Assembly: GCA_030038655.1 (NCBI GenBank)
Contig: JASHSP010000113.1
Location: forward strand, 5,420-69,419
Direction of reading: 5' to 3'
DNA from: Thermoplasmata archaeon
GTDB lineage: Archaea > Thermoplasmatota > Thermoplasmata > Lutacidiplasmatales > UBA184
DNA length: 64,000 nucleotides
The notes under the pieces were generated by a model. It was not told the origin of the DNA. It saw only the letters and a list, made by a program, of their open reading frames with translations, and searched no databases. Positions 1 to 64,000 of the stretch are shown here, one piece after another. How positions within the stretch are numbered: position 1 is the stretch's first letter; each line of letters begins with the position of its first letter. The translations under genes were made by a program, and so were the position numbers.

Positions 1-562
1 GCTCCCGCTTCGGGAGCCTCTTCACCTCCCCCACCTCGGTCGCGATCTGCCGGATGTGGCGTACCGCCTCGACCACGTTGCCGGTCCCCGCCTCACCCTT
101 GGTGCGGATCATCGCCGCACCCTCGTCGATGCGTCGGAGCGCCTCGCCGAGGTTGCGGGCCCCGCAGACGAACGGGACCTTGAACTGCTTCTTGTCGACG
201 TGCCCGAACGGGTCCGCGGGGGTCAGCACCTCCGACTCGTCGATCATGTCGACGCCGAGCGACTCGAGGATGCGCGCCTCGGCCGTATGGCCGATGCGGC
301 ATTTCGCCATCAGCGGAATGCTCACGCGCTCGCGGATCTCGCGGACTCGCTTCGGGTCGGCCATCCGGGCCACGCCGCCGGCGGCCCGAATGTCGGCCGG
401 GACCCGCTCGAGGGCCATCACGGCGACGGCGCCGGCGTCCTCGGCGAGCGCCGCCTGCTCCGGGGTGGTGACGTCCATGATGACGCCGCCCTGCTGCATG
501 CGGGCGAAGCCGCGCTTCAGGAGCTCGGTGCCGAAGCGGAGCTTCTCGATCGGGTCGGGCAC
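1..562 (-). CDS. pdxS: Pyridoxal 5'-phosphate synthase subunit PdxS (Pdx1/SNZ), 3'-partial: the C-terminus runs off the window start
   Basis: Reverse-strand translation from GTG at 560-562 gives [70 protein letters not shown]...[12 protein letters not shown]...VLTPAD...[43 protein letters not shown], which are diagnostic PdxS motifs. A GAGGAAGG sits just upstream of the GTG. The gene is absent from the ORF track because it is truncated by the window edge; the + ORFs at 54-730 are antisense artefacts. Confidence 0.85.
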
Positions 563-654
563 GGTCCTTCCTCGGGGTGCGATAGGCACGAAGCCAGTAT
601 AAGCCGGACGCCCCGCCGGGCCGCGCGATGTTTTATCACGGTCCCGCTTGACGT

Positions 655-752
655 AAGACGCAGGGGGAGCTCGGAACCGGCTGAGAGGACGAGGTTCGCC
701 TCGTCGACCCCAGGAACCTGCACGGGATAATGCCCGCGAAGGGAACGCAATG
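655..752 (+). promoter_or_regulatory. TPP (thiamine pyrophosphate) riboswitch / THI element in the 5' leader of the ABC transporter operon
   Basis: The sequence ..GCAGGGGGAGCUCGGAACCGG CUGAGA GGACGAGGUUCGCCUCGUCG ACCC CAGG AACCUG CAC GGG AUAAUGCC CGCGAAGGGAAC.. matches the THI-box consensus (GGGGxGC..CUGAGA..ACCC..AACCUGAUCxGGxUAAUxCCxGCGxAGGGA). It lies 40-135 nt upstream of the ThiB-like binding-protein gene. Boundaries are approximate. Confidence 0.75.
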
Positions 753-790
753 CGCGCGCTGAGGCAGCACTCCGCCGGCTCCGCGGGGGG

Positions 791-1957
791 ATGAGCGGGG
801 ACCCGCCGAAGCCGACGCGGGTCCGCCGTCTGCGACGGCCGGGCCGGTGGGGCCACGTCGTGGTCGCGGTGGCGATCGCCGTGGTGGTCGTGGTGGGGGG
901 TATCGGTGCCTACCAGTACTACCGCGCCCACACCGGACCCGCCCCGCTGGTCATCTACACCTACCCCGGGCTCTTGGGTTCGGTCAGCTGCGGAGGGCAG
1001 CCGCTCGAGGGGATCCTCGCCAACTTCTCGGCCGCTCACGGCATCCCGCCGATCCAGGTCGACTGCCCGAGCGGCACGCTCGTCCAGACGCTCGAGGCGC
1101 AGGCAAGCTCCCCGTCCGCCGACCTCGTGATCGGGCTCGACGAGCTGACCGCCCCGCAGGCCGAGCAGCTTGGGTTGCTCGTCCCGTACGTCTCCCCCCA
1201 GCTCGTGTCGATCAACCGATCGGTCGTGGACTACCTGTCGCCGGACCACTACGTCACCCCGTACGAGTACGGGTACCTGGGGATCGATTACACGCACGCC
1301 TTCGGGAACGCGACCGACGGTGCGATCGGGAACTCGTCTCTTGCGAACTTCACGACCAACGAAACCTGGGCCCGCGGGCTGGCGTACGAGGACCCGCTCA
1401 CGGACATCACCGGCGAGGAGTTCCTCGCCTGGACCGTGGAGTTCTACGAGCACGTGCTGGACGAGAACTGGACCGATTTCTGGAAGGCGATCCTTCCCCT
1501 CGCGACGGACGCCGGATCGTGGAGCACGGCGTTCAACACCGACTTCGTCGAGCTCGGGTCGACCCCGATGGTCGTCAGCTACACCACCGACCCCGCGTCC
1601 GCGGTCTACTACGGCGAGGGGGACTTCTTCAACACGACCGTGAGCCTGTGGAAGGACGCGCTCTACGGCTGGGAGACGATCTACGGGATCGGAATCGTCG
1701 CCGGGACGCACCACCTTGCGCTCGACGAGGCGTTCATCAACTACTTCCTGAACGGCTCGGTCCAGTCGGAGATCCCGCTCAACGAGTGGGAGTACCCCGC
1801 GAACGCGACCGTCCCGCTGCCGGCGGTATACGACCCCTTGATCCCGCCGGCCTCCATCACGCCGCTCAACCAGTACCTCGAGGGCGACTCCCCGGTCGAG
1901 GTCGCGGCTAGCCTGGCCGGGTGGCAGACGACATGGGAGAGCCTCGCGGAGTCCTAG
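791..1957 (+). CDS. ABC transporter substrate-binding protein, thiamine/Fe(3+) (ThiB/TbpA) type, N-terminally membrane-anchored
   Basis: 388-aa ORF with N-terminal TM/signal anchor ([22 protein letters not shown]) followed by a periplasmic-binding-protein-like domain. It is first in an SBP-permease-ATPase operon and is preceded by a TPP riboswitch. Several N-glycosylation sequons are present. Confidence 0.75.
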
Positions 1958-3585
1958 GCCGGGCGCGCGGGTGGGCGGAGACCGTCTACCTGTGGCCGAT
2001 CGTATCGTTTGTCCTGCTGTTCGCGCTCGTTCCCGTGGCGATCCTGTTCGCGACGGGCCTCGAGCACGGTGGCGGGGCCTCCGGGTTCCTCGCGACCGTG
2101 GCTCGCGGAGCCGACTTGGACGCCCTGCGGAACTCGACGGTGCAGGGCGGCCTCAGCGCCGCGTTTGCGTTCGCCCTCGGATATCCCTCCGGGATCTATC
2201 TCGCCCGGTACTCGTGGCCGGGACGGTCGCTCGTCCGGGCGCTCGTCCTCGTGCCGTTCCTCCTGCCGAGCCTGGTGGTCGTCCTCGCGGTCCTGGACCT
2301 GTTCGGGCCGGGCGGCCTCCTCTCGGCCGCCTGGCCGGCGCTCGGCTGGTTCGGGCGCGGGGTCCCGGCGATCGTCGCGGTCAACCTGGTCTTCAATGTC
2401 CCGCTCGTCGTCCTGTTCACCGCCCTCGGGTGCGAGAGCGCGCCCCGCGACCTCGAAGAGAGCGTCGCGACCCTGGGAGGGACCCGCGCCCGGGCGTTCC
2501 GGGATGTGTGGGGGGCCCCGTCACTCCGGGGGGCAGCGGCGGGGGCGCTGCTGACGTTCCTCTTTTCCGCGCTCGCATTCGCCGCGCCGATCATCCTCTG
2601 CGGTTCCCCCCGCTGCTACACGCTGGAGGCCCAGGTGTACATCCTCGACTTCACGCAGCTCGACCCGACCGGGGCCAGCCTGCTCGCGCTGGCGATGGTC
2701 CTCCTCCTCCTGCTTCCCACGCTCGCCTACATCGGGATCGCCCGACGGCTCTCGGGGTTCGGTTGGCCGGATCGACGCCCTCGGCCGACGACACGCGAGG
2801 GCGGGCCGGTCGCCTACGCTCTCGCGACCGTGAGCACGGCCGTTTGGGCCGGCGTGGCCGTCGTGCTGGGCGCGGTGCTGTACCGGTCGTTGGTCCCCGG
2901 GGGCCGCGAGGGGTTCGGCGGACCGTGGGCCGACCTCTTCGGTACCCGGACCGCGAACGCTCTCGGCCTCTCGATCGCGGGGGTGGTCGGTAACACCTTC
3001 GGGTTCGCCGTGCTCGCCGCGGCCATCGCCCTCGTTCTCGCGCTGGCCGCCGGCGTGGCTCTGAGGACGCACCCCGCCCTCGGCCGGCCGCTCACGGCCT
3101 ACCTCTTCTTGCCCCTCCTCATCTCGCCCGTCCTGCTCGCGTTCGCCCTCGCCCAGTTCTGGCGGCCGATCCTCGGCGGCGAGCCGATGGTCTGGATCCT
3201 GATCGCGGTGAGCCAGGCGACCCTGGCCCTGCCGTTCGTCATGCAGAGCCTCGAGATCCCGCTCTTCGGCCTCCCCCGCGCGGGGAACGACTCCGCGCGG
3301 GCGCTCGGTGCCTCGGGGTGGCAGGCGTTCTGGGACGCGGACATGCCGTACGCGGCCGGCGGACTCCTGGTCGCGGGCCTGTTCGCGTTCGCGCTCGGGT
3401 TCGGCGAGTTCACGGCGACGAACTTCCTCGTCACGACCCAGTACACCACCCTGAGCGTCGCCGCCTACGAGCTCGAGCAGCTGCGGTTCAGCGATGCGAG
3501 CGACGGGGCCGCCGCGCTGCTCCTGGTGGTGAGCCTGGCCGTCTTCCTCGCGATCGCCCTCCTCGGGAGGCTTCGTGACCGGTAG
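1921..3585 (+). CDS. ABC transporter permease, duplicated two-domain ThiP/FbpB-type
   Basis: 554-aa polytopic membrane protein with two repeated 6-TM permease modules of the thiamine/iron(III) importer family. It overlaps the upstream SBP gene (true start may be internal) and overlaps the downstream ATPase start. Confidence 0.75.
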
Positions 3586-4594
3586 CAACCCCCTCCTCGA
3601 GGTCCGGGGCCTGCGCGTCGACTTCGACGGCGAGCCCGTCGTGCGCGGCGTCGATCTCGCCGTGGCCGAGGGGGAGCTGCTCGCGCTCATGGGCCCGAAC
3701 GGCGCGGGCAAGTCCACGCTGCTGCGCGCGATCGCCGGCTTCGAGCGGGTGGCGGGAGGGTCGATCCGGTTGGACGGCGCGGACCTGCGGGACACCCCGC
3801 CCCACCGACGGAAGGTCGGGCTGCTCTTCCAGGACCCCGCTCTCTTTCCCAATCGGACCGTCTTCGAGAACGTCGCGTACGCTCCGCTCCTCCAGCGGCG
3901 TCCGGATCGAGAGGTCCGCGACGAGGTCGACCGGCTGGCAGCGCTGCTCGCGCTCGAGCCGCTCCTCGACCGCCGGCCGGCGGAGCTCTCCGGCGGCGAA
4001 CGGCAGCGCACGGCGCTCGCCCGGACGCTTGCCGCCCGCCCCCGCCTCGTTCTCCTCGACGAGCCGTTCGCTTCCGTCGATGTCGAGGTCAAGGCCACGC
4101 TGCGGACCGAGTTCCGCGCCGCGCTCCGGGCGTCCGGCACGGCCGCGGTCCACGTCACCCACGACCGCGACGAGGGGTTGTTCCTCGGCGATCGCGTCGC
4201 CCTGCTGTTCGAGGGCCGGCTGGAGTGGACGGGGACCCCGCAGGAGCGGTATGCGCATCCGACCACGACGCGGGCCGCTCGGTTCCTCGGCTACAACGTG
4301 CTGGTGGGCCCGGACGGACCGGTCGCGGTCCATCCGGAGGATCTCCGGTTCGCCCCGGGACCCAGCTCGGGGCCGCTCTACACGGTGGTCGCGACCGGCT
4401 CGATCGGTCGACGCGCGCTGGTCGTCCTGGAGGGTCCCGAACGTCAGCGCGTGGAGGCGTCTCCCACGGCCGCATGGCCGGTCGGGGCCGTCGGACGATT
4501 GACCTGGGAGCGGTCCGAGCCCGTGCGGGACGGAACGGCTCTCCTCCGTCCGGCCAAAGAGCCCAAGAAGCCCCCCAGGCTGGGCAACCCATGA
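3575..4594 (+). CDS. ABC transporter ATP-binding protein (ThiQ/FbpC-like) with C-terminal TOBE-like domain
   Basis: Walker A GPNGAGKST, ABC signature LSGGERQR, Walker B LVLLDEPFASVD and H-loop HVTHD are all present. The stop overlaps the aconitase start (ATGA). Confidence 0.85.
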   Translation: MTGSNPLLEVRGLRVDFDGEPVVRGVDLAVAEGELLALMGPNGAGKSTLLRAIAGFERVAGGSIRLDGADLRDTPPHRRKVGLLFQDPALFPNRTVFENVAYAPLLQRRPDREVRDEVDRLAALLALEPLLDRRPAELSGGERQRTALARTLAARPRLVLLDEPFASVDVEVKATLRTEFRAALRASGTAAVHVTHDRDEGLFLGDRVALLFEGRLEWTGTPQERYAHPTTTRAARFLGYNVLVGPDGPVAVHPEDLRFAPGPSSGPLYTVVATGSIGRRALVVLEGPERQRVEASPTAAWPVGAVGRLTWERSEPVRDGTALLRPAKEPKKPPRLGNP

Positions 4595-7353
4595 GCCTCC
4601 GCGACCCTCTGGACGTGACGGAGCCACTGCCCCTCGGGGGGAGAGACCCCGCGATGGTCTATCGGGTCAGCCGCCTCAAGGGCGTGGACTCCGCGCGGCT
4701 GGCCCGCGCCCCCCGGACCGTGCAGCTGATCCTCGAGAACGTCCTCCGGCACTATCGTCCCGGCTCGATTGACGTGGCCTCGCTCGTCGCGCTCGCCCAC
4801 CGCGAGCCCGCCGCCCGGTCGGTCGAGCTCCCGTTCTACCCGGAGCGCGTGCTACTGCAGGACTTTACCGGCATTCCGGTAATCGTGGACCTCGCCACGC
4901 TCCGGGACGCCGCGGCCCGCGGACGCGTTCCCCCCGAACGCATCAACCCGGTCGTCCCGGTCGACCTCGTGGTCGACCACTCCGTTCAGGTCGACAGTTA
5001 CAACTCGCCGCGGTCCGTCGTGCTCAATCTCGATCGGGAGTACGAGCGGAACTCGGAGCGGTACCGCCTCCTCCAGTGGGCCAAGGCGTCGTTCTCCAAC
5101 CTGCGGGTCGTCCCGCCGGGGAACGGGATCTGTCATCAGGTCAACCTCGAGTACCTCGCGTCCGTCGTCGCGCTCGGGGGCGACCCCTCGACTCCGGTCG
5201 CCTATCCTGACACCGTCATCGGGACGGACTCTCACACGACGATGGTCAACGGCCTCTCGGTGCTCGGCTGGGGCGTCGGCGGCATCGAGGCGGAGGCGGT
5301 CATGCTCGGGGAGCCGTACTTTCTCGCGCGCCCCGAGGTCGTGGGGATCGAGCTGACCGGCACGTTGCCGACCGGCACCACCGCCACCGACCTCGTACTC
5401 ACCGTCACGCGTCGCCTCCGAGAGAAGGGCGTCGTCGACAAGTTCGTGGAGTTCTTCGGACCGGGCGTCCGGTCGCTGTCGGTGCCCGACCGCGCCACCG
5501 TGTCCAACATGTGCCCCGAGTACGGGGCGACCTCCGCACTGTTCCCCGTCGACGAGGCGACGCTCGAGTACCTTCGGGCCAGCGGCCGCGACCGCGCGGT
5601 CGTGACGCGCGTTGAGGCGTACGCCCGAGCCCTCGGGCTATGGGGAGCGCCCCCGTCGGGCGCGATCGATTACGACGACCTCGTGACGGTCGACCTGTCG
5701 CGGATCGTGCCGACCGTTTCCGGCCCCCGGAACCCCGAGGAGAGCGTCCCGCTCGCCGAGGTGTCGCGGTCGTTCCGCGGCGCCCTCACGAAGTACCGCG
5801 AGGCCCACCCGCGTCCTTCCGATAGCGCCGCCGCGCGGACCTACCCTTCCGACGACCCGCTGAAGCCGTACAACGGGGAGCTCAACCGGGCGGGCGGGGG
5901 GTCCCCGTCCGGTAGGCCGCCGTCCGTCGATGACGGCGCCGTCGTGATCGCGGCGATCACGAGCTGCACGAACACCTCCAACCCCACGGTGATGATCGGG
6001 GCCGGATTGATCGCGAAGCGCGCCCGGGAACTGGGCCTGTCGGTGCCGGGGCACGTCAAGACGTCGCTCGCTCCGGGTTCGAAGGTCGTGACCGATTATC
6101 TCGAGAGGGCCGGACTGCTGCGGGAGCTGACCGCGCTCGGGTTCGGCGTCGTCGGCTACGGCTGCACCACCTGCATCGGGAACTCCGGGCCGCTGGCCCC
6201 CGGCGTAGGCGACTCCGTCCGGGAGCGCGACCTGTTTGTCGCCGCGGTCCTGAGCGGCAACCGGAACTTCGAGGCGCGGATCCACCAGCAGGTCCGAGCC
6301 AACTACCTCGCCTCCCCGATGCTCGTGGTCGCCTACGCGCTGGCGGGACGCATCGACGTCGACTTCGAGCAGGAACCGCTCGGGCACGGACCGGGCGGGG
6401 CGCCGGTCCGGTTGAGCGACCTGTGGCCCTCGCCCGCCGAGGTCGCCCGCCTCGTCGCCAGCAGCCTGGACCCCGCGATGTTTCGCGAGAAGTACCGGTC
6501 GATCGAGGTGGGCGACCCGCACTGGGAAGGACTCCACGCCCCCGCGGGGGTGCGGTATCCGTGGTCGGCGGAGTCGACCTACCTCGCGGAAGCCCCGTAC
6601 CTCGCGTTGCCGGCCCCCCTGCTGCCTCGCGGCGGCGACCTGGTCAGGGGTGCCCGGGCGCTGGTCGTGCTCGGCGACAAGGTATCGACCGACCACATCT
6701 CGCCGGCCGGGGAGATTCCCGAAGCGTCCCCCGCGGGCGAGTACCTCGTGGCGCGGGGGGTGGCGCCGCGCGACTTCAACACCTACGGCTCCCGTCGCGG
6801 GCACCACGAGGTGATGGTACGCGGAACGTTCGCGAACGTCCGACTCGCCAACGCGCTCGTCGCCCCGCGCGAGGGCGGGTACACCGCCCATGCACCGTCC
6901 GGCGAGACGATGACGATCTTCGCCGCCTCCGAGCGGTACCGCGTGGAACGGGTTCCCCTGCTCGCGCTGGCCGGCAAGAGCTACGGCCAGGGCAGCTCGC
7001 GCGACTGGGCCGCCAAGGGACCACGCCTCCTCGGGGTCGGCGCGGTGATCGCGGAGAGCTACGAGAGGATCCACCGGACCAACCTGATCGAGATGGGGGT
7101 CCTGCCGCTCGCGTTCTCGCGCGACGACGGGTGGCGCTCTCTCGGGCTCACGGGTCGCGAGTCGTACGACCTACGGATGGCATCGGGCGGCGCACTCGCC
7201 CCTCGGGCCTCGGTAGAGGTCACCGCGACGCCCCCGGGCGGAGTCGCGAAGAAGTTCGAGGCGGTGATCGAGGTCCATTCGGGCACGGAGCTCGGTTACT
7301 ACCGGGCCGGGGGCGTGCTCCCGTACGTCATGGAGCACCGGTTCGCCAAGTGA
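4591..7353 (+). CDS. acnA: Aconitate hydratase (aconitase A family)
   Basis: The start ATG at 4591 (MSLRDPLDV...) overlaps the ATPase stop; the ORF track's upstream extension from 4225 is artefact. Fe-S ligand motifs ITSCTNTSNP and GCTTCIGNSG are present, with the aconitase swivel domain at the C-terminus. About 920 aa. Confidence 0.85.
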   Translation: MSLRDPLDVTEPLPLGGRDPAMVYRVSRLKGVDSARLARAPRTVQLILENVLRHYRPGSIDVASLVALAHREPAARSVELPFYPERVLLQDFTGIPVIVDLATLRDAAARGRVPPERINPVVPVDLVVDHSVQVDSYNSPRSVVLNLDREYERNSERYRLLQWAKASFSNLRVVPPGNGICHQVNLEYLASVVALGGDPSTPVAYPDTVIGTDSHTTMVNGLSVLGWGVGGIEAEAVMLGEPYFLARPEVVGIELTGTLPTGTTATDLVLTVTRRLREKGVVDKFVEFFGPGVRSLSVPDRATVSNMCPEYGATSALFPVDEATLEYLRASGRDRAVVTRVEAYARALGLWGAPPSGAIDYDDLVTVDLSRIVPTVSGPRNPEESVPLAEVSRSFRGALTKYREAHPRPSDSAAARTYPSDDPLKPYNGELNRAGGGSPSGRPPSVDDGAVVIAAITSCTNTSNPTVMIGAGLIAKRARELGLSVPGHVKTSLAPGSKVVTDYLERAGLLRELTALGFGVVGYGCTTCIGNSGPLAPGVGDSVRERDLFVAAVLSGNRNFEARIHQQVRANYLASPMLVVAYALAGRIDVDFEQEPLGHGPGGAPVRLSDLWPSPAEVARLVASSLDPAMFREKYRSIEVGDPHWEGLHAPAGVRYPWSAESTYLAEAPYLALPAPLLPRGGDLVRGARALVVLGDKVSTDHISPAGEIPEASPAGEYLVARGVAPRDFNTYGSRRGHHEVMVRGTFANVRLANALVAPREGGYTAHAPSGETMTIFAASERYRVERVPLLALAGKSYGQGSSRDWAAKGPRLLGVGAVIAESYERIHRTNLIEMGVLPLAFSRDDGWRSLGLTGRESYDLRMASGGALAPRASVEVTATPPGGVAKKFEAVIEVHSGTELGYYRAGGVLPYVMEHRFAK

Positions 7354-7436
7354 ACCGGGGGACCCGCGAGCTGCATCGTATCCCCGCGGGCGCTCGCCCA
7401 AGCCTCGGTGGCCGGGGCCTCGAAAAACCGGGCAAC

Positions 7437-7447
7437 GTTCTTATACG
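7437..7447 (+). promoter_or_regulatory. Archaeal TATA box (TTCTTATAC) for the thermopsin-domain surface protein gene
   Basis: An AT-rich TTCTTATACGA sits ~27 nt upstream of the ATG at 7471, consistent with a leaderless mRNA. Confidence 0.4.
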
Positions 7448-7470
7448 AGGGCACATGGTCCCCGGCTCGT

Positions 7471-10400
7471 ATGACCGGTCTACGGTCTGTGCGGAATCGC
7501 GTGTGGCTGCTGCCGATCGTCCTCGTCGTTTGTGCCCTGATGCTCTCTCCCGCCGGGGGGCTCCTCGCGGCGCGGAGTGCCTCGTCAGCGACCCTCGCCG
7601 CCTCGCTGTCCGCGGCGGCGTCGACCGGTGGCACGGGTTCGATGCACCTGCCGAGCCTCCTGCATTCGTCGCTCCCGAGCTCGCCGGCGGGCCCGGCGAT
7701 CGCTCCGACGCTCCTCGCTGACGCCTCCGGTTTCAACGGCGGTCTTTCCGCCTCCCCGTCCCCCCCGCTCGGCGCCCGGTCGGGCGGCTCGAACGCGCCC
7801 TCCGGCGTCCCCGCTGTCGCGACCGACGTTGCGTCCTCGACGCCCGGCTGGGTCGCCAGCGTGGATCAGTCGATCGCGGACGGCCAGGTCCCGGCCTCCG
7901 CGGCCTACCTGCCCAGCCTCTCGCTCCTGAACGAGCATGTTTCGACCCCGAGCCAGGCCGTGAGCCCGATCGTCACGGTCTCCCCCGCGCCGATGGGGAT
8001 TGCGGACTTCGGACTCAGCGCCAACGGTCCCTACAGCGTCTACACTCAGGGCGTCGCGGGCGGCATCCAGCTCTCCGGCTACAACGCCACCGCGGGCACC
8101 ACCTACGAGACCACGGGAGCGTACTACTGGGACGGGCTCAGCCCGAACGCGGTGGTCACGCCCTGGCAATCGGGTGTACAGCTCAACACGGTCCTCAACA
8201 ATGTTTCCTATCCGGGGTCGGACATCGGCGCGTTCTGGACGCAGAACGTTCTCGATTTCTCCGGCAGCACGCTCCAGTTCATCGACAACGTCTGGAACCT
8301 TTCCTCGCCCGGGGCCGCCATGGAGTACGGGACCATCTACTCCGGGAACGGTGTCCTCGTTCCGGGCGAGCTCTACTACGACTACGGCCCGACCCTTCCG
8401 CTCTCTTTCCCCCTGACGATCAACCTGTACAACAACGCCTCGATCATTGACGGGCGATCCGCGCTCACCTTCGGCTACCGGGTGGTCGAAGGGGCGACGG
8501 TGTACACGGGCGTCTACGACACCGTGGTGTTCAACTCCCAGCCGACGGTCGTCGACCCCCTGCTGACCCCGGATTACCTCATCTCCGGATTCAACCTTGC
8601 GCCCGACAACTTCCTGCTGGACGATGCCGAGCTCGTCTTCGGAGGGCCCGGCGGCGGCTCGAACGCCGAGATCTCCTCGATGTCGGGGGACCTTTCCCTC
8701 GCGTTCCTGAACGGTTCCGCCTGGGAACCCGCTCCCTCGGCCTACGACTACGGAACCGATACCGGCGAGACCGCCATCGGAATGGCGGCCACGTGGTCGG
8801 GCACGAACGAGTCGGTGAGCCAGGGCCCCTCGATCCTCTACGGTCTGTGGAACACCACCTACAGCGTGCCGAGCGGCCAGGTGCCGTTCGTCGGGCACCT
8901 CGACCCGTCGTACGGCTTCGCGTTCATCGGCCTCTACGGGACAAACACGACGAACCTCAGCTACGCTCCGTCCGCGGCGAACGGCACGGTTCTCACCTGG
9001 CTTCCGCCGTCGATCGTCTTCAACCTGACCGTCTTCGCCGACGGTTTCTCGGAGCTCAACGCGACGTTCGAGGGCGCGGTCAACGCCGAGATCGACCTGG
9101 TCTCCTCGCCGGGGACCTGGAACGCGCCGCTCTACATGAACGGAGACGTACAGGCCGCGGCGCTGGCCCTGGATACCCTGGGCGAGAGCTCCGCGCCGTA
9201 CGAGTTCTACAACCTGAACGTCTCGGTCAACCAGACGTTCAACCACGTCAACGACTACTACTACCCGACCTTCGACCTGCTGTGGGCGTACGGCCTGACG
9301 ACCCCGCTGGCCGTCGACAACATCAGTCAGGGCGGTGACGCCCCCAACGGGGACACGTACTACGCCCCCGACTACAACGGCTCGGGCGAGAACCTGCCCT
9401 ACTTCGGGGACGAGATCGCCGTATGGTCCAGCCCCTCACCCTTCTTCGAGAATCTCTTCCTCCCCGGCTACCTCCTTCCGGCCGGCACGGACGGCGGCGG
9501 CGCCATCGCCCTGTGGAACGACAGCGACGCGTTCGGCTACAACCTCACGAGCGTCGACGACACGTTCGGCCTGTGGGCCTCCGACTCTCCGTTCACCGCG
9601 GAGGTCGACTCGGTCGCGTACCTCGGTGCGGTCGCGCTCACGCTGATGGCCTCGGCGTACGCGTTCACGTACAACCTCTCGGCCTTCGGATTTGCCGCGG
9701 ACGTACTCGACGAGGGAGGGCTCTACGGGGATCTGGACCAGCTCAACGCCACGGGCTTCTCGGACGGCGTGGTCACGTACGGGACGAACGACACCGGGAT
9801 CTACCAGCTGAACGCGACCGAGGAGTCGGTGGCAGCCGACCTGGAGTTCGGCTCGGGCCTCTACGTCTACGCCGTGAACGCGAGCTTCGAATCGGTCGGC
9901 GTCGAGGGCCTCGGCCTGAACCTCTCGAGCGTGTACGACGTCGCGATCGGGACGAGCGAGTTCGACCCCGGCGTCGTGCTTGAGGAGAGCAACAACTCGG
10001 TGGTCCAGAACGTCTACGGGAACTCGTCCGAGGGCTACGGGGTCCTGCTCCTCGGCGATGGCATATCGACCGTCACCAACGTCACGGCCGTGAACGACTC
10101 GGCGGGGGTCATCGTCGAGGACTCGTACGGACCGGTCGGCGTTGACCAGGTGGTCGCGAACGACAGCGTCGGCGTCGCGATCGGGTTCAACGCGGTGCTG
10201 GCCACCGTCACGGACGTGAACGCGACCAACGGGTCGATCGGGGTTGAGTCCTACGAATCGTTCGACGTCGAGGTCCGTGAGGTCAGCGCCTCGGGTTTCG
10301 CGGCGCAGTCGAACATCGGAGTGGACGTGCTGGTCTCCGAGGCCGTGGACGTCTCCTACGTCTCCGCGGAAGGCGGTTCGATCGGCGTGGACGTTTCCAG

Positions 10401-12747
10401 TTCGTACGACGTTTCCATCGCCAACGTGACGGCAACGTACGGCGCGCTCGGGGTCTGGATCGACCCGTCCGCGTTCGTCTACGTCACCGGGACCGTCGTC
10501 AGCCAGGAGGCCGCCGGAGTCATGGCGGAGGACTCGACGGACCTCTGGATCAACGATACCAACGTCTTCGCCGACTCGTTGGGCGTTCTCGAGGAGGACG
10601 GCAGCGAAGCCCGGATCTCCAACACGAGCGCCTCCGATTTCTCGCTGGGGGTCGGCGTGGTCGGGTCGAACGCCAGCTGGGTCAACTCAACCGACGTTTC
10701 CGGCCTCGCGATCGGGGTCGGCATCGAGTTCAGCACGGGGATCCACGTGGACGGCGTCACCGCGACGGGGTCGGGCAGCCCCCCGTCGCCTTGGCTCTAC
10801 CAGTACGTCTGGGGGGTGCCGACGTCCGCCGTCGTGACCTACGAGACGTTCCAGAGCACTGTCTCCGACGTCGTGGCGAGCGGCTACCCGGCCGCGCTCT
10901 ACGACAACTCCTCGAGCGTGCTCGGGGTCCAGTCGGTCAACGCGTCCGGGGGCGACTTCGGGATCGTGTTGAACGGCACCACCGGCAGTGTTTTCGCCGG
11001 AATTCAGGCGTATCAGGACCAGGTCGGCCTCCAGATGAACTGGGCCGTCTACTTCGACTACGAGTACGAGGAGTACGTCTACGCGAACGCCTCCGACGAC
11101 GTCGTCACCGGTAGTTCGTTCGTCGACTGCGTCGGATTCGGTGTCGACATCACTCACGGCGTCGACAACACCGTCTACCTCAACGATTTCGTCGGCGACA
11201 ACGGCGCCACCTCGACCTACAGCGCGGCCCACATCCAGGCGTTCAGCAACTCCGCCTCGAACGAGTTCAACAGTTCGAACGAGGTCGGCAACTACTGGGC
11301 CGACTGGCATTCCTACACGGACGGCGTCCTGAACCCGTACTACCTTTCGAACGGGACGTGGGACTACCACCCTCTCGGTGCGATGGAAGGGGCGTTCTTC
11401 GTCACGTTCTACGCGTCGGGGCTGGCGTCCGGGACCTCCTGGTCGGTCACGCTCGGGAACACGACTCAGAGCTCGGTCGGATCCTGGATCACCTTCGTCG
11501 AGTACCCGGGCACCTACGGGTTCACGGTCGGGGCGGTGCCGGACTACGAGATCACCCCCGCCGCGGGATCCGTCGTGGTGTCGACCGGCCCCGTCGCGCA
11601 GACGATCGAGTTCGCGGCCACCTACCACGTGACCGTCAAGGAGACGGGGCTCGCCGCCTCGACTTCCTGGAGCGCGTTCTTCGGCGGCGTCGAGAAGTCG
11701 ACCTCGGGAACTTCGATCGCCTTCACCGAGACCGCGGGCACCTACTCGTTCCAGATCCCGGGCGTGGGGGACTACACGCCCACCCCGGCCAACGGAACCG
11801 TGACGGTGACGGGCAATTACACGCTCTGGATCGCGTTCTCGTCCCCGACCGTCTACACGGTCTGGGTCAACGAGACCGGGCTATCGGGCGACGTCACGTG
11901 GTCCGCGATCTTCAACGGGGTCGAGGAATCGACCGGCGGCACGTCGCTCGCCTTCTCGGTGCCGGCGGGGACGTACTCCTACCAGATCGGTTCGGTGGCG
12001 GGGTACGCCGCGTCGCCTTCGGCCGGTTCGGTCGGCGTGAGCGGCAACTTCCTCCTGCTCGTGACCTTCTCGTCGACCACGGGGCCGACGTACTCGGTCA
12101 CGATCTCGGAGTCCGGGCTGCCGGGCGATACCGAGTGGTCCGCGATCTTCAACGGGATCGAGGAGTCGACCAGCGGCACGTCCCTCGTGTTCACGGTGGC
12201 CGCCGGAACGTACAACTACCAGATCGTCGGGATCGCGGGCTACACGGTCTCGCCGTCCGGCGGCTCGGTCACCGTCGGCGGGAACTACGCGCTCGCGGTC
12301 GCGTTCTCGACGGTCAAGTACGCGGTCACGGTCTCGGAGACCGGGCTCGCGAGTGGCACCGTCTGGTCGGCGACCGTGAACGGCGTAACGCAGACCTCGT
12401 CGGGGACCGAGATCACGTTCTACGAGCCGAACGGCACCTGGTCCTTCTCGGTCGCGAGCGTGAGCGGCTACTCGCTCACGGGCGGGTCGGGGTCGATCCC
12501 CGTGTCCGGGTCGTCCGCGGGAACGTCGGTCGCGTTCACCCCGTCGAGCTCGCCGTCGTACGTCGGAACGTCCACGTACAACACGGGCTTCGACATCGCT
12601 CTCGCCCTGGCGGTCGTCGCCCTGCTGGTCGCGCTGTTCGCGCTCCTGCGTCGCCCGCGCGCTCCGCCTCCGCCTCCGGCCGCCCAGTGGCAGGAGCCCG
12701 AGGCGGGCGCAGGCGAGGAAACGTCGTCTACGACGGGTACCCATTAG
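7471..12747 (+). CDS. Giant cell-surface glycoprotein: signal peptide, thermopsin-like (peptidase A5) domain, parallel beta-helix region, five ~85-aa Ig-like TGLxxGTxW repeats and a C-terminal TM anchor
   Basis: The ORF track starts at 7408; the ATG at 7471 (MTGLRSVRNRVWLLPIVLVVCALML) follows the TATA box. The N-terminal domain matches thermopsin as recalled (PAPMGIADFGLS, TLQFIDNVWNLSSPG, DDAELVFGGPGGGSN, DYGTDTGETAIGM). The middle shows a repetitive GVxV/NxS beta-helix pattern. The C-terminal repeats (YxVTVxETGLxSGTxWSAxFNGVExSTSGTSxxFTV.AGTYSYQI) are followed by FDIALALAVVALLVALFALL and a charged tail. More than 60 NxS/T sequons are present. Confidence 0.75.
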   Translation: MTGLRSVRNRVWLLPIVLVVCALMLSPAGGLLAARSASSATLAASLSAAASTGGTGSMHLPSLLHSSLPSSPAGPAIAPTLLADASGFNGGLSASPSPPLGARSGGSNAPSGVPAVATDVASSTPGWVASVDQSIADGQVPASAAYLPSLSLLNEHVSTPSQAVSPIVTVSPAPMGIADFGLSANGPYSVYTQGVAGGIQLSGYNATAGTTYETTGAYYWDGLSPNAVVTPWQSGVQLNTVLNNVSYPGSDIGAFWTQNVLDFSGSTLQFIDNVWNLSSPGAAMEYGTIYSGNGVLVPGELYYDYGPTLPLSFPLTINLYNNASIIDGRSALTFGYRVVEGATVYTGVYDTVVFNSQPTVVDPLLTPDYLISGFNLAPDNFLLDDAELVFGGPGGGSNAEISSMSGDLSLAFLNGSAWEPAPSAYDYGTDTGETAIGMAATWSGTNESVSQGPSILYGLWNTTYSVPSGQVPFVGHLDPSYGFAFIGLYGTNTTNLSYAPSAANGTVLTWLPPSIVFNLTVFADGFSELNATFEGAVNAEIDLVSSPGTWNAPLYMNGDVQAAALALDTLGESSAPYEFYNLNVSVNQTFNHVNDYYYPTFDLLWAYGLTTPLAVDNISQGGDAPNGDTYYAPDYNGSGENLPYFGDEIAVWSSPSPFFENLFLPGYLLPAGTDGGGAIALWNDSDAFGYNLTSVDDTFGLWASDSPFTAEVDSVAYLGAVALTLMASAYAFTYNLSAFGFAADVLDEGGLYGDLDQLNATGFSDGVVTYGTNDTGIYQLNATEESVAADLEFGSGLYVYAVNASFESVGVEGLGLNLSSVYDVAIGTSEFDPGVVLEESNNSVVQNVYGNSSEGYGVLLLGDGISTVTNVTAVNDSAGVIVEDSYGPVGVDQVVANDSVGVAIGFNAVLATVTDVNATNGSIGVESYESFDVEVREVSASGFAAQSNIGVDVLVSEAVDVSYVSAEGGSIGVDVSSSYDVSIANVTATYGALGVWIDPSAFVYVTGTVVSQEAAGVMAEDSTDLWINDTNVFADSLGVLEEDGSEARISNTSASDFSLGVGVVGSNASWVNSTDVSGLAIGVGIEFSTGIHVDGVTATGSGSPPSPWLYQYVWGVPTSAVVTYETFQSTVSDVVASGYPAALYDNSSSVLGVQSVNASGGDFGIVLNGTTGSVFAGIQAYQDQVGLQMNWAVYFDYEYEEYVYANASDDVVTGSSFVDCVGFGVDITHGVDNTVYLNDFVGDNGATSTYSAAHIQAFSNSASNEFNSSNEVGNYWADWHSYTDGVLNPYYLSNGTWDYHPLGAMEGAFFVTFYASGLASGTSWSVTLGNTTQSSVGSWITFVEYPGTYGFTVGAVPDYEITPAAGSVVVSTGPVAQTIEFAATYHVTVKETGLAASTSWSAFFGGVEKSTSGTSIAFTETAGTYSFQIPGVGDYTPTPANGTVTVTGNYTLWIAFSSPTVYTVWVNETGLSGDVTWSAIFNGVEESTGGTSLAFSVPAGTYSYQIGSVAGYAASPSAGSVGVSGNFLLLVTFSSTTGPTYSVTISESGLPGDTEWSAIFNGIEESTSGTSLVFTVAAGTYNYQIVGIAGYTVSPSGGSVTVGGNYALAVAFSTVKYAVTVSETGLASGTVWSATVNGVTQTSSGTEITFYEPNGTWSFSVASVSGYSLTGGSGSIPVSGSSAGTSVAFTPSSSPSYVGTSTYNTGFDIALALAVVALLVALFALLRRPRAPPPPPAAQWQEPEAGAGEETSSTTGTH
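11392..12560 (+). repeat. Five tandem in-frame ~255-bp coding repeats (Ig-like TGLxxGTxW module) inside the thermopsin-domain surface protein gene
   Basis: Nucleotide-level repetition is visible (..gagaccgggct..tggtccgcgatcttcaacggg.tcgaggaatcgacc.gcggcacgtc.ctcg..). It gives near-identical peptide repeats: ETGLSGDVTWSAIFNGVEESTGGTSLAF / ESGLPGDTEWSAIFNGIEESTSGTSLVF. Confidence 0.7.
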
Positions 12748-13008
12748 ATCCTCGACAGAACCCCTTCTCGCACCCCGGGTCCGCGAGGACCCGGGGGCGG
12801 TCGTTCTTCTGGCATCCTCGTACAGGTCGCGCCACAGTTCTCTCCGGCAGCGACCGACGCCTTAGGTCTCTCGGTCCCGCCCGGGAAGAACGCGGAGGCC
12901 CCCGGGGGCGGGTACGGCTCGCGTTGTTCCCTCCCTCCCAGCGCCTTCCCTTCCCCCCGTTACAAGTTATAGTGGGAAACCGTGCCGGCACCGACACCGT
13001 AAGCGAGG

Positions 13009-14202
13009 ATGGTCGCCCGAACCCGCCCCCCCACGTTTCGAGTCCTGGCCGCCTGGGAGCCTTCGTCGCCGCCGCATCGTCCCGCTCCCAGGCCGACCTC
13101 CGCGGCTCTCCCCCGAGTGGTCCTGTCGACCGGCCCCGTGACCCGTCTGACGCTGCGCATGGAACCGACCGCCCTCACTCTCTACCGGAAGGACGGATCC
13201 CTGTCGCTGCCCGGGCTCGAGTTCTCCGCCGCGATCGCGCTCCCTCCGATGGACCTCGCGCCACCTCCGGCGCCGCCTCCGGCCCCCGCGGAGACCTCTC
13301 GCGGGCCGATCGTACTCGAGCCACCCGACGCGCCGCCGCATCCTACTGAGTCCACTGGCTCTCGCGCCGAGGTGCCGGTCCTCGAGAGTGCCATCCCGGA
13401 CACAACGCCAGAGTATCTCGAACCGCTGACCGTCATGGCGGACGAGCCTCCGCCGGAAAGTCCGGCGCCGGAGAAGCAGGCGGGTTCGCCGCTCGTCGCG
13501 GCGGAGCTTCCGGCACCGCCCTCGGCGCCGCCCGACGCCGGGGGCCCTCCGACGATCCCGACGCCGGGACTTTACGACCTACCGGCCCTCCTTGCGCGAA
13601 TCCTCTCCGTCTCGGCCGGCCTGCGCGCCGCGGGCGAGATGCGACTCGGGGTGCGGGAGGCTCCGTCCGCAGCGCCTCCGTCACCTTCCGCGGCTCCCGG
13701 GCCGGAGCTCGCGACCTCGGTCGGGGCGTCGAATCCGGCGCCCGTTCCTCCCGAGGCACCGGCCACGGAAGAGTCGCCGGCCCCTCCCGCACCGATACTG
13801 GCCGCGCTTCCGGTCTTCCAGTGGCGGGACTGGCACCGTCCGGCGTCCCATGCCCACGACGAGTCCCGCGCCGAACCGGCTCCTCAGGCGGAGGTCGTGA
13901 GCTATTCCCGCTCGACGGCCCGCAGGGAACCTACCGTGCCGGCGACGACCCCGTATCCCCCGGCCGCGAGCACGTGTCGGTGCCCCCAATGCTATCGCGC
14001 GGATCCCCCTCCGCCGCTCCGGGGGGTCCTCGCCCGTCGACGGCACCTGCGATTCGAGTACTCGTCGGCGATCTCGAAACCCCATCCGCCGCCGGAGGAA
14101 TCCGACGAGCCCGGCGGCCTGGTCCCGCTGGCACGGCCGGCGCGGTACCGGTGGCGAATGTACCGGGACCGTCTGGAGGCCGATTCGAAAGACGACGGCT
14201 GA
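13009..14202 (+). CDS. Hypothetical Pro/Ala/Glu-rich low-complexity protein (possibly disordered, cell-envelope associated); gene status uncertain
   Basis: 397-aa ORF in the only sizeable gap of the island, with an AT-rich AAGTTATAG ~35 nt upstream of its GTG. Composition is PAPPPAPAETS/PEYLEP with a CxCPxC near the C-terminus. High GC could also generate this ORF by chance. Confidence 0.3.
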   Translation: MVARTRPPTFRVLAAWEPSSPPHRPAPRPTSAALPRVVLSTGPVTRLTLRMEPTALTLYRKDGSLSLPGLEFSAAIALPPMDLAPPPAPPPAPAETSRGPIVLEPPDAPPHPTESTGSRAEVPVLESAIPDTTPEYLEPLTVMADEPPPESPAPEKQAGSPLVAAELPAPPSAPPDAGGPPTIPTPGLYDLPALLARILSVSAGLRAAGEMRLGVREAPSAAPPSPSAAPGPELATSVGASNPAPVPPEAPATEESPAPPAPILAALPVFQWRDWHRPASHAHDESRAEPAPQAEVVSYSRSTARREPTVPATTPYPPAASTCRCPQCYRADPPPPLRGVLARRRHLRFEYSSAISKPHPPPEESDEPGGLVPLARPARYRWRMYRDRLEADSKDDG

Positions 14203-14477
14203 CGCTTCCTGCGGCCCATCACCGCGACGGTCCGCGGGAACCACATCCGCCGGCCGACGGATCCAGTGCGTATCTCATGGAGCGTGGCGGTCGCTCGGAC
14301 GTAGTCTCCCCCGCGGGGCCCCGACCACGTTCGCGGGCCGACGTCGGCGAGAAAGCGGTGGAGCGTCGCCGCTTCCCTTCGACTGCACCCGTCCGACGGT
14401 TCACGAAGGATCCCGGCGGCGACGTGTTCCCGACAGAGCGACCCGCCGTCGTCCGTCGCGCCGTTCGACCTCGTGGG

Positions 14478-14488
14478 GGTTAAATACC
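14478..14488 (+). promoter_or_regulatory. Archaeal TATA box (GTTAAATAC) upstream of the small secreted protein gene
   Basis: An AT island in GC-rich context lies ~40 nt upstream of the ATG at 14526. Confidence 0.35.
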
Positions 14489-14525
14489 CCCTCCGCGCTC
14501 GACCTTCCCCCCGGGGGTCCGATTG

Positions 14526-15092
14526 ATGAAGCGGAACACGACCGCGCGCGGGACGTTCTATCTCGTCTTGGCGATCGCCACGTTCGCCGTGGTCGCGGGG
14601 TTCGCCCTCGGTTCTTTCACGTTCGGGAGCTTCGGTTTCATTCCCAAGCAGACGGGCGCCTCCGGCGTCGCCCCGGGTGCGCCGGCGGGAGTCCAGTTCC
14701 CCCTCGCGGAGGCGACGTTCGTGACGCCGAGCTCGACTCCGGCGACGGGGGCTTGCACCACCACCAACCTCGGCACGAACCTCACGCCCAATCACCTCAC
14801 GAGCGGCGCGGCCGTCGGGATCTGCCTCAACGCGTTCTCGGGGGGCTACCTGACCGGCGACACGATGTGGATCCTGGAGGTGCTGTGGAACACGAGCGCG
14901 ACCGTCTCGACGCTGTTCAACGTGAGCATCTTCGAGTCGACCACCCCGGCCACGGACAGCATCCTCGCGACCGCCTGGGTCGAGACCTCGGCTACGATCA
15001 CGGCCAACGAGACCGCGATTTTCGCGGTCGACCTGAGCCAGAGCACGATCTCCTCGGTCAACACGTTCAACGTGCTCGTCACCGAGGTCTGA
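14526..15092 (+). CDS. Small secreted/anchored protein with an archaeal pilin-like or SipW-type N-terminal signal (MKRNTTARG|TFYLVLAIATFAVVAGFALG)
   Basis: 188 aa (the ORF track starts at a TTG at 14523). A basic n-region and RG are followed by a long hydrophobic segment. The body is a Thr/Ser-rich beta-rich domain with several NxS/T sequons. No homologue recognised. Confidence 0.55.
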   Translation: MKRNTTARGTFYLVLAIATFAVVAGFALGSFTFGSFGFIPKQTGASGVAPGAPAGVQFPLAEATFVTPSSTPATGACTTTNLGTNLTPNHLTSGAAVGICLNAFSGGYLTGDTMWILEVLWNTSATVSTLFNVSIFESTTPATDSILATAWVETSATITANETAIFAVDLSQSTISSVNTFNVLVTEV

Positions 15093-15145
15093 GCCCGTCG
15101 GGGGTGCCCGCCGCCGTGCGGGGGGGTGAAGCGCGAGCGTCCGGG

Positions 15146-15874
15146 TCAACCCGACTTGCGCTGTGGACGGCCCGCCGAGCCCTTCCGAGATCGTGTCTCG
15201 GCCGCCACCTGTTCGTTGGCCTTCACGATCCGCGTTAGCTTCTCCGCGAATCGGGCGAGGTGGTCGCCCCGGATTCCGACGACCATCGTGTCGGCCCCCA
15301 GGTCCGTGTAGATCCGGGAGCCCGTGCACCCGAGCGAGATCGCCACCGGGGCACCCTGGTTCATGATCGGCACGATCGCGCACATCGGCCGCCCGTTCAT
15401 CGGAACCGGCTTCGCGTCGGTGCCGGCGCCCGCGGCCTCGACCGCCAGCATCGCCCCCTTCGGCCTCGCGAACAAGAGGACCGCGGTCGGGGGCATGCTC
15501 AGCGAGCCAAGCGGTCCGTAGGCGACGAACTTCGGCGCGGCGGCGTTGTGCGGGACGCGGGCTTCCTCGCCGGGATTGAGGTACCCCTCCTTCTGCATCG
15601 TGCCGAGCGTCGACATCAGCCGGCCCCCCAGCTCGCCCTCGGGAGGTATTCCCAGAACGAACGCGCCGATCTCGCACGCCGCGTGCTCCGTCAGGGGGGC
15701 GTAGAACGGCTTCTCGGTGCCGAACGCAAAGAAGGTGCAGACGGAGGGTACCCCTCCGGGGTGCTGCGGGACGCCGCTCGGGGGCTGGTCCAGGTAGGAT
15801 AGCTGGACGGGGGGACGGTCAAGTTCGAGCTGTCGGGCGAGCTGGATCGCTATCGTCCGGGACTCCGTCGTCAT
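15146..15874 (-). CDS. DUF169-family protein (COG2043)
   Basis: The ATG at 15872-15874 (MTTESRTIAIQLARQL...) gives a 242-aa protein resembling the DUF169 family (..CTFFAFGTEKPFYAPLTEHAACEIGAFVLG..PMCAIVPIMNQGAPVAISLGCTGSRIYTDL..). The upstream part of the 418-aa track ORF is Arg-rich artefact. Confidence 0.6.
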   Translation of the reverse strand: MTTESRTIAIQLARQLELDRPPVQLSYLDQPPSGVPQHPGGVPSVCTFFAFGTEKPFYAPLTEHAACEIGAFVLGIPPEGELGGRLMSTLGTMQKEGYLNPGEEARVPHNAAAPKFVAYGPLGSLSMPPTAVLLFARPKGAMLAVEAAGAGTDAKPVPMNGRPMCAIVPIMNQGAPVAISLGCTGSRIYTDLGADTMVVGIRGDHLARFAEKLTRIVKANEQVAAETRSRKGSAGRPQRKSG

Positions 15875-15975
15875 GGTGCGGCCCCACGTGGCAGGGAGGG
15901 TGCGGTATAGAGGGTTTGCCGGTCGAGGACGGTGTACGCCCGGGCCGGGCCCGATGCCCGAGGGTTGCCGCCGGC

Positions 15976-16515
15976 TCAAGCCGAGGGCAGCAGCAGCGGG
16001 TCGCCGCAGCCGGACGACTGCTCGGTTCCCGTGATCGTGACGACGATCACCGTCGAAGCGCCCCGGCATGCGTTCCCGGCGGTCGGAGAGAGCCCGATCA
16101 CGCCCTGGTAGGAGAACGTTCCGCCGGAAGCGAGCTCGCGGGGGGGAGAATTGGGAAGGTTGTCGGTGTAGGTGAACAAGGGGCACGCGTGCGGCTGGCC
16201 GATGCTGATGGACTGGGAAAGGGTCACGGCCACGCTTCCGACGTTCGCCAGGACGGCGTTGATCGTGCACGAGGTCCCGGGAGCAAGGACGTCGGCCGTC
16301 GCGGTGAGCGTGGACGTCGTGAGGCTCAACTGGCAGTGCACGTACGCGGCGTTCCCGACCGTGCTCGAGGGGTTCTTCCACTCGATCTGAAGGGTCGGGC
16401 ACTTCGAGTCGTCATGCCCCTGGTTGCACCCGGACCCCCCACCCCCGCCGCAGGCGAACGCCACCCCACCGGAAGCGGCAATGACGACGACCACCAGGGC
16501 CAGCAACTGTTTCAC
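15976..16515 (-). CDS. Small secreted Cys-containing protein (signal peptide MKQLLALVVVVIAASGGVAFACGGG, possible lipobox), last gene of the SipW-like operon
   Basis: 179 aa with an N-terminal signal peptide, a Gly-rich linker and a beta-rich body with 8 Cys. It is co-directional with and immediately downstream of the TasA-like genes. Confidence 0.55.
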   Translation of the reverse strand: MKQLLALVVVVIAASGGVAFACGGGGGSGCNQGHDDSKCPTLQIEWKNPSSTVGNAAYVHCQLSLTTSTLTATADVLAPGTSCTINAVLANVGSVAVTLSQSISIGQPHACPLFTYTDNLPNSPPRELASGGTFSYQGVIGLSPTAGNACRGASTVIVVTITGTEQSSGCGDPLLLPSA

Positions 16516-16641
16516 ACGATCATCCTCTCACAGTCCGGAAGACGCTCCGTACGCGAACGAGCCCCACGCCGGGCGAATGGTGGGTCGGGGCCCCCGTACC
16601 GTCCGCGCCGGCCCCTCGGTGCTCGCTGCCTGCGGACAGGC

Positions 16642-17202
16642 CTACGTCCCGGCCGACCCGGTCAGCGTCACCACGAAGGTGCAGTTCTCGCCCGCGCCCA
16701 GGTTGCTCGCGCTCGGCAGCAAATGGATGAACCCGGCCCACTGAATCGATCCCGTCGCCGGCACGACGTGCGTCTCGGCGCTCGTTTGGCCGCCCTCGCC
16801 GATCGTGACCGCCGGAGAGAAGAAATTGTCCCCGAACACCAGCACGCCACAGAGAGCACCCGACACGCTCGTGACCTGTTCCGAGACGGTCGCCGGGATC
16901 GACCCGAGGTTCGTGAGGGTGTCCCCGTAGCTGCAAATGTCGCCGGGAAGCAGGGTGTCGGCGGTCAGATAGAGGGTGTCGTCCGGCAAGTGGGTCGCCG
17001 GCCCGAGCGATGCGAAACAGACGTCGTTCGGCTCGAATCCGCCGTAGGCCGGGTCCGGGCCCCATACAAGGGGTCCCAGGGTCCCGGCCCGGGCGCCGCC
17101 GTCGACGTACGCCGCAGTCGTGAAGGCGGCGAAGCCGGTGCCGACGGTGGCCAGCACGGCCACCACGACCAACCCGGTCGTCGCCGCCTTCGTTAGGCGC
17201 AT
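16642..17202 (-). CDS. TasA/camelysin-like secreted protein with SipW-cognate-type signal peptide (paralogue 1)
   Basis: The N-terminus MRLTKAATTGLVVVAVLATVGTGFAAFTTAAYVDGGARAGTLGPL resembles the B. subtilis TasA/camelysin N-terminus (..GGGTWAAFND..ATFASGTLDL) and the TIGR04088 SipW-cognate signal class. It is about 185 aa and ends TLTGSAGT like its paralogue. Confidence 0.65.
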   Translation of the reverse strand: MRLTKAATTGLVVVAVLATVGTGFAAFTTAAYVDGGARAGTLGPLVWGPDPAYGGFEPNDVCFASLGPATHLPDDTLYLTADTLLPGDICSYGDTLTNLGSIPATVSEQVTSVSGALCGVLVFGDNFFSPAVTIGEGGQTSAETHVVPATGSIQWAGFIHLLPSASNLGAGENCTFVVTLTGSAGT

Positions 17203-17259
17203 GGTACCCTCACCGGCCGTTGGGCTCGCTGGGTCCGATCCGGTTCCTAACCGATCCGT

Positions 17260-17811
17260 TCAGGTCCCCGCGGATGCGGAGAACGTCAGGACGATGTTGC
17301 AGAATACACCCTGGTCGGCGTTCCCGAGACCGCCGCCGAGGCTCTCGGTGACCGTGTACTGCTGGTACGAGTAGCCGCCGATGGTCACGTACCCGTGCGT
17401 GACGCCGTACGACTCGTAGCCGAACCAGCTGTCGTAGGTGTACGTCACGTAGCATCCGGCCCCGCTGTCCTTCGTCGACGTGATCTCGACCGCGGCCGGG
17501 ATGGACCCTCCGTTGTTGAGGTCCGCGCTGAACGTGCACGAGTCACCCGGGGCGAGGTTGCCCGCGGTGAAGTTCAGCGTGTCGCTCGTGTTCAACGTCG
17601 TCGTGATGAAGTTCGTGCAGACGTCGAAGCTCTCGGTGCCCACGGGTGTGGCCGTGTTGCTCCAATAGAGCGGCCCGAGCGTTCCCGCCTGCGCTTGGGC
17701 GTCGATGTACGCACTCGTCGTAAAGCTCGCAAACCCGATCCCGCCGACCGCGATCGCAGCGACCACGGCGACAAGACCCAACATCCACCGCTTTCCCATA
17801 CTGCCCAACAC
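17260..17811 (-). CDS. TasA/camelysin-like secreted protein with SipW-cognate-type signal peptide (paralogue 2)
   Basis: The N-terminus MLGSMGKRWMLGLVAVVAAIAVGGIGFASFTTSAYIDAQAQAGTLGPLYW carries the same GxGFAxFTTxAY..AGTLGPL motif as the neighbouring gene. It ends TFSASAGT. Confidence 0.65.
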   Translation of the reverse strand: MLGSMGKRWMLGLVAVVAAIAVGGIGFASFTTSAYIDAQAQAGTLGPLYWSNTATPVGTESFDVCTNFITTTLNTSDTLNFTAGNLAPGDSCTFSADLNNGGSIPAAVEITSTKDSGAGCYVTYTYDSWFGYESYGVTHGYVTIGGYSYQQYTVTESLGGGLGNADQGVFCNIVLTFSASAGT

Positions 17812-17945
17812 TCCGGGTACCAGTACCCGAGCAGGAAAGGGGTTGGGGAGTTATACGGCAACAGAAGATGTTTCGAATGTTCTCAGTACCATTCGCTGGA
17901 ATTGTACATACGAAACGCCTCGCGAGCGTCGCCGCGCCACTGCGG

Positions 17946-19481
17946 TCACCTCGATCTCGAAGCCGGCCCCGGCGCGGGTCCGCCGCGCCGGGCGCCCCGC
18001 GTCAAGAGCTGCGAGAGCTCGGTCACCTCGAGGTAGGCGGCTGCAAGATCGTTCTCCCGCACCAGCGCCATCGTTCGGCTGATCCGGGCCCGCGCCTCGA
18101 ATGAGGTCTGGCGGTCGAGTTGCAGGGTTTCCATCCGGGCGACCTCGCGCTTCAGAAGGCGCGTTACGGCCAGCGATCCCGGGGAGAGCCCGGCGAGGTC
18201 GTCGAATCCGGTCGGGCCCTCCGGCGGGGGGGCCGCGGTGGGCGGACGGGCCGGGGCGGATGTTCCCGACGCGGCCATCGAGGGTCGGCCCCCCGGCGCC
18301 CCGCCGGGCGTCGCGACCGGTCGCACGGCGTTCGAAGGGGCGCTGGAAGGGACCGTCCGAACCGGACCGGCGGGAGTGGCTCCCGGGGAAGAGTCCCCGG
18401 TGGCGGCGGGTGCCGGCAGCGGGGTCACCGGTGGATTGCTCACACCGGTCGGCCTCGGAGAACCCCCGCTCGGTCCCCCGGGATACCGGAACGTGTACGC
18501 CCACGTTCCGTCCAGCACCACGAAATCGAATCGGCTTGCGTCGCTGCCGCCCGGGCGAAGGATCGGCTTGCCGAGAGTGTCGGCGACCTTCACCAGGTCG
18601 GCGAATCGGTCGACCCGGATCAGCGACGCCGAGCCGACGACGGTCTCGGTCTCGGCGATCGCCTCCTCGTACGGCGCGATCATCTGCTCGAGCGGCGGGA
18701 CCGCCTCGTCCTCCGGCCGGCGGGTCGCGAACCAGAGGCTGCCTCCCAGTCCGCCGAGGGAGAGCGCGAGGGCCGTCGACGGCACGAGCGCGGTCGTCGC
18801 ACCGGTGCTGGTGCCGGCCGGGGGTGCGACGATCGCCCCGGAGCTCGAGTAGTTGAGCCCGGTCGGCGTGATGAGCGACCCCGCGAACGTCAGGTTCAGG
18901 ATCGGCGCCTCCGCGAACGGTTGGCGAATCCCCGCCACCGCGATCGAGCCGGTGATGTGCGGCTCGAGCGAGAGGACGAACTCCGTGCCCGCGAAGCCGA
19001 CCTGGCGGTTGATCGACTGGGCCAGGGCGACGACGGCGGAGACGTTCACGTCGTAGTGGCTGGGGAGGGCGAGGAAGGTCGCGTCGGTCAACGTCGTCTG
19101 GTTGGTCGACGCAAACAGCGGCTTCGACCAGACGGTCGTGGACAGGTCGACGCCGAGCGACTCGTTGACCGTGATGGACGCCGGACGATCGGCGACCAGG
19201 GCGTAGATCAGGCTGACGTTGATCCAGTTCGTGATCGGCGTGAACAGCGTGATGTTGCCGCCGTAGACCTCGGTGGAGTTGTTGTAGAGCACGCTCGCGT
19301 TGACGGCCGCGGCGAACGAGTTGGCGCCCGTCTGCGAGAACGTTGCGACCGTGGTGCCCGCCGCGTTCGAACCGGCCGGATGGACCTGGGCGTCCAAGTA
19401 GTAGGCCGCCCAGACGGTCGTGAGAACGAAGACGACCGCCAAGGCGGACGCGACGGTCCGAACCCGCGCCGAGACCCTCAC
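17946..19481 (-). CDS. Larger SipW-cognate-type substrate / TapA-like accessory protein: signal anchor, N-glycosylated domain, Pro/Thr/Ser-rich linker and C-terminal coiled coil
   Basis: The GTG start at 19479-19481 overlaps the peptidase gene stop (GTGA). The N-terminus VSARVRTVASALAVVFVLTTVWAAYYLDAQ has the TxWAAF/YxD motif of TasA/TapA N-termini. The body carries many NxS/T sequons. The tail is PTGVSNPPVTPLPAPAATGDSSPGATPAG followed by the helical LKREVARMETLQLDRQTSFEARARISRTMALVRENDLAAAYLEVTELSQLL. The ORF track's extension to 19727 overlaps the upstream gene and is rejected. Confidence 0.6.
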   Translation of the reverse strand: MRVSARVRTVASALAVVFVLTTVWAAYYLDAQVHPAGSNAAGTTVATFSQTGANSFAAAVNASVLYNNSTEVYGGNITLFTPITNWINVSLIYALVADRPASITVNESLGVDLSTTVWSKPLFASTNQTTLTDATFLALPSHYDVNVSAVVALAQSINRQVGFAGTEFVLSLEPHITGSIAVAGIRQPFAEAPILNLTFAGSLITPTGLNYSSSGAIVAPPAGTSTGATTALVPSTALALSLGGLGGSLWFATRRPEDEAVPPLEQMIAPYEEAIAETETVVGSASLIRVDRFADLVKVADTLGKPILRPGGSDASRFDFVVLDGTWAYTFRYPGGPSGGSPRPTGVSNPPVTPLPAPAATGDSSPGATPAGPVRTVPSSAPSNAVRPVATPGGAPGGRPSMAASGTSAPARPPTAAPPPEGPTGFDDLAGLSPGSLAVTRLLKREVARMETLQLDRQTSFEARARISRTMALVRENDLAAAYLEVTELSQLLTRGARRGGPAPGPASRSR

Positions 19482-20836
19482 TTGCGCTCTCCTCGCCAGA
19501 CGACCGGAACCAGGATCGCGAGGAACACCACCGACGCGGCGAACAAGCGGTCCAGGATCAGGTAGCCCACGTACGGCACGTAGAAGACGACCGCCCCCAA
19601 GACATTCGCGTACGCGACCGTGCACGGGTCTTCCACGGGGTTGGCGTCGCCCTTCGTCTGGTAGACCCAGTCCGGTCCGCCGGAGACGATCCGGATCACC
19701 CGATGGACGGTCGGCGACGGCAGGCAATGGACGTCGAACGCGATGATGGTGCCGACCTTGATGTCGGCCGGTGCGACGTGCTCCACGACCACGAGTTCGC
19801 CCCGATGGAACGTCGGAACCATGCTGCCCGTCGCGATCGCGAGCACCGGCGACGGGGTGCCGAGGACGACGGGCAGGCCGTAGACAAACGAGATCGCGAC
19901 GACTCCGACGACGGCCGCGCTGACGAACGTTCCCCGGAGAGCGGCGCGCTCGCGGGCGCGACTACGGAACCGGAATCGGCGCGGGCCGATGCGCTCGCCC
20001 AGGTAGCGGAGTTTCTGCAGCCGGGGTTCCTCGAGCCCGAGCCCGACGATGACCAGGACCACGGCGTAGGCGACCAGCGCCGCGGCGAACTCGGTCTCCC
20101 ACCCCGGGAACCGGGCGGCGTAGGGCAGGAGCGTCGTCAGCGCCGAAACTCCGGCGGCCAGCGTGATGGGGCCCACCAGGCTCCAGCGGGTCTTGTACAG
20201 GTAGAAGGCCAGCACGATCCCCGCGACGAACGAAAGGATCGTCGTGGAGAAGAGGAACTGCACGGCGGCCGTCGGCCCGAGGAGCGGGAGGGCTCGGAGA
20301 TCGGTCGCGTTGAGGGCGTACATCCCGGCAGCGGCCAGCATGGCCGCCCGGAGCGGAAGGACCCGCGTGAGGGTACGGAACACGTACCCGAAGAACAGCC
20401 CGACCTCGGCGAGCGCGAGAACGGGGGTGCTCAGCAGCAGCAGCCCGAACGGGATGGGGGGGGTCGGCACGAGCTTGCCGAACCCGAACAAAAATCCCGG
20501 GTCGATCGACACGGCGAGGTAGAGCAGGATGAGCAGGGCGGCGAACGTCATGCTCGCCGACAGCGGCTCGCGAAGCGCGAACCCAAAATCGCGAAGGGGG
20601 CGCCGCTCCAGCTTCGCGGCGAGGAGGAGGAGGCCGACGAGCGCGGCGCCCAGGGCGAACAGACCGAGGTAGCTGCCGTAGCCGGTGAGCCACCGGACGA
20701 GGAAGCCGTAGACCTGCGTCGTCAGGATCGCGGCGGCGGCGATCCCAAGCGCCATCGCGAGGCTCTGGCGGCGGGATAGTCCTCCCGCGGGTGGCGATGC
20801 GAGGGCCGTGCGGGGCACGGTGGCGGCCACGCTCAC
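19478..20836 (-). CDS. Signal peptidase I (S26, archaeal Sec11/SipW-type) fused to a ~300-aa N-terminal polytopic (about 8-TM) membrane domain
   Basis: The C-terminal ~130 aa hold the catalytic Ser box (IATGSMVPTFHRGELVVVEHV), a His box (VHRVIRI) and the GDN-type box (KGDANPVEDP), followed by a C-terminal TM helix. The N-terminal domain has repeated hydrophobic helices with a weak Abi/CPBP-like layout but no intact EExxxR/FxxxH motifs. Confidence 0.7.
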   Translation of the reverse strand: MSVAATVPRTALASPPAGGLSRRQSLAMALGIAAAAILTTQVYGFLVRWLTGYGSYLGLFALGAALVGLLLLAAKLERRPLRDFGFALREPLSASMTFAALLILLYLAVSIDPGFLFGFGKLVPTPPIPFGLLLLSTPVLALAEVGLFFGYVFRTLTRVLPLRAAMLAAAGMYALNATDLRALPLLGPTAAVQFLFSTTILSFVAGIVLAFYLYKTRWSLVGPITLAAGVSALTTLLPYAARFPGWETEFAAALVAYAVVLVIVGLGLEEPRLQKLRYLGERIGPRRFRFRSRARERAALRGTFVSAAVVGVVAISFVYGLPVVLGTPSPVLAIATGSMVPTFHRGELVVVEHVAPADIKVGTIIAFDVHCLPSPTVHRVIRIVSGGPDWVYQTKGDANPVEDPCTVAYANVLGAVVFYVPYVGYLILDRLFAASVVFLAILVPVVWRGERK

Positions 20837-20837
20837 C

Positions 20838-21539
20838 TCACTTTCGGGATCGGGCGCGGGCCGAGCGGCGGATGTTGACCGATGCCGGCATGACGGCGAG
20901 ATCCCCCCGGGCCCCCGAATCTAGGCGCGGCCCCACGACGGGGGCTTGCCCGTCACGCAACCACCAGCGCTCGATCGAGTCGATCGGAAGTCCCGGGTCG
21001 GGGAACCGCTCCCCCGGGGAGACGAGTCCCCCGGACCGTCCGATGTGCGGAAGGGCGATCTCCGCGAGGGCGATCCTCGAGACCGTGCGCCCATGCGAGG
21101 AACTTCGTGGGCCCTGTCCCAGGGGAGCACCCCCGAGCGAACGGTACAGCTCACCCAGGATCGATTCGAACTCGGCGGTCTTGGCCAGCAACCGCTCGAT
21201 GGAATCCAGCACTGCCTCGGCGCGAACGGTGAGGCGGAACCCGCCCGGCGTCGGTCGCACCAGGTCGAAGGCGATGCCGAAGTTGAGGTACCGCCGGAAG
21301 GAGGAGGGGTTCAGGTTGGCCAGCCCGATGATCCGGGTCTTTTTCGGCTCCTGCCGAACCGCCCGGAGGAAGTCACGGAGGACTTCGACCCTCGTGCGGT
21401 AGCCCGCCTCCTCGCGCTGCGTCGACAGCCCCCCCCTACGCCCCGGACCCGCGCCGAGGCGGCGCGGGCTGCTGCGTGCCCTGGGACCCCCCCCAAAGTA
21501 TATGAGGGCTTGGTCAAGCCAAGACCCGACTTCGCGCAC
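20838..21539 (-). CDS. Putative winged-helix transcriptional regulator, first gene of the SipW-like operon
   Basis: 233 aa with a candidate wHTH (TRIIGLANLNPSSFRRYLNFGIAFDLVRPTPGGFRLTV). Its stop lies 2 nt from the peptidase start. The true start may be internal; function is inferred only from fold-like pattern and position. Confidence 0.35.
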   Translation of the reverse strand: MREVGSWLDQALIYFGGGPRARSSPRRLGAGPGRRGGLSTQREEAGYRTRVEVLRDFLRAVRQEPKKTRIIGLANLNPSSFRRYLNFGIAFDLVRPTPGGFRLTVRAEAVLDSIERLLAKTAEFESILGELYRSLGGAPLGQGPRSSSHGRTVSRIALAEIALPHIGRSGGLVSPGERFPDPGLPIDSIERWWLRDGQAPVVGPRLDSGARGDLAVMPASVNIRRSARARSRK

Positions 21540-21631
21540 GACTCGCCGTTTCCCCGGGCACCCCTTTCGGTTCCCGGTCCGAGGGCGCTTGCGGGGCGGG
21601 GTCCCCGCGCGTGGTCGGAACCGCCACCCGT

Positions 21632-22372
21632 TCAGACCGGGATCGAGTAGCGGACGATCGGGCTGTCGATGTACTCGAGCACCCGGTCCTTGCCGAGCTC
21701 GCCGGCGGTCCGGAAGGCGAGGGGAAGCAACCGGTCCCGATCGGCCGCACTCAGTGCGGGGATCTCCGTCAGCACGGTAGCGACCGGCGCGACGTGCCGG
21801 TCGAAGGACGCGAGTACCGCGGCAAAGTTCGGGAAGGCAAGTTGGAACAGTTGCAGCTGCAGCTCCACGCCGGAAGGTATTGGTAAGGCGAGGTAGCTCT
21901 TCATCTCGTAGAACCGGTCGCGTCCGTTCCAGTAGTCGGGCTGGGCATAGAATCCGGCGCGCTCGTTGATCAGGACCAGGCGGCTCTTCGGTCGAAGCAG
22001 CCCCATCACCTCGCTCCGCCGGAACGCTTGCAGCACCCCCGCCACCTGGGCCAGCTGCTTATCCCGGTCCGCGGGGACAAGGGACAGGTCCGCGTCCGCC
22101 AGCTCGCCGTCGAGCGTTTCCGCGGCGAGCCGGTTCATCGCGGCGGCGGTCGGCCGGCGGGACGCGCGGAACTCGTGGCTGTACCGGGAGAGCACGCTGT
22201 CGATGGCCCGTCCGACGGCGAGACCGAGCTCGTCGCGCTCGGTCACCGGGCGGGGGTGCACGGCCTGGACGATCTCGTACGCCGCAAGCGTCCGGACGGT
22301 CGTCATCGTCGCGCCCCGCGAACGCCATCCTCCGGAAGCAAAGGCCGTGACGGCTCGACGCCGGGACAACAC
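21632..22372 (-). CDS. Hypothetical protein with PD-(D/E)xK nuclease-like motif
   Basis: ..RLVLINERAGFYAQPDYWNGRDRFYEMKSY.. fits the E..D..ExK core of restriction-endonuclease-fold proteins. A probable start is at MTTVRTLAAYEI (about 22306). No other recognisable domain. Confidence 0.4.
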   Translation of the reverse strand: MLSRRRAVTAFASGGWRSRGATMTTVRTLAAYEIVQAVHPRPVTERDELGLAVGRAIDSVLSRYSHEFRASRRPTAAAMNRLAAETLDGELADADLSLVPADRDKQLAQVAGVLQAFRRSEVMGLLRPKSRLVLINERAGFYAQPDYWNGRDRFYEMKSYLALPIPSGVELQLQLFQLAFPNFAAVLASFDRHVAPVATVLTEIPALSAADRDRLLPLAFRTAGELGKDRVLEYIDSPIVRYSIPV

Positions 22373-22490
22373 TCTTGGGCCCGCGCGGGCGTAGGGTGCG
22401 TGGGGGGCGGCACGATGGGTTCCGTCGATGCGCGAGGGGTACCGCTCCGGAGATCGCGCTCCTCACGGCCCGGGGGTTGGTGACGCGCCG

Positions 22491-22628
22491 ATGGAATCGG
22501 GACCGAGCTCCGTGCGGTGCCCGCAGTGCGGGAAGCTCGTCCCGGTGACCCCCGACTGGCGGCTGGTGCAATGCCCGGAGTGCGGGGCGGTCGTCAGCCG
22601 GATGGATACGGACGAGCGGTTCGACTGA
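22491..22628 (+). CDS. Small zinc-ribbon protein (CPQCG..CPECG)
   Basis: A 45-aa ORF from the ATG at 22491 has two CxxCG knuckles spaced for a zinc ribbon. The ORF track starts earlier at 22428. Confidence 0.4.
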   Translation: MESGPSSVRCPQCGKLVPVTPDWRLVQCPECGAVVSRMDTDERFD

Positions 22629-22658
22629 CCGTCGTCCCCCGGGGGCCGCCGACTCGCC

Positions 22659-23456
22659 TCAAGCGGGCGCCGACGACGCGGGATCCGCCCAACGTCGCGG
22701 GTTCCACGTCGCCAGCGCCTCGACCCGATGGTACGTGACCGTCCGGTCCCCGACCTGCTCGCGAGCAAGGGCCACCGCCTTCTGGAGCGCCTCGGGCGGG
22801 ACGGCGAGCAGGTTCCGGTGGCCGCGCTTGGCCAGGTGGTCGATCCGATCGCGAACGGACTCCGTGACGTCGCGTTCGCTGAGAACCGTGAGAGCGTCCG
22901 GGGGGAGTCGGGCGAGGAGGTCCCGCTCCTTGGCTCGCGGGCTGGCCCGCGGCGGGATCGGGTACCCCTGCTCGCGCAGGATCTTCCGGACGAGCTGGCG
23001 CGGGCCGTCCTCCCGACGGTCCTCCTCACGCCCGTCGTTCGCCCGCGGGTGCACGAGGGCGAACGTCCCGACGCGGCTCACCCGTGACGCCTCGCGGAGG
23101 GCGCGCTCCGGGTCCTCGAGCACGTGCAGCACGTGGACGAAGAGGGTCGCGTCGAAGGCGGACTCCCCGAACGGGAGCCGATAGCCGCTCCCCCGGACGA
23201 GCCGCACGAGGCCCTTCGCGCGCGCCTTCGCGAGCATCCCCCTCGATGCGTCCACGCCGGTGACGTCGATCCGTCGGTCCGTGAGAGGTCGGGCGACGCG
23301 CCCGGTACCGACACCGACCTCGAGGACCGAGGATGCGCCCGCGTGGCGGAGCGCCTCGGCGACCCCGTCGACGGTCGCGGGGTCGAGCGGGTCCCGGGTC
23401 TCGTCGTAGACGACGGAGATCTGGTCGAACTCCGCGGCGACGTCGCGGGTAGGCAT
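22659..23456 (-). CDS. Class I SAM-dependent methyltransferase (Methyltransf_11-like, small-molecule/protein type)
   Basis: Motif I LEVGVGTGRVARPL, post-I acidic DVTGVDAS and motif II/III are present. No DPPY/NPPY DNA-methylase motif. Confidence 0.75.
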   Translation of the reverse strand: MPTRDVAAEFDQISVVYDETRDPLDPATVDGVAEALRHAGASSVLEVGVGTGRVARPLTDRRIDVTGVDASRGMLAKARAKGLVRLVRGSGYRLPFGESAFDATLFVHVLHVLEDPERALREASRVSRVGTFALVHPRANDGREEDRREDGPRQLVRKILREQGYPIPPRASPRAKERDLLARLPPDALTVLSERDVTESVRDRIDHLAKRGHRNLLAVPPEALQKAVALAREQVGDRTVTYHRVEALATWNPRRWADPASSAPA

Positions 23457-23511
23457 CGGACTCCGGCGCGGCCGTCCTCAAGGGTGCGGGCCCGGCCGCA
23501 GCGGGGGGCCC

Positions 23512-26394
23512 TTACGCCGTGCCCGGCTCCCCGAGCGGGCGGGCGACCGCGGTACCGGCCCGGGCGCGCGAGACCGCGGCCACGTCGAGCGCGTTCAGGA
23601 GCGGCGCACCGGAGCTCTTCGCGACGAACGTCACCGGCTCGACGAGCGCGGCGCCCTTCACGGCCACGTGGTGCGGTGCTCCGGGCGACGTGTACCCCAC
23701 CACCGGGCCCACGAGGACCGGGTAGCTGCCGTTTCCGAGGTGGAAGACGATCGACGTGGACGTGGAGTTCTTGACCACGCCGGAGATCGTCACGTTCCAA
23801 ACCGTGCCCGACGGAAGACCGGTCTCGGTGAAGATCACCGCGTAGGTCCAGGCGTACGCCAGCGCCATCGCCAGGTTCTTCGTCTCCACGGCCAGCGAGC
23901 CCGTGAGCGGGACCGTCTTGCCGCCCAGCTTCGCCGTGATAAGGCGGGCTCCGTGCGCCGCGATGGAGTACGCGTAGTTGCCGGGCGTCAGGTTCAGGAC
24001 GACCAGCATGGTGGACGTGGAGCAGCGCTGCCAAGACTCGAGCGCGACGCACCAGGCGGACCCGGTCGGGAGCTGCGATTCCTTGAACGTCAGCGTATAG
24101 GTCTTGGCGGTGAGGAACGTGAAGCTCACGACCACCGACGTGCCGGTGACGTTGACGGTCCCAGCCGGCGGGACCCCCGAGACCCGCTGGCCCGACGGCC
24201 CCGCGAGCAGGTAGGAGTATGACCCGTTGGAGACGAAAAACGGAACGGCGGTGAGGTCCGAGACGACCGGGAGTCCATCCAGGACCACCGTCCAGGTCGT
24301 GTTGGCCGGCAGGCCGGTCTGCCGGAACGTCACGGAGAGGGTCTGCGTGTTGCGAAGCACCGAAACCGTGCCGGTGGCCATGTCGGCGACGTACGCGACG
24401 GAGTTCGCCGAATCGTAGTCCGCGGCCTCGGGATTGTTGCCGACGGGGATCGTCGACGCCACGGAGTTCGTGGCGTCCGCGATCACGGTGGTCGTGTTCG
24501 ACTCGAAGTTCGCGACCAGAATATCCGCGGCCAGCCGGCCCTGGTACGTCAGCGAGACCGGGTCGGACCCTACGTCGACGGTCGCGGTGACCTTGTCCGT
24601 GAGGTCGGAGATTACGCTCACGTTGTCCGAGCCCGAGTTCGCGACGAAGATCTCCCCCCGTCCGCTGTCGTAGGCCAGGGCGGCGGGCGCGGTGCCCGTG
24701 TGAACGGTGGCGACCACGACGTCCACCACGTCCAGGATCACGCTCAGGTTGTTCGAGCCGGCGTTCGCGACGAACGTCTCGTTGACCCCGCTGTCGTAGA
24801 CGATCGCGTCCGGGTCGACACCCACGGGTACCGAGGCGCCGATGGTGCCGGACGTGAGGTTGTACACGGTGACGTTGTTCGACTGCGAGTTCGCGACGAG
24901 CAGCGCGTTGCGCGTCGGGTCGAAGGCGAGACCCGCGGGACCGAAGCCCACGGGGATGCTCTGGATTACCTTGCCGGTCGTATCGGAGATGACACTGAGG
25001 TTGTTCGAGCCGAGGTTGGCGACGTACATCCGCCCGAGCTCGCTGTCGTAAACCATGCTGACGGGATCGGTGCCGACCCGGACAGTGGACACGATCGAGT
25101 TGCTCGCAGCGGAGAGGATGTCCACCGTGTCGGACAGGCTGTCCGCCACGAACTGCTGACCGGTCCCGCTGTCGTAGGCGACGGCGTCGGGGGTCGCCGC
25201 GAGTGCGACCGTCCCGACCACCGTGCTCGTAAGGCCGTCCAGGACGGAGACGTTGTCCGTTCCGGAGTTCGTCACGTACAGGCGGTCGGTGGTGGAGTCG
25301 AACACGACGCCCGCGGGGTCCCCCCCCACGTCCGCGTGCGCTACGACCGTGTTGTAGACGTCCGAGATGATGCTGAGGTTGTCGGTGAACGAGTTGGCGA
25401 CCACGACCTCCTTGTTCGCGGGGTCGTAGGCGAGAGCATCCGGCCCGGTCCCGACCGCCACGGAGGCGACGACCTTCCCGGACGTGTCCGAGACGATGCT
25501 CACGTTGCCCGAGAAGTAGTTCGCCACGAACACCTCCTTCTTCTGGGTGTCGTAAGCGAGCGCGACCGGTTCGATGCCCACCGGAACCGCGGCGACCACC
25601 TTGTCGGTCGTGACGGAGATCCCGAGGATGCTGTTCGACCCTTCGTCCGCGACCCACACCACGCGCTTGGCCGCGTCGTAGACGAGCGCCACCGGCTTCG
25701 AGCCCACCGCGATGGACTTCAGGACGCTGCTGTTGTTGCCGTCCCTCAGGACGCTCACGTTGTCGGAGCCCGAGTTGGCGACGAAGATCTCGCTCTTCCC
25801 AGGATCGTATGCCAGCGCAACCGGGGAGGCGCCGACCGTGACGTTCTTCAGGACCGTGTCGTTCACGTCGGCGATGACACTCACGTTGCCCGTGGGGGCG
25901 GTGCCGTTCTCGTTCGCCACGAACGTCTCCTTCTTTCCGCTGTCGTAGGCCACCGCGACGGTGCCGTTCCAGAGTGGGACGTCGGCGACGACCGCGTCGG
26001 ACGTTCCCGAGATCACCGTGACGTTGTTCGCCTTCGAGTCGGCAACGAAGATCTGCTTGAGCACGGGGTCATACGACACCCCCACCGGCCCGTAGGCGTT
26101 GACCGCCAGGAAGTTGCCCGGCTGGAGCGTGTCGTTCGGGAGAACAAGGGTCTCGCTGACCGTGGGCACCGAGACCAACGGGTGGACCTCCGCGGGAGCC
26201 CGGCCGCCCGTCGTCGTTCCCTGCGGCTCGGTCCCGGGGACCGGTGCCCCACGGAGCGACGTGGCCGAAGGGGCCAGGACTGCGCCGACGATGCCCCCGG
26301 TGGTCAGCATCAGGGCGGCCACGGCTGCGGCGAAGAGCAGCACCGGCCAGTTCGGAGAATGTCCCGCGCCCGCTGGCCTACTTTCCGTCTTCAT
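23512..26394 (-). CDS. Surface glycoprotein with N-terminal TM anchor, ~13 YVTN-family beta-propeller repeats and C-terminal Ig-like TGLPxGTxW repeats
   Basis: The N-terminus MKTESRPAGAGHSPNWPVLLFAAAVAALMLTTGGIVGAVL is a TM/signal anchor. Repeating ~40-aa units follow (VGxxPxALAYDxxKxExFVANxGSDNVSVIxD, TIGR02276-type). The tail has ~90-aa repeats (TFRQTGLPANTTWTVVLDG.., TFKESQLPTGSAWCVAL.., IFTETGLPSGTVWNVTISG..). Dense NxS/T sequons throughout. Confidence 0.75.
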   Translation of the reverse strand: MKTESRPAGAGHSPNWPVLLFAAAVAALMLTTGGIVGAVLAPSATSLRGAPVPGTEPQGTTTGGRAPAEVHPLVSVPTVSETLVLPNDTLQPGNFLAVNAYGPVGVSYDPVLKQIFVADSKANNVTVISGTSDAVVADVPLWNGTVAVAYDSGKKETFVANENGTAPTGNVSVIADVNDTVLKNVTVGASPVALAYDPGKSEIFVANSGSDNVSVLRDGNNSSVLKSIAVGSKPVALVYDAAKRVVWVADEGSNSILGISVTTDKVVAAVPVGIEPVALAYDTQKKEVFVANYFSGNVSIVSDTSGKVVASVAVGTGPDALAYDPANKEVVVANSFTDNLSIISDVYNTVVAHADVGGDPAGVVFDSTTDRLYVTNSGTDNVSVLDGLTSTVVGTVALAATPDAVAYDSGTGQQFVADSLSDTVDILSAASNSIVSTVRVGTDPVSMVYDSELGRMYVANLGSNNLSVISDTTGKVIQSIPVGFGPAGLAFDPTRNALLVANSQSNNVTVYNLTSGTIGASVPVGVDPDAIVYDSGVNETFVANAGSNNLSVILDVVDVVVATVHTGTAPAALAYDSGRGEIFVANSGSDNVSVISDLTDKVTATVDVGSDPVSLTYQGRLAADILVANFESNTTTVIADATNSVASTIPVGNNPEAADYDSANSVAYVADMATGTVSVLRNTQTLSVTFRQTGLPANTTWTVVLDGLPVVSDLTAVPFFVSNGSYSYLLAGPSGQRVSGVPPAGTVNVTGTSVVVSFTFLTAKTYTLTFKESQLPTGSAWCVALESWQRCSTSTMLVVLNLTPGNYAYSIAAHGARLITAKLGGKTVPLTGSLAVETKNLAMALAYAWTYAVIFTETGLPSGTVWNVTISGVVKNSTSTSIVFHLGNGSYPVLVGPVVGYTSPGAPHHVAVKGAALVEPVTFVAKSSGAPLLNALDVAAVSRARAGTAVARPLGEPGTA

Positions 26395-26580
26395 CCGCGG
26401 AGTCCCGCGCCGGCAGTTCGACCGATGGGCTTCGTTCGCTTAAACCTTGGCGGCGCTTGCCCCCGTCGGCAAAAGCGGTACGGGACCGGAAACGGTGCCG
26501 CGCTGGGCGGGTCCGAGCGCCCCTTGCCGGTCCAGGCCGGCGCGGCGGAATGCCGCACCGGCCCGTTGTGGACGCCGATC

Positions 26581-29273
26581 CTACAGATTCCCGGGCTTGC
26601 GGCCCCCGCGCAGGGCTCCGGCGAGGAGGCCCAGCGTCAGTATCGAGATCGCGCCGACTCCCGCCAGTCCGAGCGTCGGTGAGGCATCGAGGGTGCGCGC
26701 CGGCCCCGCGCCCGACGCCCCGCCGCCCACGGCCGAAGCGGGTGCCGACCCCTTCGCGGTGAACGTCACGGCCACGGACTCACCCGCGCCCACGATCTTC
26801 GCCGGACGGGGCGAACCGGCGCTCTTGTATCCGGTCTCGGCCCCGATCGTGTAGGCGTAGGTCCCGTTCGGTTCGTTGAACACGATCGTGGTCGAGGTCG
26901 ACGACTCCTTCGCGCCCCGGACCGTCACGGACCACGACGTGCTCGCGGGAAGCCCCCGTTCCGTGAAGGTGAGCGAGTAGTAGTACACATACTTCAACGA
27001 GACCGAGATCCCCTTCGACGCAAGGCCGAAGGTCCCGGAGAGCGGGATCGCGGCACCCGCCACCTTCGCGGTGATCGTCTGCCCGGCGAGCAGGCGGACC
27101 GAGTACGCGTAGGAGCCGGGCGTCAGGTTGAGATAGCTCAGTCCTGCCGTGGTCGAGCACTGTCCGTCCCCGCCCAGGGTCACGCACCACGACTGGCCCT
27201 TGGGTAGCCCCGACTCGCCAAAGTGGATGGTGTACGTGGGGCCCTTGACGAACGTGAACGAGACCGTCTTCGACGACCCGCTGATCACGATCGTTCCGCT
27301 CGGAGCCGTGCCCGAGACCTGGTGGCCGGCGGGGCCCGCGATGAGGTAGACGTACGACCCGTTGGAGACCCCGAAGCTCGTGGACGAGGAAGTGAGCGAC
27401 CGGACCGTGCCGTTCAGGACGACCGTCCAGGATTTGCCCGTGGGCAGACCGGTCTCGGTGAACGTTATCGACTGGGTCACCGGGCCGAACGTGACGGACT
27501 TGGCCGTGCCTGCCCCGTCGATGGTGAACGATCCCGGGGGAGCGTCGAACTTCTTCGCCGTGGTCCCGATCGAGTAGAAGTACGTCCCGTTGGGTTCGAC
27601 GAACGCGATCGCCGTCGTCAACGAGGAGAACGACTGGCCGTTCGTGAGGTTGACCCACCACGTCGCTCCGACGGGCATGCCGGTCTCGGTGAACAACACC
27701 GCGTACGTCACGAGCGTGAACGTCACGCTCTCGGAAACCGTAGCGCCGTTCACCGTGAACGAGCCTCCGGGAGCCTCGAAACTGGTGTTCGCGGACCCGA
27801 TCGAGTAATCGTACGTCCCGTTCGGTTCGTAGAAGACGATCGAGGCGCTGGTCGAGCTGAACGACCCGCCCCCCGTCAGGTTGACGAACCACTCGGTTCC
27901 GAGGGGCAATCCGGATTCCGTGAACGAGATCGAATAGACCACGAGGCCAAACGGAACGGCCACGACGATCGGCTCGCCGTTGATCCCGAACGACGAGGGC
28001 GTCGCTTCGTAGCTCTTGTTGGCGGTTTGGACGACGTACGAGAAGGTTCCGTTTGGAGAGACCGTTGCGATCGAGGTGCCGGTCGAGGTCAGGGGCGCCT
28101 CCCCCGAGATGTTGACCCACCACTGAGTCCCTGCCGGAAGGCCGGTCTCGTTGAACGTCACCGCGTACGTCACGAGGGAGAAGGGGATCGGCACCGACAT
28201 CGACGACCCGTCCACGACGAACTCGCCCGGCGCCGCCTCCCAGCTCTTGTTCTCCGAGCCGATCACGTACGGGTAGGTCCCGTTCGGCAGCGAGGTCGTG
28301 ATCGTGGTCCCGGTCGATCCGAACGGAGGCTCGTTCGTGATGTTCAGCCACCACTGGGAGCCGGCCGGAAGGCCGGTCTCCGTGATCTCGATGGTGTAGG
28401 TCACCAGCGAATACGAGACGGTCTTGGAAACGCCGGCGCCGTGGATCGAGAACGAGCCGCCCGTCGCCGCGTACTCCTTGTCGACAGTTGCCACCGTGTA
28501 GGTGTAGCTGCCGTTCGTTAGCATCTCGGAGATGGTCGTCGTCGTAGAACTCGCCGGCGGCGCACCGCTCACGTTGACGAACCACTGGGTGCCGGGGGGT
28601 AGGTGCTTCTCGGTGAAGGTTGCCGCGTAGGTCTGGAGAAGGAACACGACGGTCAGGTTGATCGCGGCGCCGTCGACCATGAACGAACCGCCCGGGGCGG
28701 CATACTCCTTGTTGGTCGTCCCGATGGTGTAGGTGTAGCTGCCGTTCGTCAGCTGAGCGGAGGTCACGTTAGCGGTCGTGCCCAGAGACGGGCCGCCGGA
28801 AATGTTGGCCCACCACTCAGTGGAAGCGGGCAGTCCGGATTCGTTGAACGTCACCGCGTAGGTCACTAGTGTAAAGGGGACCGGTATGGTAACGGCCGCG
28901 CCGCTCACCGTGAACGAGCCGCCGGACGCCTCGTACTCGTTGTTGGTCGAGGAGACGTTGTAGTAGTATAGCCCGTTCGGCAGCGCGGTCTGGATCGTGC
29001 TGCCCGACGAGCCGAACGGGGGTTCGTTCGATATGTTGACGAACCACGTGGTGCCGCTGGGAAGATTGCTCTCAACGAACTTGACCGTGTAGATCGGATT
29101 GCCCAGGGGATGCGGCCCGCCGACGGTGGTGGCGGGTGCTCCCGCGCTCGACGTGGTCGGGACGGACGGGGCGCGGCCGGGCGATGTGACCACGTTCCCG
29201 AAACCTCCCGAGACGGCCATCAGGGTCACGATCGCGATCGCCGCTACTGCGAGGCTCACTCTCATCGACATTG
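26581..29273 (-). CDS. Surface glycoprotein built almost entirely of nine tandem ~95-aa Ig-like repeats (YxVTFxESGLPxGTxWxVNxxG), with C-terminal TM anchor
   Basis: Start at the ATG at 29271-29273 (MSMRVSLAVAAIAIVTLMAVSGG signal); the ORF track starts at 29340. Repeats: VKFVESNLPSGTTWFVNIS / VTFNESGLPASTEWWANIS / ATFTEKHLPPGTQWFVNVS / IEITETGLPAGSQWWLNIT / VTFNETGLPAGTQWWVNIS / ISFTESGLPLGTEWFVNLT / VLFTETGMPVGATWWVNLT / ITFTETGLPTGKSWTVVLNG / IHFGESGLPKGQSWCVTLGG / LTFTERGLPASTSWSVTVRG. A Ser/Gly/Ala linker precedes the C-terminal GLAGVGAISILTLGLLAGAL-RGGRK. Confidence 0.75.
26770..29035 (-). repeat. Tandem ~285-bp coding repeats (9-10 copies) within the repeat-only surface protein gene
   Basis: Periodic peptide repeats with conserved LP.GT.W..N and PNGTY.Y.I motifs, kept at both nucleotide and protein level. 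This is the substrate for copy-number variation by slippage or recombination. Confidence 0.65.
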
Positions 29274-30299
29274 CTTGCTCGCTGGGGGAGGCTCTCGCCT
29301 CCGCCACTCTGCGATGGCGGGGTAATTCGACCTTGGCCATATGCCTTTAGGTTACCGACCCGATACCGCGGGAAAACCCGTTGCCGTATCACCCTCGACT
29401 GTCCCGTTGGAACGACCGATCGGTCCCGAAGGCGTCACGCCACGACGGCCGCAGGGCGGAGCTGCGCCGGAGTTGGGGACTCCGCCCCCGGCGGGGGAAG
29501 CGCCCGTGCTGGAACTCGCCTAAATGATTGCGCGGTCGGATTCGATCTATCGATAGTAGCGGTTCCAAACGGAACGAGTGCGAGCCAGATTCCGCCCTCG
29601 GCTGATTGGACATAGCGCGAGTGCAAGCCAAGTTTGACCGATCACCCCGGTCCGTCGGTTTCAAGTCTATCGCTCGGTGATCGTAAGCGAGCCGATCGAT
29701 TTGGGCCGAGCCCACCATTGCGCAGGGGTAGCACCAGTTCGCAGGTCGCTTCCCACTCTGTTTAAGGTGCGAATCAGTCCTGTTCCGATGCCGGCCCGAG
29801 GCTCTTCGAGAGTTCGGGTCGACGGTGAGTTTGCACAATCGCGGATTCCTGACGCCGACCTTGCACGAGACTCCAGTCGACCACCCCGAGCTCGATATCG
29901 GGCGTCATACTCCGGTGGAATTCGCTACTTCTTTCGCCACCGCGGAGACTGATCTTCGACAATCGATGGGCGACTGTCTGGGTCTGGCTTGGCCTTGTTC
30001 TGATCATACTGCCGGTGCCGGCCATCCCCTTTGGCTTGGCGGCTCACTACCCGTACGTCCGTTCGACCCCCGCTACAGTTACGGATCGGGCGACTCTGCT
30101 ACTCGCTTTCGGCACCTTCGCCCTCGCAAACGCGGCACTGATTCAAGCGGTGTCGGCAGAAAGGACGCGGCGATACCAACTGACGCTAGGCTTGGAACTT
30201 CGAGCCGCCGTCTCGGCGGGGCCCGCTCCATCTCACGCTGGCCAGAACCCTGTCGAGCGGGGGAAAGGGGTACGCGAAAGTTGTAAGGGGGATTAAGCC

Positions 30300-33200
30300 G
30301 TGCCTGGGGCGATGCGCGACCGCAACCTCGCGCCCTTGGCCGTTGCGGTCGCTGTGGTCTTCCTCCTTCTTGGTTCGGCGAGCCCCGTCGAGGAGCTGCG
30401 AAGTACCTCCGCGTCCGAGGCGGTCCTCAATGAGGCGAGTGCGGCGGTGGGGTCAACTTCCGAGGTTGCGGGCATGGTTCCTGCAGCCGCGCACGTGGGC
30501 GGCGGTGGATCAACCGGGGCGGCCGAGCGCTCTTTAGCGTCGGGGGTTGCGCAGTCGGGTGGCTTCCCGCACGCCGGGCCCGGGCCGTTCACAGTAACGT
30601 TCGTTGAGGGAGGGTTGCCCAGCGGGACCGACTGGTTCGTCGTACTGAACGGGTCGAACGGGTCGTCGTCCGGAACATCCGTGTCGTTTACGAATGTTAC
30701 GCCGGGCGTCGTCGCCTACGAAGTACTTCCGATACACGGGTACGGGGTCGTCCCTTCCAACGGTACGCTGACGATCGCGGCCAACCTTACTCAAGGGCTG
30801 ACGTTCGTCCCTGTTTCCCCTCACCCCGGCACTCTCGAAGTGTACGAGGACGCCCCCGGCGGGGCCCCCACCGTGGACCCGGCCATTTCCTACCAGACGA
30901 CGGGGCTTGAGCCGATCAGCAACGTGTACGAGACCCTGATCACCTACAACGGCAGCAGTGGAACGGATTTCGTGCCGACGCTCGCTACGTGCGTCCCCGG
31001 CACCGCCCAGTGTGTTACCGACTACCACTCCACCCTGATCCAAGACGGAACAGGGGCCTTCGCGGGCCAGCCCGAGTACTGGACGTTCGTTATCGATCCG
31101 AACGCCCGATTCTACGATCCCTCCACCCATTCGTCCTGGCCCGTGTACCCCTCCGATGTCGTGTTCTCGATCGCTCGGACGTGCGCGTTCGCCGACCTCC
31201 CCGTTGTCTACGACGACCCTGGCTGGATCCAATGCCAGTCCCTGCTATCGCGCGGCAACCCGAACTGGGACAGGTCCGGTGGAAATGGATCAGGAATCCA
31301 TTCCCCGTACAACAACACGCCCTCCAACATCCTCGGATCGATGCTCGTGAACGACAGTCGATACTGTCCGGCTGCCGCCCTCGTGTCCGCTCATGGCTGC
31401 ATCACGTTCCGGGCCGAAAGCAACAACCAGACGTGGCCTTACTTTCTCGAGCTCATCGCCGATCCGCTCGGCGCGAGCATCGTCCCGTGCGGCTGGTTCA
31501 CGTACGAGACCGGGGGAATCCCGGGGTGGACGGGGACATCCGCACCCAAGGGCGACGGATCGTGTCTCCTGCCCGACCGGGGAACGACGACGAACTCCTC
31601 CGCGTGGACCGCGTACCTTTCCGGACTCAGTCCGACCGGCTGGGATTCGTTCGAGAAGCTGGCGTACAACTACCCCGCGGTGCAGCCTCAGGTACAGTGG
31701 GACATGGTGGGGTCCGGTCCGTACTCGGCCAGTATCGATCCGGGGGTCTCGTATCAGCTGACGGCCAGCCCCGCCTACGAACAACCCGCCGCCTGCTCCG
31801 CTTCCAGCGGCGTGGCGGTGTATGGCGGGACGTGCGATCCTCCGCCCGGGAGTTTCCCCGGATCGGTCGAGGTCACGTGGGAGAACAACACCAGCCTGGG
31901 GCTATCCGCGGTGGCGGCGGGCCAGGCCGATTTCGCGGAGTATCAGGTGCCGCAGACTCCGGACGTGGTTTCCCTCGCGAGCGACGGTCTCGCCACGTTG
32001 ACCCGTGTGAACACGATCAGTTCCTTGTTCCTTCCGATGGATCTTAACTGGAGCGACTCTCAATACATGGCGGCCCACCTCCCCGGCACCCCGAACATCC
32101 CTGCGAACTTCTTGTCCGGCTTGGCCGCGAGGCAGCTCCTCGTCCACGCGTACCCCTATACCACGATCGAAAACACGGTCGCGACGGTGGACGGTATTCC
32201 GTACGCGAACGAGGAAGGAGGACCGATTCCGCCGGGGATGTCGGCGTACTACCCGACGAACGTTTCCTTCCCGGCGGGAGATCCCGATTACAATCCGACC
32301 GACGTTGGCGGTGCGGCGTGGTGGTGGTCGGTGGGGACCAATTCGAGCTCCCCCTACTACGATGCGGAGCTCGCCGCGTGCACCGTGGGGAGCCCGTGCC
32401 GCTTCCCCCTCGCTGAGGACATCGGTCAACTGATCGGTGGCGCAGCATACGCGGACTGGATCGACGCAATCGAGAACATCACTTCGGGTGCAGTCCAGCC
32501 CACCGCGATCAATCTGACCTACGCTCAAGTGTTCAACGTGAGCTACGGCCAGCCACCGGGAGAAAACGCGCTGCCGGTGTCGGCGCTGGGATGGGCCCCC
32601 GACTACTTTGATCCGACCGACTACGTAGGCCCCCTTGCAGCCCCGGGGGGACCCTTTGTCTCCTCCGATGCCGTGAGTGAGCAGCTTGCGCTCCCCGCCT
32701 ATGACGACACCAGCGGCTGCCATCATTCCTCCGGAAGCTTCGCTGACCTCGCCTACTGGGCGAAGCAGGGCACCCTCGCGGAGGTGTGCCAGGGGGTCGC
32801 GTATCAGACCGCCGTCGACTGGATGAACACGGCGGAGGTGGACGCCAACGAGTCGTCTCGTGCGGTCGACTACGATCTGGTCGAGAGCATCCTGAACGAG
32901 CTCGCTCTGTACGTATGGCAAGGTCAGCTGAACGACGAAGTGCTCGCCGCGCCCTGGATTGCGGGAGACTCGATCAACGAGAATCCCATGATCGGCGGAA
33001 GTGGTTCCGAGCTGTGGTACGACGTCCAGTACCGGACGTCGGCCCCGGCTCCCGCGACCGTCTCCGTCGGCAGCGGACCGGACGCTGTGGTCTACGACCC
33101 CGCGAACGGCGATGTCTACGCGGCCAACTTCTACTCGGGCACAGTGTCCGTAATCAACGCCACCACGCAGTCGGGGGTCGCGACCGTGGCGGTCGGGGCG

Positions 33201-35033
33201 GGACCCCGGTCGCTCCTGGTCGATCCTTCGAGCGGTTCGGTCTACGTCGCCGACCTGAACTCGAACTCGATCACGGTGATCAACGCGACTACGAATACGC
33301 CCGCGGCGACCGTACCCGTGGGGGACCTCCCGTACGCTCTCGCCCTTGACGGGTCCGGCTCCCATGCGTCCGTTTACGTCGCCAACTACGGATCCTCCAC
33401 CGTAACCCGGATCAACGCGAGCTCGAACGCCGTCCGGTCGACGATCTCGGTAGGAAGCTATCCCGAGGTCCTCGCCGTGGACACGACAAACGCGGACCTC
33501 TTCGTCGCGAATTTCGTTTCCGGCAATGTCAGCATCATCGCCGGTTCTACCGTTACCGCGACGGTCCCCGTCGGGCGATTTCCGGAGGCGATCGGATTCG
33601 ACCCCGCGACGAACGAGGTCTACGTTGCCAACTCGGGGTCCGACAACGTGAGCGTGATCTCGGGGTCGTCACTGACCACGAGCGCGACGGTGACGGTCGG
33701 CGGCGACCCCGGTTCGGTACTCTACGACCCCGTCGGCCAAGAGCTCTACGTGGCGAACTTTGGGTCCGACAGCATCAGCGTCATCAACGGGACGACCCAC
33801 GCGGTCGTCACGACAGTCGAAGTGGACCCGATCGCGATGGCGGTCAACCCCGTGAACGGGGACGTGTACGTCGTCGACTCGGGAAACAACACGCTCTCCA
33901 TCATCTCCGCCTCCACGAACACCGTCTCCAGCACGGTTTCGACGGGCAGCGAGCCGACCGCGTTGGCGGTCGATCCCACGTCCGGATCGGTGTACGTGGC
34001 CAACGAAGATTCGGGGAGCGTGTCGGTCGTGCCCCCGCTCGAATCGATTCGAGTCACCGAGGTCGGGCTGGCGTCCGGGATACCGTGGTGGTTCGCCCTG
34101 ACCGGTCTGTTCTCGCGCTCGACCGACCCGGTCCAGCCGTTCGACGAGCCGTCGGGGACGTACGCGTTCGAAGCGGGGGCGGCCTGCTACGACGCGAGCC
34201 CTAACCACGGCACGGTCCTGGTCGGCGCGACGGGGGCGACGGTGACGATTGACTTTACGCCGGTCAGCTGCTACCCGATCACCCTGCACGAAGCGGGGTT
34301 GCCGAAGGGGAGTTCGTGGTCCGTGGCGAACAACGACTCGACCGTCATCGGGACCGAGAAGCTCGTGCTCTCCGAGCCGGAAGGCCCGTTCAGTTACACG
34401 ATCGTTCCCCCCGTCGGGTACGGCGTCGCGAAGGTGGCGGGTCCGGGCGAGCCGAACCAAACCTCCGGAACCGAGGCGGGCGCACCGGTAACTTGGACCG
34501 TGACGTTCGGTGCGCTCGAGTCCCTCTACTTCAACGAGACCGGCTTGCCGTCCGGCACGCCGTGGGCCATCGAGCTGACTCCTGCGCTCGCTCACGGGGG
34601 CCCCGCCGCTCAGGCCGCGAGCTCGGTCGAACCGTCCGTCGACTTTGTGGCCCCTAAGGGCGCGAGCTTCCGATTCGTCGTAAGCGCGCCATCGATCTAC
34701 CTTCCGGGACACGCCCACGGCATGGTCGGTGTCGCGGGCCACGCGACCACGAAGAAGATCGCGTTCGTGCTGTTGACCTCGAAGATCGTATTCAAGGAGA
34801 GCGGTCTCCCCGAGCGCACGAGCTGGTCGATCACCGTCGTGGGCACCGATGCCGCCGGTGTGAAGTGGAACGAGACGCTGAGCGAGTCCACGCCGACGAT
34901 AACCTTCCGGCTTCCGAGCGGCGCCTACGCCTACACGGTCGCCATGATCACCGACCGAACGCCGTCCTCCGCCGGAGGTACGCTATCGGTGGCGTACCCG
35001 ACGCCGCAGACATTCCTGATCTCGTGGACGTGA
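30300..35033 (+). CDS. Giant secreted glycoprotein: signal peptide, family-5 solute-binding-protein (OppA/DppA-like) domain, YVTN beta-propeller repeats and TGLPxGTxW Ig-like repeats; no C-terminal TM
   Basis: The probable ATG is at 30312 (MRDRNLAPLAVAVAVVFLLLGSASP). An SBP_bac_5-like segment follows (LEVYEDAPGGAPTVDPAISYQTTGLEPISNVYETLITYNGSSGTDFVPTLATCVPGT). YVTN repeats come next (GSGPDAVVYDPANGDVYAANFYSGTVSVINATT..). The C-terminal repeats are VTEVGLASGIPWWFALTG, ITLHEAGLPKGSSWSVANND, YFNETGLPSGTPWAIELTP and VFKESGLPERTSWSITVVG. Confidence 0.7.
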   Translation: MPGAMRDRNLAPLAVAVAVVFLLLGSASPVEELRSTSASEAVLNEASAAVGSTSEVAGMVPAAAHVGGGGSTGAAERSLASGVAQSGGFPHAGPGPFTVTFVEGGLPSGTDWFVVLNGSNGSSSGTSVSFTNVTPGVVAYEVLPIHGYGVVPSNGTLTIAANLTQGLTFVPVSPHPGTLEVYEDAPGGAPTVDPAISYQTTGLEPISNVYETLITYNGSSGTDFVPTLATCVPGTAQCVTDYHSTLIQDGTGAFAGQPEYWTFVIDPNARFYDPSTHSSWPVYPSDVVFSIARTCAFADLPVVYDDPGWIQCQSLLSRGNPNWDRSGGNGSGIHSPYNNTPSNILGSMLVNDSRYCPAAALVSAHGCITFRAESNNQTWPYFLELIADPLGASIVPCGWFTYETGGIPGWTGTSAPKGDGSCLLPDRGTTTNSSAWTAYLSGLSPTGWDSFEKLAYNYPAVQPQVQWDMVGSGPYSASIDPGVSYQLTASPAYEQPAACSASSGVAVYGGTCDPPPGSFPGSVEVTWENNTSLGLSAVAAGQADFAEYQVPQTPDVVSLASDGLATLTRVNTISSLFLPMDLNWSDSQYMAAHLPGTPNIPANFLSGLAARQLLVHAYPYTTIENTVATVDGIPYANEEGGPIPPGMSAYYPTNVSFPAGDPDYNPTDVGGAAWWWSVGTNSSSPYYDAELAACTVGSPCRFPLAEDIGQLIGGAAYADWIDAIENITSGAVQPTAINLTYAQVFNVSYGQPPGENALPVSALGWAPDYFDPTDYVGPLAAPGGPFVSSDAVSEQLALPAYDDTSGCHHSSGSFADLAYWAKQGTLAEVCQGVAYQTAVDWMNTAEVDANESSRAVDYDLVESILNELALYVWQGQLNDEVLAAPWIAGDSINENPMIGGSGSELWYDVQYRTSAPAPATVSVGSGPDAVVYDPANGDVYAANFYSGTVSVINATTQSGVATVAVGAGPRSLLVDPSSGSVYVADLNSNSITVINATTNTPAATVPVGDLPYALALDGSGSHASVYVANYGSSTVTRINASSNAVRSTISVGSYPEVLAVDTTNADLFVANFVSGNVSIIAGSTVTATVPVGRFPEAIGFDPATNEVYVANSGSDNVSVISGSSLTTSATVTVGGDPGSVLYDPVGQELYVANFGSDSISVINGTTHAVVTTVEVDPIAMAVNPVNGDVYVVDSGNNTLSIISASTNTVSSTVSTGSEPTALAVDPTSGSVYVANEDSGSVSVVPPLESIRVTEVGLASGIPWWFALTGLFSRSTDPVQPFDEPSGTYAFEAGAACYDASPNHGTVLVGATGATVTIDFTPVSCYPITLHEAGLPKGSSWSVANNDSTVIGTEKLVLSEPEGPFSYTIVPPVGYGVAKVAGPGEPNQTSGTEAGAPVTWTVTFGALESLYFNETGLPSGTPWAIELTPALAHGGPAAQAASSVEPSVDFVAPKGASFRFVVSAPSIYLPGHAHGMVGVAGHATTKKIAFVLLTSKIVFKESGLPERTSWSITVVGTDAAGVKWNETLSESTPTITFRLPSGAYAYTVAMITDRTPSSAGGTLSVAYPTPQTFLISWT

Positions 35034-35082
35034 AAATCGCGCCGCGGCCCCCGCCCGGTCGGTATCGCACCACGACGCGTCG

Positions 35083-35191
35083 GACGGTGGCCACGCCCGT
35101 GCTGGGATTCGAACCCAGGTCTGAGGCTCCGCAGGCCTCTAGGATAATCCACTGCAGCGATGCGGGGAATTGGCCCCGACACCGTAGCTAC
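35083..35191 (-). tRNA. tRNA-Arg (anticodon GCG) with a ~35-nt non-canonical intron in the D-loop
   Basis: Reverse strand: GCCCGTG-TG-GGGT-AGC[TACGGTGTCGGGGCCAATTCCCCGCATCGCTGCAG]TGGATT-ATCC-TA-GAGGC-CTGCGGA-GCCTC-AGAC-CTGGG-TTCGAAT-CCCAG-CACGGGC-G. The 7-bp acceptor stem, 5-bp anticodon stem with 7-nt loop (U33, G37) and T-arm GGTTCGAATCC are all perfect. A TATAAAA box lies at 35248-35254 on the same strand. Exact intron borders are not resolved by eye. Confidence 0.6.
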
Positions 35192-35285
35192 CCCACACGG
35201 GCATCGACGCTCCTGCGAGCGCTCGTTCGGCGGCGAGATGGGCGCGCTATAAAAGCTCGGGCTCGAGAACGAACTCCCCCGCGCC

Positions 35286-35298
35286 ACACTTTATACCG
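35286..35298 (+). promoter_or_regulatory. TATA box (CTTTATACC) for gatDE
   Basis: An AT island ~32 nt upstream of the gatD GTG at 35328. The tRNA-Arg promoter is divergent in the same intergenic region. Confidence 0.4.
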
Positions 35299-35327
35299 GC
35301 CGGCGCGTCCGCTCCCGAGGCGAGGCC

Positions 35328-36653
35328 GTGGCGCGTACGGAATCCGGTGCGTCGTCCGATCCCCTCACCGTCCTCCGGGGCCTCCCGTCCGGACAGCGCG
35401 TGGAGATCCGGGACGCCTCCGGGCACGCGTGGAACGGCGCGATCGTCCCCTCGCACGAGCTCTCGGGAAGCCGTATCGTATCGTTGAAGCTCGAGAGCGG
35501 GTACAACGTCGGGGTGGCGATTGACGCCAGCACGGCCGTTCGCGTTGTCGGAGCGCCTCCGTCGGCGCGCTCCGAGCCGGTTCCGGCGGGCCGCGCGTCG
35601 GTCGAGGGAGATCCGGGGGGTTGGATCACGCTGCTCACGACCGGCGGAACGATCGCTTCTCGGGTCGACTACGAGACCGGCGGCGTCCGACCGGTGAGCG
35701 ACGAGCGCGACATCCTCGCGTTCTACCCGGAGTTGGAGGGTTCGGGGGCGGTCCGCGTCATCCCGGTCTTCGATCGCCTGAGCGAGGACATCGGCCCGGC
35801 CGACTGGCTCGTGCTCGCGCAGCGCGTCGTCGACGCGTTCCGGGCGGGGGCGCGGGGCGTGGTGATCGCCCACGGGACCGACACGCTCGGGTTCACGGCC
35901 GCCGGGCTTAGCTTCCTCCTCACCGACCTGCCCGGTCCCGTCGTGCTCGTGGGGGCGCAGCGGTCGCCCGACCGCCCGTCCTCCGACGGGCCGTCCAACA
36001 TCGAGGCCGCGGCAGCCGTGGCGCGGGATCGTCGGCTCGGCGAGGTCGTGGTGGTGATGCACGCGGGCCTCTCGGACGATCGGTTCGCCGTGCACCGCGG
36101 AACGTGGGTCCGTAAGATGCACTCGAGCCGACGGGACGCGTTCGAGAGCCGAAACGGCCCTCCGCTCGGATCGGTCCACGGAGGGACGGTGCACCTTCTC
36201 CCCCTGGTGCGGCCGCCGTCCGCCGGCCCTCCCCGCGTGGACGGACCGATCGACGAGAACGCCGGGCTGCTCTGGTTCTACCCCGGGCTCACCGTCGCGC
36301 GCGCGCGGGCCTTCGCGGCCGGAGTGCGCGGCGTGGTCGTCGCGGGAACGGGGCTCGGCCACGTTCGCTCGGAGTTGATCGACTGGGTCCGGTCCGTCAC
36401 CGCGGAGGGGGTCGTCGTGGCGATGACCACCCAGTGCCTGGAAGGCGGCGCGGACCCCTACGTCTACGCGACGGGGCGAGAGCTCCTTCGGGCGGGGGCG
36501 CTGTACCTCGACGACCTCCTGCCGGAAACGGCCTACGCGAAGCTCGTGTGGGCGCTGGGGCACGCGGACGACCCCGGCCGGATCAAGGCACTCCTCACCC
36601 AGGATCGCGCCGGGGAGTTCCTCCGGCGGCACCGGGCGGAGGGCGAGGCGTGA
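35328..36653 (+). CDS. gatD: Glutamyl-tRNA(Gln) amidotransferase subunit D (GatD)
   Basis: 441 aa with an asparaginase-like fold (LLTTGGTIAS..HGTDTLGFTAAGLSF..) and a GatD-specific N-terminal domain. The stop overlaps the gatE GTG. This is archaea-specific. Confidence 0.85.
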   Translation: MARTESGASSDPLTVLRGLPSGQRVEIRDASGHAWNGAIVPSHELSGSRIVSLKLESGYNVGVAIDASTAVRVVGAPPSARSEPVPAGRASVEGDPGGWITLLTTGGTIASRVDYETGGVRPVSDERDILAFYPELEGSGAVRVIPVFDRLSEDIGPADWLVLAQRVVDAFRAGARGVVIAHGTDTLGFTAAGLSFLLTDLPGPVVLVGAQRSPDRPSSDGPSNIEAAAAVARDRRLGEVVVVMHAGLSDDRFAVHRGTWVRKMHSSRRDAFESRNGPPLGSVHGGTVHLLPLVRPPSAGPPRVDGPIDENAGLLWFYPGLTVARARAFAAGVRGVVVAGTGLGHVRSELIDWVRSVTAEGVVVAMTTQCLEGGADPYVYATGRELLRAGALYLDDLLPETAYAKLVWALGHADDPGRIKALLTQDRAGEFLRRHRAEGEA

Positions 36654-38539
36654 AGGTCGGCCTCGAGGTCCACCAGCAGCTCCTCACCGGCAAGCTGTTC
36701 TGCCGCTGCCCCGCGGAGCTGTCGGACGAGACCGGGGGCTCGTTCGTCCGCCGCCTCCGACCGTCGAGCGGCGAGGACCGCCGGGTCGACGCGGCGGCCG
36801 CCTTCGAAGCGTCCCGGGGATACTCGTTCCGCTACGAGACCGGACCCGTCGACTGCCTCGTGGAGATGGACGAGGAGCCGCCCCGACCGCTCTCCGAGGA
36901 GGCGCTGGACGTCGCCCTCACCCTCGCACTGCTCCTCGACGCGCGGCCGGTCGACGAGGTCGAGGTGATGCGCAAGATCGTCGTGGACGGGTCGAACACC
37001 TCGGGGTTCCAACGGACGGCCCTGGTCGCGGTGGACGGGGCGATCGAGGTCCGGGGGAAGCGCCACGAGATACTGTCGATCTGCCTCGAGGAGGACGCCG
37101 CCCGAAAGGTCCGCGAAGGGAGGGACGAGGTCGTCTACCGACTCGACCGGCTGGGCATCCCGCTGGTCGAGATCGCCACCGGCCCGGACATCCAGTCCGG
37201 GCCCGAGGCCCGGGAGGTTGCCGAGGAGATCGGCGCGCTCGTCCGGGCGACCGGGCGGGCCCGTCGGGGGATCGGTGCCACGCGCGAGGACCTCAACGTC
37301 TCGATCGAGGGGGGGCACCGTATCGAGATCAAGGGAGTACAGGAACTCCGGAAGATCTCCGAGTACGTGGAGGGGGAGGGGGGTCGCCAGCGAGCCCTGC
37401 TCGCGGTGCGGGACGAACTGCGGGGGAGGGGCGCTGCCGTTCCGCCCGGCGCCCCGACCGATGTCGCCGCTCTGTTCGGATCTATCTCCTCCGGCCCGCT
37501 CTCGGCCGCCGCCCGGCACGGCGGTCCGGTGCTGGCGCTCCCGCTCCCCGGATTCGCCGGTCTCCTGGGGCCCCGGCCGGGGACCGAGGAACGCCTCGGT
37601 CGCGAGCTGGCCGAGCAGGCTCGCGCGGTGGGGCTCCGAGGGCTGGTCCACTCCGACGAGCTGCCCGGGTACGGCGTGACGTCCGAGCTTCTCGCGCGGG
37701 TTCGGTCGGAGCTGGGGCTCGCCGACCGGGACGGCTTCGTCCTCATCGCGGATGCGTCCCCCGAACGGGCCCGGACGGCGATCCGGCGGGTGGCGGAGCG
37801 AGCGGGCGCCGCGGTCGAAGGGATCCCCGGCGAGACCCGGGACCCGCTGCCGGACGGTCGAACTCGGTACTCGCGCCCGCTGCCCGGCCGCCACCGGATG
37901 TACCCCGAGACCGACATCCCCCCGATCCCGATCCCCGACGCCCGGCTCCGGCGGCTCCGAAGCGGGCTGCCCGAGCGGCCCGCGGCCCGGCTGGCCCGCC
38001 TCGAGTCCCAGCACGGGCTCAGCCGCGACCTCGTGCGGCAGCTCGTGTACGGGGGAGTGGCGGACTCCTTCGAGACCCTGACGGCCCGGGGACACGCCGC
38101 GGCGATGGTCGCGCGCCTGCTCGTGCAGGACGTTCCCGCGGTCCCCGCGCGGAGCGACGGCACGGCCTTCGAACCGTCGCTCGAGCAGCTCGGCCAGATC
38201 CTGTCGGCGGCAAGCCGGGGTCGGATCGGGAAGGAAGGCATTCCGAGCGTTCTCCGGGCCCTGGCGTCGGGTTCCCCCGACGTGGACTCCGCGATCGCGA
38301 CGACCGGCCTGGAAGGGCTCTCGCCGGACGGCCTCGCATCGCTCGTCGACCGGATCGTGCGGAACCAGGCTTCGATGGTCCGCGCTCGGGGCGGCGAGGC
38401 GTTCTCACCCCTGATGGGCGACGTGATGAAGGAGGTCCGGGGCCGCCGCGACGGGCGCGAGGTCGCCGACGAGCTGCGGAAGGCGATCGCCCGGGTCCTC
38501 GGCGAGACGTCCTCCGCGCCCCCGGGAGCGGGGACGTGA
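36650..38539 (+). CDS. gatE: Glutamyl-tRNA(Gln) amidotransferase subunit E (GatE)
   Basis: The GTG at 36650 gives VKVGLEVHQQLLTGKLFCRCPAELSD.., the canonical GatE N-terminus (GatB/E catalytic domain, GAD insertion, C-terminal YqeY-like tail). About 630 aa; the ORF track's upstream extension is rejected. Confidence 0.85.
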   Translation: MKVGLEVHQQLLTGKLFCRCPAELSDETGGSFVRRLRPSSGEDRRVDAAAAFEASRGYSFRYETGPVDCLVEMDEEPPRPLSEEALDVALTLALLLDARPVDEVEVMRKIVVDGSNTSGFQRTALVAVDGAIEVRGKRHEILSICLEEDAARKVREGRDEVVYRLDRLGIPLVEIATGPDIQSGPEAREVAEEIGALVRATGRARRGIGATREDLNVSIEGGHRIEIKGVQELRKISEYVEGEGGRQRALLAVRDELRGRGAAVPPGAPTDVAALFGSISSGPLSAAARHGGPVLALPLPGFAGLLGPRPGTEERLGRELAEQARAVGLRGLVHSDELPGYGVTSELLARVRSELGLADRDGFVLIADASPERARTAIRRVAERAGAAVEGIPGETRDPLPDGRTRYSRPLPGRHRMYPETDIPPIPIPDARLRRLRSGLPERPAARLARLESQHGLSRDLVRQLVYGGVADSFETLTARGHAAAMVARLLVQDVPAVPARSDGTAFEPSLEQLGQILSAASRGRIGKEGIPSVLRALASGSPDVDSAIATTGLEGLSPDGLASLVDRIVRNQASMVRARGGEAFSPLMGDVMKEVRGRRDGREVADELRKAIARVLGETSSAPPGAGT

Positions 38540-39276
38540 GCCCGCGGCGACGTTCGACGACGAGCTCGGCGGGCCCGTGGTCGCGGGCGCGACTCCGGGC
38601 CGTAGTGACCGACGTCGACGGGACCCTCACCGACGCGCGGCGTCGGCTCGACCCGCGGGCGCTGGACGCGGTGCGCCGGCTCGAGTCCGGAGGGATACCG
38701 GTCGTCCTCTCCACCGGCAACGTCCTCCCGATCTCCCTGGCCCTCCACCGATTCCTCGGGCTCTCGGGCCCGATCGTCGCGGAGAACGGCGGGATCGTGT
38801 ACCGTAGGGAGGGAGGCCGGGACGTCGTGGTGCACCGGGCCGACCCGCGGGTAGCCCGCGCCGCGTTCCGGGCGGTGCGGCGGGCGGGGATACCGGCGCG
38901 GCGGCTGTTCACCGACCGCTGGCGCGAGACGGAGGTCGCTCTCGAGCCGGGCGTATCGCTCGCCGCGGTCCGTCGCGCCGTGGCCGGCCGCCGCGTGACG
39001 GTGGAATCGACCGGTTACGCAATCCACCTGATGGAGCGTGGCGCCGGCAAGCTTCCGGCGCTCCGGTTCGCCCTCGGACCGCTCGGGCTGACGCCGGCCG
39101 ACTGCGTGGTGCTGGGCGACGGCGACAACGACGTCGCGATGCTGCGCGCGGCCGGGTTCGCGGTCAGCTTCCCGTCCGCGAGCCCCCGGGCCCGGGCGGC
39201 GGCCCGGTACCTCACCCGCTCGAGCTTTTCGGGCGGATTTGTCGAAGGCCTTAAGGCGGCTCACCTCCTCGGCTGA
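38536..39276 (+). CDS. HAD-superfamily subfamily IIB hydrolase, archaeal phosphoglycolate phosphatase-like
   Basis: HAD motif I VVTDVDGTLTD, motif II LSTGN, motif III K and motif IV VLGDGDNDVAML are present. The GTG overlaps the gatE stop. Confidence 0.65.
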   Translation: MSPRRRSTTSSAGPWSRARLRAVVTDVDGTLTDARRRLDPRALDAVRRLESGGIPVVLSTGNVLPISLALHRFLGLSGPIVAENGGIVYRREGGRDVVVHRADPRVARAAFRAVRRAGIPARRLFTDRWRETEVALEPGVSLAAVRRAVAGRRVTVESTGYAIHLMERGAGKLPALRFALGPLGLTPADCVVLGDGDNDVAMLRAAGFAVSFPSASPRARAAARYLTRSSFSGGFVEGLKAAHLLG

Positions 39277-39300
39277 ACGTCCCCGCCGGGAGGGAATCCG

Positions 39301-39516
39301 ATGCTCGTCGGCCAGTGCGCGCGATGCGGTGCACCGGCGACGCTGGGGTGCACGATCTGCGGCCGGACCTTCTGCCGCGAACACCTCGACTCGGACGAAC
39401 GGGTCTGCGCGGACTGCCTCGCGAACCAGAAGCGGGCGCGGAGCCCCATCGAGGTCCGATCCCCGCCGTCGCGGCGAATCGCGCGCCGTCCGCCCGCCCC
39501 CGGACGGACGCAGTAA
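39301..39516 (+). CDS. Small Cys-rich zinc-finger protein (CxxC..CxxC..C.EH..CxxC)
   Basis: 71 aa: MLVGQCARCGAPATLGCTICGRTFCREHLDSDERVCADCL, with HIT/AN1-like zinc-finger spacing and a basic tail. Confidence 0.45.
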   Translation: MLVGQCARCGAPATLGCTICGRTFCREHLDSDERVCADCLANQKRARSPIEVRSPPSRRIARRPPAPGRTQ

Positions 39517-39522
39517 CCCGGG

Positions 39523-39852
39523 TCAGTCCCCGCGCGGGTAGTCGTATCCGGGCAGGACGATCGCACCCTTCGGCGCGCTCCGGCCGACCAGGAGGAGCAC
39601 GATGCCCATCGCGCCGGTGCCGAGGCCGAAGGCGAGGGTCGCCCAGGCGTACGGCCCGAGCGAGGGCCCGAAGTAGACGCCGAGGAGCCGCATCCCTCCC
39701 TTCGGGGCAAGGTAGTGGAGGAGGGCGTTCGCGACGACCCCGAGCCCCCAGCCGAGGAAGAGCAGCAGGCCCCCCGCGATGAAGTATCCTCGACGCTCGT
39801 CGCCCTGGGGGTCGAACGGCGGGACCGCCGGGGTCTCCTGGATGTCCACCAC
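39523..39852 (-). CDS. Small hypothetical membrane protein (2-3 TM)
   Basis: 109 aa with hydrophobic helices GYFIAGGLLLFLGWGLGVVANALLHYL and WATLAFGLGTGAMGIVLLLVG. Confidence 0.4.
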   Translation of the reverse strand: MVDIQETPAVPPFDPQGDERRGYFIAGGLLLFLGWGLGVVANALLHYLAPKGGMRLLGVYFGPSLGPYAWATLAFGLGTGAMGIVLLLVGRSAPKGAIVLPGYDYPRGD

Positions 39853-39977
39853 GTCCGGCCGACCGTGCGGCCGTCTATAGTCTCTTCGCCGGGGGGCGGC
39901 CCCGCCCGCCGCGTTCCGCCGCGGCGCGGCCGCCCCCGCCCGGGCCGGGGCGACGGTTCCGAGAGGTGTTATGTGAT

Positions 39978-39992
39978 GTATTTATATACAAT
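39978..39992 (+). promoter_or_regulatory. Strong archaeal TATA box (TTTATATA) in an AT-rich island upstream of hsp20
   Basis: GTGATGTATTTATATACAATCGCAAACTTACTGATTCC is the most AT-rich stretch in the window. The TATA lies ~45 nt upstream of the ATG at 40032. Confidence 0.55.
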
Positions 39993-40031
39993 CGCAAACT
40001 TACTGATTCCGACAAACGTCGAGGTGCATCG

Positions 40032-40520
40032 ATGACGAAGGATATCCAGAAGACGCCCGGACCGACCGACCTCCCGACCGATTTCGACCGCGCGATCGAC
40101 CTTCTGCGCGAGCGGTTCCTCGACACTTTCGGTTTTGCGCCGTTCGGAGCCCCGTTCGGCGCGGTCGAGAGCGCGGGCGACGGATGCTTCCACCCGGCCC
40201 GGACCGACGTCTCCGATACGGGGAAGTCGTACCGTATCGTTGCCGAGGTCCCCGGGATCCCGAAGGAGAAGCTCGACATCCGCGTCCGCGGGACGAGCGT
40301 CGCGATCCGCGGCGAGAACGTGAAGGAGTCCGCGGCCACCGGCTCCGAGTGGGTCCACCGCGAGCGGACCTACGCCGGCTACCAGCGATCGTTCGAGCTG
40401 CCGGAGCCGGTCGTCGGCGCGCGGGCCACGGCGAAGGTCGAGAACGGCGTGCTGGAGCTCGAGCTCCCGAAGGAGCACCCCACGCCCTCGCCGGACGAGG
40501 TCAAGGTCCCGGTCCCGTAG
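40032..40520 (+). CDS. hsp20: Small heat-shock protein, Hsp20/alpha-crystallin family
   Basis: 162 aa with the alpha-crystallin domain: SYRIVAEVPGIPKEKLDIRVRGTSVAIRGE..YQRSFELPEPVV..AKVENGVLELELPK. Confidence 0.85.
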   Translation: MTKDIQKTPGPTDLPTDFDRAIDLLRERFLDTFGFAPFGAPFGAVESAGDGCFHPARTDVSDTGKSYRIVAEVPGIPKEKLDIRVRGTSVAIRGENVKESAATGSEWVHRERTYAGYQRSFELPEPVVGARATAKVENGVLELELPKEHPTPSPDEVKVPVP

Positions 40521-40543
40521 ACCGGAGCGACATCCCGACCCCC

Positions 40544-40590
40544 GGGGCCTGCCGCGCGCAGGCGGGCCCAGGGGGCCCACCTTTTTTCCC
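40544..40590 (+). terminator. Putative intrinsic terminator (GC hairpin plus oligo-T) after hsp20
   Basis: GGGCCTGCCGCGCGCAGGCGGGCCC contains the inverted repeat CCTGC/GCAGG and is followed by CACCTTTTTTCCC, a T6 tract rare in this GC-rich genome. Confidence 0.4.
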
Positions 40591-40598
40591 CCGCCGGC

Positions 40599-40898
40599 TC
40601 AGCCGAAGCCGGGGAGCGCCTTCGAGTCGCGCCCACCGCCCTGGCGGAGCGGCGCCTTCCGAAGCTCCTTGCCCGCTTCGACGAGTCGGATCAAGGGGGC
40701 GGACTGGACGACGTACGTCGGGAGCCCGGTCGCCGGGTCGTTCCCGGCGCGCAGCACGTTCATGATCTCGAGCCGGACCTCGACCACCGACCCGTCCTTC
40801 AGCTTCAGCCGAAGGCGGCCGTCCCCCTCGACGATCGTGTAGTCGACGATCTCGGCGTTCGAGAGGTCCGGGGCGGGCCCGCCCGTCGGCCCCATCAT
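40599..40898 (-). CDS. Conserved hypothetical 99-aa protein in the uL11-Spt5 cluster
   Basis: Beta-rich protein MMGPTGGPAPDLSNAEIVDYTIVEGDGRLRLKLKDGSVVEVRLEIMNVLRAGNDPATGLPTYVVQSAPLIRLVEAGKELRK. It overlaps the rpl11 stop by 4 nt and sits where rpl1 would be expected. Confidence 0.4.
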   Translation of the reverse strand: MMGPTGGPAPDLSNAEIVDYTIVEGDGRLRLKLKDGSVVEVRLEIMNVLRAGNDPATGLPTYVVQSAPLIRLVEAGKELRKAPLRQGGGRDSKALPGFG

Positions 40899-41371
40899 CG
40901 CGCGCCCCGGGCGGCGATGCGCGACTTCAGGAGCGCGCGGGGGTCCTCCCCTCCGACGGTGATCCCGAGCGAGACGCAGGTCCCGATGACCTGGTTCATC
41001 CTCTCCTCGACCGTCCGCCCGAACAGGTCCTCCCCCTTCGCGTCGGCGATCCGCCGGATCGCCTCCAACGGTACGTCCCCGACCGTCTCGGTCTTCGGTT
41101 TGCCGGAGCCCTTCTCCTTGCCGGCCTCCTTGAGGAGGAGCGCGGCGACGGGGGGCCGGCCGACACTGAGCGTGAACGCGCGCGTCGCGGCGTCGACGCG
41201 GACGACGACCGGAACGCGCATCCCGGCGAACTGCTTGGTCTCCTCGTTGATCTTCGCGACCACCTGGCCGACGTTGACCCCGAGCGGCCCGAGCGCGGGA
41301 CCGAGCGGCGGCCCGGCCGACGCCTTGCCGCCCTCGACCAGGAGGCTCACCTCATCCGCCAGACTTCCCAC
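40895..41371 (-). CDS. rpl11: 50S ribosomal protein L11 (uL11)
   Basis: 158 aa: ..VEGGKASAGPPLGPALGPLGVNVGQVVAKINEETKQFAGMRVPVVV.., with the uL11 N-terminal KOW-like and C-terminal RNA-binding domains. Confidence 0.85.
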   Translation of the reverse strand: MGSLADEVSLLVEGGKASAGPPLGPALGPLGVNVGQVVAKINEETKQFAGMRVPVVVRVDAATRAFTLSVGRPPVAALLLKEAGKEKGSGKPKTETVGDVPLEAIRRIADAKGEDLFGRTVEERMNQVIGTCVSLGITVGGEDPRALLKSRIAARGAR

Positions 41372-42344
41372 CTCCCTTCTCGAGCATGCGGACGTGGTCG
41401 CCCCGCACCGTGACCGGGATCGGGACGACCGCTTCGATCAGCTCCACCGTGATCTCCTCCTTGGCCTGGTCGATCTTCTTCACGCGCGCCTTCTCCCCCT
41501 TGAACGGTCCCGAGATGAGCTCGACGATCGCTCCCTCGACGAACCCTTCGACGGTGATCTTCGGGACGAGGAGGGGCTCGACCTCCTTGAGGGTCGTCTC
41601 CCCCTCGACGAGGCCGCGGGCCTTGCGGATCCCCTTCAGCATCTCGCGGACCCCCTCGAAGCTCATCCCCTCGGCGAAGACGTACCCGCGGATCGCGGAC
41701 GGGACGAGGAGCGAGAACACGACGTCCGGCTTCTCCTCGGTGCGGGCGAGGAGCGTGTCGGCGACCTCTCGCTCGTAGCCGCGGGAGGTCTTGATCGCAA
41801 GGACCGCCTGCCGGGCGACGCACGCGAGCGTGAGCTTCGGGTTCGCCCCGGCGTCCGGCGACTCGATCTCGAGCCGGACCTCGACGCGGTCCCCGTACCG
41901 CACCCCGACGGGCGCGGTGATCTCGAACGACAGCGGCAGCCCCGCGTTCGGGCCGACGTGGACGTTCTGGCGCTCCTTCCGCGGGAACAGCTCGGCGCGC
42001 CCCCGCTTCCCCGGAGGGGCCCAGCTGACCGGCCATTCTGCCCCCTCGCCGGGGTAGGTCGACTTGTACCCGACCTCGACGGAGAGGGTGGCGTCGATCG
42101 GCTCCGACGATCGGCTCGAGAGGACGGCGGAGAGGGTCGTGACCGTGCCCGCCGTCACCTCGCGCGTGGTGTCGTCCGCGGCCTGGATCGAGAGGAGCCG
42201 GGCCGGCGCGGGCTTCGCGACGGGGGGCGGCGCGGTCGCCACCGGCACCGACGCCGTCGGCACGGCGGGCGACGCCTTCGCGGCCGGTTCCGGGGGGGCC
42301 CCCGAGAGGAGTCCGTTCCCCTGGTCGTTCCCTTCCCCGTCCAT
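41352..42344 (-). CDS. spt5: Transcription elongation factor Spt5 (NusG homologue) with an in-frame ~180-aa N-terminal extension
   Basis: The C-terminal 150 aa are canonical NGN+KOW (VLAIKTSRGYEREVADTL..VPSAIRGYVFAEG..GPFKGEKARVKKIDQAKEEITVELIEAVVPIPVTVRGDHVRML). The upstream 180 aa are in-frame with no stop. They are protein-like and beta-rich (LSVEVGYKSTYPGEGAEWPVSW, PLSFEITAPVGVRYGDRVEVRLEIESPD) behind an Ala/Pro-rich leader. Confidence 0.7.
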   Translation of the reverse strand: MDGEGNDQGNGLLSGAPPEPAAKASPAVPTASVPVATAPPPVAKPAPARLLSIQAADDTTREVTAGTVTTLSAVLSSRSSEPIDATLSVEVGYKSTYPGEGAEWPVSWAPPGKRGRAELFPRKERQNVHVGPNAGLPLSFEITAPVGVRYGDRVEVRLEIESPDAGANPKLTLACVARQAVLAIKTSRGYEREVADTLLARTEEKPDVVFSLLVPSAIRGYVFAEGMSFEGVREMLKGIRKARGLVEGETTLKEVEPLLVPKITVEGFVEGAIVELISGPFKGEKARVKKIDQAKEEITVELIEAVVPIPVTVRGDHVRMLEKGGGKSGG

Positions 42345-42365
42345 CGATCCCCGCCCGCGTCGCCT

Positions 42366-42611
42366 TCAGAGCCGCGACAGGATGTTCGCCCAGAACCACG
42401 GCCCGGCCGACGTGAAGAAGATGTAGATCGCGAACCCGGTAAGGCCGATGAGCACCGCGCCCAGCCACGTGACCCCGAGGACCTTGACGTACTCCTCCGA
42501 GGTCGGGCGGCGGGCCATCCGGAGTATGCGCCCGTACTTGCCGTGGCCGACGCTTCGAAGTCGGGCGTCGACCTCGTCCTGGATGTGACGCGCGCGGTCT
42601 AGGAACGCCAT
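42366..42611 (-). CDS. secE: Protein translocase subunit SecE (Sec61 gamma)
   Basis: 81 aa with a single C-terminal TM (VLGVTWLGAVLIGLTGFAIYIFFT). It sits in the conserved ftsZ-secE-spt5-rpl11 order. Confidence 0.7.
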   Translation of the reverse strand: MAFLDRARHIQDEVDARLRSVGHGKYGRILRMARRPTSEEYVKVLGVTWLGAVLIGLTGFAIYIFFTSAGPWFWANILSRL

Positions 42612-42623
42612 GAGGATCGATCT

Positions 42624-43748
42624 CTAGTGAACGACGTCGAGCTCGGGGCCCGCCTTGCGGGCGACCGGGGCCCGACTCGCCCCGCCCGCGAAAATCTGGG
42701 GGGATTTAACGCCCGTCACGACCAGCATCACGCGTATCGTGCTCTGCATCGTCGGGTCGACCGCCGCCCCCCAGATGATGCGGGCGGTCGGACTTACGGT
42801 CTTCTGCACGACCTCGGCGGCCTTCTGGGCCTCGGCCACCGTCATGTCCGGCCCCCCGGTGACGTTGATCAGCGCCCCGGTCGCGCCCGCGATGTCGACG
42901 TGGAGGAGCGGGGAGTTGATCGCCTCCAGGACGGCGTCCTCCGCCCGGTTCTCGCTCTCGGACTCGCCGATGCCGATGAGGGCGACCCCGCCGCCCTTCA
43001 TGATCGTGCGCAGGTCGTTGAAGTCCAGGTTGACCAGGCCGGGCCGCGTGATGATCTCCGTGATCCCGCGGATGGCACGGGCCAGGACCGAGTCGGCGAC
43101 CTTGAACGCGGTCTGGATCGGGAGTCGCGGGACCAGCTCGAGAAGCCGGTCGTTCGGGATCGTGATCACGGTGTCGATGACCTCCCGCAACCGCTCCAGA
43201 CCCCAGCTCGCGTTCTCCTGGCGGACCAGGCCCTCGGACGCGAACGGCAACGTGCAGACCGCGATCGTGAGGGGCGGGGCGCCGCCGGAATCCTTCGCGC
43301 ACTGCGCGACGACCGGGGCCGAGCCGGTGCCGGTCCCGCCGCCGAGACCGAGCGTGATGAACACCATGTCCGAGTTCGCGAGCGTCTTCTTGAGCTCGTC
43401 CTCGGCCTCCTTCGCGGCCTGCTCGCCGACTTGGGGGAGCGCGCCCGCCCCGAGCCCGCGGGTGAGCCGTCGGCCCAGGAGGATCTTGCGCGGGGCATGG
43501 ATCGTGAGGAGATGCTGCGCGTCGGTGTTGCAGGCGACCATCTCGGCGCCCGCGAGGCCCTCCTCGGTGAGCCGGTTGATCGTGTTGCACCCGCCCCCCC
43601 CGCATCCGACGACCTTGATGTTCGTCTTCAGCGAGGCGAGCACCGCCTCGAGCTCGGCGTCGTCGTTCGTCGGCGGCGGAGGGGCGGGAGTCCCCTTCCT
43701 CCCCTCGCCCGGAAGGTGGGCCAGGATCTCCTGAGCGAGCGGTCGCAT
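42624..43748 (-). CDS. ftsZ: Cell division GTPase FtsZ
   Basis: Tubulin signature [13 protein letters not shown] and [17 protein letters not shown] are present. The ORF track starts at 43805, but the TATA box at 43794-43802 lies inside that extension. The Met of [12 protein letters not shown] (43746-43748) is the likely start. Confidence 0.8.
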
Positions 43749-43791
43749 CACGAGAGTATTCCTCGGGACGCGCAGCACCGGCGTCATTATA

Positions 43792-43806
43792 AAGGGTTGG
43801 CGCAAA
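43792..43806. promoter_or_regulatory. Bidirectional palindromic TATA element (CATTATAAAG / CTTTATAATG) between ftsZ and mptE
   Basis: The only AT island in the 84-bp divergent intergenic region. It is ~30 nt from the mptE GTG and ~48 nt from the proposed ftsZ ATG. Confidence 0.4.
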
Positions 43807-43831
43807 GTCGGCGACCTCGGCGGGGCGAGCC

Positions 43832-44572
43832 GTGCGGTACGACGTCTGGGCTCCCCGGTACGCTCGGATCCGGGACGAGTTCGGGTTCCCGTTCGAGCGG
43901 GAGGAGGCCGCGGCGGCGACCCTCGAACGCCTGCTCTCTCCCGCCGACCGTCTCGACCCCCTCGGCCGGATCCGGTCGCGGCTTGCCGGCCACGACGCGA
44001 TCGTGGTCGGGCTCGCGCCGGACGCCGGACCCCCGCCGGTCTGGCGTCTGCCCGCGACGCCGGACCGGCCGGTCCTGATCGCGGCGGACGGCGCCACCGA
44101 GCGGTGTCTCACCGGGGGCCTCGTCCCCGCGGTGGTCGTGACCGACCTCGACGGTCCGGTGCCGTCGGAGGTCACGGCGAACCAGCGCGGGAGCCTCGTC
44201 CTCGTCCACGCCCACGGCGACAACATACCGGCGCTCGAGCGGTGGGTCCCCGAGTTCCCGGGGGAGCTGGCCGGCTCCTGGGCGGGGCCGCCCCGCCCCG
44301 CGCTGCTCAACGTCGGCGGCTTCACGGACGGGGATCGCGCGGCGTACCTCGCGGAGGCCGTCGGGGCCCGGCGGATCCTCCTCTGGGGATTCGACTTCGA
44401 GTCGGTCGAGGAACCGGAAGAAGGGGCGCGGACCCGCAAGCTGGCCAAGTTGGCGTGCGCGCGACGGTTGCTGGAGGAGCTCGCCGCGGCGGGGAGCGTG
44501 CCGGTCCTGCGGTGGTCGCGCGACGGCTCGATCGGTCCCTACGGGACGAGCCGCGACGAGTCGACGAGGTAG
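43832..44572 (+). CDS. mptE: 6-hydroxymethyl-7,8-dihydropterin pyrophosphokinase, archaeal MptE type (DUF115)
   Basis: Family motifs VVTDLDG, HAHGDN and GFTDGDRA are present. About 246 aa. Confidence 0.65.
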
Positions 44573-46374
44573 ACGACCTCGAGGTCGTTCTCGTACACCG
44601 GGACGAACGGGAGCTTCGGGAGCCACCCGATCGCCGCCGAGCTCAGGGGAAGAGCGAGGGCGGACGGGTTCAGGGCCACGCCGGAGTACATCACCGAGTC
44701 GACGGCGACGTAGTCGATCGGTCGCGGCTCGGCCGGGTTCGGGACGCCCGAACTCACCAGCTCCGCATACGCCGCGGACCAGTTCGCGCCGTTGAACAGC
44801 GCGGGGGTCGTCACCCAGGTCGCGGGGTTGCCGTCGAAGCCGAAGATCATCGAGCTCAGTCGATGGTCCGTCGCGAACGTCGCGGTCGACGGGATCGCGA
44901 TCCCCACCCACATCCAGAGCGCCGCGTCGCCCCGCGTGAGGCCCTCCTCGAAGCCCCCGAAATCCGTCTGGGGGGGGTAGACGATCGCCGCGTTCGCCGC
45001 GACGACCACGACGATCGCGACCGCGGCCGCCACCATCGCCCGCCGGCCCCAACGATCGCCCGTTCGCGCGACGACGCGCGCCGACCCGACGGCCAACAGG
45101 AGCCCGAGCGGGAGGAACAGGTACTCCACGTGTCGCCCGGGGGAGAGCGTGTCGGCGAAGCCGACCGCGACCGAGTACTGCGGGAAGGAGGTCCCGAGCG
45201 ACGCCAGGCCGAGCATCGCCACGGTGGAGAGTCCCAGGGCGCCGAGCCAGGTCAGGCCAAACGGCCCCGCGCGCGCGGGCGAGAGGGTTCGCCGGCTGCC
45301 GGCCCCGAAGAGGGCGAGCCCCATGATCGGCGCGAACCAGAGCAGCGCCGCGGGGCTCGTCGTCTGGCTCGTCCCCGGGATCGGGATGACAAGGAGCAAC
45401 GAGACGCCCCCGCCCACGCCCAGCGCGATGGCGATCGCGTCGCGGAGCGTGCTCCGGTCGGTCGGCAGGCGGACCCACGGCCGGGGTCGGCGGGCCCGGG
45501 ATCGCCGCCACCGGACGAGGAGCGCCGTCGCGCCGACCGCGCCGAGCCCCACGGCCTCGAGGGCGCCGAAGCCCACGTACACGCTCCCTCCGAATCCGGG
45601 CAGGAGCACCTTCGAGACGAACTCGTAGGTGCCGTAGAACCAGAAGCCGAACGTCGCCGTGAGGAAACCCGCCAGGAAGGCGAGCTCGCGGAGCGGTAAC
45701 CGGCGGCTCCAGAGTCCGGGTCGCCAGAGCTCGAGGAAGAGGATGCCGCCGAGCGCGCTGAGGGCGAAGAAGTAGGAGGAAAGGTGATGGGTGAGGATCA
45801 GCGCACCCGCCGTGAGCGAGAGCGGCAGGTACCAACGGCGATCGGTGCGGCTCTCGACCAGCATCCACAAGCAGGCGACGCACAGGAAGTCGCCGAGCGC
45901 GAGCGGCGCGGGGTGCGCGATGGAGAACAGGCGGGGCATCGCCACGGACGAGATCGCCGCCGCGAGGAGGGCGATCGTGTCGTTCGGGTACAGCCGGCGG
46001 AACAGGAGAAAGAGCGGAACGACCGACAGCACCGCGACCACCGGGACGACCACGGTGAGGCCGGTGAACACGCTCGTGTGGAGCGCCTGGGCGGTCCCTC
46101 CGCCGAGGAGGAAGATCCCGGGGAAGTCCGGGTAGGCGGTCCCCCAGCCGGCGTACGCGGCGCCGTGCGGGATCGACCCGGACGCGACGAGGTCGGCGGT
46201 CAGGCGGTAGTACTCGCCGGTGTCGGAACCGAACAACGCGTAGGAGAGGAACGGCTCCAGGGCGACGAAGACGAGGAGCAGCACGAGGCCGGCGAGGAAC
46301 AGCAGGGTCTCGGGCCGCAGGGGTGTTCGGGCGGACGGCGCCGCCCGATTCCCGTCGGGATCGCGGCCGTCCAT
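44539..46374 (-). CDS. Large polytopic membrane protein, possible GT-C-fold glycosyltransferase or envelope-biogenesis protein
   Basis: 611 aa with about 12 TM helices plus a C-terminal extracytoplasmic domain carrying NxS/T sequons. GT-C-like topology only; no WWDYG motif. Family not recognised with certainty. Confidence 0.4.
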   Translation of the reverse strand: MDGRDPDGNRAAPSARTPLRPETLLFLAGLVLLLVFVALEPFLSYALFGSDTGEYYRLTADLVASGSIPHGAAYAGWGTAYPDFPGIFLLGGGTAQALHTSVFTGLTVVVPVVAVLSVVPLFLLFRRLYPNDTIALLAAAISSVAMPRLFSIAHPAPLALGDFLCVACLWMLVESRTDRRWYLPLSLTAGALILTHHLSSYFFALSALGGILFLELWRPGLWSRRLPLRELAFLAGFLTATFGFWFYGTYEFVSKVLLPGFGGSVYVGFGALEAVGLGAVGATALLVRWRRSRARRPRPWVRLPTDRSTLRDAIAIALGVGGGVSLLLVIPIPGTSQTTSPAALLWFAPIMGLALFGAGSRRTLSPARAGPFGLTWLGALGLSTVAMLGLASLGTSFPQYSVAVGFADTLSPGRHVEYLFLPLGLLLAVGSARVVARTGDRWGRRAMVAAAVAIVVVVAANAAIVYPPQTDFGGFEEGLTRGDAALWMWVGIAIPSTATFATDHRLSSMIFGFDGNPATWVTTPALFNGANWSAAYAELVSSGVPNPAEPRPIDYVAVDSVMYSGVALNPSALALPLSSAAIGWLPKLPFVPVYENDLEVVYLVDSSRLVP

Positions 46375-46502
46375 CCGGACGGCCGAGGGGCCGTTCTACG
46401 TAAATCGGTGCGCCCGGAGCGGTCGCCGCTCCCTCTCGAGGGGCCGGTTCACCATACGCATAAATAGGAGGGCTTGGTGCGCCCGACTCGAGGGCCCCCT
46501 AG

Positions 46503-46877
46503 ATGGTTACGTCCCGCCGACCGGCCCCGCGTTCGCGGCCGTCCGCGAAGAAGCGCCCGACCGCCCGGCGGCCCGCGCCCCGGAAGCCCGCGAAGGCGGC
46601 CTCGAAAAAGCCGGTCAAGCCGGCGGCGAAGACGGCCCGACGGACCCCTCCGCCGCCGAAGAAGCCGGTCGCCGCACCGGTCGTGAAGGTTCCCGAGCTC
46701 GAAGTACCGCTGCCCGGGGGACGTCGCCACATCCTGTCGCTGTCGTTCGTGCGGGACGGGGACGAGTTCCTGGCGCGGCTGGAGACGGACGCGGGCCACA
46801 TCACGGAACTCAAGAACCGGTCGCTGGACCAGCTGCTCACCCTCGTGGCGAGCGAGCTCGAAGACGTACTCGAGTGA
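46503..46877 (+). CDS. Hypothetical protein with Lys/Pro/Ala-rich basic N-terminus (histone H1-like tail) and a small C-terminal domain
   Basis: RRPAPRKPAKAASKKPVKPAAKTARRTPPPPKKPVAAPVVKVPELEV is followed by a structured ~50-aa domain. Confidence 0.35.
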   Translation: MVTSRRPAPRSRPSAKKRPTARRPAPRKPAKAASKKPVKPAAKTARRTPPPPKKPVAAPVVKVPELEVPLPGGRRHILSLSFVRDGDEFLARLETDAGHITELKNRSLDQLLTLVASELEDVLE

Positions 46878-46886
46878 ATCGGGCGG

Positions 46887-47465
46887 TCAGCCCTCCGCCC
46901 GGGGCCGGTCGTGGTAGGTGATCTCCAGGATGCCTTCCTCCAGCAGATAGGTCCCGCGTGCCCGGCCGCCCACGACCTCCACGGCGTCGACGGCCCCTTC
47001 GGAGAGGAAGCCGGAGGGGTAGCGTCGGACGAGGCGGACGGTGAGCTCCGAGACGCCGGGGAAGACGCGGCGGCGGCCGAACCGTCCGATGACCACCGTC
47101 CCCCGGGGCCGGAATTCGACCGCCCGGGGTGCCGAAGCGAGCGCGAGGACCGCGCCGCCGACGGCGATCGCGACGGCGAACGCCGCGAAGATCTCGAGGG
47201 CTTGCAGTGCCCCCGGGCTGTCGCCTCCGGGGACGGTCCGGGCGTAGAGCGCGAACGCGGTGAACAACGCCGCCACGCCCAGGACGAACAGCGAGCTCAG
47301 GCGGACCGCACGGCGCGTGCCCGCGCGGTTCGGCCGGCGATTGACCGGCGCGCTGTCCCCCGGCGCGATGGGTCCGGGCGCCGCGGTCGGCCGAACCCCC
47401 GGACCTTCTCGAGCCGCGGCGCGTGGGATCCGCACGGCGCGCGACGCGGAGGGGCCCGACACCAT
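46887..47465 (-). CDS. Hypothetical membrane protein (two TM helices plus a PH-like soluble domain)
   Basis: 192 aa with TM helices [20 protein letters not shown] and [19 protein letters not shown]. Confidence 0.35.
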
Positions 47466-47517
47466 CGGTCAACCGGGGCCTCACAGTCTTAAATCTACCC
47501 GCGCAACCTCGGCCGGC

Positions 47518-47928
47518 ATGACGACCCGGACCGAGTACCTGGTCATGAACACCGACTCCGCCCGGGCGCTGGTGAACATCACCGATCGGGTCCGCTCCAT
47601 CGTGCGCGGGAGCGGGGTCCGGGAGGGGCTGGTCCTCGTCTCGTCGATGCACATCACGTCCGCGGTGTTCGTCAACGACGACGAGCCGGGGCTGCACCGG
47701 GACATCCAGGCGTGGGCCGACCGGTTGGCGCCCCCCGGCCGCTACGAGCACCACCGGTCCGGCGAGACGAACGGGGACGCCCATCTCAAGAACCTGCTCC
47801 TGGGGCACCAGGTCGTGCTGCCGGTCACGAACGGGGACCTCGACCTCGGCCCGTGGGAGCGGGTCTTCTACGGCGAGTTCGACGGGCGTCGTCCGAAGCG
47901 GGTGGTCGTGAAGGTCGTCGGCGACTGA
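47518..47928 (+). CDS. yjbQ: YjbQ/UPF0047 family protein (secondary thiamine-phosphate synthase enzyme)
   Basis: 136 aa from the ATG at 47518 ([13 protein letters not shown]...). Family motifs ..[69 protein letters not shown] are present. Confidence 0.7.
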
Positions 47929-47933
47929 GGCGG

Positions 47934-49043
47934 TTACGCCTCGAGCTGGGGGTCGCCGGGAGCTCCGCCCGGGGCGGACGGACGCGGGAGCGGCGCCTCC
48001 AGGTCGACCTCGGGGACCTTGCGGGCGATCTCCTTCGCCATCGCCGAGCAGCTGGAGGGGGGGACGGGCCGCTGCGTGTACCCCGGCAACGCGAGGTCGT
48101 ACGTGACGACCTTCTTCTCGGCGATCGTCTCCCAGACCGCGCGGAACACCCGCTCCGCCGCCTCCTTCTCGCCCAGGTGGCGCATCAGGAGCTCGACGCA
48201 GAGGATCTCGGCGACCGGATCGGCGCGGTCCTGTCCCGCGTACTTGGGGGCCGAGCCATGCACCGGCTCGAACGCGGCGATGTTGTCTCCGAACAACGCC
48301 CCCGGTGCCACGCCCAACCCTCCCGCGAGCCCCGCGCACAGGTCGGATAGGATGTCGCCGAAGAGGTTGGTCGTGACGAGGACGTCGTACTCGGACGGTT
48401 TCTTGACGAGCTGCATGCACATGTTGTCGATCAGGCGCTCGTCCGAGGCGATCTCCGGGTACTTGGGGGCCATCTCCCGGAACGCCGTCTGGAACAACGC
48501 TCCCGTCGTCTTCATGATGTTCGCCTTGTGGACGGCCGTCACGTGGCGGCGGTGCTCCCGGCGGGCGAGCTCGAACGCAAACCGGACGATCCGGTCGGAC
48601 GCCTTGCGGGTGATGACGTTCACCGTCTCGGCCGCGGTGCGGTCGCGGTCCACCCAGTGCTCGACGCCCGAGTAGAGCCCCTCGGTCGCCTCGCGAACCA
48701 CGACGAGGTCGGTCTCGGGGAAGCGGGTGCCCTCGCCCGCGATCGCGCGGGCGGGCCGGACCGAGGCATACAGGTCGAGCTGCTGGCGCAACGCGACGTT
48801 CACCGACCGGAACCCCCCGCCGATGGGCGTCGTGATCGGACCCTTGAGGGCCACCCGGTTCTTGCGAATCGAGTCGAGGACCGAGTCCGGCAGGGGGGTA
48901 CCGTGCGACTTGATCGCCACCTCGCCCGCCTCCGCGACCTCCCAGTCGATCGAGACCCCGGTCGCGTCCGCAACCCGGCGGGCGGCGGCGGTCACCTCGG
49001 GCCCGATCCCGTCTCCCGGAATGAGGGTGACCCGATGCCCCAC
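47934..49043 (-). CDS. Isopropylmalate/isocitrate/homoisocitrate dehydrogenase family protein
   Basis: 369 aa: N-terminal IPGDGIGPEV, LR..LDLYA and the C-terminal metal/NAD-binding region of beta-decarboxylating dehydrogenases. Whether it is LeuB or ICDH cannot be decided by eye. Confidence 0.75.
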   Translation of the reverse strand: MGHRVTLIPGDGIGPEVTAAARRVADATGVSIDWEVAEAGEVAIKSHGTPLPDSVLDSIRKNRVALKGPITTPIGGGFRSVNVALRQQLDLYASVRPARAIAGEGTRFPETDLVVVREATEGLYSGVEHWVDRDRTAAETVNVITRKASDRIVRFAFELARREHRRHVTAVHKANIMKTTGALFQTAFREMAPKYPEIASDERLIDNMCMQLVKKPSEYDVLVTTNLFGDILSDLCAGLAGGLGVAPGALFGDNIAAFEPVHGSAPKYAGQDRADPVAEILCVELLMRHLGEKEAAERVFRAVWETIAEKKVVTYDLALPGYTQRPVPPSSCSAMAKEIARKVPEVDLEAPLPRPSAPGGAPGDPQLEA

Positions 49044-49304
49044 CGATGTCGCCTTCCGCTGGGGCCGAGCCCCCGCGGCATTTAAGCGGGCGGCCGGGGG
49101 CCGCGGCCACCGACAGGGAGCTTACCGAACCGACGTCCCTTTCGGCGGAGCGACGCCGCGGTGCGGCCGCTGGACGACCCCGCTACTCCGGAGAGGGGGC
49201 CATCGTCCGGACCGTCGCGAGCGTCCGCTGCGCTCGGCCCGGGCCGAAACGTCGGCGGTTCCGCCGGGCCGCGGCAGCGTTCACCGTCTCGGCCCACCTT
49301 CAAC

Positions 49305-49318
49305 AGTATTCTTATAAC
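49305..49318 (+). promoter_or_regulatory. TATA box (TATTCTTATAAC) upstream of orc1/cdc6-like gene
   Basis: An AT island ~28 nt upstream of the ATG at 49339, suggesting a leaderless transcript. Confidence 0.35.
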
Positions 49319-49338
49319 TCGCAGTTATTCGTGAAGCG

Positions 49339-50532
49339 ATGATGCCCACGTCCAATCCGGAGGTCCTCGCGAACGACTGGCTACCCCCGCTCGCGCTGGG
49401 GCGCGAACGCGAGCTGAACGAGGCGGTCCTGCGCCTCGACGCCCCGGCCCCGCGGGCCCCGGGGCCGTGGATCGTGGCGATCGCGGGACCTTCGGGCACG
49501 GGTACCTCCACCGTCGCGCGACGCGCGGCTCGCGAGGTCATCGAGCAGCTCCGGCAGCTGTCCGGCGACCCCGCCCCGAGGGTCCTCGCCGTGCGGACCT
49601 CCGGCCTGCGAGGGGCGCACGGCGTGGCGACCGCGCTGCTGCGACGATTCGATGAGGGGTTCGACGGACGTGGCTTTCCGGTCGCCGAGGTCATCGCCGG
49701 GGTCCTCCGGCGCGTCCGCCGGGACGGCCGCCCGACCGTCGTGGTCCTGGATGACGTCGGGGTCGGGGGGCCGGATCTCACCCCGCTGCTGCGGGCGTTC
49801 GGGAGCCCCGACCGGTTCCTGCCGGAAGGCGAGTCGGGCCTTCCTCCGCTCTGGACGATCCTCGCCGGTTCTCCGGAAGCCCTGTCCACGGCGGTCGCGG
49901 AGGTCGAGGACCGCATGGCGGTGCGCCCGTTCATCGAGCTGCGACCGTACCCGGAGTCCCACCTTCGAGCGATCGTGCGCGATCGGGCGGAGCGAGCGCT
50001 CGGCCGGCCGCCACCGTCCGCGCTCGTCGCGCGCGTCGTGGAGCAGGCGGTGGCCGAGGGGGGTGGCGCACGGCGCGCCGTGGACATCCTCCGGCGCGAG
50101 CTCCTCGGGAGGCCGCGGGAGCCGGGCCGACTCCCCGGCGGACCGATCCCCTCCGACGGCGTTGCGATCGAGGCCCGGGTCGTGCACGCGATCGACGCCG
50201 CGAGCGGCGGCGTCGCCGCGCCGCTCGGCGAGGTGAAGCGGCGGGAAGCCGAGCTCGCACGGGAAGAGGGCGTGCGACCTCTCCCGACGACGACGCTTTG
50301 GAGGCGGATCGTCCGCCTGGAACGCGCGGGGTACGTCCGCCGCGACATCCGGAGCGGGGGGGTCGGAGGAACTCGGTCGATCGTCCGCGTCCTGACCCCC
50401 GTGGACGAGTGGGTCACGGCACCGTATCGGTGTGGTACTCCTCGAGCCGGCGGCGGACCCTTCCGCGCTCCGGAACGGGCGCCGCCGCCGGCACGGGCGT
50501 CGCGCGCGGCGTCGTGGCGTCCCGTCGGCTGA
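49339..50532 (+). CDS. Orc1/Cdc6-family AAA+ protein with a degenerate Walker A (GPSGTGTST, Lys replaced)
   Basis: The N-terminus has the Orc1 pattern L..DWLPP.L.GRERELNEAVL..L and a Walker-A-like P-loop IAGPSGTGTSTVARR. Walker B is VVVLDDVG. A C-terminal winged helix is present (TTTLWRRIVRLERAGYVRRDIRSGGVGGTRSIVRVL). The 3' end overlaps the convergent hel308. Confidence 0.5.
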   Translation: MMPTSNPEVLANDWLPPLALGRERELNEAVLRLDAPAPRAPGPWIVAIAGPSGTGTSTVARRAAREVIEQLRQLSGDPAPRVLAVRTSGLRGAHGVATALLRRFDEGFDGRGFPVAEVIAGVLRRVRRDGRPTVVVLDDVGVGGPDLTPLLRAFGSPDRFLPEGESGLPPLWTILAGSPEALSTAVAEVEDRMAVRPFIELRPYPESHLRAIVRDRAERALGRPPPSALVARVVEQAVAEGGGARRAVDILRRELLGRPREPGRLPGGPIPSDGVAIEARVVHAIDAASGGVAAPLGEVKRREAELAREEGVRPLPTTTLWRRIVRLERAGYVRRDIRSGGVGGTRSIVRVLTPVDEWVTAPYRCGTPRAGGGPFRAPERAPPPARASRAASWRPVG

Positions 50533-52708
50533 GCTGGGCGATCACCATCTCCGCGAGCCGGGGGGAGCCGAGGGCCCGCTCGATGCGTTCCTTCGGCGCG
50601 GCCCGGAGGGACTCGCGGTCGGCGTACCCGGCGCGATACAGCTGTCGGGCCCGCACCCGCCCGATCCCCCGAAGCCGCACGAGGTCGAGCAGCTCCTCCT
50701 TCGCGCCGTAGCGAACGCGGAGGGCGAGGTCGTCGATCGCGCGCGCGAGCCGGCGCTGGAACGTGACCGCCAGTCGGCCGGCGGCGAAGAGGAGCCAGTC
50801 GGCGTCCTCGACCTTGGTGCGGAGGTCGCCGGCGCCGATTCCGAACCGCTCGGTGATCTCCACGATGGGCGTTTCGGCGACCCACGCCTCGAGGACCGAG
50901 GCGGTCTTCAGCGTCGCGAAGAACGCGTCCACGTCCAGGTCGAGCGGGGGCTCCTCGGGCTTCACGAGAAGTTCCTCGGCCTCCGACGTAAACCGCTCGC
51001 GCATGTCGGACTCCTCGCCGCGACGCAGGAAGAGGGGCGGTAGATCCGGCGTGGAGGCGACGGCGGCCAGCAGGGGGAACTCCGCCACGCCGATCGGGGC
51101 CCGCTCGAGGACGTTTCGCAGGACCAGGGCGCTCAACGGGTCGAGGTAGAGCTGGCTCGTGAGCTCGCCGAACCGGGTCGCGCGCAGCGCCGGGCCGGTC
51201 TCCAGGAAGCCGTACTCTTCGAGGAACCGGCGAACCTTGGCCACGTGCGCGTGCAGGTCCGGAAGGGGCAGGGTGTGGCCGTAGAACGTTGCCGCAAAGA
51301 ATCCCTCCAGGTCCGCGTCGGTCGCGACCGCGCCGCTGGCGACCAGCGCGAGCACGTGCATGCGCAGCGCCGGTTCCGCGGCGAGCCGGCTGACGATCGG
51401 CTCGGGGGGGGCGGCGAGGTACCCGTCGAGGAGCTTCTCCTCGTCCTCCGGGCCGCGGGCGAGGAGCAGCGCTTCCCCGACGGGGTCGAACCGGGGCCGA
51501 CCCGCGCGGCCGAGCATCTGGTGGACCTCGAGCGCCGGGATCGGCGCCTGCATGCCGAGCCGGTCGTCGTACCGTGTGGTGTCGCGCACGATGACCCGGC
51601 GCGCAGGCAGGTTGATGCCCGCCGCGAGCGTCGGCGTGGCCACGAGGACCTTCAGGGCGCGGTCGCGGAACGCCCGCTCCACGACCCGCCGCTCGGAGTT
51701 CGTCAGGGACGCGTTGTGGAACGCCACGCCGTACGGGAGGAGCGCGCTCAGCCGGCGGGCCCCTTCGGTGTCCTCTTCCGAGATTACCGAAAGTTCCTGC
51801 GCGGCGGCCCGCGCCCTCGCTCGCTCGACGTCCCCGAGCAGCGGGCTCACCGTGCCCGTCAGCGACCGGGCGACCTGCTCGCTCGCCTTGCGGGTGCTGA
51901 CGAAGACGAGTGCCTGTCCCCCCTCCTCCACGACCGTCCGCACGAGCCGGGGGACCGGGTCCCCCGGCGGCCGGATCTCCCGCGTGGAGAGGTCGGTGAA
52001 CGTGATCCGGCCGTCCAGGTACACCCCCAGTTTGAGCGGCACGGGGCGGAAGTCGCTCGCGATGTGCCGGGCGCGGAGCCAGTCGGCCAGCTCCTCGGAG
52101 TTGCCCACGGTCGCCGACAACGCAACGACCTGAAGGTCCGGGTACGACCGCCGAAGTCGGGTCAGGCTGACCTCGAGCGTCGGCCCGCGGTCGTGGTCCC
52201 GCATCAGGTGCACCTCGTCGGCGACCACGACGCCGAGTCGGTCGAGCCAGGGCGAGCGGCGTCGCAGGAGCCCGTCCGCCTTCTCGCTGGTCGCGACCAG
52301 GACGTCGAGCTTCTCGAGGCGGTCGGCCGGCAGGTCGAAATCGCCGATCGAGATCCCGACCTTCAGCCCCAGCTCGGCGAACTTCTCGAGTTCCTCGGAC
52401 TTCTCGGAGGCGAGCGCGCGCAGGGGCACGAGATAGAGCGCCGTCCGGTGGGCGCGCGCCGCCCGCAGCAGCGCGAAGTACGCCACGAGCGACTTGCCGC
52501 TGGCCGTCGGGCAGGCCAGGACGACGCTCTCCCCGGCGAGCACGGGGCCGAGGGCGCTCGCCTGGGGCGGATAGAGATGCGTGATGCCGTCCTCGACCAG
52601 CAGCCGGCGTACCTCCGGGTCGAGCGGGGTCGCCTCGAGCGGAACGGACTCGGCGGGTTCCGGTGGCGGCCGCCGTCGGGGCGTGCGGCCGGCACCGCGG
52701 GCGGGCAT
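50414..52708 (-). CDS. hel308: Ski2-like DNA helicase Hel308 (Hjm)
   Basis: The Q-motif region, motif I ACPTASGKSL, motif II VADEVH, SAT and the helicase C-domain are present. They are followed by the winged-helix/ratchet domain and a C-terminal HhH domain. 764 aa. Confidence 0.8.
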   Translation of the reverse strand: MPARGAGRTPRRRPPPEPAESVPLEATPLDPEVRRLLVEDGITHLYPPQASALGPVLAGESVVLACPTASGKSLVAYFALLRAARAHRTALYLVPLRALASEKSEELEKFAELGLKVGISIGDFDLPADRLEKLDVLVATSEKADGLLRRRSPWLDRLGVVVADEVHLMRDHDRGPTLEVSLTRLRRSYPDLQVVALSATVGNSEELADWLRARHIASDFRPVPLKLGVYLDGRITFTDLSTREIRPPGDPVPRLVRTVVEEGGQALVFVSTRKASEQVARSLTGTVSPLLGDVERARARAAAQELSVISEEDTEGARRLSALLPYGVAFHNASLTNSERRVVERAFRDRALKVLVATPTLAAGINLPARRVIVRDTTRYDDRLGMQAPIPALEVHQMLGRAGRPRFDPVGEALLLARGPEDEEKLLDGYLAAPPEPIVSRLAAEPALRMHVLALVASGAVATDADLEGFFAATFYGHTLPLPDLHAHVAKVRRFLEEYGFLETGPALRATRFGELTSQLYLDPLSALVLRNVLERAPIGVAEFPLLAAVASTPDLPPLFLRRGEESDMRERFTSEAEELLVKPEEPPLDLDVDAFFATLKTASVLEAWVAETPIVEITERFGIGAGDLRTKVEDADWLLFAAGRLAVTFQRRLARAIDDLALRVRYGAKEELLDLVRLRGIGRVRARQLYRAGYADRESLRAAPKERIERALGSPRLAEMVIAQLSRRDATTPRATPVPAAAPVPERGRVRRRLEEYHTDTVP

Positions 52709-52733
52709 CGGGGACTCGGAGAACCCGCGCGTA

Positions 52734-53882
52734 CTAGACGGTTGGTTCGGATTCGGGCGCGAGAAGGCTCCGGGCGAGAATCAGCTCCTGGATCTCGGTC
52801 GTGCCTTCGACGAGCGGGAAGACGCGCGCGTCCCGCAGCAAGCGCTCGGCGTTCGACCCCGAGAGAACGCCCGCCGGTCCCGCGACGTCCACCCCGGCGG
52901 AGGCAATCGAGACCGCGGCGCGGGAGGCCACGAGCTTGGCGACGGACGCGTCGGTCGCGTACGGCACCCCGGCGTCCTTCCGCTCCGCGGCGCGGTCGAC
53001 CAGGGCGCGCGAGGCGGCCACGGCCGCGTAGGCGCGGGCCAGCTGCGTGCGCTTCCACTCGGCGTCCTCGGCCCGCACGTTCGCCAGCATCTCCTCGAAC
53101 GCCGCGCGGGCAACCCCCAGGGCGCACGCCGCGATCCCGACCCTCCCTCCCGCCAGACCCCGGAAGGCGACCTTGAGCCCGTCCCCCTCGGGCCCGAGCA
53201 GCGCCTCGGCGGGCAGGCGGACGCCGTCGAGCACCAGCTCGGTCGTCTCGCTGCCCCGCAGCCCGAGCTTGTCCAGCCGCTGCGCGACCGAGAACCCTCC
53301 CGTCCCCGGGGGCACGATGAACGCAGAGACGCCGCGATGGCCCAGCGCCGGGTCGCGGGTCGCGAACACCAGGACGACGCCGGCGCTCACCGCGTTCGAA
53401 ATGAACATCTTCGAGCCGTGCATGACGAAGCCGTTCGCCTCCCGCGCGTAGCGGGTCCGCAGGCCGGCGGCGTCCGACCCGGCACCGGGCTCGGTCAGCC
53501 CGAACGCGCCGACGCCCTCCCCGCGAGCCAGCGGCCGCAGGTACCGCTCCTTCTGGGCCGGCGTTCCCCACTCGAGGATCGGCACGGCGCACACGGAGGT
53601 GTGTACCGCGACCATCACCGCGATCGCGGCGCTCCCGCGGGCGAGCTCCTCCAGCACGGCCACGGCGTCCCGCGCGGACCCGCCGCGACCCCCCCACTCT
53701 GCCGGGATCCCGAGGCCGAAGAACCCCTCCGAGGCGAGCCGGGCGACGATCTCGTCGGGCACCCGGTCGTCCCGGTCGATCCGGGATGCGGCGGGTGCGA
53801 CCACGCGGTCGACGAACTCGGACGCCTTGCGTCGCCATTCGGCCGGCGAGTCCGAGGGCTCCGGGGCCACGAGGGACCGCAC
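52734..53882 (-). CDS. Acyl-CoA dehydrogenase family protein
   Basis: 382 aa with the ACAD N-terminal, middle and C-terminal domains (..GFFGLGIPAEWGG.., ..FGLTEPGAGSDAAG.., C-terminal QLARAYAAVAASRAL). Confidence 0.8.
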   Translation of the reverse strand: MRSLVAPEPSDSPAEWRRKASEFVDRVVAPAASRIDRDDRVPDEIVARLASEGFFGLGIPAEWGGRGGSARDAVAVLEELARGSAAIAVMVAVHTSVCAVPILEWGTPAQKERYLRPLARGEGVGAFGLTEPGAGSDAAGLRTRYAREANGFVMHGSKMFISNAVSAGVVLVFATRDPALGHRGVSAFIVPPGTGGFSVAQRLDKLGLRGSETTELVLDGVRLPAEALLGPEGDGLKVAFRGLAGGRVGIAACALGVARAAFEEMLANVRAEDAEWKRTQLARAYAAVAASRALVDRAAERKDAGVPYATDASVAKLVASRAAVSIASAGVDVAGPAGVLSGSNAERLLRDARVFPLVEGTTEIQELILARSLLAPESEPTV

Positions 53883-53901
53883 CCCGCCGAAGGCTTAAGG
53901 C

Positions 53902-55836
53902 GTGGCCGCGGGATTCGACTGCCGGGCAGGGGGGGCAGGTGCTGTGCCGGTGGACCCGGGCCCCAAGGACCGATTCACTTCGCTCGACACGCTCGCGGTG
54001 GTCCGCGAGCTCCGCGCCCTGGGCGGCGCCCGCGTCGACAAGGCGTACGACCGGGCCGAAGGAGGTTGGTCTGTCCTCCTGCGGAGCGCCGGCACGGGTC
54101 GCCAGGCGCTCGTGCTCGTTCCGGGACGGTACGCCGCCGTGCTCCCGCACGGCGACACGCACACCGAGGAGCTGTCGCCGATCGTCCGCGAGATCCGCCG
54201 CGTCTTCACGGGCGCGGCGCTCCGGCGCGTCGCCGAACCCGGCGCCGAACGGTACCTCGAACTCACGTTCGGTCGTTCCACCGGTCCGGAGGAACTGACC
54301 CTCGCCCTCGAGCTGTTCGGAACGGGGAACCTGATCCTCGCGCAGGGCGGCCGCGTGCTCGCCGCGTCCCGGCCGCGGCGATGGGCGCACCGGGACGTGC
54401 GCGCGGGGGCCGCCTACGCTCGGCCCCCGGCACGGGCGGACCCGTGGAGGCTGACCCCGAACGAGATCGAGTCCGAGCTCGCCCGCTCGAGAACCGACCT
54501 CGCGAGCACGCTCGCGGCCCGGCTGGCCCTGGGCGGACCGGTCGCGGAAGAGCTGACCGCCCGCGGCGAGTGGCCGGCGACCGAACCCGCGGCCCCGGTC
54601 GCGTCGACGATCGCGCCGCGACTCCACGCGCTCCTTGCGGAGCTGGTCCGCGAGGTAGGCGATCGACCCCGGGGGTATCTCGTCCGCCGAGGCAACGTGA
54701 CTCTCGATGCCACTCCGTACCGATCCCGGCGATGGCGAGAGGCGGCGGACGTGGAGACGGTCGAGCGACCCACGTTCTCGGAGGCGGCGGCCGAATACTT
54801 CCGGACCGTGGTCCCGGCGGTCCGGACACCCGCCGAGACCGCGGCGACCGAGGAGCGCCGCCAGCTGGAACGCCTCGTCGAGCGGCAGCGCGCGGCGGTC
54901 GAGGAGCTCGAGTCGGCCGTCCGAGCCCGGCGCGCCGACGCCGAGGCGGTCCTCTCCGACTACGCGACGGTCGGGGCCGCCCTGGCCGCGGCGACGGCAA
55001 AGGACCCCCGCGCCCGGATCGCCACGGTCGAGCTCGGGGGCCGCCCCGTCACCCTCGCGATCGAGTCCACCCCGCGGAGGAGCGCGCAGCTCCTGTTCGA
55101 GGAATCGAAGCGCCTCGCCGAGAAGCGCGACGGGGCGATCGCCGCGTTGCGCGAGACCGAGGGTCGGCTCGCCCGACCGCCCGGTCCGCCCGCGGGCGAG
55201 CGCCCACCGGCGGCGAAGGTCGCGGAGAAACGGCGGTGGTTCGAGCGGCACCGTTGGTTCGTCAGCTCGGAGGGGGCGATCGTGATCGCCGGGCGGGACG
55301 CCCCGTCGAACGACGCCCTCGTCCGCCGGAACCTCAAGGACGGGGACTTCTACGTCCACGCGGACCTTCCCGGCGCCGCGAGCGTCATCGTGAAGCGGCC
55401 GACCCCGCCGGCTGCCGCGACGGAGGTCACGCTGCGCGAAGCGGCCCAGTGGGCCGTCGCGTTCTCGAAAGCGTGGCGGGCGGGCCTCGCGTCGGCGTCG
55501 GCGTTCTGGGCGACGCCGGACCAGGTCTCGAAGTCGGCCGTTTCCGGGGAGTTCGTCGCCCGCGGGGCGTTCGTCATCCGGGGGACGAAGCACTTCGTCC
55601 GAGACGTGTCGCTCGAGCTCGCCCTCGGAACGATCCGCTACGAGAGCGAAGAGCGGTGGGTCGCGGCCCCGCCCGCGGCGGTCGCGGCCCGCGGGACGGT
55701 GGCGGTCCTTCTCACCCCCGGCGAGGAGCGCGAACGCGCTGCGACGGAGGTCGAGCTCGCCCGAGACCTGGGCCTCTCGCGGTCGCTTCTCCAGTCCCTG
55801 CTGCCCGCGGGCGGGCTCAGCGTCCGCCGGCCGTAG
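53902..55836 (+). CDS. NFACT-family protein, archaeal Rqc2/NEMF (FbpA-like) homologue
   Basis: 644 aa with an N-terminal NFACT-N domain and a central coiled coil. The C-terminal DUF814/NFACT-R is present (FVSSEGAIVIAGRDAPSNDALVRRNLKDGDFYVHADLPGAASVIVK). Confidence 0.7.
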   Translation: MAAGFDCRAGGAGAVPVDPGPKDRFTSLDTLAVVRELRALGGARVDKAYDRAEGGWSVLLRSAGTGRQALVLVPGRYAAVLPHGDTHTEELSPIVREIRRVFTGAALRRVAEPGAERYLELTFGRSTGPEELTLALELFGTGNLILAQGGRVLAASRPRRWAHRDVRAGAAYARPPARADPWRLTPNEIESELARSRTDLASTLAARLALGGPVAEELTARGEWPATEPAAPVASTIAPRLHALLAELVREVGDRPRGYLVRRGNVTLDATPYRSRRWREAADVETVERPTFSEAAAEYFRTVVPAVRTPAETAATEERRQLERLVERQRAAVEELESAVRARRADAEAVLSDYATVGAALAAATAKDPRARIATVELGGRPVTLAIESTPRRSAQLLFEESKRLAEKRDGAIAALRETEGRLARPPGPPAGERPPAAKVAEKRRWFERHRWFVSSEGAIVIAGRDAPSNDALVRRNLKDGDFYVHADLPGAASVIVKRPTPPAAATEVTLREAAQWAVAFSKAWRAGLASASAFWATPDQVSKSAVSGEFVARGAFVIRGTKHFVRDVSLELALGTIRYESEERWVAAPPAAVAARGTVAVLLTPGEERERAATEVELARDLGLSRSLLQSLLPAGGLSVRRP

Positions 55837-56471
55837 ACGCGCTGCACCTCCGCCGCCTCGAACGCGTCGCCCTCCCGTCGCCACGTCCGCCCCCGCGCCC
55901 GGAGCCCGACGATCGCGACCCGGTCGTCCCCGACGTCCAGGGTTGCGCCGACCGCGAGCCGAGCCGACGGCGGCACGCGTACCGTGCGACTGACCGTTCG
56001 GGCTCCTTGGACGATCGAGACGGGTACCGCCGCCTCGTCCCCCCGGACCGCCCAGACCGTCGCGACCTCGCCGGCGCGAGCGGTTCCGACGGCCCGGCCG
56101 TCGCGCGCGTCGATCTTGGTCACGCGCAGGCTCTCCGAGACGTCGGGGATCGCCGACCCGACCTCGAGCACGCTCGTCGGCGGGAGCTCGATCCGACGGC
56201 GTTCCGACCGGTCCCGTTCCGAGACGATCAGAGCGACCGCGACCGGGGGAACCCGCTCCGACGTGAACGGATGGGTCCAGCGGCAAACCCGGCACCGCGC
56301 GATGCCGGCGACTCGCGCCCGCGTCGCCCCCACCGACGGCGTGACGCGCAGGAGGCGGTGCGGGGTGCTCTCCCCGCAGTTCTCGCAGTAGAGCACGCCG
56401 AACCCGAGAACGCTCCGGGCGGAGGACGGCCGCTCGCCGGCCGGTTCGGACGGCGTCTCGTCCCGCTCCAT
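55638..56471 (-). CDS. Hypothetical zinc-ribbon protein (CENCG..CRVCRW); C-terminal extent doubtful
   Basis: The ATG at 56469-56471 gives MERDETPSE..VLGFGVLYCENCGESTPHRLLRV..ARCRVCRWTHPF. The 452-aa track ORF upstream overlaps tRNA-Pro and is rejected. The last ~70 aa are low-complexity and overlap the convergent NFACT gene by ~200 nt, so the real stop is probably earlier, possibly via a frameshift. Confidence 0.3.
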   Translation of the reverse strand: MERDETPSEPAGERPSSARSVLGFGVLYCENCGESTPHRLLRVTPSVGATRARVAGIARCRVCRWTHPFTSERVPPVAVALIVSERDRSERRRIELPPTSVLEVGSAIPDVSESLRVTKIDARDGRAVGTARAGEVATVWAVRGDEAAVPVSIVQGARTVSRTVRVPPSARLAVGATLDVGDDRVAIVGLRARGRTWRREGDAFEAAEVQRVYGRRTLSPPAGSRDWRSDRERPRSRASSTSVAARSRSSPGVRRTATVPRAATAAGGAATHRSSLS

Positions 56472-56528
56472 CAGGTCCCGGCCCTCGGTCGAGGCCCGGC
56501 CCCGACTCGGTCGACCCGTCCGCCGATG

Positions 56529-56635
56529 GGGCTGCCTGAATTTGAATCGGGGTCCCGGGCTCCCAAAGCCCGAAGGATGGACCAGTAGAGCGGACCGAGG
56601 TGCGCCCTCGCGCCCGTAGCTACCCCACAGCCCCG
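56529..56635 (-). tRNA. tRNA-Pro (anticodon UGG) with a ~34-nt non-canonical intron in the D-loop
   Basis: Reverse strand: GGGGCTG-TG-GGGT-AGC[TACGGGCGCGAGGGCGCACCTCGGTCCGCTCTAC]TGGTCC-ATCC-TT-CGGGC-TTTGGGA-GCCCG-GGAC-CCCGA-TTCAAAT-TCAGG-CAGCCCC-A. The 7-bp acceptor stem and 5-bp anticodon stem (U33, G37) are perfect. The T-loop TTCAAAT sits on a stem with one C-A mismatch. The 5' exon and intron start are identical to tRNA-Arg for 17 nt. Confidence 0.55.
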
Positions 56636-56644
56636 CATCGGGAC

Positions 56645-57073
56645 CTAGATCGCGTCGACCCGCTTCAACGTTCGGCCGATCTTGCACTCCGCCGGCTCCG
56701 GGTCGACCCGCTCGATGCGGAACCGCTGTTTCGCTGGCACCTCGGGCCCGGCGCAGATCCACCAGTTCGAGCAGTCGAGGCGACGGCACGGGTACCGGCC
56801 GACCTCGACCTGGCTTCCCACGATCCCGCTGCGCGAGTCGACGACCAGCGGCCGCGGCACCGGCCTCACTTCGACCACGTGCGCGTCCGTCTCCTGGAGG
56901 GCGCACGGGTGCGTCACCGTCCGGACCTTCGTCACGGCGTACCGGCGCCCCGCGTCGAGCGTCAGGCACGCGTGTCGGTACGGGCAGGTCCGGCACACGG
57001 GGGCTCCGCCCTGGTACACGAATTCGAACCCCTCGCGCGCCTCGGCGACGCCGAGCAGCGTAATCTCCGGCAT
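56645..57073 (-). CDS. UPF0179-family protein
   Basis: 142 aa: MPEITLLGVAEAREGFEFVYQGGAPVCRTCPYRHACLTLDAGRRYAVTKV..HPCALQETDAHVVEV.., with the conserved Cys pattern and N-terminal ITLxG..A..GxEF of the archaeal UPF0179 family. Confidence 0.55.
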   Translation of the reverse strand: MPEITLLGVAEAREGFEFVYQGGAPVCRTCPYRHACLTLDAGRRYAVTKVRTVTHPCALQETDAHVVEVRPVPRPLVVDSRSGIVGSQVEVGRYPCRRLDCSNWWICAGPEVPAKQRFRIERVDPEPAECKIGRTLKRVDAI

Positions 57074-57074
57074 C

Positions 57075-58184
57075 TCAGTCGATCACCCCGGTCACGGTCG
57101 CGAGACGCTCGGCCGCGTCCCGGGGGAGCCCGCTGTCGCCCAGGATCGTGTACCGGTCGGGGCGGACGGAGTGCGCCATCACGAGCGCCCGCACGACCTC
57201 CTCCTTCGTCACGCCCAGCTCCCGCGCGGTCGTGGGGGCGCCGATCGTCAGGAGCGCGTTCTTGAGCCGCTTCCAGTCGCCTCCGTGAAGGTACATCATC
57301 ATCACGGCGCCGACGCCGCACTGCTCGCCGTGGAGGCTGGGGTGCTCCGCGGTCCGGTCGAGCGCATGGCTGAACAGGTGCTCGGAGCCCGAGCAGGGGC
57401 GGGACGATCCGGCGACGCTCATGGCGATCCCCGCCACGAGGATCGGCCGGATCGCGATCCATACCGATTCCTCGAGGTTCGGCTTGATCGCCCCGGCGTG
57501 GTCGATCACTTCCTGGGCAGCGTACTCGCTCAGGGTCGCGGCGGTACTCGAGTACTCCTCGCTCCGGAGCCGGACCGCGAGCCGCCAGTCGAGCACCGCG
57601 GTGACGTTGGAGATCACGTCCGCGCAGCCCGACGCAAGGAGCCGGAACGGTGCCTGGACGAGCACCGCGGTGTCGGCGATCACCCCGATCGGGACCGCCG
57701 CGGTCAGGCTGGTCACGCTCTCCGCGTCGTGCAGCGAGGCCCGGGGCGAGGAGATGCCGTCGTGCGCGGCCGACGTCGGCAGGCTGATGAACGGGATCCG
57801 GAGGCGTGCGGCGACGACCTTGGTGATGTCGATCTTGCTTCCGCCCCCGGCCCCGATCAGGAAGCGGGCGTCGGTCGACCGGACCTCGGCGGCGACGCGA
57901 TCGACCTCCGCGACCGTCGCTTCGCGCGCGATGATGGTGGCGACGGAGAACCCGTCGGCCGCGAGGATCTCGCTCGCGCGGTTGCCGGCGAGGAGCGCGG
58001 TCCGCGGACCGGTGACGACGGCGCCACGGGACGGGAAGTCGAACTGCCGGCAGGTCGCCGCGAGATCCTCGATCACGCCGTGTCCGACCAGCACGGTGCG
58101 CGGGAACACCATCCCCTTGGCCTTCCCGAACGGCGAATCGGCCGTACCTCGGGGGACTCGCCCCTCGGCCACGCTCTCCGCCAT
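57075..58184 (-). CDS. egsA: NAD(P)-dependent glycerol-1-phosphate dehydrogenase (archaeal lipid backbone synthesis)
   Basis: Has the G1PDH fold of the dehydroquinate-synthase/iron-ADH superfamily. Motifs GAGGGSKIDITKVVAARL and ..SGSEHLFSHALD..HGEQCG.. are present. The likely start is the Met at 58110-58112 (MVFPRTVLVGHGVIEDL), 24 codons inside the track ORF. Confidence 0.75.
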   Translation of the reverse strand: MAESVAEGRVPRGTADSPFGKAKGMVFPRTVLVGHGVIEDLAATCRQFDFPSRGAVVTGPRTALLAGNRASEILAADGFSVATIIAREATVAEVDRVAAEVRSTDARFLIGAGGGSKIDITKVVAARLRIPFISLPTSAAHDGISSPRASLHDAESVTSLTAAVPIGVIADTAVLVQAPFRLLASGCADVISNVTAVLDWRLAVRLRSEEYSSTAATLSEYAAQEVIDHAGAIKPNLEESVWIAIRPILVAGIAMSVAGSSRPCSGSEHLFSHALDRTAEHPSLHGEQCGVGAVMMMYLHGGDWKRLKNALLTIGAPTTARELGVTKEEVVRALVMAHSVRPDRYTILGDSGLPRDAAERLATVTGVID

Positions 58185-58336
58185 GGCTCAAGATGGCGAA
58201 CGAGGGGAGCGGCCTCATTACTCTATCTGCACGCCGAGGGAACGAGCGAGAGCGCGCGCGCTGCCCGGGTTCGTCGGCAGCCGCGGAATTCCCGCCGGTC
58301 TCCCGCACGGGCGCGGGGTCCGGCCACGGGGGCCGG

Positions 58337-58978
58337 TCAGCGACCCGGCACGTCGCCCCAGAGGACCTTGTGCTCCTGAAGCATGACGCGCACGTCCAGA
58401 CGGTCCCGAATGACCCACTCCGCGAGGCGACCCCCGTCGGTGCCCCACACGGGTTGGAAGACGACCGCGGCTCGCCCGCGGTACGTCCGGAGGACCCGCT
58501 TGGCGTACACGTAGTCGCGGCGGTCCGCGATGACGAACTTGACCACGTCCCGGGCGCGCAGCCGCGGCAGGTTCGCCCAGCGGTTACGAGTCTCCATGGC
58601 GGAGGAGGGGCACTTCACGTCCACGCTGAGGACGACGCGGGGCACGCCGAGGAACGGGGTCACGTCGAGCGAGCCCCCGGTCTCGACGACCGTGGTCAAG
58701 CCCCGGCTCGACAGGCGGCGGACGAGCGAGAGGGACTCCTTCTGGAGCAGCGGCTCGCCGCCCGTCAGGCAGACATACTTCGTGCCATGCCGGGCGACCT
58801 CGGCGAGCAGCGAGGGGATCGACCGCTCCCGTCCGGGGCCGAACGAGTAGGCGGTGTCGCACCACGAACAGCGAAGGTTGCATCGGGCCGTTCGAACGAA
58901 CGATGTACGGACCCCGGTGTACGGTCCCTCCCCCTGGACGGAGTGGAACACCTCGATGATCCGCACGGTCCCGTCCAC
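58337..58978 (-). CDS. queE: 7-carboxy-7-deazaguanine synthase QueE (radical SAM)
   Basis: GTG start. Radical-SAM cluster motif CNLRCSWCDT is present, with EVFHSVQGEG and the QueE-specific C-terminus. Confidence 0.8.
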   Translation of the reverse strand: MDGTVRIIEVFHSVQGEGPYTGVRTSFVRTARCNLRCSWCDTAYSFGPGRERSIPSLLAEVARHGTKYVCLTGGEPLLQKESLSLVRRLSSRGLTTVVETGGSLDVTPFLGVPRVVLSVDVKCPSSAMETRNRWANLPRLRARDVVKFVIADRRDYVYAKRVLRTYRGRAAVVFQPVWGTDGGRLAEWVIRDRLDVRVMLQEHKVLWGDVPGR

Positions 58979-59055
58979 CGGGTCGGCGGGCTATAGGGAC
59001 TTCGAGCCCTCGCCGCCCGCGCTGCCGCGATCCGGCCGCCGACCCCCCGGGGCCC

Positions 59056-60345
59056 TCAGGCGGGCCCCCTGGACGGGGGCGGGGGAGCGGCATGCCGGCC
59101 CCAGCCTCGCACGTCCCGGCGGGCGAGGACCGACAGACCCGCGACCAGCATCCCACCGCCCGCGACGAGGAACGCCGGGCCCACGCCGTAGGCGACGATC
59201 AGGGTTGCCCCGGCCACGAGGCCGACCGGGATCATCGCGTACGATAGCGCGCTGTCGGTGGCGAAGAACCGCCCCAGGAACTCCTTGGGCACGGTCCGCT
59301 GGACGGCGGCGTACAGGGTCACGTTGACGATCGACGCGAGGAATCCCTGGACTGCCAGGGCCCCGAGGGCGACCGAGACCTCCGGCACGAGGATCAGAAC
59401 GATCAGGGGCGCCCCGCTAAGCCCCCAGAGAAGAGGGATCCACAATCCGGGGGCGCGGTCCGATTTCAGACGATGCGTGAGAAGGGCTCCGAGAGCGGTG
59501 CCGACGGCCGCGGCGCCCAGAAGAAAGCCGAACACCGCAGATCCCGCGTGGAGCGCGTCGCGAGTGTACAGGACGATGTAGATGTTGTAGTACGAGAAGA
59601 AGTTCAGGACCGTTCCGACCAGCACGAGCGCCAGCAGCGCGGGTTGGGACCGGAGGAAACCGAGCCCGGCGCGAACGTCGGCCCACGTCGAGCGGTCCGA
59701 CGGCTCGCCGCCCCCGGCGGTCGCACGTCGCCCGAGCGGAAGCGCGATGATCGAGATCGCCGCCGCCGACAACGCGTAGAACAGCGAGTCCGTGAGGAAC
59801 CCGACCCCGGCGCCGAACAGGAGGACCAGCACCCCGCCCGCCGGCGTGCTCAGGAATCCCGCGACCGTGCCCGCGGACTGCAGAAGCCCGTTCGCCGGCG
59901 TGAGCAGGTCCTTATCGACCAGGTCGGGCAGCACGGCGCTGGCGGCCGGTCCGAAGGCCGACCCGAGCGCCGAGATCGCGAGCGCCGCGCCCAGCACCGC
60001 CACGGGGTCGAACCCGACCCGAATCAGGTAGACGGCGAGGCCGACGAAGGCGACCGCCCGACCCGCTTGCGTCGCGAGCATCAGTCGACGACGGTCGTGT
60101 CGGTCGGCCCACGCACCGGCCAGAAGACCGACGGTGTACGACGGGACAAACTCGACGATTCCCAGGATCGCCAGCAGCACGGCCGCTTCCCGGGTCGACG
60201 ACGACGCGGAGATGATCCAGTCGAACAGCAAGCTGCCCAGGTAGACCCCCGCCGTCGACGCGGTCGACCCGATCCAGAGAAATCGGAAGTTCCGGTGGCG
60301 CAGCAGGGGACGGAGGCCGCGCGAGGATCCCTCGCTTGCGTTCAA
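59056..60345 (-). CDS. MFS transporter
   Basis: 429 aa with 12 predicted TM helices and the MFS loop motif between TM2 and TM3. Confidence 0.75.
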   Translation of the reverse strand: MNASEGSSRGLRPLLRHRNFRFLWIGSTASTAGVYLGSLLFDWIISASSSTREAAVLLAILGIVEFVPSYTVGLLAGAWADRHDRRRLMLATQAGRAVAFVGLAVYLIRVGFDPVAVLGAALAISALGSAFGPAASAVLPDLVDKDLLTPANGLLQSAGTVAGFLSTPAGGVLVLLFGAGVGFLTDSLFYALSAAAISIIALPLGRRATAGGGEPSDRSTWADVRAGLGFLRSQPALLALVLVGTVLNFFSYYNIYIVLYTRDALHAGSAVFGFLLGAAAVGTALGALLTHRLKSDRAPGLWIPLLWGLSGAPLIVLILVPEVSVALGALAVQGFLASIVNVTLYAAVQRTVPKEFLGRFFATDSALSYAMIPVGLVAGATLIVAYGVGPAFLVAGGGMLVAGLSVLARRDVRGWGRHAAPPPPSRGPA

Positions 60346-60461
60346 CGAGTTCCCCCGGGGGCTCCTGTGCTTTAGGATTGTCGAGCGCGCCGCCCGGCGT
60401 CGACCGCGGTCCGCACCGCCGCGGTACCGCTCAAATAGAACGCCCTCCTCGAAGGCTCCCG

Positions 60462-63404
60462 ATGGACCGTGCGCGCGAGTCCCGCTGGCAGCAGGTCTGG
60501 TCCGCGGCGGCGATCGCGACGGCCCAACGCCGACCCGGTCGAGGCAAGTTCTACGCGCTGATCGCGTACCCGGGCACCAGCGGCTTCCTTCACCTGGGAC
60601 ACCTGCGCGGATTCGCGTACGCCGACGCCCTCCACCGGTACCACCGGATGCTGGGCGAGCAGGTTCTCTTCCCGTTCGGGGTTCATGCTTCGGGGCTCCC
60701 GGCGGTTGCGTGGGCCCAGAAGGTGAAGGACCGGGACCCTCTCACGATCCAGAGCCTCCGGGACGCGGGGGTCGCCGAGGGCGAGTGGGTTCGCCTCGAG
60801 TCGCCCGAGGAGGCGGCCCGGTTCCTGGGCGCGAGCTACCCCCCTCTCCTGCGATCGATCGGGGTCCTCGTCGACCCGACCACCTACCTCACCACCATCG
60901 ACGAGGACTACTCGGCGTTCGTTCGGTGGCAGTTCCGGACCCTGCGCCGGCACGGCGCGCTCGTACAGGGCACGCACTACGCCTCGGTGTGTCCCGTGTG
61001 CGGCCCGGTCGCCGTCGACCCGGCGGAGACGGACCTCGCCGCCGGCGGGGACGCGGAGGTCGTCACGTTCACGACCGTTCCGTTCGAGCTGGACGACGGC
61101 CGGACGCTCCTCGCGGCCACCCTCCGTCCGGAGACCGTGTACGGCGTGACGAACGTCTGGGTCGGCGGGGGAACCTCGCTGGTCGTCTGGCACCACGGCG
61201 GCCGCACCTTCCTGGTCGGACCGAGGGCCGCGGAGCGCCTCGTGGAGCAGCACGGCGGCCGCCTCGGTCACACCGTGGCCGCGGCGGAGGTCGTGGGGCA
61301 CGAGGCGACGGTGCCGCTCGGCGGCGGCCGGGTCCCGGTGCTCGAGAGCCCCCTCGTCGACCCGGAGGTCGGCACGGGGGTCGTGATGAGCGTCCCGGCG
61401 CACGCGCCCGCGGATGCCGCCGCGCTCGCCGAGCTCCCGGCGGCCTCGCGGGCGCGGGTCGGACCGGCCAAGGTCCTGCTCGAGATACCGGAGCAGTCCA
61501 GCCTCGCGCTCTCCGAAGCGGAGCTCGTCGTCGGCCACGGGACTCCCGCGGAGAAGGCGCTCCGGGCCGTGGGGGCGAAGGGGTTGGGCGACCGGCCGCG
61601 GGTGGACGCCGCGACCGAGCGACTCTACCGGCTCGAGTACGTCCGCGGCCGGATGACGGTGCCGGAGCTCGCGGGGGTCCTGGTCCGGGACGCGCGCGAG
61701 CGGGTCGCGGCGACGCTGGTGGGCGCGGGCGCGAGCTTCCCCTTGCGCGAGTTCTCGAAGCCCGTGATCTGCCGCAACGGGCATTCGGTGGTCATCCGGC
61801 GGGTTCCCGACCAGTGGTTCCTCCACTACGGAGACGCGACCTGGAAGTCGAAGACCCGCGACGCGGTCGACCGGCTGGCGACGTGGCCCGCGGAGTATGC
61901 GCGGGAACTGCCCTCCATCCTGGACTGGTTCGACGACCGGCCGTGCACGCGCCACGGTCGCTGGCTGGGGACTCCGTTCCCTCTCGACCCGGCCTGGACG
62001 ATCGAACCGATCGCCGATTCCACGTTCTACATGGCCTACTTCGTCGTGCGGCGGTTCGTCACGAGCGGCCGGCTCACGCCGGTACAGCTAACGGACGCGT
62101 TCTTCGACTTCGTGTTCCTGGGGCTGGGACCCGGCGAGCCGAGCGTGGACCGGTCGGTCCTCGAGGAGGTCCGCGCGGAGTTCCTGTACTGGTACCCGCT
62201 CGACATGAACATGGGCGGCAAGGAGCACAAGCGGGTCCACTTCCCGGTCTTCCTCTACGCGCACGCCCTCCTCCTGCCGGCCGAGCTGCAACCGCGGGGC
62301 GTCTTCGTGCACGGCTGGGTCACCGGCGCGTCCGGCGACAAGCTCTCGAAGAAGGAGATCGCCTCGAAGGGGGGCCGCATCCCGTCGGTGGGTGGCGCGC
62401 TCGACGAGTGGGGCGCGGACGCGCTTCGGCTGTACTACTACACCGCCTCCACGGTGTCGCAGGATGTCGAGTGGGACTCCGACCGGGTGCGCGCGGCCGC
62501 CGACCGGCTCGCGGAGGTCGAACGCCTCGTGCGCGGGGCGTGGGGGGACGGCGAAGGCCCCCCGGAGCTCGACCGGTGGCTCGACTCGGCCGTCCGCCGC
62601 ACGATCGAGCGCGTGCGCTCGGGATACGCGGCCGCGGACCTCCGCGCGGTCGCCCAGGCCGCGTGCGTCGAGGTCCCGGGGCTCCTCAAGCGGTACTATG
62701 CGCGCGGCGGGGGCGCCGGCCGGGCGACGAACCGGCTGGCGCTCGCCTGGGTGCGGATGCTCGCCCCGATCGCGCCGCATCTCGCCGAGGAGCTGGGCGA
62801 GGGCAAATTCCCGGGGCTGGTCGCCGTGGCGGAGTTCCCGACGGCCGACGAGTTCCCTTCCTCGCCCGAGGCCGAGGCCCGGGAGGAGTTCCTCGATCGG
62901 GTCGAGGAGGACCTGCGAGCCGTCCTGGCGCCGTCCGCGGACCGGGGGGAGACCCCCCCCGACGCGGTCGTCTTCTTCGTGGCCGCTCCCTGGAAGGCGA
63001 CGGTCGAGGGCTGGATGCGGGAGTCGGTGGACCGCGGCGAGGTCCCGTCCGTCCGAACGGTGATGGCGCGCGTTGCCCAGCATCCGGAGCTGGCGGCCAG
63101 CCGCTCGGAGGTGCCGAAGTACGTCGAACGGTTCGGGTCTCTCCTCCGGTCCGAACCGCCGGCCGCGCCGGTCGACGAGTTCGCGACGATCCGCTCCGCG
63201 GAAGGATACCTCGTCCGGCGGTTCGGGTTCCGTTCCATCGCGGTCCACCCCGAGGGCGAATCCGCCCCGCACGACCCGATGGGACGACGCGAGCGCGCCC
63301 GCCCGGGGCGACCCGCGTTCTACTTCGCCCGCGCCGGCGAGCGGGCGGCTCCACCGGAGGATCGACCCCGCGCGGGCGCCGGGTCCGACCGCACCCGGGC
63401 GTAA
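60462..63404 (+). CDS. leuS: Leucine--tRNA ligase, archaeal/eukaryal type
   Basis: The ATG at 60462 (MDRARESRWQQVW) is used; the ORF track's TTG at 60336 is rejected. HIGH motif FLHLGHLRGF, the CP1 editing domain and KMSKS-like GDKLSKKEIASKGG are present. About 980 aa. Confidence 0.85.
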   Translation: MDRARESRWQQVWSAAAIATAQRRPGRGKFYALIAYPGTSGFLHLGHLRGFAYADALHRYHRMLGEQVLFPFGVHASGLPAVAWAQKVKDRDPLTIQSLRDAGVAEGEWVRLESPEEAARFLGASYPPLLRSIGVLVDPTTYLTTIDEDYSAFVRWQFRTLRRHGALVQGTHYASVCPVCGPVAVDPAETDLAAGGDAEVVTFTTVPFELDDGRTLLAATLRPETVYGVTNVWVGGGTSLVVWHHGGRTFLVGPRAAERLVEQHGGRLGHTVAAAEVVGHEATVPLGGGRVPVLESPLVDPEVGTGVVMSVPAHAPADAAALAELPAASRARVGPAKVLLEIPEQSSLALSEAELVVGHGTPAEKALRAVGAKGLGDRPRVDAATERLYRLEYVRGRMTVPELAGVLVRDARERVAATLVGAGASFPLREFSKPVICRNGHSVVIRRVPDQWFLHYGDATWKSKTRDAVDRLATWPAEYARELPSILDWFDDRPCTRHGRWLGTPFPLDPAWTIEPIADSTFYMAYFVVRRFVTSGRLTPVQLTDAFFDFVFLGLGPGEPSVDRSVLEEVRAEFLYWYPLDMNMGGKEHKRVHFPVFLYAHALLLPAELQPRGVFVHGWVTGASGDKLSKKEIASKGGRIPSVGGALDEWGADALRLYYYTASTVSQDVEWDSDRVRAAADRLAEVERLVRGAWGDGEGPPELDRWLDSAVRRTIERVRSGYAAADLRAVAQAACVEVPGLLKRYYARGGGAGRATNRLALAWVRMLAPIAPHLAEELGEGKFPGLVAVAEFPTADEFPSSPEAEAREEFLDRVEEDLRAVLAPSADRGETPPDAVVFFVAAPWKATVEGWMRESVDRGEVPSVRTVMARVAQHPELAASRSEVPKYVERFGSLLRSEPPAAPVDEFATIRSAEGYLVRRFGFRSIAVHPEGESAPHDPMGRRERARPGRPAFYFARAGERAAPPEDRPRAGAGSDRTRA

Positions 63405-63973
63405 AGGATCACGTCGATCCACCGGCCGTCCTTTCGAACCGCCTCGCGCAGCCGCCCCTCCCGACGAAAGCCGGATCGCTCGAGGACCCGTTCCGACGGG
63501 CGGTTCCCGACGAAGACGTGCGCGATCAGCCGGTGGAAGCCCAGGGGCCCGAACGCGAGCCGCACCAGCCCCCCCACCGCCTCCGTCGCGTAGCCTTGCC
63601 CCCGGAACTCTCGGGCGAGTAGGTAGCCGACCTCGGCGGTGCCGGCGGGATTGTCCAGCCGGTGGAGGCCGAGCCCCCCGACGAGCCGGCCGTCGGTCCG
63701 TCGCACGATCTGGAACGCGAGGTTGGACGCGGCGCGGCGGTTGAGCCGGGCGCGCCGCACGAACTCGGCCGCGTCCGACCGGGAGTATGGTTCCGGGATG
63801 CGCAGGGTCCACCGATGCACGGCGCGGTCCTTCATGAGGGCGACCACCTGTTCGTTGAGGGCAGCTTCGGGCCAGCGGAGCTCCAGCCTCCGGGTCCGGA
63901 ACGGCGGCCGGAGCGCCCGGACCCGCTCGCGGATCGATCGCGGCCGGCGGCCCCGGGGACGACGCGGGCTCAT
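63320..63973 (-). CDS. GNAT-family N-acetyltransferase (RimJ/RimL-like)
   Basis: The acetyl-CoA-binding motif Q/RxxGxG/A is present in ..EVGYLLAREFRGQGYATEAVGGLVRLAF... The probable start is the Met at 63833-63835 (MKDRAVHRW), since the preceding 46 codons are Arg/Pro-rich. The 3' end overlaps leuS convergently. Confidence 0.65.
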   Translation of the reverse strand: MSPRRPRGRRPRSIRERVRALRPPFRTRRLELRWPEAALNEQVVALMKDRAVHRWTLRIPEPYSRSDAAEFVRRARLNRRAASNLAFQIVRRTDGRLVGGLGLHRLDNPAGTAEVGYLLAREFRGQGYATEAVGGLVRLAFGPLGFHRLIAHVFVGNRPSERVLERSGFRREGRLREAVRKDGRWIDVILYARVRSDPAPARGRSSGGAARSPARAK

Positions 63974-64000
63974 CGGGGCCGTTTCGTTCGGGAGAAGTTG

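Follow-up and report, generated by a model that had tools for sequence, protein, structure and literature searches.

One repeat module is common to four large secreted proteins

Between the aconitase gene and a tRNA-Arg gene, a mesophilic soil Thermoplasmata archaeon carries a cluster of ~28 kb that encodes four large secreted repeat proteins. Are these proteins built from a single module, what might such a module do outside the cell, and how did the interval come to hold them? We addressed these questions in a window of 64 kb, the whole stretch of DNA analyzed, whose source is a soil-dwelling member of the Thermoplasmata with high GC, kin of the Lutacidiplasmatales/UBA184 group. The four large ORFs of the initial annotation, here called A to D, are all present where it had placed them, except that the upper coordinate of C moves from 29273 to 29271. 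Probable ATG starts lie at 7471 for A and at 29271 for C, and the product of C from 29271 is exactly the 896-aa NCBI protein P0001. The four genes and their parts are as follows:

7471..12747, + strand (ORF opens at 7408): protein A, with signal anchor, thermopsin, beta-helix, five repeats, and C-terminal transmembrane (TM) anchor (domain, HMM, and hydropathy searches)
7963..8775, + strand: thermopsin (peptidase A5) domain of A (PF05317, E 1.4e-55, 189 bits versus a cut-off of 25)
9766..10695, + strand: right-handed beta-helix of A (NosD/Beta_helix; PF05048, E 1.9e-14, and PF13229)
11395..12549, + strand: repeats A1 to A5 (repeat HMM)
12589..12648, + strand (aa 1728-1747): C-terminal TM anchor of A, FDIALALAVVALLVALFALL followed by RRPR (hydropathy scan)
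23512..26394, - strand: protein B, with signal anchor, YVTN beta-propeller (about 24355-26112), three repeats (23614-24339), and no C-terminal TM segment
26581..29271, - strand: protein C, with signal anchor, 10 repeats (26752-29091), and C-terminal TM anchor (26611-26673)
30300..35033, + strand: protein D, with signal anchor, one repeat (30588-30812), SBP5-like domain (30813-33050), YVTN propeller (about 33042-34034), and four repeats (34041-35030)

An HMM seeded on seven copies from C alone recovered the copies in A, B, and D with i-E values of 1e-6 to 1e-14, in agreement with the proposal that one module is common to all four proteins. The copies number 23 (5 in A, 3 in B, 10 in C, and 1 N-terminal plus 4 C-terminal in D), and a six-frame scan of the 64-kb window found no further copies outside the four proteins. 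The repeat had been described as 85 to 95 aa long; its modal period is instead 77 aa, or 231 nt, exact in C1-C7 and ranging from 75 to 87 aa. Its consensus reads YxVTFxExGLPxGTxW...PNGxYxY...GSxxVxG...VxF. Conserved positions are those of the core or structure (W, G, and the aromatic strands) and the glycan sites, and they form no surface patch. N-glycosylation sequons are built into the core motifs themselves and recur at fixed alignment columns: PNG[T/S] in 11 of 23 copies, and N-x-S/T just after W-x-V in 7 of 23.

The repeat is modeled as a beta-sandwich and belongs to a large family

What kind of domain is the repeat? The AF2 model (pLDDT 96.9) is an eight-strand all-beta sandwich. Foldseek searches of the PDB placed this model at TM 0.57-0.67 to the transthyretin-like domains of carboxypeptidase D/N and to CnaB-type pilin domains, and in the same range to SpyCEP, CBM20, and the NOMO/BOS complex, with no significant Foldseek E-value or sequence match in the PDB. 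The repeat had no sequence match in Pfam, NCBIfam, or the PDB, and the Pfam models of the prealbumin/transthyretin clan detected 0 of 23 copies. A profile of the repeat gave weak matches to SpaA-like prealbumin and CnaB domains, and its homologues show scattered sub-family Pfam matches (SpaA, NOMO1-like). According to the model, the repeat would be a self-contained beta-sandwich of eight strands, probably of the prealbumin/transthyretin-like kind, with CnaB-type domains also among its nearest neighbors. The earlier label "Ig-like" is apt only in the loose sense of a beta-sandwich; in structure, prealbumin/transthyretin-like and CnaB domains come closest.

Domains of this kind (CarboxypepD_reg, CnaB/SpaA pilin, NOMO1-like) resemble the modeled repeat in size and in their all-beta Greek-key sandwich, and they also serve as tandem spacers in extracellular proteins, as we propose for the 77-aa repeat. 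What distinguishes the 77-aa family is its GLPxGTxW and PNGTY motifs and its built-in sequons. A second candidate was the InlB B-repeat/Flg_new_2 family (PF18998), likewise a ~70-aa tandem repeat of surface proteins; NCBI labels a Cuniculiplasma homologue "InlB B-repeat-containing protein," and 2 of 39 repeat homologues reach PF18998. The InlB B-repeat has a beta-grasp fold, in contrast to the all-beta, eight-strand model. Moreover, neither PF18998 nor PF09479 matched any of the 23 copies with the cut-off relaxed to E<=10, and no InlB entry appeared in the PDB sequence and fold searches with the repeat. We therefore rejected this assignment.

The repeat abounds in public data and has no entry in curated domain libraries: its profile matched 8,014 representative protein clusters at E<=1e-3, and single proteins contain as many as 44 copies. 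Some members come from Micrarchaeaceae MAGs (P0017, P0058), and no relatives of protein C were found in viral contigs. When we sampled 15 homologues, the array always followed the head where a head was annotated (thermopsin, sedolisin prodomain, or phosphoesterase) and ended at a C-terminal TM segment in 12; several were headless, and sequons numbered 2.4 to 4.9 per 100 aa. With a confidently predicted fold, a head-stalk-anchor order, and thousands of homologues, the module is a domain family ready for curators.

Repeat arrays probably form a glycosylated stalk behind different heads

The combination of one module with different heads, also claimed initially, is borne out by the head domains of A, B, and D and by the headless C. 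The head of A is, by its sequence, a thermopsin acid protease (MEROPS A5) of putative activity: the match is near full length (profile positions 6-253 of 256), and a beta-helix follows, as annotated. As far as we know, no catalytic residues have been defined for thermopsin. Orthologues of A occur in relatives L004 (50% identical) and L082 (72-87%). The YVTN head of B was recovered with TIGR02276 at 209.7 bits in 8 stretches (cut-off, 27.85), with a DNA period of 126 nt and a blade length of ~42 aa, and domain searches found no head in C. For D, the proposed combination of SBP5 and YVTN stands in part. Its YVTN propeller matched TIGR02276 directly (191.3 bits, 7 stretches, the same cut-off of 27.85), but aa 172-917 had no direct match to PF00496 (SBP_bac_5), even at E<=5. 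Homologues of this region (43-53% identity, 95-99% coverage) matched PF00496 in 11 of 12 cases, with a best E of 1.5e-9, and a profile of the family reached the oligopeptide-binding protein AliB at E 0.018. The central domain of D is thus a putative divergent SBP5-like domain, recognized through its homologues only.

Are these proteins exported? As first described, an N-terminal hydrophobic segment is present in all four, and a C-terminal TM segment in only two, A and C (aa 890-910); a basic tail follows it in both. The dense sequons also proved real: A to D carry 2.0 to 2.8 per 100 aa versus 0.18 in 11 neighboring cytosolic proteins, about 11 to 16 times denser, and 2.4 to 2.6 times the composition-shuffled expectation. 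By sequence, A to D have all the hallmarks of proteins that are exported, N-glycosylated, and tethered to the membrane, and we infer that they are exposed at the cell surface and glycosylated. The closest described architecture is that of the Sulfolobus proteins SsMTP and SsMTP-1 (SSO2045/SSO1175), which, compared by description, share with A a signal sequence, a thermopsin domain, tandem internal repeats (of ~79 aa in the Sulfolobus proteins), and a C-terminal TM segment; these multi-domain thermopsin-like proteases were reported as surface-exposed N-glycoproteins (PMC3958906). A differs in having a beta-helix as well and in its host, which is a member of the Thermoplasmata and not a crenarchaeon.

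We consider it probable that the beta-sandwich arrays act as a glycosylated stalk in an envelope and peptide-scavenging cluster that occupies a flexible interval filled stepwise. The tandem arrays would form an acid- and protease-resistant stalk between N-terminal head and membrane, holding enzymes or binding domains off the membrane: thermopsin plus beta-helix in A, YVTN in B, and the SBP5-like domain plus YVTN in D, with C bearing none. A and C would be held by the C-terminal TM segment, and B and D either held by the N-terminal signal anchor or released. The order of head, array, and C-terminal TM segment in 12 of 15 homologues fits a glycosylated stalk. B and D lack a C-terminal anchor, and their repeats are distal to the sole hydrophobic segment, so a simple membrane spacer misfits both. 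Relatives are described as secreting thermopsin and S53 acid peptidases and taking up peptides (PMC9287336). The module would tie thermopsin and a peptide-binding domain to the surface of acidic-soil archaea thought to live on peptides.

Could the arrays instead be adhesive or recognition surfaces, acting in cell-cell contact, in a biofilm matrix, or toward DPANN episymbionts, which would make the island an adhesion/biofilm locus? CnaB/SpaA-type domains are found in bacterial adhesins and pilins, and a role in cell-cell interaction has been suggested for the YVTN, PKD, and beta-helix surface proteins of the Thermoplasmatales-associated ARMAN (PMC5498576). The Micrarchaeaceae members of the family, the filament- or matrix-type locus in mid-island, and the lack of a head in C all fit such a role. 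Across the family, however, the array lies between catalytic heads and the TM anchor, which is the position of a spacer; conservation falls on structural residues and glycan sites rather than on a surface patch, and no family member has a demonstrated binding function. We regard adhesion as unlikely.

A broader role for the proposed stalk module is tentative. The Thermoplasmata generally have no S-layer, and their membrane-coating proteins have not been identified; Thermoplasmatales have in its place an unordered "exterior protein layer" of ~20 nm, the protein identity of which was stated in 2025 to be unknown (PMC12448462). The GLPxGTxW/PNGTY module may define a large uncurated family whose anchored, N-glycosylated members could be the main building blocks of this layer; its bulk might consist of headless proteins, C and P0055 of Cuniculiplasma (11 repeats plus TM anchor) among them. 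The family, the Cuniculiplasma protein included, supplies concrete candidates for the study of this layer.

A signal peptidase locus and small secreted proteins lie within the cluster

The genes between A and B are the following:

13009..14202, + strand: gene without assigned function, 397 aa, no Pfam match; its counterpart at this position in the closest relative has 402 aa and 62% identity
14523..15092, + strand: small secreted protein, 189 aa; orthologues in L004 (54%), L082 (88%), and L084 (56%)
15146..15874, - strand: DUF169 protein (PF02596, E 1.7e-18)
15976..17811, - strand: three paralogous ~180-aa secreted proteins (15976-16515, 16642-17202, and 17260-17811), candidate TasA/AbpX-like subunits
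17946..19470, - strand: DUF5305 protein (PF17231, 32.9 bits versus a cut-off of 29), proposed signal-peptidase accessory subunit, a role taken from the literature
19478..20836, - strand: archaeal-type (SipW-like) signal peptidase I (TIGR02228, 91.7 bits versus a cut-off of 51.85)
20838..21539, - strand: winged-helix regulator (PF14947, E 5.5e-9)
21632..22372, - strand: conserved protein with orthologues near GatD in many relatives
22659..23456, - strand: SAM-dependent methyltransferase (PF08241, E 4e-20)

A dedicated archaeal-type signal peptidase I and a DUF5305 gene adjoin the small secreted proteins. Loci of the TasA/AbpX/Tafi type consist of two or three secreted subunits of ~150-200 aa, a signal peptidase I (TIGR02228), DUF5305, and a transcription factor (PMC11821415; bioRxiv 10.64898/2026.01.04.697558). 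In gene content (subunits, TIGR02228, DUF5305, and regulator), the window resembles these donor-strand filament loci. The three paralogues align along a common signal peptide and AGTLGP motif, but they differ from TasA/AbpX in showing no significant homology: a profile search reached AbpX at a weak, nonsignificant E of 0.53, and the match to camelysin/Peptidase_M73 was also weak (E 0.82). The AF2 model of one subunit, t3 (pLDDT 81), found no meaningful match, and none of the TasA/AbpX kind, in a Foldseek search of the PDB. The annotated TasA/SipW-like locus fits published clusters in its SipW-type peptidase and DUF5305 gene; any TasA homology of the small proteins is suggested by gene context, and they are candidate TasA/AbpX-like filament subunits. 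Together with the SipW-type signal peptidase, DUF5305, and the small-subunit filament locus, the cluster would constitute a cell-envelope and extracellular peptide-scavenging region.

The aconitase-to-tRNA-Arg interval differs between related genomes

How variable is this interval? Gene presence and absence across relatives, suggested initially as a check, was determined by a synteny comparison of 80 relatives centered on GatD. Content at this conserved position differs between related genomes. Among distant relatives, the interval spans about 0.4 kb in L046 and L047 and about 2 to 4 kb, with a methyltransferase and small genes, in L045, L006, and L033; the window has 28 kb here, and the closest relative >40 kb. 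In relatives without the island the methyltransferase directly adjoins aconitase. In the closest relative (GatD 86% identical), compared outside an 11-kb stretch of its island (contig positions 22,156-33,219), the order of A, small genes, filament locus, methyltransferase, B, and C is preserved. Most genes from A to C are 72-92% identical there (DUF169, 65%; the gene at 13009, 62%), and the repeat arrays are collinear where visible. The only difference lies at the tRNA-proximal end, where D sits; the 10 kb adjoining the tRNA in the closest relative hold no orthologue of D. No conspecific genome was found. The A-to-C backbone is partly kept in relatives at 77% GatD identity. Beyond the genus, no homologue of C comes closer than 58% identity. 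The term "hypervariable island" therefore captures the range from 0.4 to >40 kb among relatives but not the closest relative, with its conserved A-to-C order and collinear arrays.

The search for a GC discontinuity, run as GC3, showed A to C to be native: GC3 is 0.88-0.92 in A, B, and C versus 0.89-0.91 in the flanks, and mildly lower (0.82) in D. The low GC of A to C stems from amino acid composition at codon position 1 (GC1 0.50-0.61), and we therefore rejected a foreign origin of A to C as read from low GC. Flexible envelope islands of other archaea (Haloquadratum, and the "metagenomic islands" of Marine Group II) likewise hold secreted glycoprotein clusters at a fixed site with content that differs among relatives. 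Here, in contrast, the backbone is conserved in the genus, with no evidence of strain-level hypervariability, foreign composition, or mobility genes. The region is an ordinary flexible region, and no new mechanism is needed.

A tRNA-Arg gene with an intron forms the right-hand border

35094..35202, - strand: tRNA-Arg(GCG) with a ~33-nt intron in the D-loop, called by ARAGORN after removal of the insert; conserved right-hand border of the variable region

In the intact sequence of 35094-35202, neither ARAGORN nor Rfam at the gathering threshold finds a tRNA; with the insert in place, the match to RF00005 scores 26.8 bits versus a gathering score of 29. Once the ~33-nt D-loop insert is taken out, ARAGORN calls tRNA-Arg(GCG), and both exons are kept beside GatD in 79 of 80 relatives. 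The island does end at a tRNA gene, as reported, one that its intron hides from standard tools.

Does the tRNA serve as an integration site? In 7 of 80 relatives, an exact 19- to 24-nt copy of the tRNA 3' end lies 1.5 to 5.3 kb beyond the tRNA and bounds a segment of accessory genes 6 to 11 GC points below GatDE, so within the group tRNA-Arg has the appearance of a hot spot for integration. Ten ORFs from these att-bounded segments include methyltransferase, AbiEii, GNAT, and Kelch domains and no integrase. The tRNA-Arg 3' end may be a capture site for short, integrase-less, low-GC cassettes; the one in L011 is a single gene for a YVTN-repeat surface protein.

That the whole 28-kb region was acquired horizontally, through a site-specific integrase acting at the tRNA-Arg 3' end, is a further step and appears very unlikely. 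The region abuts this 3' end, seven relatives have the copies just described, and the GC3 of D is slightly low. Against these points, a search of the window that tolerated up to 3 mismatches found the tRNA 3' end only once. Domain searches found no integrase or transposase in the island ORFs judged to be genes, as had been noted at the outset, the GC3 of A, B, and C equals that of flanking core genes, and the closest relative has inherited the A-to-C backbone, as have, in part, relatives at 77% GatD identity. We favor instead stepwise filling, within the lineage, of a flexible interval between aconitase and tRNA-Arg/GatDE, in which the tRNA-proximal D would be the most recent or most replaceable part; this order of acquisition is suggested by the comparison with relatives.

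Repeat copies group by protein

How did the arrays themselves arise? In the identity matrix the repeats group by protein (C1-7, A2-4), which points to tandem amplification in place, and the array of C would have grown in this way. DNA identity between copies is only 60-75%, which argues against recent recombination or duplication among the repeats, and we rejected this possibility. That the repeat reflects chance or low complexity in Ser/Thr/Gly-rich coding sequence of high GC, conceivable from the biased composition of the four proteins (S+T 20-26%), is refuted to near certainty by the recovery of copies in three proteins with an HMM from the fourth, the invariant W and G, the period of exactly 231 nt, the confident fold prediction, and the thousands of homologues. 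"Domain shuffling," as first proposed, holds in that the module occurs with different heads, but not among the repeats: the only relation across proteins is a collinear three-repeat tail common to B and C, which the two would share by duplication.

Four predicted surface proteins share a 77-residue repeat

The four large ORFs that the initial annotation described as surface glycoproteins are real, with a coding-type GC3 of 0.82 to 0.92. Together they carry 23 copies of one repeat.

7471-12747 (+): protein A, 5 repeats (A1 to A5; aa 1330-1714)
23512-26394 (-): protein B, 3 repeats (B1 to B3; aa 686-927)
26581-29271 (-): protein C, 10 repeats (C1 to C10; aa 84-863)
30300-35033 (+): protein D, 1 N-terminal repeat (aa 97-171) and 4 C-terminal repeats (aa 1248-1577)

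The export features held up. An N-terminal hydrophobic segment was present in all four proteins, and a transmembrane (TM) segment followed by a basic tail was present in A and C only, matching the two C-terminal anchors claimed. N-x-S/T sequons were as dense as described, at 2.0 to 2.8 per 100 aa versus 0.18 in 11 neighboring cytosolic proteins, or 2.4 to 2.6 times the count expected when each sequence is shuffled. They recur at fixed repeat positions (PNG[T/S] in 11 of 23 copies; directly after W-x-V in 7 of 23).

The heads were also recovered. Protein A has a thermopsin domain (PF05317, 189 bits) and a NosD-type β-helix, B and D have YVTN propellers (TIGR02276, 210 and 191 bits), and C is the headless member. 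For the SBP5 domain claimed in D, the central 746 aa gave no direct Pfam or PDB sequence match. However, 11 of 12 homologues (43 to 53% identity over 95 to 99% of length) match SBP_bac_5 (best E value, 1.5e-9), and the call is therefore probably right, though indirect. A profile of these homologues weakly reaches the oligopeptide-binding protein AliB. Protein A contains only 1.0% Lys plus Arg versus 8.9% Asp plus Glu, an extreme acidic bias that would be consistent with an acid-stable extracellular enzyme.

What is the shared module? An HMM built from seven C copies alone found the copies in A, B, and D (independent E values of 1e-6 to 1e-14), and a six-frame scan of the 64 kb revealed none outside the four proteins. 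The period, previously put at 85 to 95 aa, measured 77 aa and is an exact 231 nt in C. W and G are invariant in the alignment (consensus YxVTFxExGLPxGTxW...PNGxYxY...GSxxVxG...VxF). Pfam, NCBIfam, and PDB sequence searches returned no match for C or any single copy. AlphaFold2 on the 23-copy alignment produced an all-β, eight-strand domain (mean pLDDT, 96.9). Foldseek searches of the PDB with this model gave nothing at E ≤ 1e-3; the best matches (TM 0.57 to 0.67) were transthyretin-like domains of carboxypeptidases D and N, CnaB-type pilin/adhesin domains, SpyCEP, CBM20, and a NOMO/BOS-complex sandwich. The repeat sequence profile weakly matched SpaA-like prealbumin and CnaB domains. NCBI calls one Cuniculiplasma homologue an "InlB B-repeat-containing protein"; we rejected this membership, as 0 of 23 copies match B-repeat models and InlB structures were absent from all searches.

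The repeat defines a large family with a stalk-like architecture

Searching 1.84 billion representative proteins with the repeat profile retrieved 8,014 at E ≤ 1e-3, of which 3,654 also passed E ≤ 1e-30; a single protein has as many as 44 repeats. Named homologues came from Thermoplasmata, Thermoplasmatota, Cuniculiplasma, and Micrarchaeaceae MAGs. When 39 members were scanned against Pfam, genuine heads emerged (YVTN/NHL, sedolisin prodomain, phosphoesterase) together with scattered, mutually inconsistent sandwich-family matches (DUF1214, DUF7055, X25, NOMO1-like, Flg_new_2, SpaA), the signature of an uncurated family. The one useful by-product is a large domain family absent from curated libraries.

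Among 15 sampled homologues, with 2.4 to 4.9 sequons per 100 aa, the array is positioned C-terminal to any annotated head and ends at a C-terminal TM segment in 12, a placement that supports a stalk. In the best-supported model, the family would form a glycosylated β-sandwich stalk tying its heads (acid protease, solute-binding domain, propeller) to the archaeal membrane. Like other Thermoplasmata, this archaeon probably lacks an S-layer. Cryo-ET of Cuniculiplasma and Oxyplasma revealed an unordered exterior protein layer of ∼20 nm and unknown composition (PMC12448462). The repeat family offers obvious, though speculative, candidates for this layer, among them a Cuniculiplasma protein that combines 11 repeats with a TM anchor.

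Two homologues from Candidatus Micrarchaeaceae MAGs (DPANN; P0017 and P0058) have 9 to 11 copies and a C-terminal TM segment. Micrarchaeaceae live attached to Thermoplasmatales, and the family may therefore have been exchanged between symbiont and host.

Repeat arrays indicate old amplification

The initial annotation had invoked domain shuffling, and the repeat identity pattern does not indicate that shuffling is ongoing. C1 to C7 are mutually closest (40 to 57% identity), as are A2 to A4 (53 to 62%); B1-B2-B3 are collinear with C8-C9-C10 (50, 44, and 46%), and the D copies are the most divergent. At the DNA level, copies are 60 to 75% identical, with no long near-identical repeat among them. 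These data indicate that the arrays expanded long ago by tandem amplification in place and that one tail was duplicated between the neighboring genes B and C. The middle tail units, B2 (23845-24099) and C9 (26980-27234), share a Cys pair (W-C-V ... Q/R-C-S). These are the only two cysteines in each protein, compatible with an extracellular disulfide.

A candidate filament-type locus lies between A and B

From A to B, the order is a 397-aa gene, a small secreted protein, DUF169, three paralogous ∼180-aa secreted proteins, DUF5305, signal peptidase I, a winged-helix regulator, a conserved gene, and a methyltransferase.

13009-14202 (+): 397-aa gene
15976-21539 (-): filament-type cluster of the three ∼180-aa secreted paralogues, DUF5305, archaeal-type (SipW-type) signal peptidase I (TIGR02228, 91.7 bits), and the winged-helix regulator

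The 397-aa gene has atypical codon-position GC (GC2, 0.65; GC3, 0.79) and no Pfam match. Even so, it is a real gene, as a 402-aa protein at the corresponding position in the closest relative shares 62% identity with its product.

The cluster contains exactly the set reported for AbpX/Tafi TasA-like filament loci, namely, small subunits, signal peptidase I, DUF5305, and a regulator (PMC11821415; bioRxiv 10.64898/2026.01.04.697558). Those published filaments are donor-strand structures. The gene set, including the peptidase, fits the TasA/SipW-like assignment, but subunit homology to TasA/AbpX was not significant. Searched against the PDB, an AlphaFold2 model of a small subunit (pLDDT 81) matched no TasA-like structure.

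The interval is flexible around a vertically inherited backbone

Is the interval between aconitase and tRNA-Arg a variable island? We compared it with 80 loci returned by a GatD scan of species-representative genomes (top GatD identity, 86%). Of these, 77 are titled Thermoplasmata, Thermoplasmatales, Thermoplasmatota, or Lutacidiplasma(tales), and three "bacterium," "Methanobacteriota archaeon," and similar; titles mostly indicate soil or peat MAG projects. GC is ∼70% in the window. Published Lutacidiplasmatales genomes have ∼69% GC and originate from acidic soil; their reported gene content includes peptide transporters and extracellular peptidases of the thermopsin and S53 types (PMC9287336).

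791-4594 (+): ABC transporter (permease 1921-3585, ATPase 3575-4594), directly upstream of aconitase
4225-7353: aconitase
35094-35202 (-): tRNA-Arg(GCG) with a ∼33-nt intron at a non-canonical D-loop position
35328-38539: GatD/GatE archaeal amidotransferase

The tRNA is real. ARAGORN and Rfam at the gathering threshold found none, and Rfam in E-value mode gave a 26.8-bit tRNA at 35094-35158. The acceptor stem is perfect and extends to 35202, and the D-loop contains an additional hairpin; ARAGORN calls tRNA-Arg(GCG) once ∼33 nt are removed. Of 80 relatives, 79 retain both exons next to GatD, while the insert is more variable. A TATA-like TTTTATA lies ∼45 nt upstream.

GatD-GatE-HAD is kept in all relatives. 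Many also keep the ABC transporter in synteny with aconitase, which places it in the conserved left flank. The tRNA lies ∼0.4 kb from the aconitase end in L046 and L047; in L045, L006, and L033, aconitase, a methyltransferase, and 1 to 3 kb of small genes precede it. A thermopsin-repeat protein is additionally present in L026, L032, and L050. Relatives at 77% GatD identity have A, the small genes, and the filament locus, with no orthologues of B, C, or D found. In the closest relative (86%), the A-through-C order is unchanged, most genes are 72 to 92% identical (lower for DUF169, 65%, and the 397-aa gene, 62%), and ∼19 kb of different DNA stands in place of D. Thus, the site is variable across the order and, at the tRNA-proximal end, even within the genus, but the A-to-C backbone is inherited vertically. 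A to C match core genes in GC3; codon position 1 accounts for their lower overall GC. As claimed, no mobility genes were found among ORFs judged to be genes in the window; no att repeat was found there either. The finding is real, and its two elements, a cluster of surface proteins and a flexible tRNA-adjacent site, are of known kinds; its initial description was largely correct and the evolutionary claim overstated.

The closest relative has two genes absent from the window (L082:12940-13959 and 14896-15789), an HTH_29/HTH_32 gene corresponding to an IS630-like transposase N terminus and an NAD-dependent epimerase. Its signal peptidase, DUF5305, A, and C are among genes split by frameshifts, probably long-read assembly errors.

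Exact 19- to 24-nt copies of the tRNA-Arg 3' end occur in seven relatives, 1.5 to 5.3 kb beyond the tRNA (L011:740-763; L022:7415-7434; L037:7737-7759 and 5635-5655; L053:6835-6853; L064:4421-4439; L074:8232-8250; L075:5811-5832). No integrase was found in the bounded segments, which have GC 6 to 11 points below GatDE and accessory genes (methyltransferase, AbiEii toxin, GNAT, Kelch protein); the L011 segment is a single YVTN-repeat surface protein. These copies resemble att scars left behind by small cassettes that had integrated, suggesting that integration at tRNA-Arg contributed to turnover in the group.

Follow-up and report, generated by a model that had tools for sequence, protein, structure and literature searches.

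We analysed a window of 64,000 nucleotides from a Thermoplasmata archaeon, a source that an earlier note on this DNA had inferred correctly. ORF calling placed six co-directional genes on the minus strand at positions 15976-21539. The earlier note had counted five; the gene content that it described is correct, and the N-terminal strings that it quoted were all present verbatim. In transcription order, the locus comprises a winged-helix regulator (20838-21539), a 452-aa ten-TM signal peptidase I fusion (19478-20836), a 511-aa DUF5305 membrane protein (17946-19481), and three paralogous secreted proteins: p183 (17260-17811), p186 (16642-17202), and p179 (15976-16515). The close packing, described earlier as gaps or overlaps of 2-4 nt throughout, is confined to the first three genes, where 1 nt separates the regulator from the peptidase and the peptidase stop codon overlaps the GTG start of the DUF5305 gene. 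The remaining gaps are 134-146, 57, and 126 nt long.

Of 14 related loci in Thermoplasmata MAGs, 12 keep the six-gene order, and this synteny persists even where identity between the most divergent proteins falls to about 27-40%. The arrangement is not due to chance. In 13 of the 14 loci, the cluster includes the peptidase, in agreement with the proposed co-occurrence of the secreted proteins with a dedicated SipW/Sec11-type peptidase. A more distant locus retains the core of pilin, CPBP-SPase, and DUF5305 genes. All carriers are uncultured MAGs.

The regulator was called as a 233-aa ORF, and its true start may lie further downstream. It matched Pfam HTH_45 (E = 5.5e-9, residues 47-118), in keeping with the wHTH regulator recognized earlier, and matched NCBIfam Sso10a_fam under that model's cut-off (E = 1.6e-7). 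In 11 related loci, the gene immediately preceding the peptidase is an ortholog of this regulator. The spacer between the DUF5305 and p183 genes (17800-17945, minus strand) has the lowest G+C content of the locus (0.56 vs about 0.70 locally) and contains the TATA-like elements TTTCGTATGTACAATT and CCGTATAACT. We consider this AT-richer spacer a candidate internal promoter, from which the pilin genes may be transcribed separately.

Three paralogous, probable fibre subunits related to AbpX

The three small proteins are secreted beta-sandwich proteins of ~180 aa, and their signal anchors end in GG[IV][GA][FY]-A. The candidate major subunit, p183 (17260-17799 within ORF 17260-17811), is about 179 aa long when counted from the ATG used by its orthologs. 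p186 shares 38% identity with p183 (E = 1e-24), as expected from the paralogous pair of ~185-aa secreted proteins named in the earlier note. Its N-terminus reads GTGFA-AFTTAAYVDGGARAGTLGPL, and its orthologs occupy the same position in related loci. p179, introduced in the earlier note as a small Cys-containing secreted protein, is of the secreted type but turned out to be a third paralog (hhalign against the subunit family, probability 99.2%, E = 3e-19).

A conserved N-terminal segment of 11-13 residues with alternating hydrophobics aligns with the donor strand of AbpX. This segment is unstructured in the monomer model, has Phe at position 2, and carries Thr or Ser at position 4 across the close family. 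p179 retains the signal-peptide end GGVAFA and the fold, and its donor strand (FTTSAYIxxxAxA) is replaced by a Gly/Cys-rich linker, CGGGGGSGCNQGHDDSKC. The Gly-rich replacement is conserved in orthologs, and p179 probably serves as a cap or tip subunit that has a groove only. Asp and Glu together make up about 8% of the window pilins (7.7-8.7%), with a mature pI of about 4.05, and four conserved Cys residues suggest disulfides. Two p179 orthologs are 450-466 aa long and have extra C-terminal domains.

We compared a narrow (A1) and a broad (A2, 124 sequences) profile of the subunit family with known fibre proteins. A1 matched Pyrodictium abyssi AbpX at E = 0.0025 and A2 at E = 4.2e-12 (50 bits), over mature AbpX residues 2-138. 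The A2 alignment begins at the donor strand, where W2 of mature AbpX corresponds to the conserved Phe of the family. The earlier note had placed the N-termini in the TIGR04088 class; however, at a cut-off of 19 bits, four N-termini from the window returned nothing at E<=10, compared with 38 bits for the Bacillus subtilis TasA control. Searches with PF12389, also suggested in that note, gave a match under the curated threshold for p183 (E = 0.82, 9.9 bits) and none for p186 and p179. No window protein matched the TasA model NF046066. Within the 124-member family, 10 sequences matched PF12389, 8 matched TIGR04088 (weakly, best E = 1.2e-3), and 4 matched NF046066. The window proteins miss TIGR04088 and PF12389, and their tie to TasA is visible only through family profiles and fold. 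The predicted jelly-roll/beta-sandwich core resembles the solved TasA-superfamily subunits, in line with the fold anticipated earlier, and this type of sandwich also matches many non-fibre Ig-like domains. From the profile and fold matches, we assign the small proteins to the TasA superfamily, which at the level of fold takes in TasA, AbpX, AbpA, thread, CanX, and Tafi, with AbpX as the closest relative; the TasA-type assignment of the earlier note therefore stands at the level of the superfamily.

The signal peptidase fusion and the DUF5305 protein

Hydropathy and the positive-inside rule indicate an 8+1+1 TM topology for the peptidase. An 8-TM CPBP/Rce1-like domain (residues ~25-270) is followed by a K/R-rich cytoplasmic loop and a Sec11/SipW-type SPase I domain (~302-449). 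The protein matched TIGR02228, archaeal signal peptidase I, at E = 4e-26 (residues 304-439), and its family profile matched human SEC11A (7p2p_A, E = 1.5e-22); the match to NF046067 SipW (E = 2.3e-14) falls under the equivalog cut-off. The catalytic boxes are GSM(S338), VHRV(H378), and KGDAN(D397), and all three residues are invariant in an alignment of 20 homologs. The cluster thus contains the dedicated fused signal peptidase I claimed in the earlier note, and the loss of the catalytic Ser or His, which that note had named as evidence against its proposal, was not observed.

The 511-aa protein matched Pfam DUF5305 (PF17231) at 32.9 bits (cut-off 29), and the same domain is present in nearly all of its 70 homologs. 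It consists of TM1, a beta-sandwich ectodomain, TM2, a cytoplasmic alpha/beta domain, a disordered Pro/Ala/Gly linker, and a C-terminal three-helix bundle. In the AF2 model (pLDDT 80), these parts appear as helix 5-33, strands 44-218, helix 232-253, an alpha/beta region at 264-332, disorder at 340-425, and helices at 427-500, an architecture that agrees with published accounts of the DUF5305 protein in AbpX-type loci. The 10 N-x-S/T sequons are confined to residues 61-212, inside the predicted ectodomain (about 34-225), which is thus predicted to be glycosylated. DUF5305 (TafG) has been assigned to the peptidase in other fibre loci, where the two sometimes occur as a fusion (PMC11821415; bioRxiv 10.64898/2026.01.04.697558). 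By analogy, we propose that the protein is a partner of the signal peptidase.

Alternative readings and proposed assembly

The small proteins could instead be monomeric secreted or surface beta-sandwich proteins, such as adhesins, envelope components, or camelysin-like factors, that share a leader peptidase and form no fibre. However, proven donor-strand fibres (AbpX, AbpA, thread, and TasA) account for all of their best matches in sequence and structure, and the N-terminal segment aligns with a known donor strand. One paralog has specifically lost this segment and kept the loss, which is the pattern to be expected of an end subunit, and no HExxH or other protease motif was found in the sequences. 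We regard monomeric proteins as quite unlikely. For the 511-aa protein, the earlier note had favored a TapA-like role, in which the peptidase processes a secreted substrate that then nucleates or anchors the fibre by strand donation. TM1 ends in TTVWA-AYY, which resembles the GFA-AF site of the pilins and conforms to the small -3/-1 residue rule; nearly all of the 70 homologs keep W24, A25, and Y27; and the empty groove at one fibre end needs a strand donor, for which no other candidate was found. However, of the likeness to pilins that the earlier note had seen in this N-terminus, the aromatic-A-x-aromatic motif holds up, whereas the 'DAQ' common to both occurs in this genome only, and the residues after TM1 are not kept as an amphipathic strand. 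The model has one continuous N-terminal helix, a second TM helix, and a large cytoplasmic part, while TapA has about 250 aa and a single N-terminal signal. The top 50 Foldseek matches do not include TapA and are led by the LEA-2-like sandwiches 3but, 1xo8, and 8b7d, and the literature places DUF5305 with the peptidase. The DUF5305 match, the two TM helices, the LEA-2-like ectodomain, and the cytoplasmic tail rule out the description of this protein as TapA-like or 'TapA-sized', and strand donation by it appears distinctly improbable.

A further alternative concerns the peptidase itself. CPBP proteases process exported peptides and sorting signals, and an active CPBP-like half could perform a second processing step, such as degradation of the signal peptide or trimming of the pilin ends, making the fusion a two-protease maturation machine. 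PF02517 Rce1-like was recognized in full-length homologs that are about 50% identical to the window protein (residues ~130-225, best E = 2e-10), and roughly one in three full-length homologs scores above the Pfam threshold for this domain and keeps E-x-x-F-R-G (EE..FRG in P0142). In contrast, the window protein has no PF02517 match at E<=1. Its CPBP motif 1 is degenerate (AEVGLFFG vs EExxFRG), and its closest clade, with AEVGLFFG or AQVGLFFG, has likewise lost the second Glu and the Arg. Neither FxxxH nor HxxxN was found in any of the 20 aligned homologs, which also lack a conserved His in the TM domain. These sequence features suggest that the domain is apparently related to CPBP/Rce1 in fold and probably catalytically dead, and make a second active protease very improbable.

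We therefore interpret the locus as most likely encoding a TasA/AbpX-type extracellular protein fibre system with its own signal peptidase in uncultured soil Thermoplasmata, and give a probability of about 0.72 to a self-contained system for a TasA-superfamily fibre closest to AbpX. In the proposed assembly, the wHTH protein would control transcription of the locus. The three paralogous pre-pilins would be exported by the Sec route, which we infer because no twin-arginine motif is present in the pilin N-termini (MGKRWML.., MRLTKAA.., and VKQLLAL..). The ER/archaeal-type signal peptidase I would then cut after the Ala of GG[IV][GA][FY]-A, a site and specificity modeled on the SipW-TasA and TafD-TafA pairs. 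It would be carried on an 8-TM CPBP-like scaffold devoid of CPBP catalytic residues and would act together with the translationally coupled DUF5305 protein, as their co-occurrence and the published fusions suggest. Cleavage should release the amphipathic N-terminal strand x-F-T-T-S-A-Y-I..., which, judging from homology and fold, would insert into the groove of the next subunit by donor-strand complementation with no chaperone or usher. p183 and p186 would form the shaft, and p179, with a groove and no strand, could be added at one end only, as a cap or tip. In soil, the fibre likely helps cells to attach to one another or to surfaces and to form a matrix.

A more speculative extension, which we consider unlikely, is that the CPBP-like pseudoprotease, the Sec11-type domain, and DUF5305 form one membrane machine, an archaeal counterpart of the eukaryotic multi-subunit signal peptidase complex. 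Such a machine would hold the pre-pilin anchors via the aromatic-Ala-x-aromatic motif, also present in TM1 of DUF5305, and couple cleavage to ordered assembly. It would supply the assembly platform and cell anchor that are missing for chaperone-free TasA-type fibres, with the cytoplasmic DUF5305 tail linking assembly to the cell interior.

Comparison with described fibre systems

The layout of the locus matches archaeal fibre loci already described, the haloarchaeal Tafi (2025) and AbpX (bioRxiv, January 2026). The combination of SPase I, DUF5305, pilin paralogs, tip protein, and regulator was reported for both (PMC11821415, PMC12337348; bioRxiv 10.64898/2026.01.04.697558), and the novelty assigned to the locus in the earlier note was overstated. 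The locus would extend TasA/AbpX-type donor-strand fibres with a dedicated peptidase module to uncultured soil Thermoplasmata. For Thermoplasmatales, type IV pili and archaella are the only surface filaments in the literature that we retrieved (PMC12448462, whose title and abstract make no mention of TasA).

AbpX is known from P. abyssi, with homologs in Thermoproteota, Bacillota, and Chloroflexota (bioRxiv 10.64898/2026.01.04.697558; PMC12518558; PDB 9sj2, 9rhp). Like the window locus, AbpX loci encode major and AbpX-like minor subunits, a predicted end or tip protein, a ten-TM SPase I, DUF5305, and occasionally a transcription factor (bioRxiv 10.64898/2026.01.04.697558). The subunits share the profile match that includes the donor strand (E = 4e-12) and an aromatic second residue after processing, and the mature pI of about 4.05 is a further point of likeness. 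They differ in phylum, as soil Thermoplasmata are not named for AbpX in the preprint, and the window family has four conserved Cys and single sequences that PF12389 and TIGR04088 fail to recognize. The calcium-binding acidic residue at strand position 4 of AbpX, also present in TasA, is Thr/Ser in the window family, and Asp+Glu is about 15% in AbpX homologs vs 8% here. These differences suggest that the assembly chemistry may be unlike that of AbpX, and calcium-driven assembly is doubtful here. The AbpX preprint makes no mention of a CPBP-like origin for the extra TM helices of the peptidase; the identification of these eight helices as a degenerate CPBP/Rce1-like domain may be useful for work on such fibres, as may the conserved strandless paralog (p179), which yields a testable prediction on how the fibre is oriented and capped.

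The Tafi (Tat-fimbriae) loci of Haloarcula hispanica and Natrinema, TafA-G (PMC11821415, PMC12337348), share a regulator (TafB), a dedicated peptidase (TafD), DUF5305 (TafG), jelly-roll pilin paralogs, a tip protein, and assembly by strand donation. Genetic experiments proved that TafD is needed for TafA processing and fibre formation (PMC11821415). However, Tafi pilins carry Tat signals, unlike the window pilins, and TafD combines four TM helices with an additional domain at its C-terminus, whereas the window peptidase has ten TM helices and an N-terminal CPBP-like domain. No fibre membrane anchor of the TafF type (TM plus jelly-roll), or of any other kind, was identified in the window locus.

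Donor-strand complementation has been seen in the structures of both AbpA (PMC9245690) and TasA. The AbpA bundling pili of Pyrobaculum calidifontis (PMC9245690; PDB 7ueg) share only 11-14% identity with the window subunits, and their locus has no dedicated peptidase and encodes a TapA-like AbpB that is absent here. In tapA-sipW-tasA of B. subtilis, as in the window, an ER-type signal peptidase adjoins the fibre substrates. The cleavage contexts are also alike (GGGTWA-AFND in TasA and GGIGFA-SFTT here), and TasA too forms a donor-strand jelly-roll fibre. The window locus lends support to the idea that matrix fibres assembled by strand complementation without chaperones are an ancient strategy common to different domains.

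Family and fold of the small secreted proteins

The earlier note read this locus as a TasA/SipW-like extracellular fibre locus. Its observation was largely right, and its core fibre interpretation is supported by homology and synteny, from which we infer a fibre function. The putative fibre subunits are p183 (17260-17811, minus strand, 183 aa, with the ATG at 17799 corresponding to the ortholog start), p186 (16642-17202, minus strand, 186 aa) and p179 (15976-16515, minus strand, 179 aa). The first two are paralogs (38% identity, E 1e-24). The third had been described as a separate Cys-containing small protein; it is of secreted type and bears Cys, but hhalign (99.2%, E 3e-19) shows it to be one more paralog of these two.

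All N-terminal strings quoted in the earlier note were found in the window ORFs. Their assignment to TIGR04088, the SipW-cognate signal peptide class, did not hold: there was no match at E<=10, isolated N-termini included. None of the three proteins reached a curated family model (PF12389 only at E 0.82). The control protein, Bacillus subtilis TasA, obtained 38 bits against TIGR04088 and 514 bits against the TasA model. Because direct Pfam and NCBIfam scans gave nothing usable, we sought homology via profiles. Pyrodictium abyssi AbpX was the best PDB sequence for a 37-sequence profile, but only marginally so (E 0.0025), and the profile was therefore widened by an exhaustive profile search of a 1.84-billion-protein representative set, which recovered 658 cluster representatives. 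A 124-sequence profile made from these representatives then matched AbpX at E 4.2e-12, with the alignment beginning at mature AbpX residue 2, in the donor strand. Members of this wider family matched PF12389 (10/124), TIGR04088 (8/124) and the TasA model (4/124).

The AlphaFold2 (AF2) model of the pilin (pLDDT 83.5) has nine strands. Foldseek matched it to AbpA (7ueg) and the TasA fibre (8aur), each with probability 1.0 and moderate scores. Chaperone-usher pilins, the Sulfolobus thread and cannulae ranked lower, and the fold likeness extends to many Ig-like domains. The top sequence and structure matches are without exception proven donor-strand fibres.

The signal anchors of all three proteins share the ending GG[IV][GA][FY]A. 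In p183 and p186 this is followed by x-F-T-T-S/A-A-Y-I/V-..-A-G-T-L-G-P-L, a putative donor-strand segment with hydrophobic residues at alternating positions 2, 4, 6, 8, 10 and 12 that aligns to AbpX W2-I12. The cleavage context resembles that of TasA (GGGTWA followed by AFND), and the aromatic residue at mature position 2 is shared with AbpX. In contrast, these proteins have Thr or Ser at position 4, where AbpX has a calcium-binding acidic residue and TasA is likewise acidic. The mature pilins have a pI of 4.05, yet Asp and Glu make up just ~8% of residues. Four Cys are conserved in the family.

p179 and its orthologs carry a Gly/Ser/Cys-rich linker in place of the donor-strand segment, while the remaining fold is kept. 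In a polymer built by strand complementation, a subunit that has a groove but lacks a strand can sit at a single end only, so p179 is a candidate cap or tip subunit by analogy. Chaperone-usher pili have such groove-only end subunits in FimH and PapG. We also considered p179 as a lipoprotein (VAFA-C lipobox) and rejected this, because Trp occupies that position in orthologs and residues -3 to -1 depart from the canonical pattern.

Two p179 orthologs, in two other Thermoplasmata loci, are 450-466 aa long. Their C-terminal extension (L014, 9676-10425; L004, 12105-12665) gave no significant domain in a Pfam scan and is homologous to the C-terminal ~280 aa of a 960-aa YNCE-type beta-propeller surface protein in the window (23512-26394, minus strand) at about 36-37% identity. 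The extension and the repeat region of the 960-aa protein appear to share a surface domain that lacks annotation, which fits an adhesive or surface-interaction module.

Gene layout and limits of the module

The regulator (20838-21539, minus strand, 233 aa), the peptidase (19478-20836, minus strand, 452 aa) and the DUF5305 protein (17946-19481, minus strand) precede the pilin genes. The DUF5305 protein has 511 aa when read from a GTG that overlaps the stop codon of the peptidase gene; the longest possible ORF would give 593 aa. The tight packing proposed for the whole operon holds for these first three genes (1 nt between the first two, a start/stop overlap between the second and third) but not for the later gaps of 134-146, 57 and 126 nt. 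The spacer before the p183 gene (17800-17945) has a G+C content of 0.56, the minimum of the locus against ~0.70, and contains TATA-like elements. This suggests a candidate internal archaeal promoter; if real, it would allow the structural genes to be expressed independently of the three genes that precede them. A scan for bacterial-type promoters and terminators, a type of scan not applicable to archaea, gave no signal above shuffles.

The closest relatives of p183 all come from metagenome-assembled genomes (MAGs) labelled 'Thermoplasmata archaeon'. A scan with one genome per species recovered 14 loci, all in Thermoplasmata MAGs and many derived from soil surveys. The order regulator, peptidase, DUF5305, subunit 1, subunit 2, subunit 3 is retained in 12 of them. 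The other two, L010 and L011 (about 9400-13050), are rearranged, with two pilins followed by peptidase and DUF5305 and without an adjacent regulator. They carry a second, divergent version of the system, and some lineages may have more than one. In a metagenomic locus at still greater distance, a core of pilin, CPBP-peptidase and DUF5305 is preserved.

We limited the module to these six genes because the flanking genes are common only to the three nearest genomes. On the same grounds, a 246-aa ORF, a methyltransferase, a DUF169 protein and a 189-aa ORF were rejected as members. The 246-aa ORF (21632-22372, minus strand) lies immediately upstream of the regulator, lacks any Pfam match, is kept only in the three closest genomes and is probably outside the module. 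The 189-aa ORF (14523-15092, plus strand) was also rejected as a fibre-family member (hhalign probability 0.9%). It has no Pfam or NCBIfam matches, and the hydrophobic stretch at its N-terminus (MMKRNTTARGTFYLVLAIATFAVVAG...) may be a signal of class III (type IV pilin-like).

The locus had been placed inside a cell-surface glycoprotein island, a description that fits only loosely. Large secreted proteins do lie nearby, but an aconitase, the DUF169 protein and the methyltransferase are in between. Among the secreted proteins is a very large one of 1779 aa (7408-12747, plus strand), in which a thermopsin acid-protease domain (E 1e-55) is joined to NosD/right-handed beta-helix repeats; presumably it serves as a protease outside the cell or as a surface protein. 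The 960-aa propeller protein and a second YNCE-type propeller protein, of 1577 aa, are the other large ones named here.

The peptidase and the DUF5305 protein

Residues 304-439 of the peptidase match TIGR02228 (archaeal signal peptidase I) at E 4e-26. The match to the SipW model (E 2e-14) is under the equivalog cut-off. Human SEC11A is recovered by the family profile (E 1.5e-22). The catalytic Ser and His singled out in the earlier note are both present, and Ser338, His378 and Asp397 are invariant. Hydropathy and charge distribution predict eight N-terminal transmembrane (TM) helices, a cytoplasmic loop (12 Lys/Arg), TM9, an external catalytic domain and TM10. In all homologs found (101/101) the two parts are fused, at a length of about 450 aa, and roughly a third carry PF02517 (Rce1-like/CPBP) at residues ~130-225 (best E 2e-10). 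Motif 1 is degenerate in the window peptidase and its closest clade (AEVGLFFG versus EExxFRG), and the two CPBP His motifs are kept in no aligned homolog. The fusion partner is therefore a CPBP-fold domain, probably a catalytically dead one.

The 511-aa protein, previously taken for a TapA-like anchor, and nearly all of its 70 homologs are above the Pfam threshold for DUF5305. Its AF2 model (pLDDT 80) comprises TM helix 1 (residues 5-33), a beta-sandwich ectodomain (44-218), TM helix 2 (232-253), a cytoplasmic alpha/beta domain (264-332), a disordered Pro/Ala/Gly linker and a three-helix bundle (427-500). The coiled-coil tail attributed to the anchor is cytoplasmic. All ten N-glycosylation sequons fall at residues 61-212, inside the predicted ectodomain. 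This and the modelled architecture agree with the published description of DUF5305 as TafG or 'SPase I accessory', at times fused to SPase I. The best Foldseek matches of the ectodomain are LEA-2-like sandwiches (3but, 1xo8, TMEM106B); TapA and eukaryotic SPC22/23 are absent from the top 50. The TapA-like assignment is rejected. A peptidase accessory role is therefore deduced from the linkage of the genes and from fusions in the literature rather than from fold.

In alignment A4 of DUF5305 homologs, the end of TM1 (residues 20-27) has a nearly invariant W-A-x-Y, mirroring the F-A-x-F cleavage context of the pilins. From sequence, it may be read either as a cleavage site or as a docking motif.

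Comparison with known systems

TasA homologs have been reported in several Euryarchaeota-derived lineages including Methanomassiliicoccales (PMC9245690), and a survey of archaeal phyla has charted AbpX and TasA homologs (PMC12518558). Gene clusters that combine SPase I and DUF5305 with small pilin-like genes are known from haloarchaea, Thermococcus, Pyrococcus and Archaeoglobus, with genetic proof that TafD is needed for TafA processing (PMC11821415, PMC12337348). In the literature we found no system of this kind described for Thermoplasmata; the title and abstract of a 2025 paper on the surface structures of Thermoplasmatales make no mention of TasA.

The AbpX loci of a January 2026 preprint have exactly the same composition as the module here. 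Its AbpX-linked SPase I has ten TM helices, and CPBP is not mentioned in that account. Because AbpX and Tafi loci of such composition are already published, the locus belongs to a known system type, and its novelty is modest. It brings a few new details, namely a CPBP-like scaffold, a paralog without the strand and a donor strand that is not acidic at position 4.

Follow-up and report, generated by a model that had tools for sequence, protein, structure and literature searches.

A signal peptidase I fused to a degenerate CPBP-fold domain in a putative fibre operon of Thermoplasmata

In a 64,000-nucleotide stretch of DNA from a Thermoplasmata archaeon (the window), a single gene encodes a CPBP-like membrane domain with degenerate protease motifs, followed by a basic linker and by what is, from its motifs and profile matches, an intact signal peptidase I of the Sec11/SipW type. 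The fusion is genuine and is neither a chance product nor a frameshift artefact. It lies in an operon with genes for a winged-helix regulator, a DUF5305 protein and small secreted proteins (Table 1). It is probable that the protein is a dedicated peptidase carrying its own accessory subunit, a dead CPBP protein that would control the access of fibre-subunit signal peptides and be comparable to SpbR with SpsB in S. aureus.

Table 1. Features of the fusion gene and its operon (positions are those of the window)
Feature	Position	Strand	Details
Winged-helix regulator gene (HTH_45)	20838..21539	(-)	First gene of the operon; Pfam HTH_45 36.4 bits (cutoff 25.5)
Whole fusion gene	19478..20836	(-)	452 aa, GTG start; CPBP-like pseudoprotease domain, basic linker, Sec11/SipW-type signal peptidase I
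Predicted CPBP/Rce1-fold domain, aa 25-270	20027..20764	(-)	Eight transmembrane helices, degenerate catalytic motifs
Cytoplasmic Arg-rich linker, aa 271-302	19931..20026	(-)	EPRLQKLRYLGERIGPRRFRFRSRARERAALR; segment under the strongest constraint in the gene
Signal peptidase I domain, aa 303-452	19481..19930	(-)	N-in anchor helix, extracellular catalytic domain, C-terminal transmembrane helix
Catalytic codons	Ser338 19823-19825; His378 19703-19705; Asp397 19646-19648; Asp403 19628-19630	(-)	
DUF5305 (TafG-like) membrane protein	17946..19481	(-)	511 aa; Pfam DUF5305 33.1 bits (cutoff 29)
Small secreted protein 1 (beta-sandwich), putative fibre subunit and substrate of the peptidase	17260..17811	(-)	Signal ...AVGGIGFA|SFTTSAY...AGTLGPL
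Small secreted protein 2, paralogue of protein 1	16642..17202	(-)	Signal motif GTGFA|AFTTAAY; 38% identity, E 1e-24
Small secreted protein 3, weakly related to proteins 1 and 2	15976..16515	(-)	179 aa; signal end ...GGVAFA|CGGGGG

The open reading frame that a sequence-only reading of this DNA had reported is present exactly as described. Its architecture is common to 101 protein clusters at 90% identity, drawn from independent JGI, ENA, NCBI and Logan assemblies, in which nearly all proteins are 440-457 aa long and the named members are Thermoplasmata MAGs. The same reading had named an assembly or sequencing artefact, joining two genes, as what would overturn the fusion, and there are indeed split versions in another lineage and a 1-nt insertion in the copy of the closest relative, itself a Thermoplasmata MAG. 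However, this insertion falls at codon ~228, inside the N-terminal domain and not where the two domains join, and purifying selection still acts on the sequence that follows the insertion. As, in addition, no other part of the protein is as conserved as the linker and the ~450-aa architecture is intact in independent clusters, the artefact explanation is refuted, with a negligible chance of being correct. The claim of a new domain architecture needs refining: the fusion is real and is not rare, being the standard form in one Thermoplasmata clade and already present in databases, where its entries are labelled only 'signal peptidase I'. No description of a peptidase-CPBP fusion was found in the searchable literature.

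The S26 core, which had been assigned to the C-terminal end of the protein, occupies its last ~150 residues. The NCBIfam model for archaeal signal peptidase I (TIGR02228) matches aa 304-439 with 91.7 bits (cutoff 51.85), and human SEC11A (7p2p) is aligned over its whole length by the family profile to aa 293-449 (E 6e-23), the C-terminal transmembrane helix included; the Pfam S26 model alone scores below its cutoff on this peptidase (17.1 vs 22.9). Ser338 lies in the motif GSMVPT, His378 in VHRV, and Asp397 and Asp403 in KGDANPVEDP, and all four residues are invariant across 25 homologues and match the SEC11A motifs, with His378 taking the place of the bacterial Lys as is characteristic of the ER-type branch. 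The hydrophobic anchor helix (aa 303-325) follows the Arg-rich linker, which by hydropathy and the positive-inside rule predicts an N-in topology. The SipW equivalog model (NF046067), whose cutoff is 190 bits, gives 53.4, and the profile scores mark the window peptidase as a relative of SipW and not as its orthologue.

The operon runs from the winged-helix regulator through the fusion and the DUF5305 gene to the small secreted subunits. The stop codon of the regulator lies 1 nt before the start codon of the fusion, and an HTH_45 gene is also found directly upstream of the fusion in three related loci (L002, L003 and L004). The GTG start of the DUF5305 gene overlaps the TGA stop of the fusion (GTGA), implying translational coupling of the two, and a DUF5305 gene directly follows the fusion in L001-L003. 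Neither this TafG-like component nor the taf/TasA-like character of the locus had featured in the sequence-only reading.

Genes with SipW-type signals had been proposed as neighbours worth seeking, and small secreted proteins with near-invariant signals do lie beside the fusion. Protein 1 has 36 homologues, all of ~172-192 aa, in which column identity is 0.83 in the signal peptide and 0.56 in the globular part; the higher conservation of the signal peptides is consistent with a dedicated step for their recognition. A scan of the whole window for the signal motif retrieves only the reading frames of proteins 1 and 2. Protein 3 is related to these by BLASTP at E 1e-4 over a LAPGxSC...N.GS core, and a third small gene occupies the same position in L001-L003. 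The AF2 model of protein 1 is a beta-sandwich (pLDDT 80) for which Foldseek returns AbpA (7ueg, probability 0.92) and TasA (8aur, probability 0.75) at non-significant E values of 0.07-0.1. The TasA/camelysin family (PF12389) is matched weakly by 20 of 26 members, the best at E 1.8e-4 and all below the gathering score. The locus as a whole is most likely a taf/TasA-like fibre locus that builds a donor-strand-exchange surface fibre.

In the N-terminal domain, hydropathy and an AlphaFold model place helices at roughly aa 22-49, 52-77, 92-117, 127-159, 162-177, 188-215, 221-236 and 246-267. An even number of transmembrane helices would leave the linker in the cytoplasm and the catalytic domain outside, so that the fusion is topologically coherent. 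Model confidence (AF2 pLDDT) is ~80-95 across the CPBP-like domain and 39-49 at the peptidase anchor helix (aa 303-330). The top Foldseek match in the PDB is SpdC (6u0o_A; E 6.5e-5, TMt 0.69, sequence identity 14%), and Rce1 (4cad), the structure with which a comparison had been suggested, is matched as well (E 1e-3 to 5e-3, TMt 0.54-0.60). As modelled, the N-terminal half has the eight-helix CPBP/Rce1 fold. Pfam gives no match to the window N-domain even at E<=1, PF02517 included; PF02517 is matched by 15 of 25 homologues of the window protein, and its gathering score is exceeded by all ten non-fused relatives tested, five of them standalone or truncated proteins of ~270-290 aa and the other five carrying the domain C-terminally. 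A profile of the N-domain searched against 1.84 billion representatives finds only 102 matches. Topology, fold search and motif mapping together bear out the ~8-helix CPBP/Abi-like domain without intact protease motifs that had been proposed from the sequence, and neither the family scans nor the fold search provides evidence for the accompanying analogies with archaeosortase/exosortase and bacteriocin systems.

When the catalytic motifs are mapped on MmRce1, motif 1 (EExxxR) corresponds to E144-V-G-L-F-F149 of the window protein: E140 is matched by E144, E141 is replaced by V145 and R145 by F149. The first Glu (codon 20405-20407) is the only residue of any motif to survive. Motif 2 (FxxxH) reads Y173-A-L-N-A177, with no His at or adjoining the position of MmRce1 H173, and in motif 3 (HxxxN/D) H227 and N231 are replaced by A227 and S231, the family having Leu, Ala or Arg, and rarely His, at the first of these. 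There is no histidine in aa 1-300 of the window protein and none in the CPBP-like region of 69 of the 121 fused homologues, and no conserved His column or second acidic catalytic column was found across the fused members. To judge by these motifs the N-terminal half is catalytically dead, its glutamate-histidine machinery lost.

Of the 60 closest homologues, 37 keep Glu144, which may allow this residue some remaining part in chemistry. It stands at the position of the catalytic Glu140 of Rce1, and an enzyme with non-canonical residues could find substrates in the operon, either as a second protease that trims the subunits at their conserved C-terminal tail ('...TFSATAG(T/S)') or as an LnsB-like transferase component acting on the Cys-containing third subunit, whose AFA|C site is lipobox-like; CPBP-fold proteins with degenerate motifs can join in acyl transfer (LnsB, PMC7387801). 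Such an enzyme is nevertheless highly improbable given the missing histidines, and the position of Glu144 is taken by Gln in sister clades and by Thr, Ser or Ala in standalone relatives, while the Glu/Arg pair next to it comes and goes. This variation suits structural residues and not a fixed active site.

The components of the fusion are also found apart. In Bathyarchaeia-type contigs, DUF5305, the CPBP-like protein and the S26 peptidase are encoded by adjacent separate genes, with gaps of 1-2 nt in one contig (L017), and in another (L016) the S26 gene begins 3 nt after the CPBP-like gene. A third contig (L018) carries the three genes together with HTH_45 and five small genes, two genes lying between those for the CPBP-like protein and the peptidase. 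The window peptidase is 44% identical to the separate S26 protein of L017 (E 2e-25), the CPBP-like domain 29% identical to its split-module counterpart (E 5e-19) and the DUF5305 protein 24% identical to that of L017 (E 7e-17). In the split homologues, the CPBP-like protein ends in '...EP.....RYGLE' and the peptidase starts with a basic tail. The three-gene module is conserved, fused and split, across contigs whose assignments fall in two lineages of archaea, and the occurrence of both forms of one module is gene-fusion evidence for a functional link between its components. Homologues of the N-domain are thus linked to peptidases elsewhere, a point on which the original proposal had been left to depend, and the covalent fusion together with the 1-3 nt gene adjacency argues for a physical complex of the CPBP-like part with the transmembrane helix of the peptidase.

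The polytopic domain might alternatively be a membrane platform for anchoring or assembling the fibre, an analogue of an usher or of TapA that is fused for co-localisation only and leaves catalysis unaffected. Its conserved extracellular loops, DPGFxFGFG (aa 112-120) and LLPxxAxFPxWE (aa 235-247), which form a small beta-sheet in the AF2 model, could bind subunits, and taf-like clusters without an identified assembly factor have been published (PMC11821415). However, the closest degenerate-CPBP precedents partner membrane-anchored hydrolases (SpdC with SagB; SpbR with SpsB, PMC12260438), and the split CPBP-like gene lies next to the peptidase gene in L016 and L017, though not in L018. A platform of this kind is very unlikely.

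Purifying selection acts on both domains. In a comparison with a relative of 90% identity, the CPBP-like domain has a dN/dS of 0.19, the peptidase one of 0.095 and the linker, which includes residues nearly invariant among homologues, one of 0.02; the value of 0.19 indicates that the N-terminal half is functional despite its lost motifs. The earlier suggestion that this half is probably a docking scaffold or a degenerate second protease has survived testing, the packing of the domains and its effect being what we infer. In the accessory-subunit reading that we prefer, subunit precursors would enter the membrane by way of their unusually conserved signal peptides, and the CPBP-like domain would pack against the peptidase anchor helix, its intramembrane cavity and the conserved extracellular loops restricting or guiding the signal peptides that reach Ser338/His378. 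Cleavage after the predicted G-F-A motif would then free a new N-terminus to act as the donor strand for polymerisation of the putative fibre, with DUF5305 as a likely third partner.

The same domain could also be a built-in brake in the sense of SpbR, holding the peptidase inhibited until a signal such as DUF5305 binding, subunit accumulation or a change of membrane state, and so timing fibre assembly without conferring specificity. SpbR inhibits SpsB via its transmembrane helix (PMC12260438), DUF5305 accompanies the fusion in every case and is coupled to it in translation, and the extreme constraint on the linker would suit a regulatory hinge. Yet an operon-encoded peptidase is already under transcriptional control through the winged-helix gene, and the split forms show ~1:1 co-expression and not conditional expression. 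Nothing in the sequence separates inhibition from guidance, and a brake seems unlikely.

Close known systems include the taf (Tat-fimbriae) and taf-like loci of Haloarcula, Natrinema, Thermococcales and Archaeoglobus, with the regulator TafB, the peptidase TafD, the DUF5305 protein TafG and the subunits TafA/E (PMC11821415, PMC12337348). In haloarchaea TafD is required to process TafA, and TafG has been proposed to assist TafD (PMC11821415, PMC12337348). The window locus has in common with them a regulator, a dedicated S26 peptidase adjoining a DUF5305 protein, and a set of two or three secreted proteins in the range of 150-200 aa. However, TafD, with four transmembrane helices, ends in an Ig-like ectodomain and has no CPBP domain (PMC11821415), whereas in the window peptidase the catalytic domain is followed directly by a single terminal transmembrane helix, and the CPBP-like domain stands at the N-terminus. 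Published taf accounts make no mention of a CPBP/CAAX-like component (PMC11821415, PMC12337348). In contrast to taf subunits, the small secreted proteins of the window show no DUF1102 match, and their resemblance to TasA is weak. The tapA-sipW-tasA operon of B. subtilis likewise places a gene for a dedicated ER-type signal peptidase beside fibre subunits, and the signals of the two systems end alike in '...G-x-[FW]-A|[AS]-F...' followed by 'GTL', but descriptions of SipW include no polytopic partner domain and a TapA homologue was not identified at the window locus. In the B. subtilis system the N-terminus left by cleavage is reported to act as the donor strand (PMC9674648).

The N-terminal domain shares the eight-helix fold of the Rce1/CPBP (Abi) proteases of PF02517 (4cad), and its relatives pass the PF02517 threshold, whereas the window domain itself has all three motifs degenerate, no His and no PF02517 match. 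Its best structural match, SpdC, is a noncatalytic CPBP protein bound to a membrane-anchored extracellular hydrolase, SagB (6u0o), which differs from the window partner in being a glucosaminidase and not a peptidase. APH-1 of gamma-secretase was reportedly identified, in a 2011 J Mol Biol study by Pei and colleagues, as a degenerate CPBP-related non-catalytic subunit of another membrane protease. APH-1 is eukaryotic, and its partner is an aspartyl intramembrane protease, unlike the signal peptidase fused here. A more sweeping and rather doubtful proposal is that CPBP-fold pseudoproteases are general and ancient accessory subunits of prokaryotic type I signal peptidases, the trio of CPBP-like protein, peptidase and DUF5305 being an archaeal three-subunit 'signal peptidase complex' whose dead cavity reads the fibre-subunit signal and couples cleavage to polymerisation. 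If so, the archaeal trio would be functionally comparable to the non-catalytic, substrate-shaping subunits of the eukaryotic signal peptidase complex.

SpbR of S. aureus, a CAAX-protease-like protein of the degenerate kind, binds SpsB 1:1 through the SpsB transmembrane helix and controls or inhibits cleavage (PMC12260438), and the window N-domain answers, by description, to the degenerate CAAX-like polytopic proteins as which such regulators are defined there. As an obligate 1:1 inhibitor would bring no obvious benefit when joined to its own target, the effect of the window domain on cleavage may run in either direction. In both cases a polytopic CPBP-fold protein with degenerate EExxxR, FxxxH and HxxxN motifs is partnered with a single-pass signal peptidase of type I that has its catalytic domain outside, and motif 1 of SpbR, HELYMR, has lost the first Glu and kept the second Glu and the Arg in the pattern of the QExxFR and TExxFR of the sister clades. 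The genes are unlinked in Staphylococcus, whereas here the partners form one polypeptide or, in the Bathyarchaeia-type contigs, are encoded by adjacent genes of an operon; SpbR and SpsB act in bacterial lipoteichoic acid control, and the window pair belongs to an archaeal host and a fibre operon. SpsB is moreover a Ser-Lys (P-type) peptidase and the window enzyme a Ser-His (ER-type) one of the Sec11/SipW kind, so that the parallel may be convergent. The noncatalytic CPBP proteins SpbR, which binds SpsB, and SpdC, which binds SagB, would nonetheless be the nearest mechanistic precedents, and the comparison suggests that the fusion is the covalent counterpart of the Staphylococcus regulator-peptidase complex described in 2025 and that such partnerships are widespread.

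Two archaeal lineages, a clade of Thermoplasmata and a group of Bathyarchaeia-type contigs, combine a Sec11-type signal peptidase with a dead CAAX-protease-like protein, either as a fusion or as neighbouring genes. The fused form in the window is a minus-strand ORF that a sequence-only reading had described and that is confirmed here (see table). Long spurious ORFs are common in the window because its G+C content is about 70%. The fusion ORF is judged real on account of a match of its C-terminal 150 residues to NCBIfam TIGR02228 (archaeal signal peptidase I; 91.7 bits, cutoff 51.85) and of 101 homologous clusters (90% identity) for the whole fusion, nearly all of 440–457 aa and with 90–100% query coverage. 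All named sources of these homologues are Thermoplasmata MAGs, and databases call the proteins 'signal peptidase I', nothing more. The best match to the fusion in the protein collection is 68% identical and a neighbouring small protein is 100% identical to an entry (P0202) that comes from an NCBI contig; several long antisense ORFs overlap the fusion gene, which seems to have been left uncalled or miscalled by the gene caller of the source record.

Coordinates of the features discussed (window positions)
Feature	Position	Strand	Remarks
HTH_45 regulator	20838–21539	-	first in operon, 1-nt gap to fusion
Fusion gene	19478–20836	-	452 aa, GTG start
Twin-arginine-like segment of fusion	20767–20775	-	aa 21–23
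DUF5305 protein	17946–19481	-	511 aa, start overlaps fusion stop (GTGA)
DUF5305 C-terminal part	17946–18450	-	~170 aa
Small secreted protein 1	17260–17811	-	
Small secreted protein 2	16642–17202	-	
Small secreted protein 3	15976–16515	-	
DUF169 gene	15146–16402		bounds operon
ORF past DUF169 gene	14523–15092	+	189 aa

A profile of 25 homologues aligns residues 293–449 with human SEC11A and SEC11C (7p2p, 7p2q; E 6e-23, 6.5e-21), taking in both the anchor helix and the C-terminal helix, and the same two proteins are matched by the C-terminal half in Foldseek. Ser338 (GSM), His378 (VHRV), Asp397 and Asp403 (GDAN..DP) are invariant in this profile which, together with the SEC11 alignment, indicates an enzyme of the Ser–His type of eukaryotes, archaea and SipW. 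The peptidase half is a member of the Sec11/SipW branch of S26 peptidases, and it looks active.

Hydropathy and the AlphaFold model of the fusion (mean pLDDT 77.5; ~80–95 over most of residues 21–270) give the N-domain eight helices, followed by an Arg-rich segment (271–302) and the anchor helix of the peptidase (303–325). Since Arg22/23 precede helix 1 and there are eight helices, the linker is predicted to be cytoplasmic and the catalytic domain extracellular, and the fusion is therefore topologically coherent. The N-terminus (...GLSRRQSLAMALG...) resembles a twin-arginine motif; the arginine pair varies among homologues, so it probably serves as positive-inside charge and nothing more.

The N-domain of the window protein has no family match in Pfam or NCBIfam, and a family profile run against 1.84 billion representative proteins recovered just 102 relatives. 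PF02517 (Rce1-like/CPBP) is matched by 15 of 25 homologous N-domains (best E 9e-11), and all 10 of the non-fused relatives tested score above its gathering threshold. The top Foldseek match for the N-terminal half in the PDB is SpdC, the noncatalytic CPBP partner of the hydrolase SagB, in the SagB–SpdC complex (6u0o_A; E 6.5e-5, target TM 0.69), and next come four chains of Methanococcus Rce1 (4cad; E 1e-3 to 5e-3). When the PDB was searched by sequence profile, the N-domain family matched Rce1 alone, marginally (E 0.15), and the full-length fusion profile gave no match for this half; against the PDB, the CPBP assignment is convincing by comparison of the predicted fold only. The homologue matches to PF02517 and the SpdC and Rce1 fold matches bear out the Abi/CPBP-like domain proposed in the sequence-only reading. 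The analogies it drew with archaeosortase/exosortase and bacteriocin-immunity systems are unsupported, in that no such family emerged from Pfam, NCBIfam or the PDB fold search and the window locus has fibre-locus genes only. A different architecture is found in proteins P0139, P0144, P0146, P0151 and P0155 (e.g., L007:3162–4571), where a Cys/Trp-rich N-terminal ectodomain of ~200 aa is followed by a similarly degenerate CPBP-like domain at the C-terminus. On the P0139 contig (L007, the sole context examined for this group) there is no peptidase or DUF5305 gene nearby, and a cohesin-like gene lies a few genes off.

Catalytic positions were mapped by HMMER alignment to MmRce1 and by a MAFFT alignment in which an Rce1 fragment anchors 229 family members. 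Glu140 of MmRce1 corresponds to Glu144 of the window protein, Glu141 to Val145, Arg145 to Phe149, His173 to Ala177 (with Asn176 at the neighbouring position), His227 to Ala227 and Asn231 to Ser231. There are no histidines at all in residues 1–300; the CPBP-like region is likewise devoid of histidine in 69 of the 121 fused homologues, and none of its alignment columns is a conserved His. The lack of intact protease motifs noted in the sequence-only reading is borne out. In sister clades the motif reads 'QExxFRG' and in standalone relatives '[TSA]ExxFRG', so that the structural Glu/Arg pair is retained and the first (catalytic) Glu is gone. The same pattern of loss is seen in the degenerate HELYMR motif of SpbR, the CAAX-protease-like regulator of the Staphylococcus aureus signal peptidase SpsB (PMC12260438). 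Because every catalytic-motif test for CPBP proteases failed, the N-domain is a CPBP-fold pseudoenzyme and not a CPBP protease. The canonical Glu–His mechanism is excluded for this family; a residual enzymatic role is unlikely, although the retained Glu144 leaves a small chance of one.

Might the fusion instead be a frameshift artefact, as the initial reading had allowed? Its closest genome copy (L013, from the uncultured Thermoplasmata MAG MFD03399.bin.2.114; 87% nucleotide and 90% amino-acid identity across the gene once repaired) does have a frameshift in the gene, caused by a 1-nt insertion at L013:8676–8678 (GGCCGACCGGA vs GGCCGCCGGA). This corresponds to position ~682 of the window gene (codon ~228, window ~20154), within the N-domain and not at the domain junction, and the homologous clusters share the fused architecture, so that the fusion stands. 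With the extra base removed, comparison of the L013 and window genes gives dN/dS values of 0.19 (CPBP-like domain), 0.02 (linker) and 0.095 (peptidase). Sequence downstream of the indel is still under purifying selection, which makes an assembly error most likely, rather than a pseudogene, and the low value in the N-domain indicates that selection maintains the dead domain. One apparent standalone homologue, P0114 (275 aa), was rejected as a fusion interrupted by a contig end.

Gene order around the P0001 and P0065 homologues is that of the window. DUF5305 is an obligatory neighbour of the CPBP-like/peptidase pair; no sequence relatives of the DUF5305 protein were found in the PDB, and a resemblance to the SPC22/23 subunit is conjecture. 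The window version is ~150 aa longer than its Bathyarchaeia counterpart (366 aa), and its C-terminal part is Pro/Ala/Gly-rich and of low complexity, then a helical-looking tail; the extra part is presumably cytoplasmic. Just past the DUF169 gene, the 189-aa ORF has a hydrophobic helix at its N-terminus, a body rich in Thr and Ser, and no family match.

Candidate substrates are the small secreted proteins, whose signal peptide is conserved to an unusual degree. Proteins 1 and 2 are paralogues (38% identity), and the signal peptide of their family is near-invariant (...VAVGGIGFA/AFTTSAY..AGTLGPL), with a column identity of 0.83 compared with 0.56 for the globular part (26 homologues). Usually the signal is less conserved than the mature domain; here the reverse holds, which is reminiscent of the TasA signal that depends on SipW. 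A C-terminal tail, '...TFSATAG(T/S)', is likewise conserved. Weak matches to PF12389 (camelysin/TasA) occur in 20 of the 26 members; an NCBIfam scan found no TIGR04088, and TasA solely at E 0.79 in one member. As modelled by AF2, the fold is a beta-sandwich for which Foldseek found nothing significant in the PDB, the weak likeness being to Pyrobaculum AbpA and TasA fibres. In small protein 3 the signal ends GGVAFA/CGGGGGSGC, where a Gly run comes after a lipobox-like Cys, and this protein may serve, anchored in the membrane, as the base or the tip subunit.

The nearest standalone relatives of the N-domain (270–292 aa) have Bathyarchaeia or Nitrososphaeria archaea as their named sources. At one such locus, L017, four small genes, DUF5305, the CPBP-like gene and Peptidase_S26 are separated by gaps of 1–2 nt, and all three module components are homologous to those of the window (peptidase, 44% identity, E 2e-25; CPBP-like, 29%, E 5e-19; DUF5305, 24%, E 7e-17). 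L018 has HTH_45, five small genes, the CPBP-like gene, a NosD beta-helix protein, DUF5305 and S26; in L016 an ORF beginning MKTRHHKKRR...ISGQSMNPTLEDGD lies 3 nt beyond the CPBP-like gene, and in L015 the DUF5305 C-terminus is directly upstream of that gene. N-domain homologues are thus tied to peptidases elsewhere (L016, L017 and L018), a link that the first reading had made a test of the fusion. The NosD/beta-helix gene of these split modules (L017:1050–2567; L018:7856–9292, in the latter between the CPBP-like and DUF5305 genes) is missing from the Thermoplasmata operon. Standalone CPBP-like proteins terminate '...EP.....RYGLE' and the separate peptidase opens with a basic tail; the fusion linker therefore corresponds to both tails joined. 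Gene fusion is strong genomic evidence of a functional, often physical, partnership, and nothing else here argues as strongly for cooperation between the CPBP-like protein and the peptidase as their occurrence in fused and split forms.

SpdC, which binds SagB, and SpbR (SAOUHSC_00965), which binds SpsB, are precedents for a degenerate CPBP protein paired with a single-pass extracellular hydrolase; the transmembrane helix of SpsB packs on TM5 and TM7 of SpbR, modulating cleavage (PMC12260438). Taken with the features of the locus, these precedents suggest that the N-domain would hold the peptidase anchor helix and control the access of signal peptides to the active site. Two conserved extracellular loops, DPGFxFGFG and LLPxxAxFPxW, may be where it contacts the catalytic domain. 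Cleavage after G-F-A, predicted to make Ser29 of the 183-aa ORF (small secreted protein 1) the first mature residue, would expose a conserved N-terminal strand for donor-strand polymerisation. We infer by analogy that the fusion works like SpbR–SpsB. An SpbR-like N-domain could instead be a brake on the peptidase, and the data do not separate this from guidance; guidance, or specificity, is favoured for a partner that is obligately fused 1:1 to the enzyme of a dedicated operon.

The gene set of the operon (regulator, S26 peptidase, DUF5305 and small subunits) is that of the archaeal taf and taf-like fibre loci, which encode the regulator TafB, the signal peptidase TafD needed for TafA processing, the DUF5305 protein TafG 'predicted to assist TafD', and small subunits joined into fibres by donor-strand exchange (PMC11821415, PMC12337348). 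TafD has four TM helices and an Ig-like C-terminal domain, whereas the window peptidase is built otherwise; by gene content the window locus reads as a fibre locus of the taf-like kind in which the peptidase is a variant. The taf papers make no mention of a CPBP/CAAX-like component (PMC11821415, PMC12337348), and full-text searches turned up neither a CPBP–signal peptidase fusion nor a CPBP-like gene in taf/TasA-like loci. The interest lies in carrying the SpbR concept, through gene-fusion evidence, to archaea and Sec11-type enzymes. The 2025 SpbR study ended by asking whether there are direct signal peptidase regulators outside Staphylococcaceae (PMC12260438), and the window locus, from sequence alone, points to a likely answer, here with a eukaryote-like peptidase. 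Because gene fusion so strongly indicates partnership, the locus offers a testable model of how a 'generic' signal peptidase gains substrate specificity, a component absent from published accounts of taf/TasA-like archaeal fibre loci, and a natural construct in one chain, which should lend itself to structural work more readily than a complex of two proteins. Among the CPBP pseudoenzymes that partner membrane-anchored hydrolases, whose number is growing, it is also a well-populated case.
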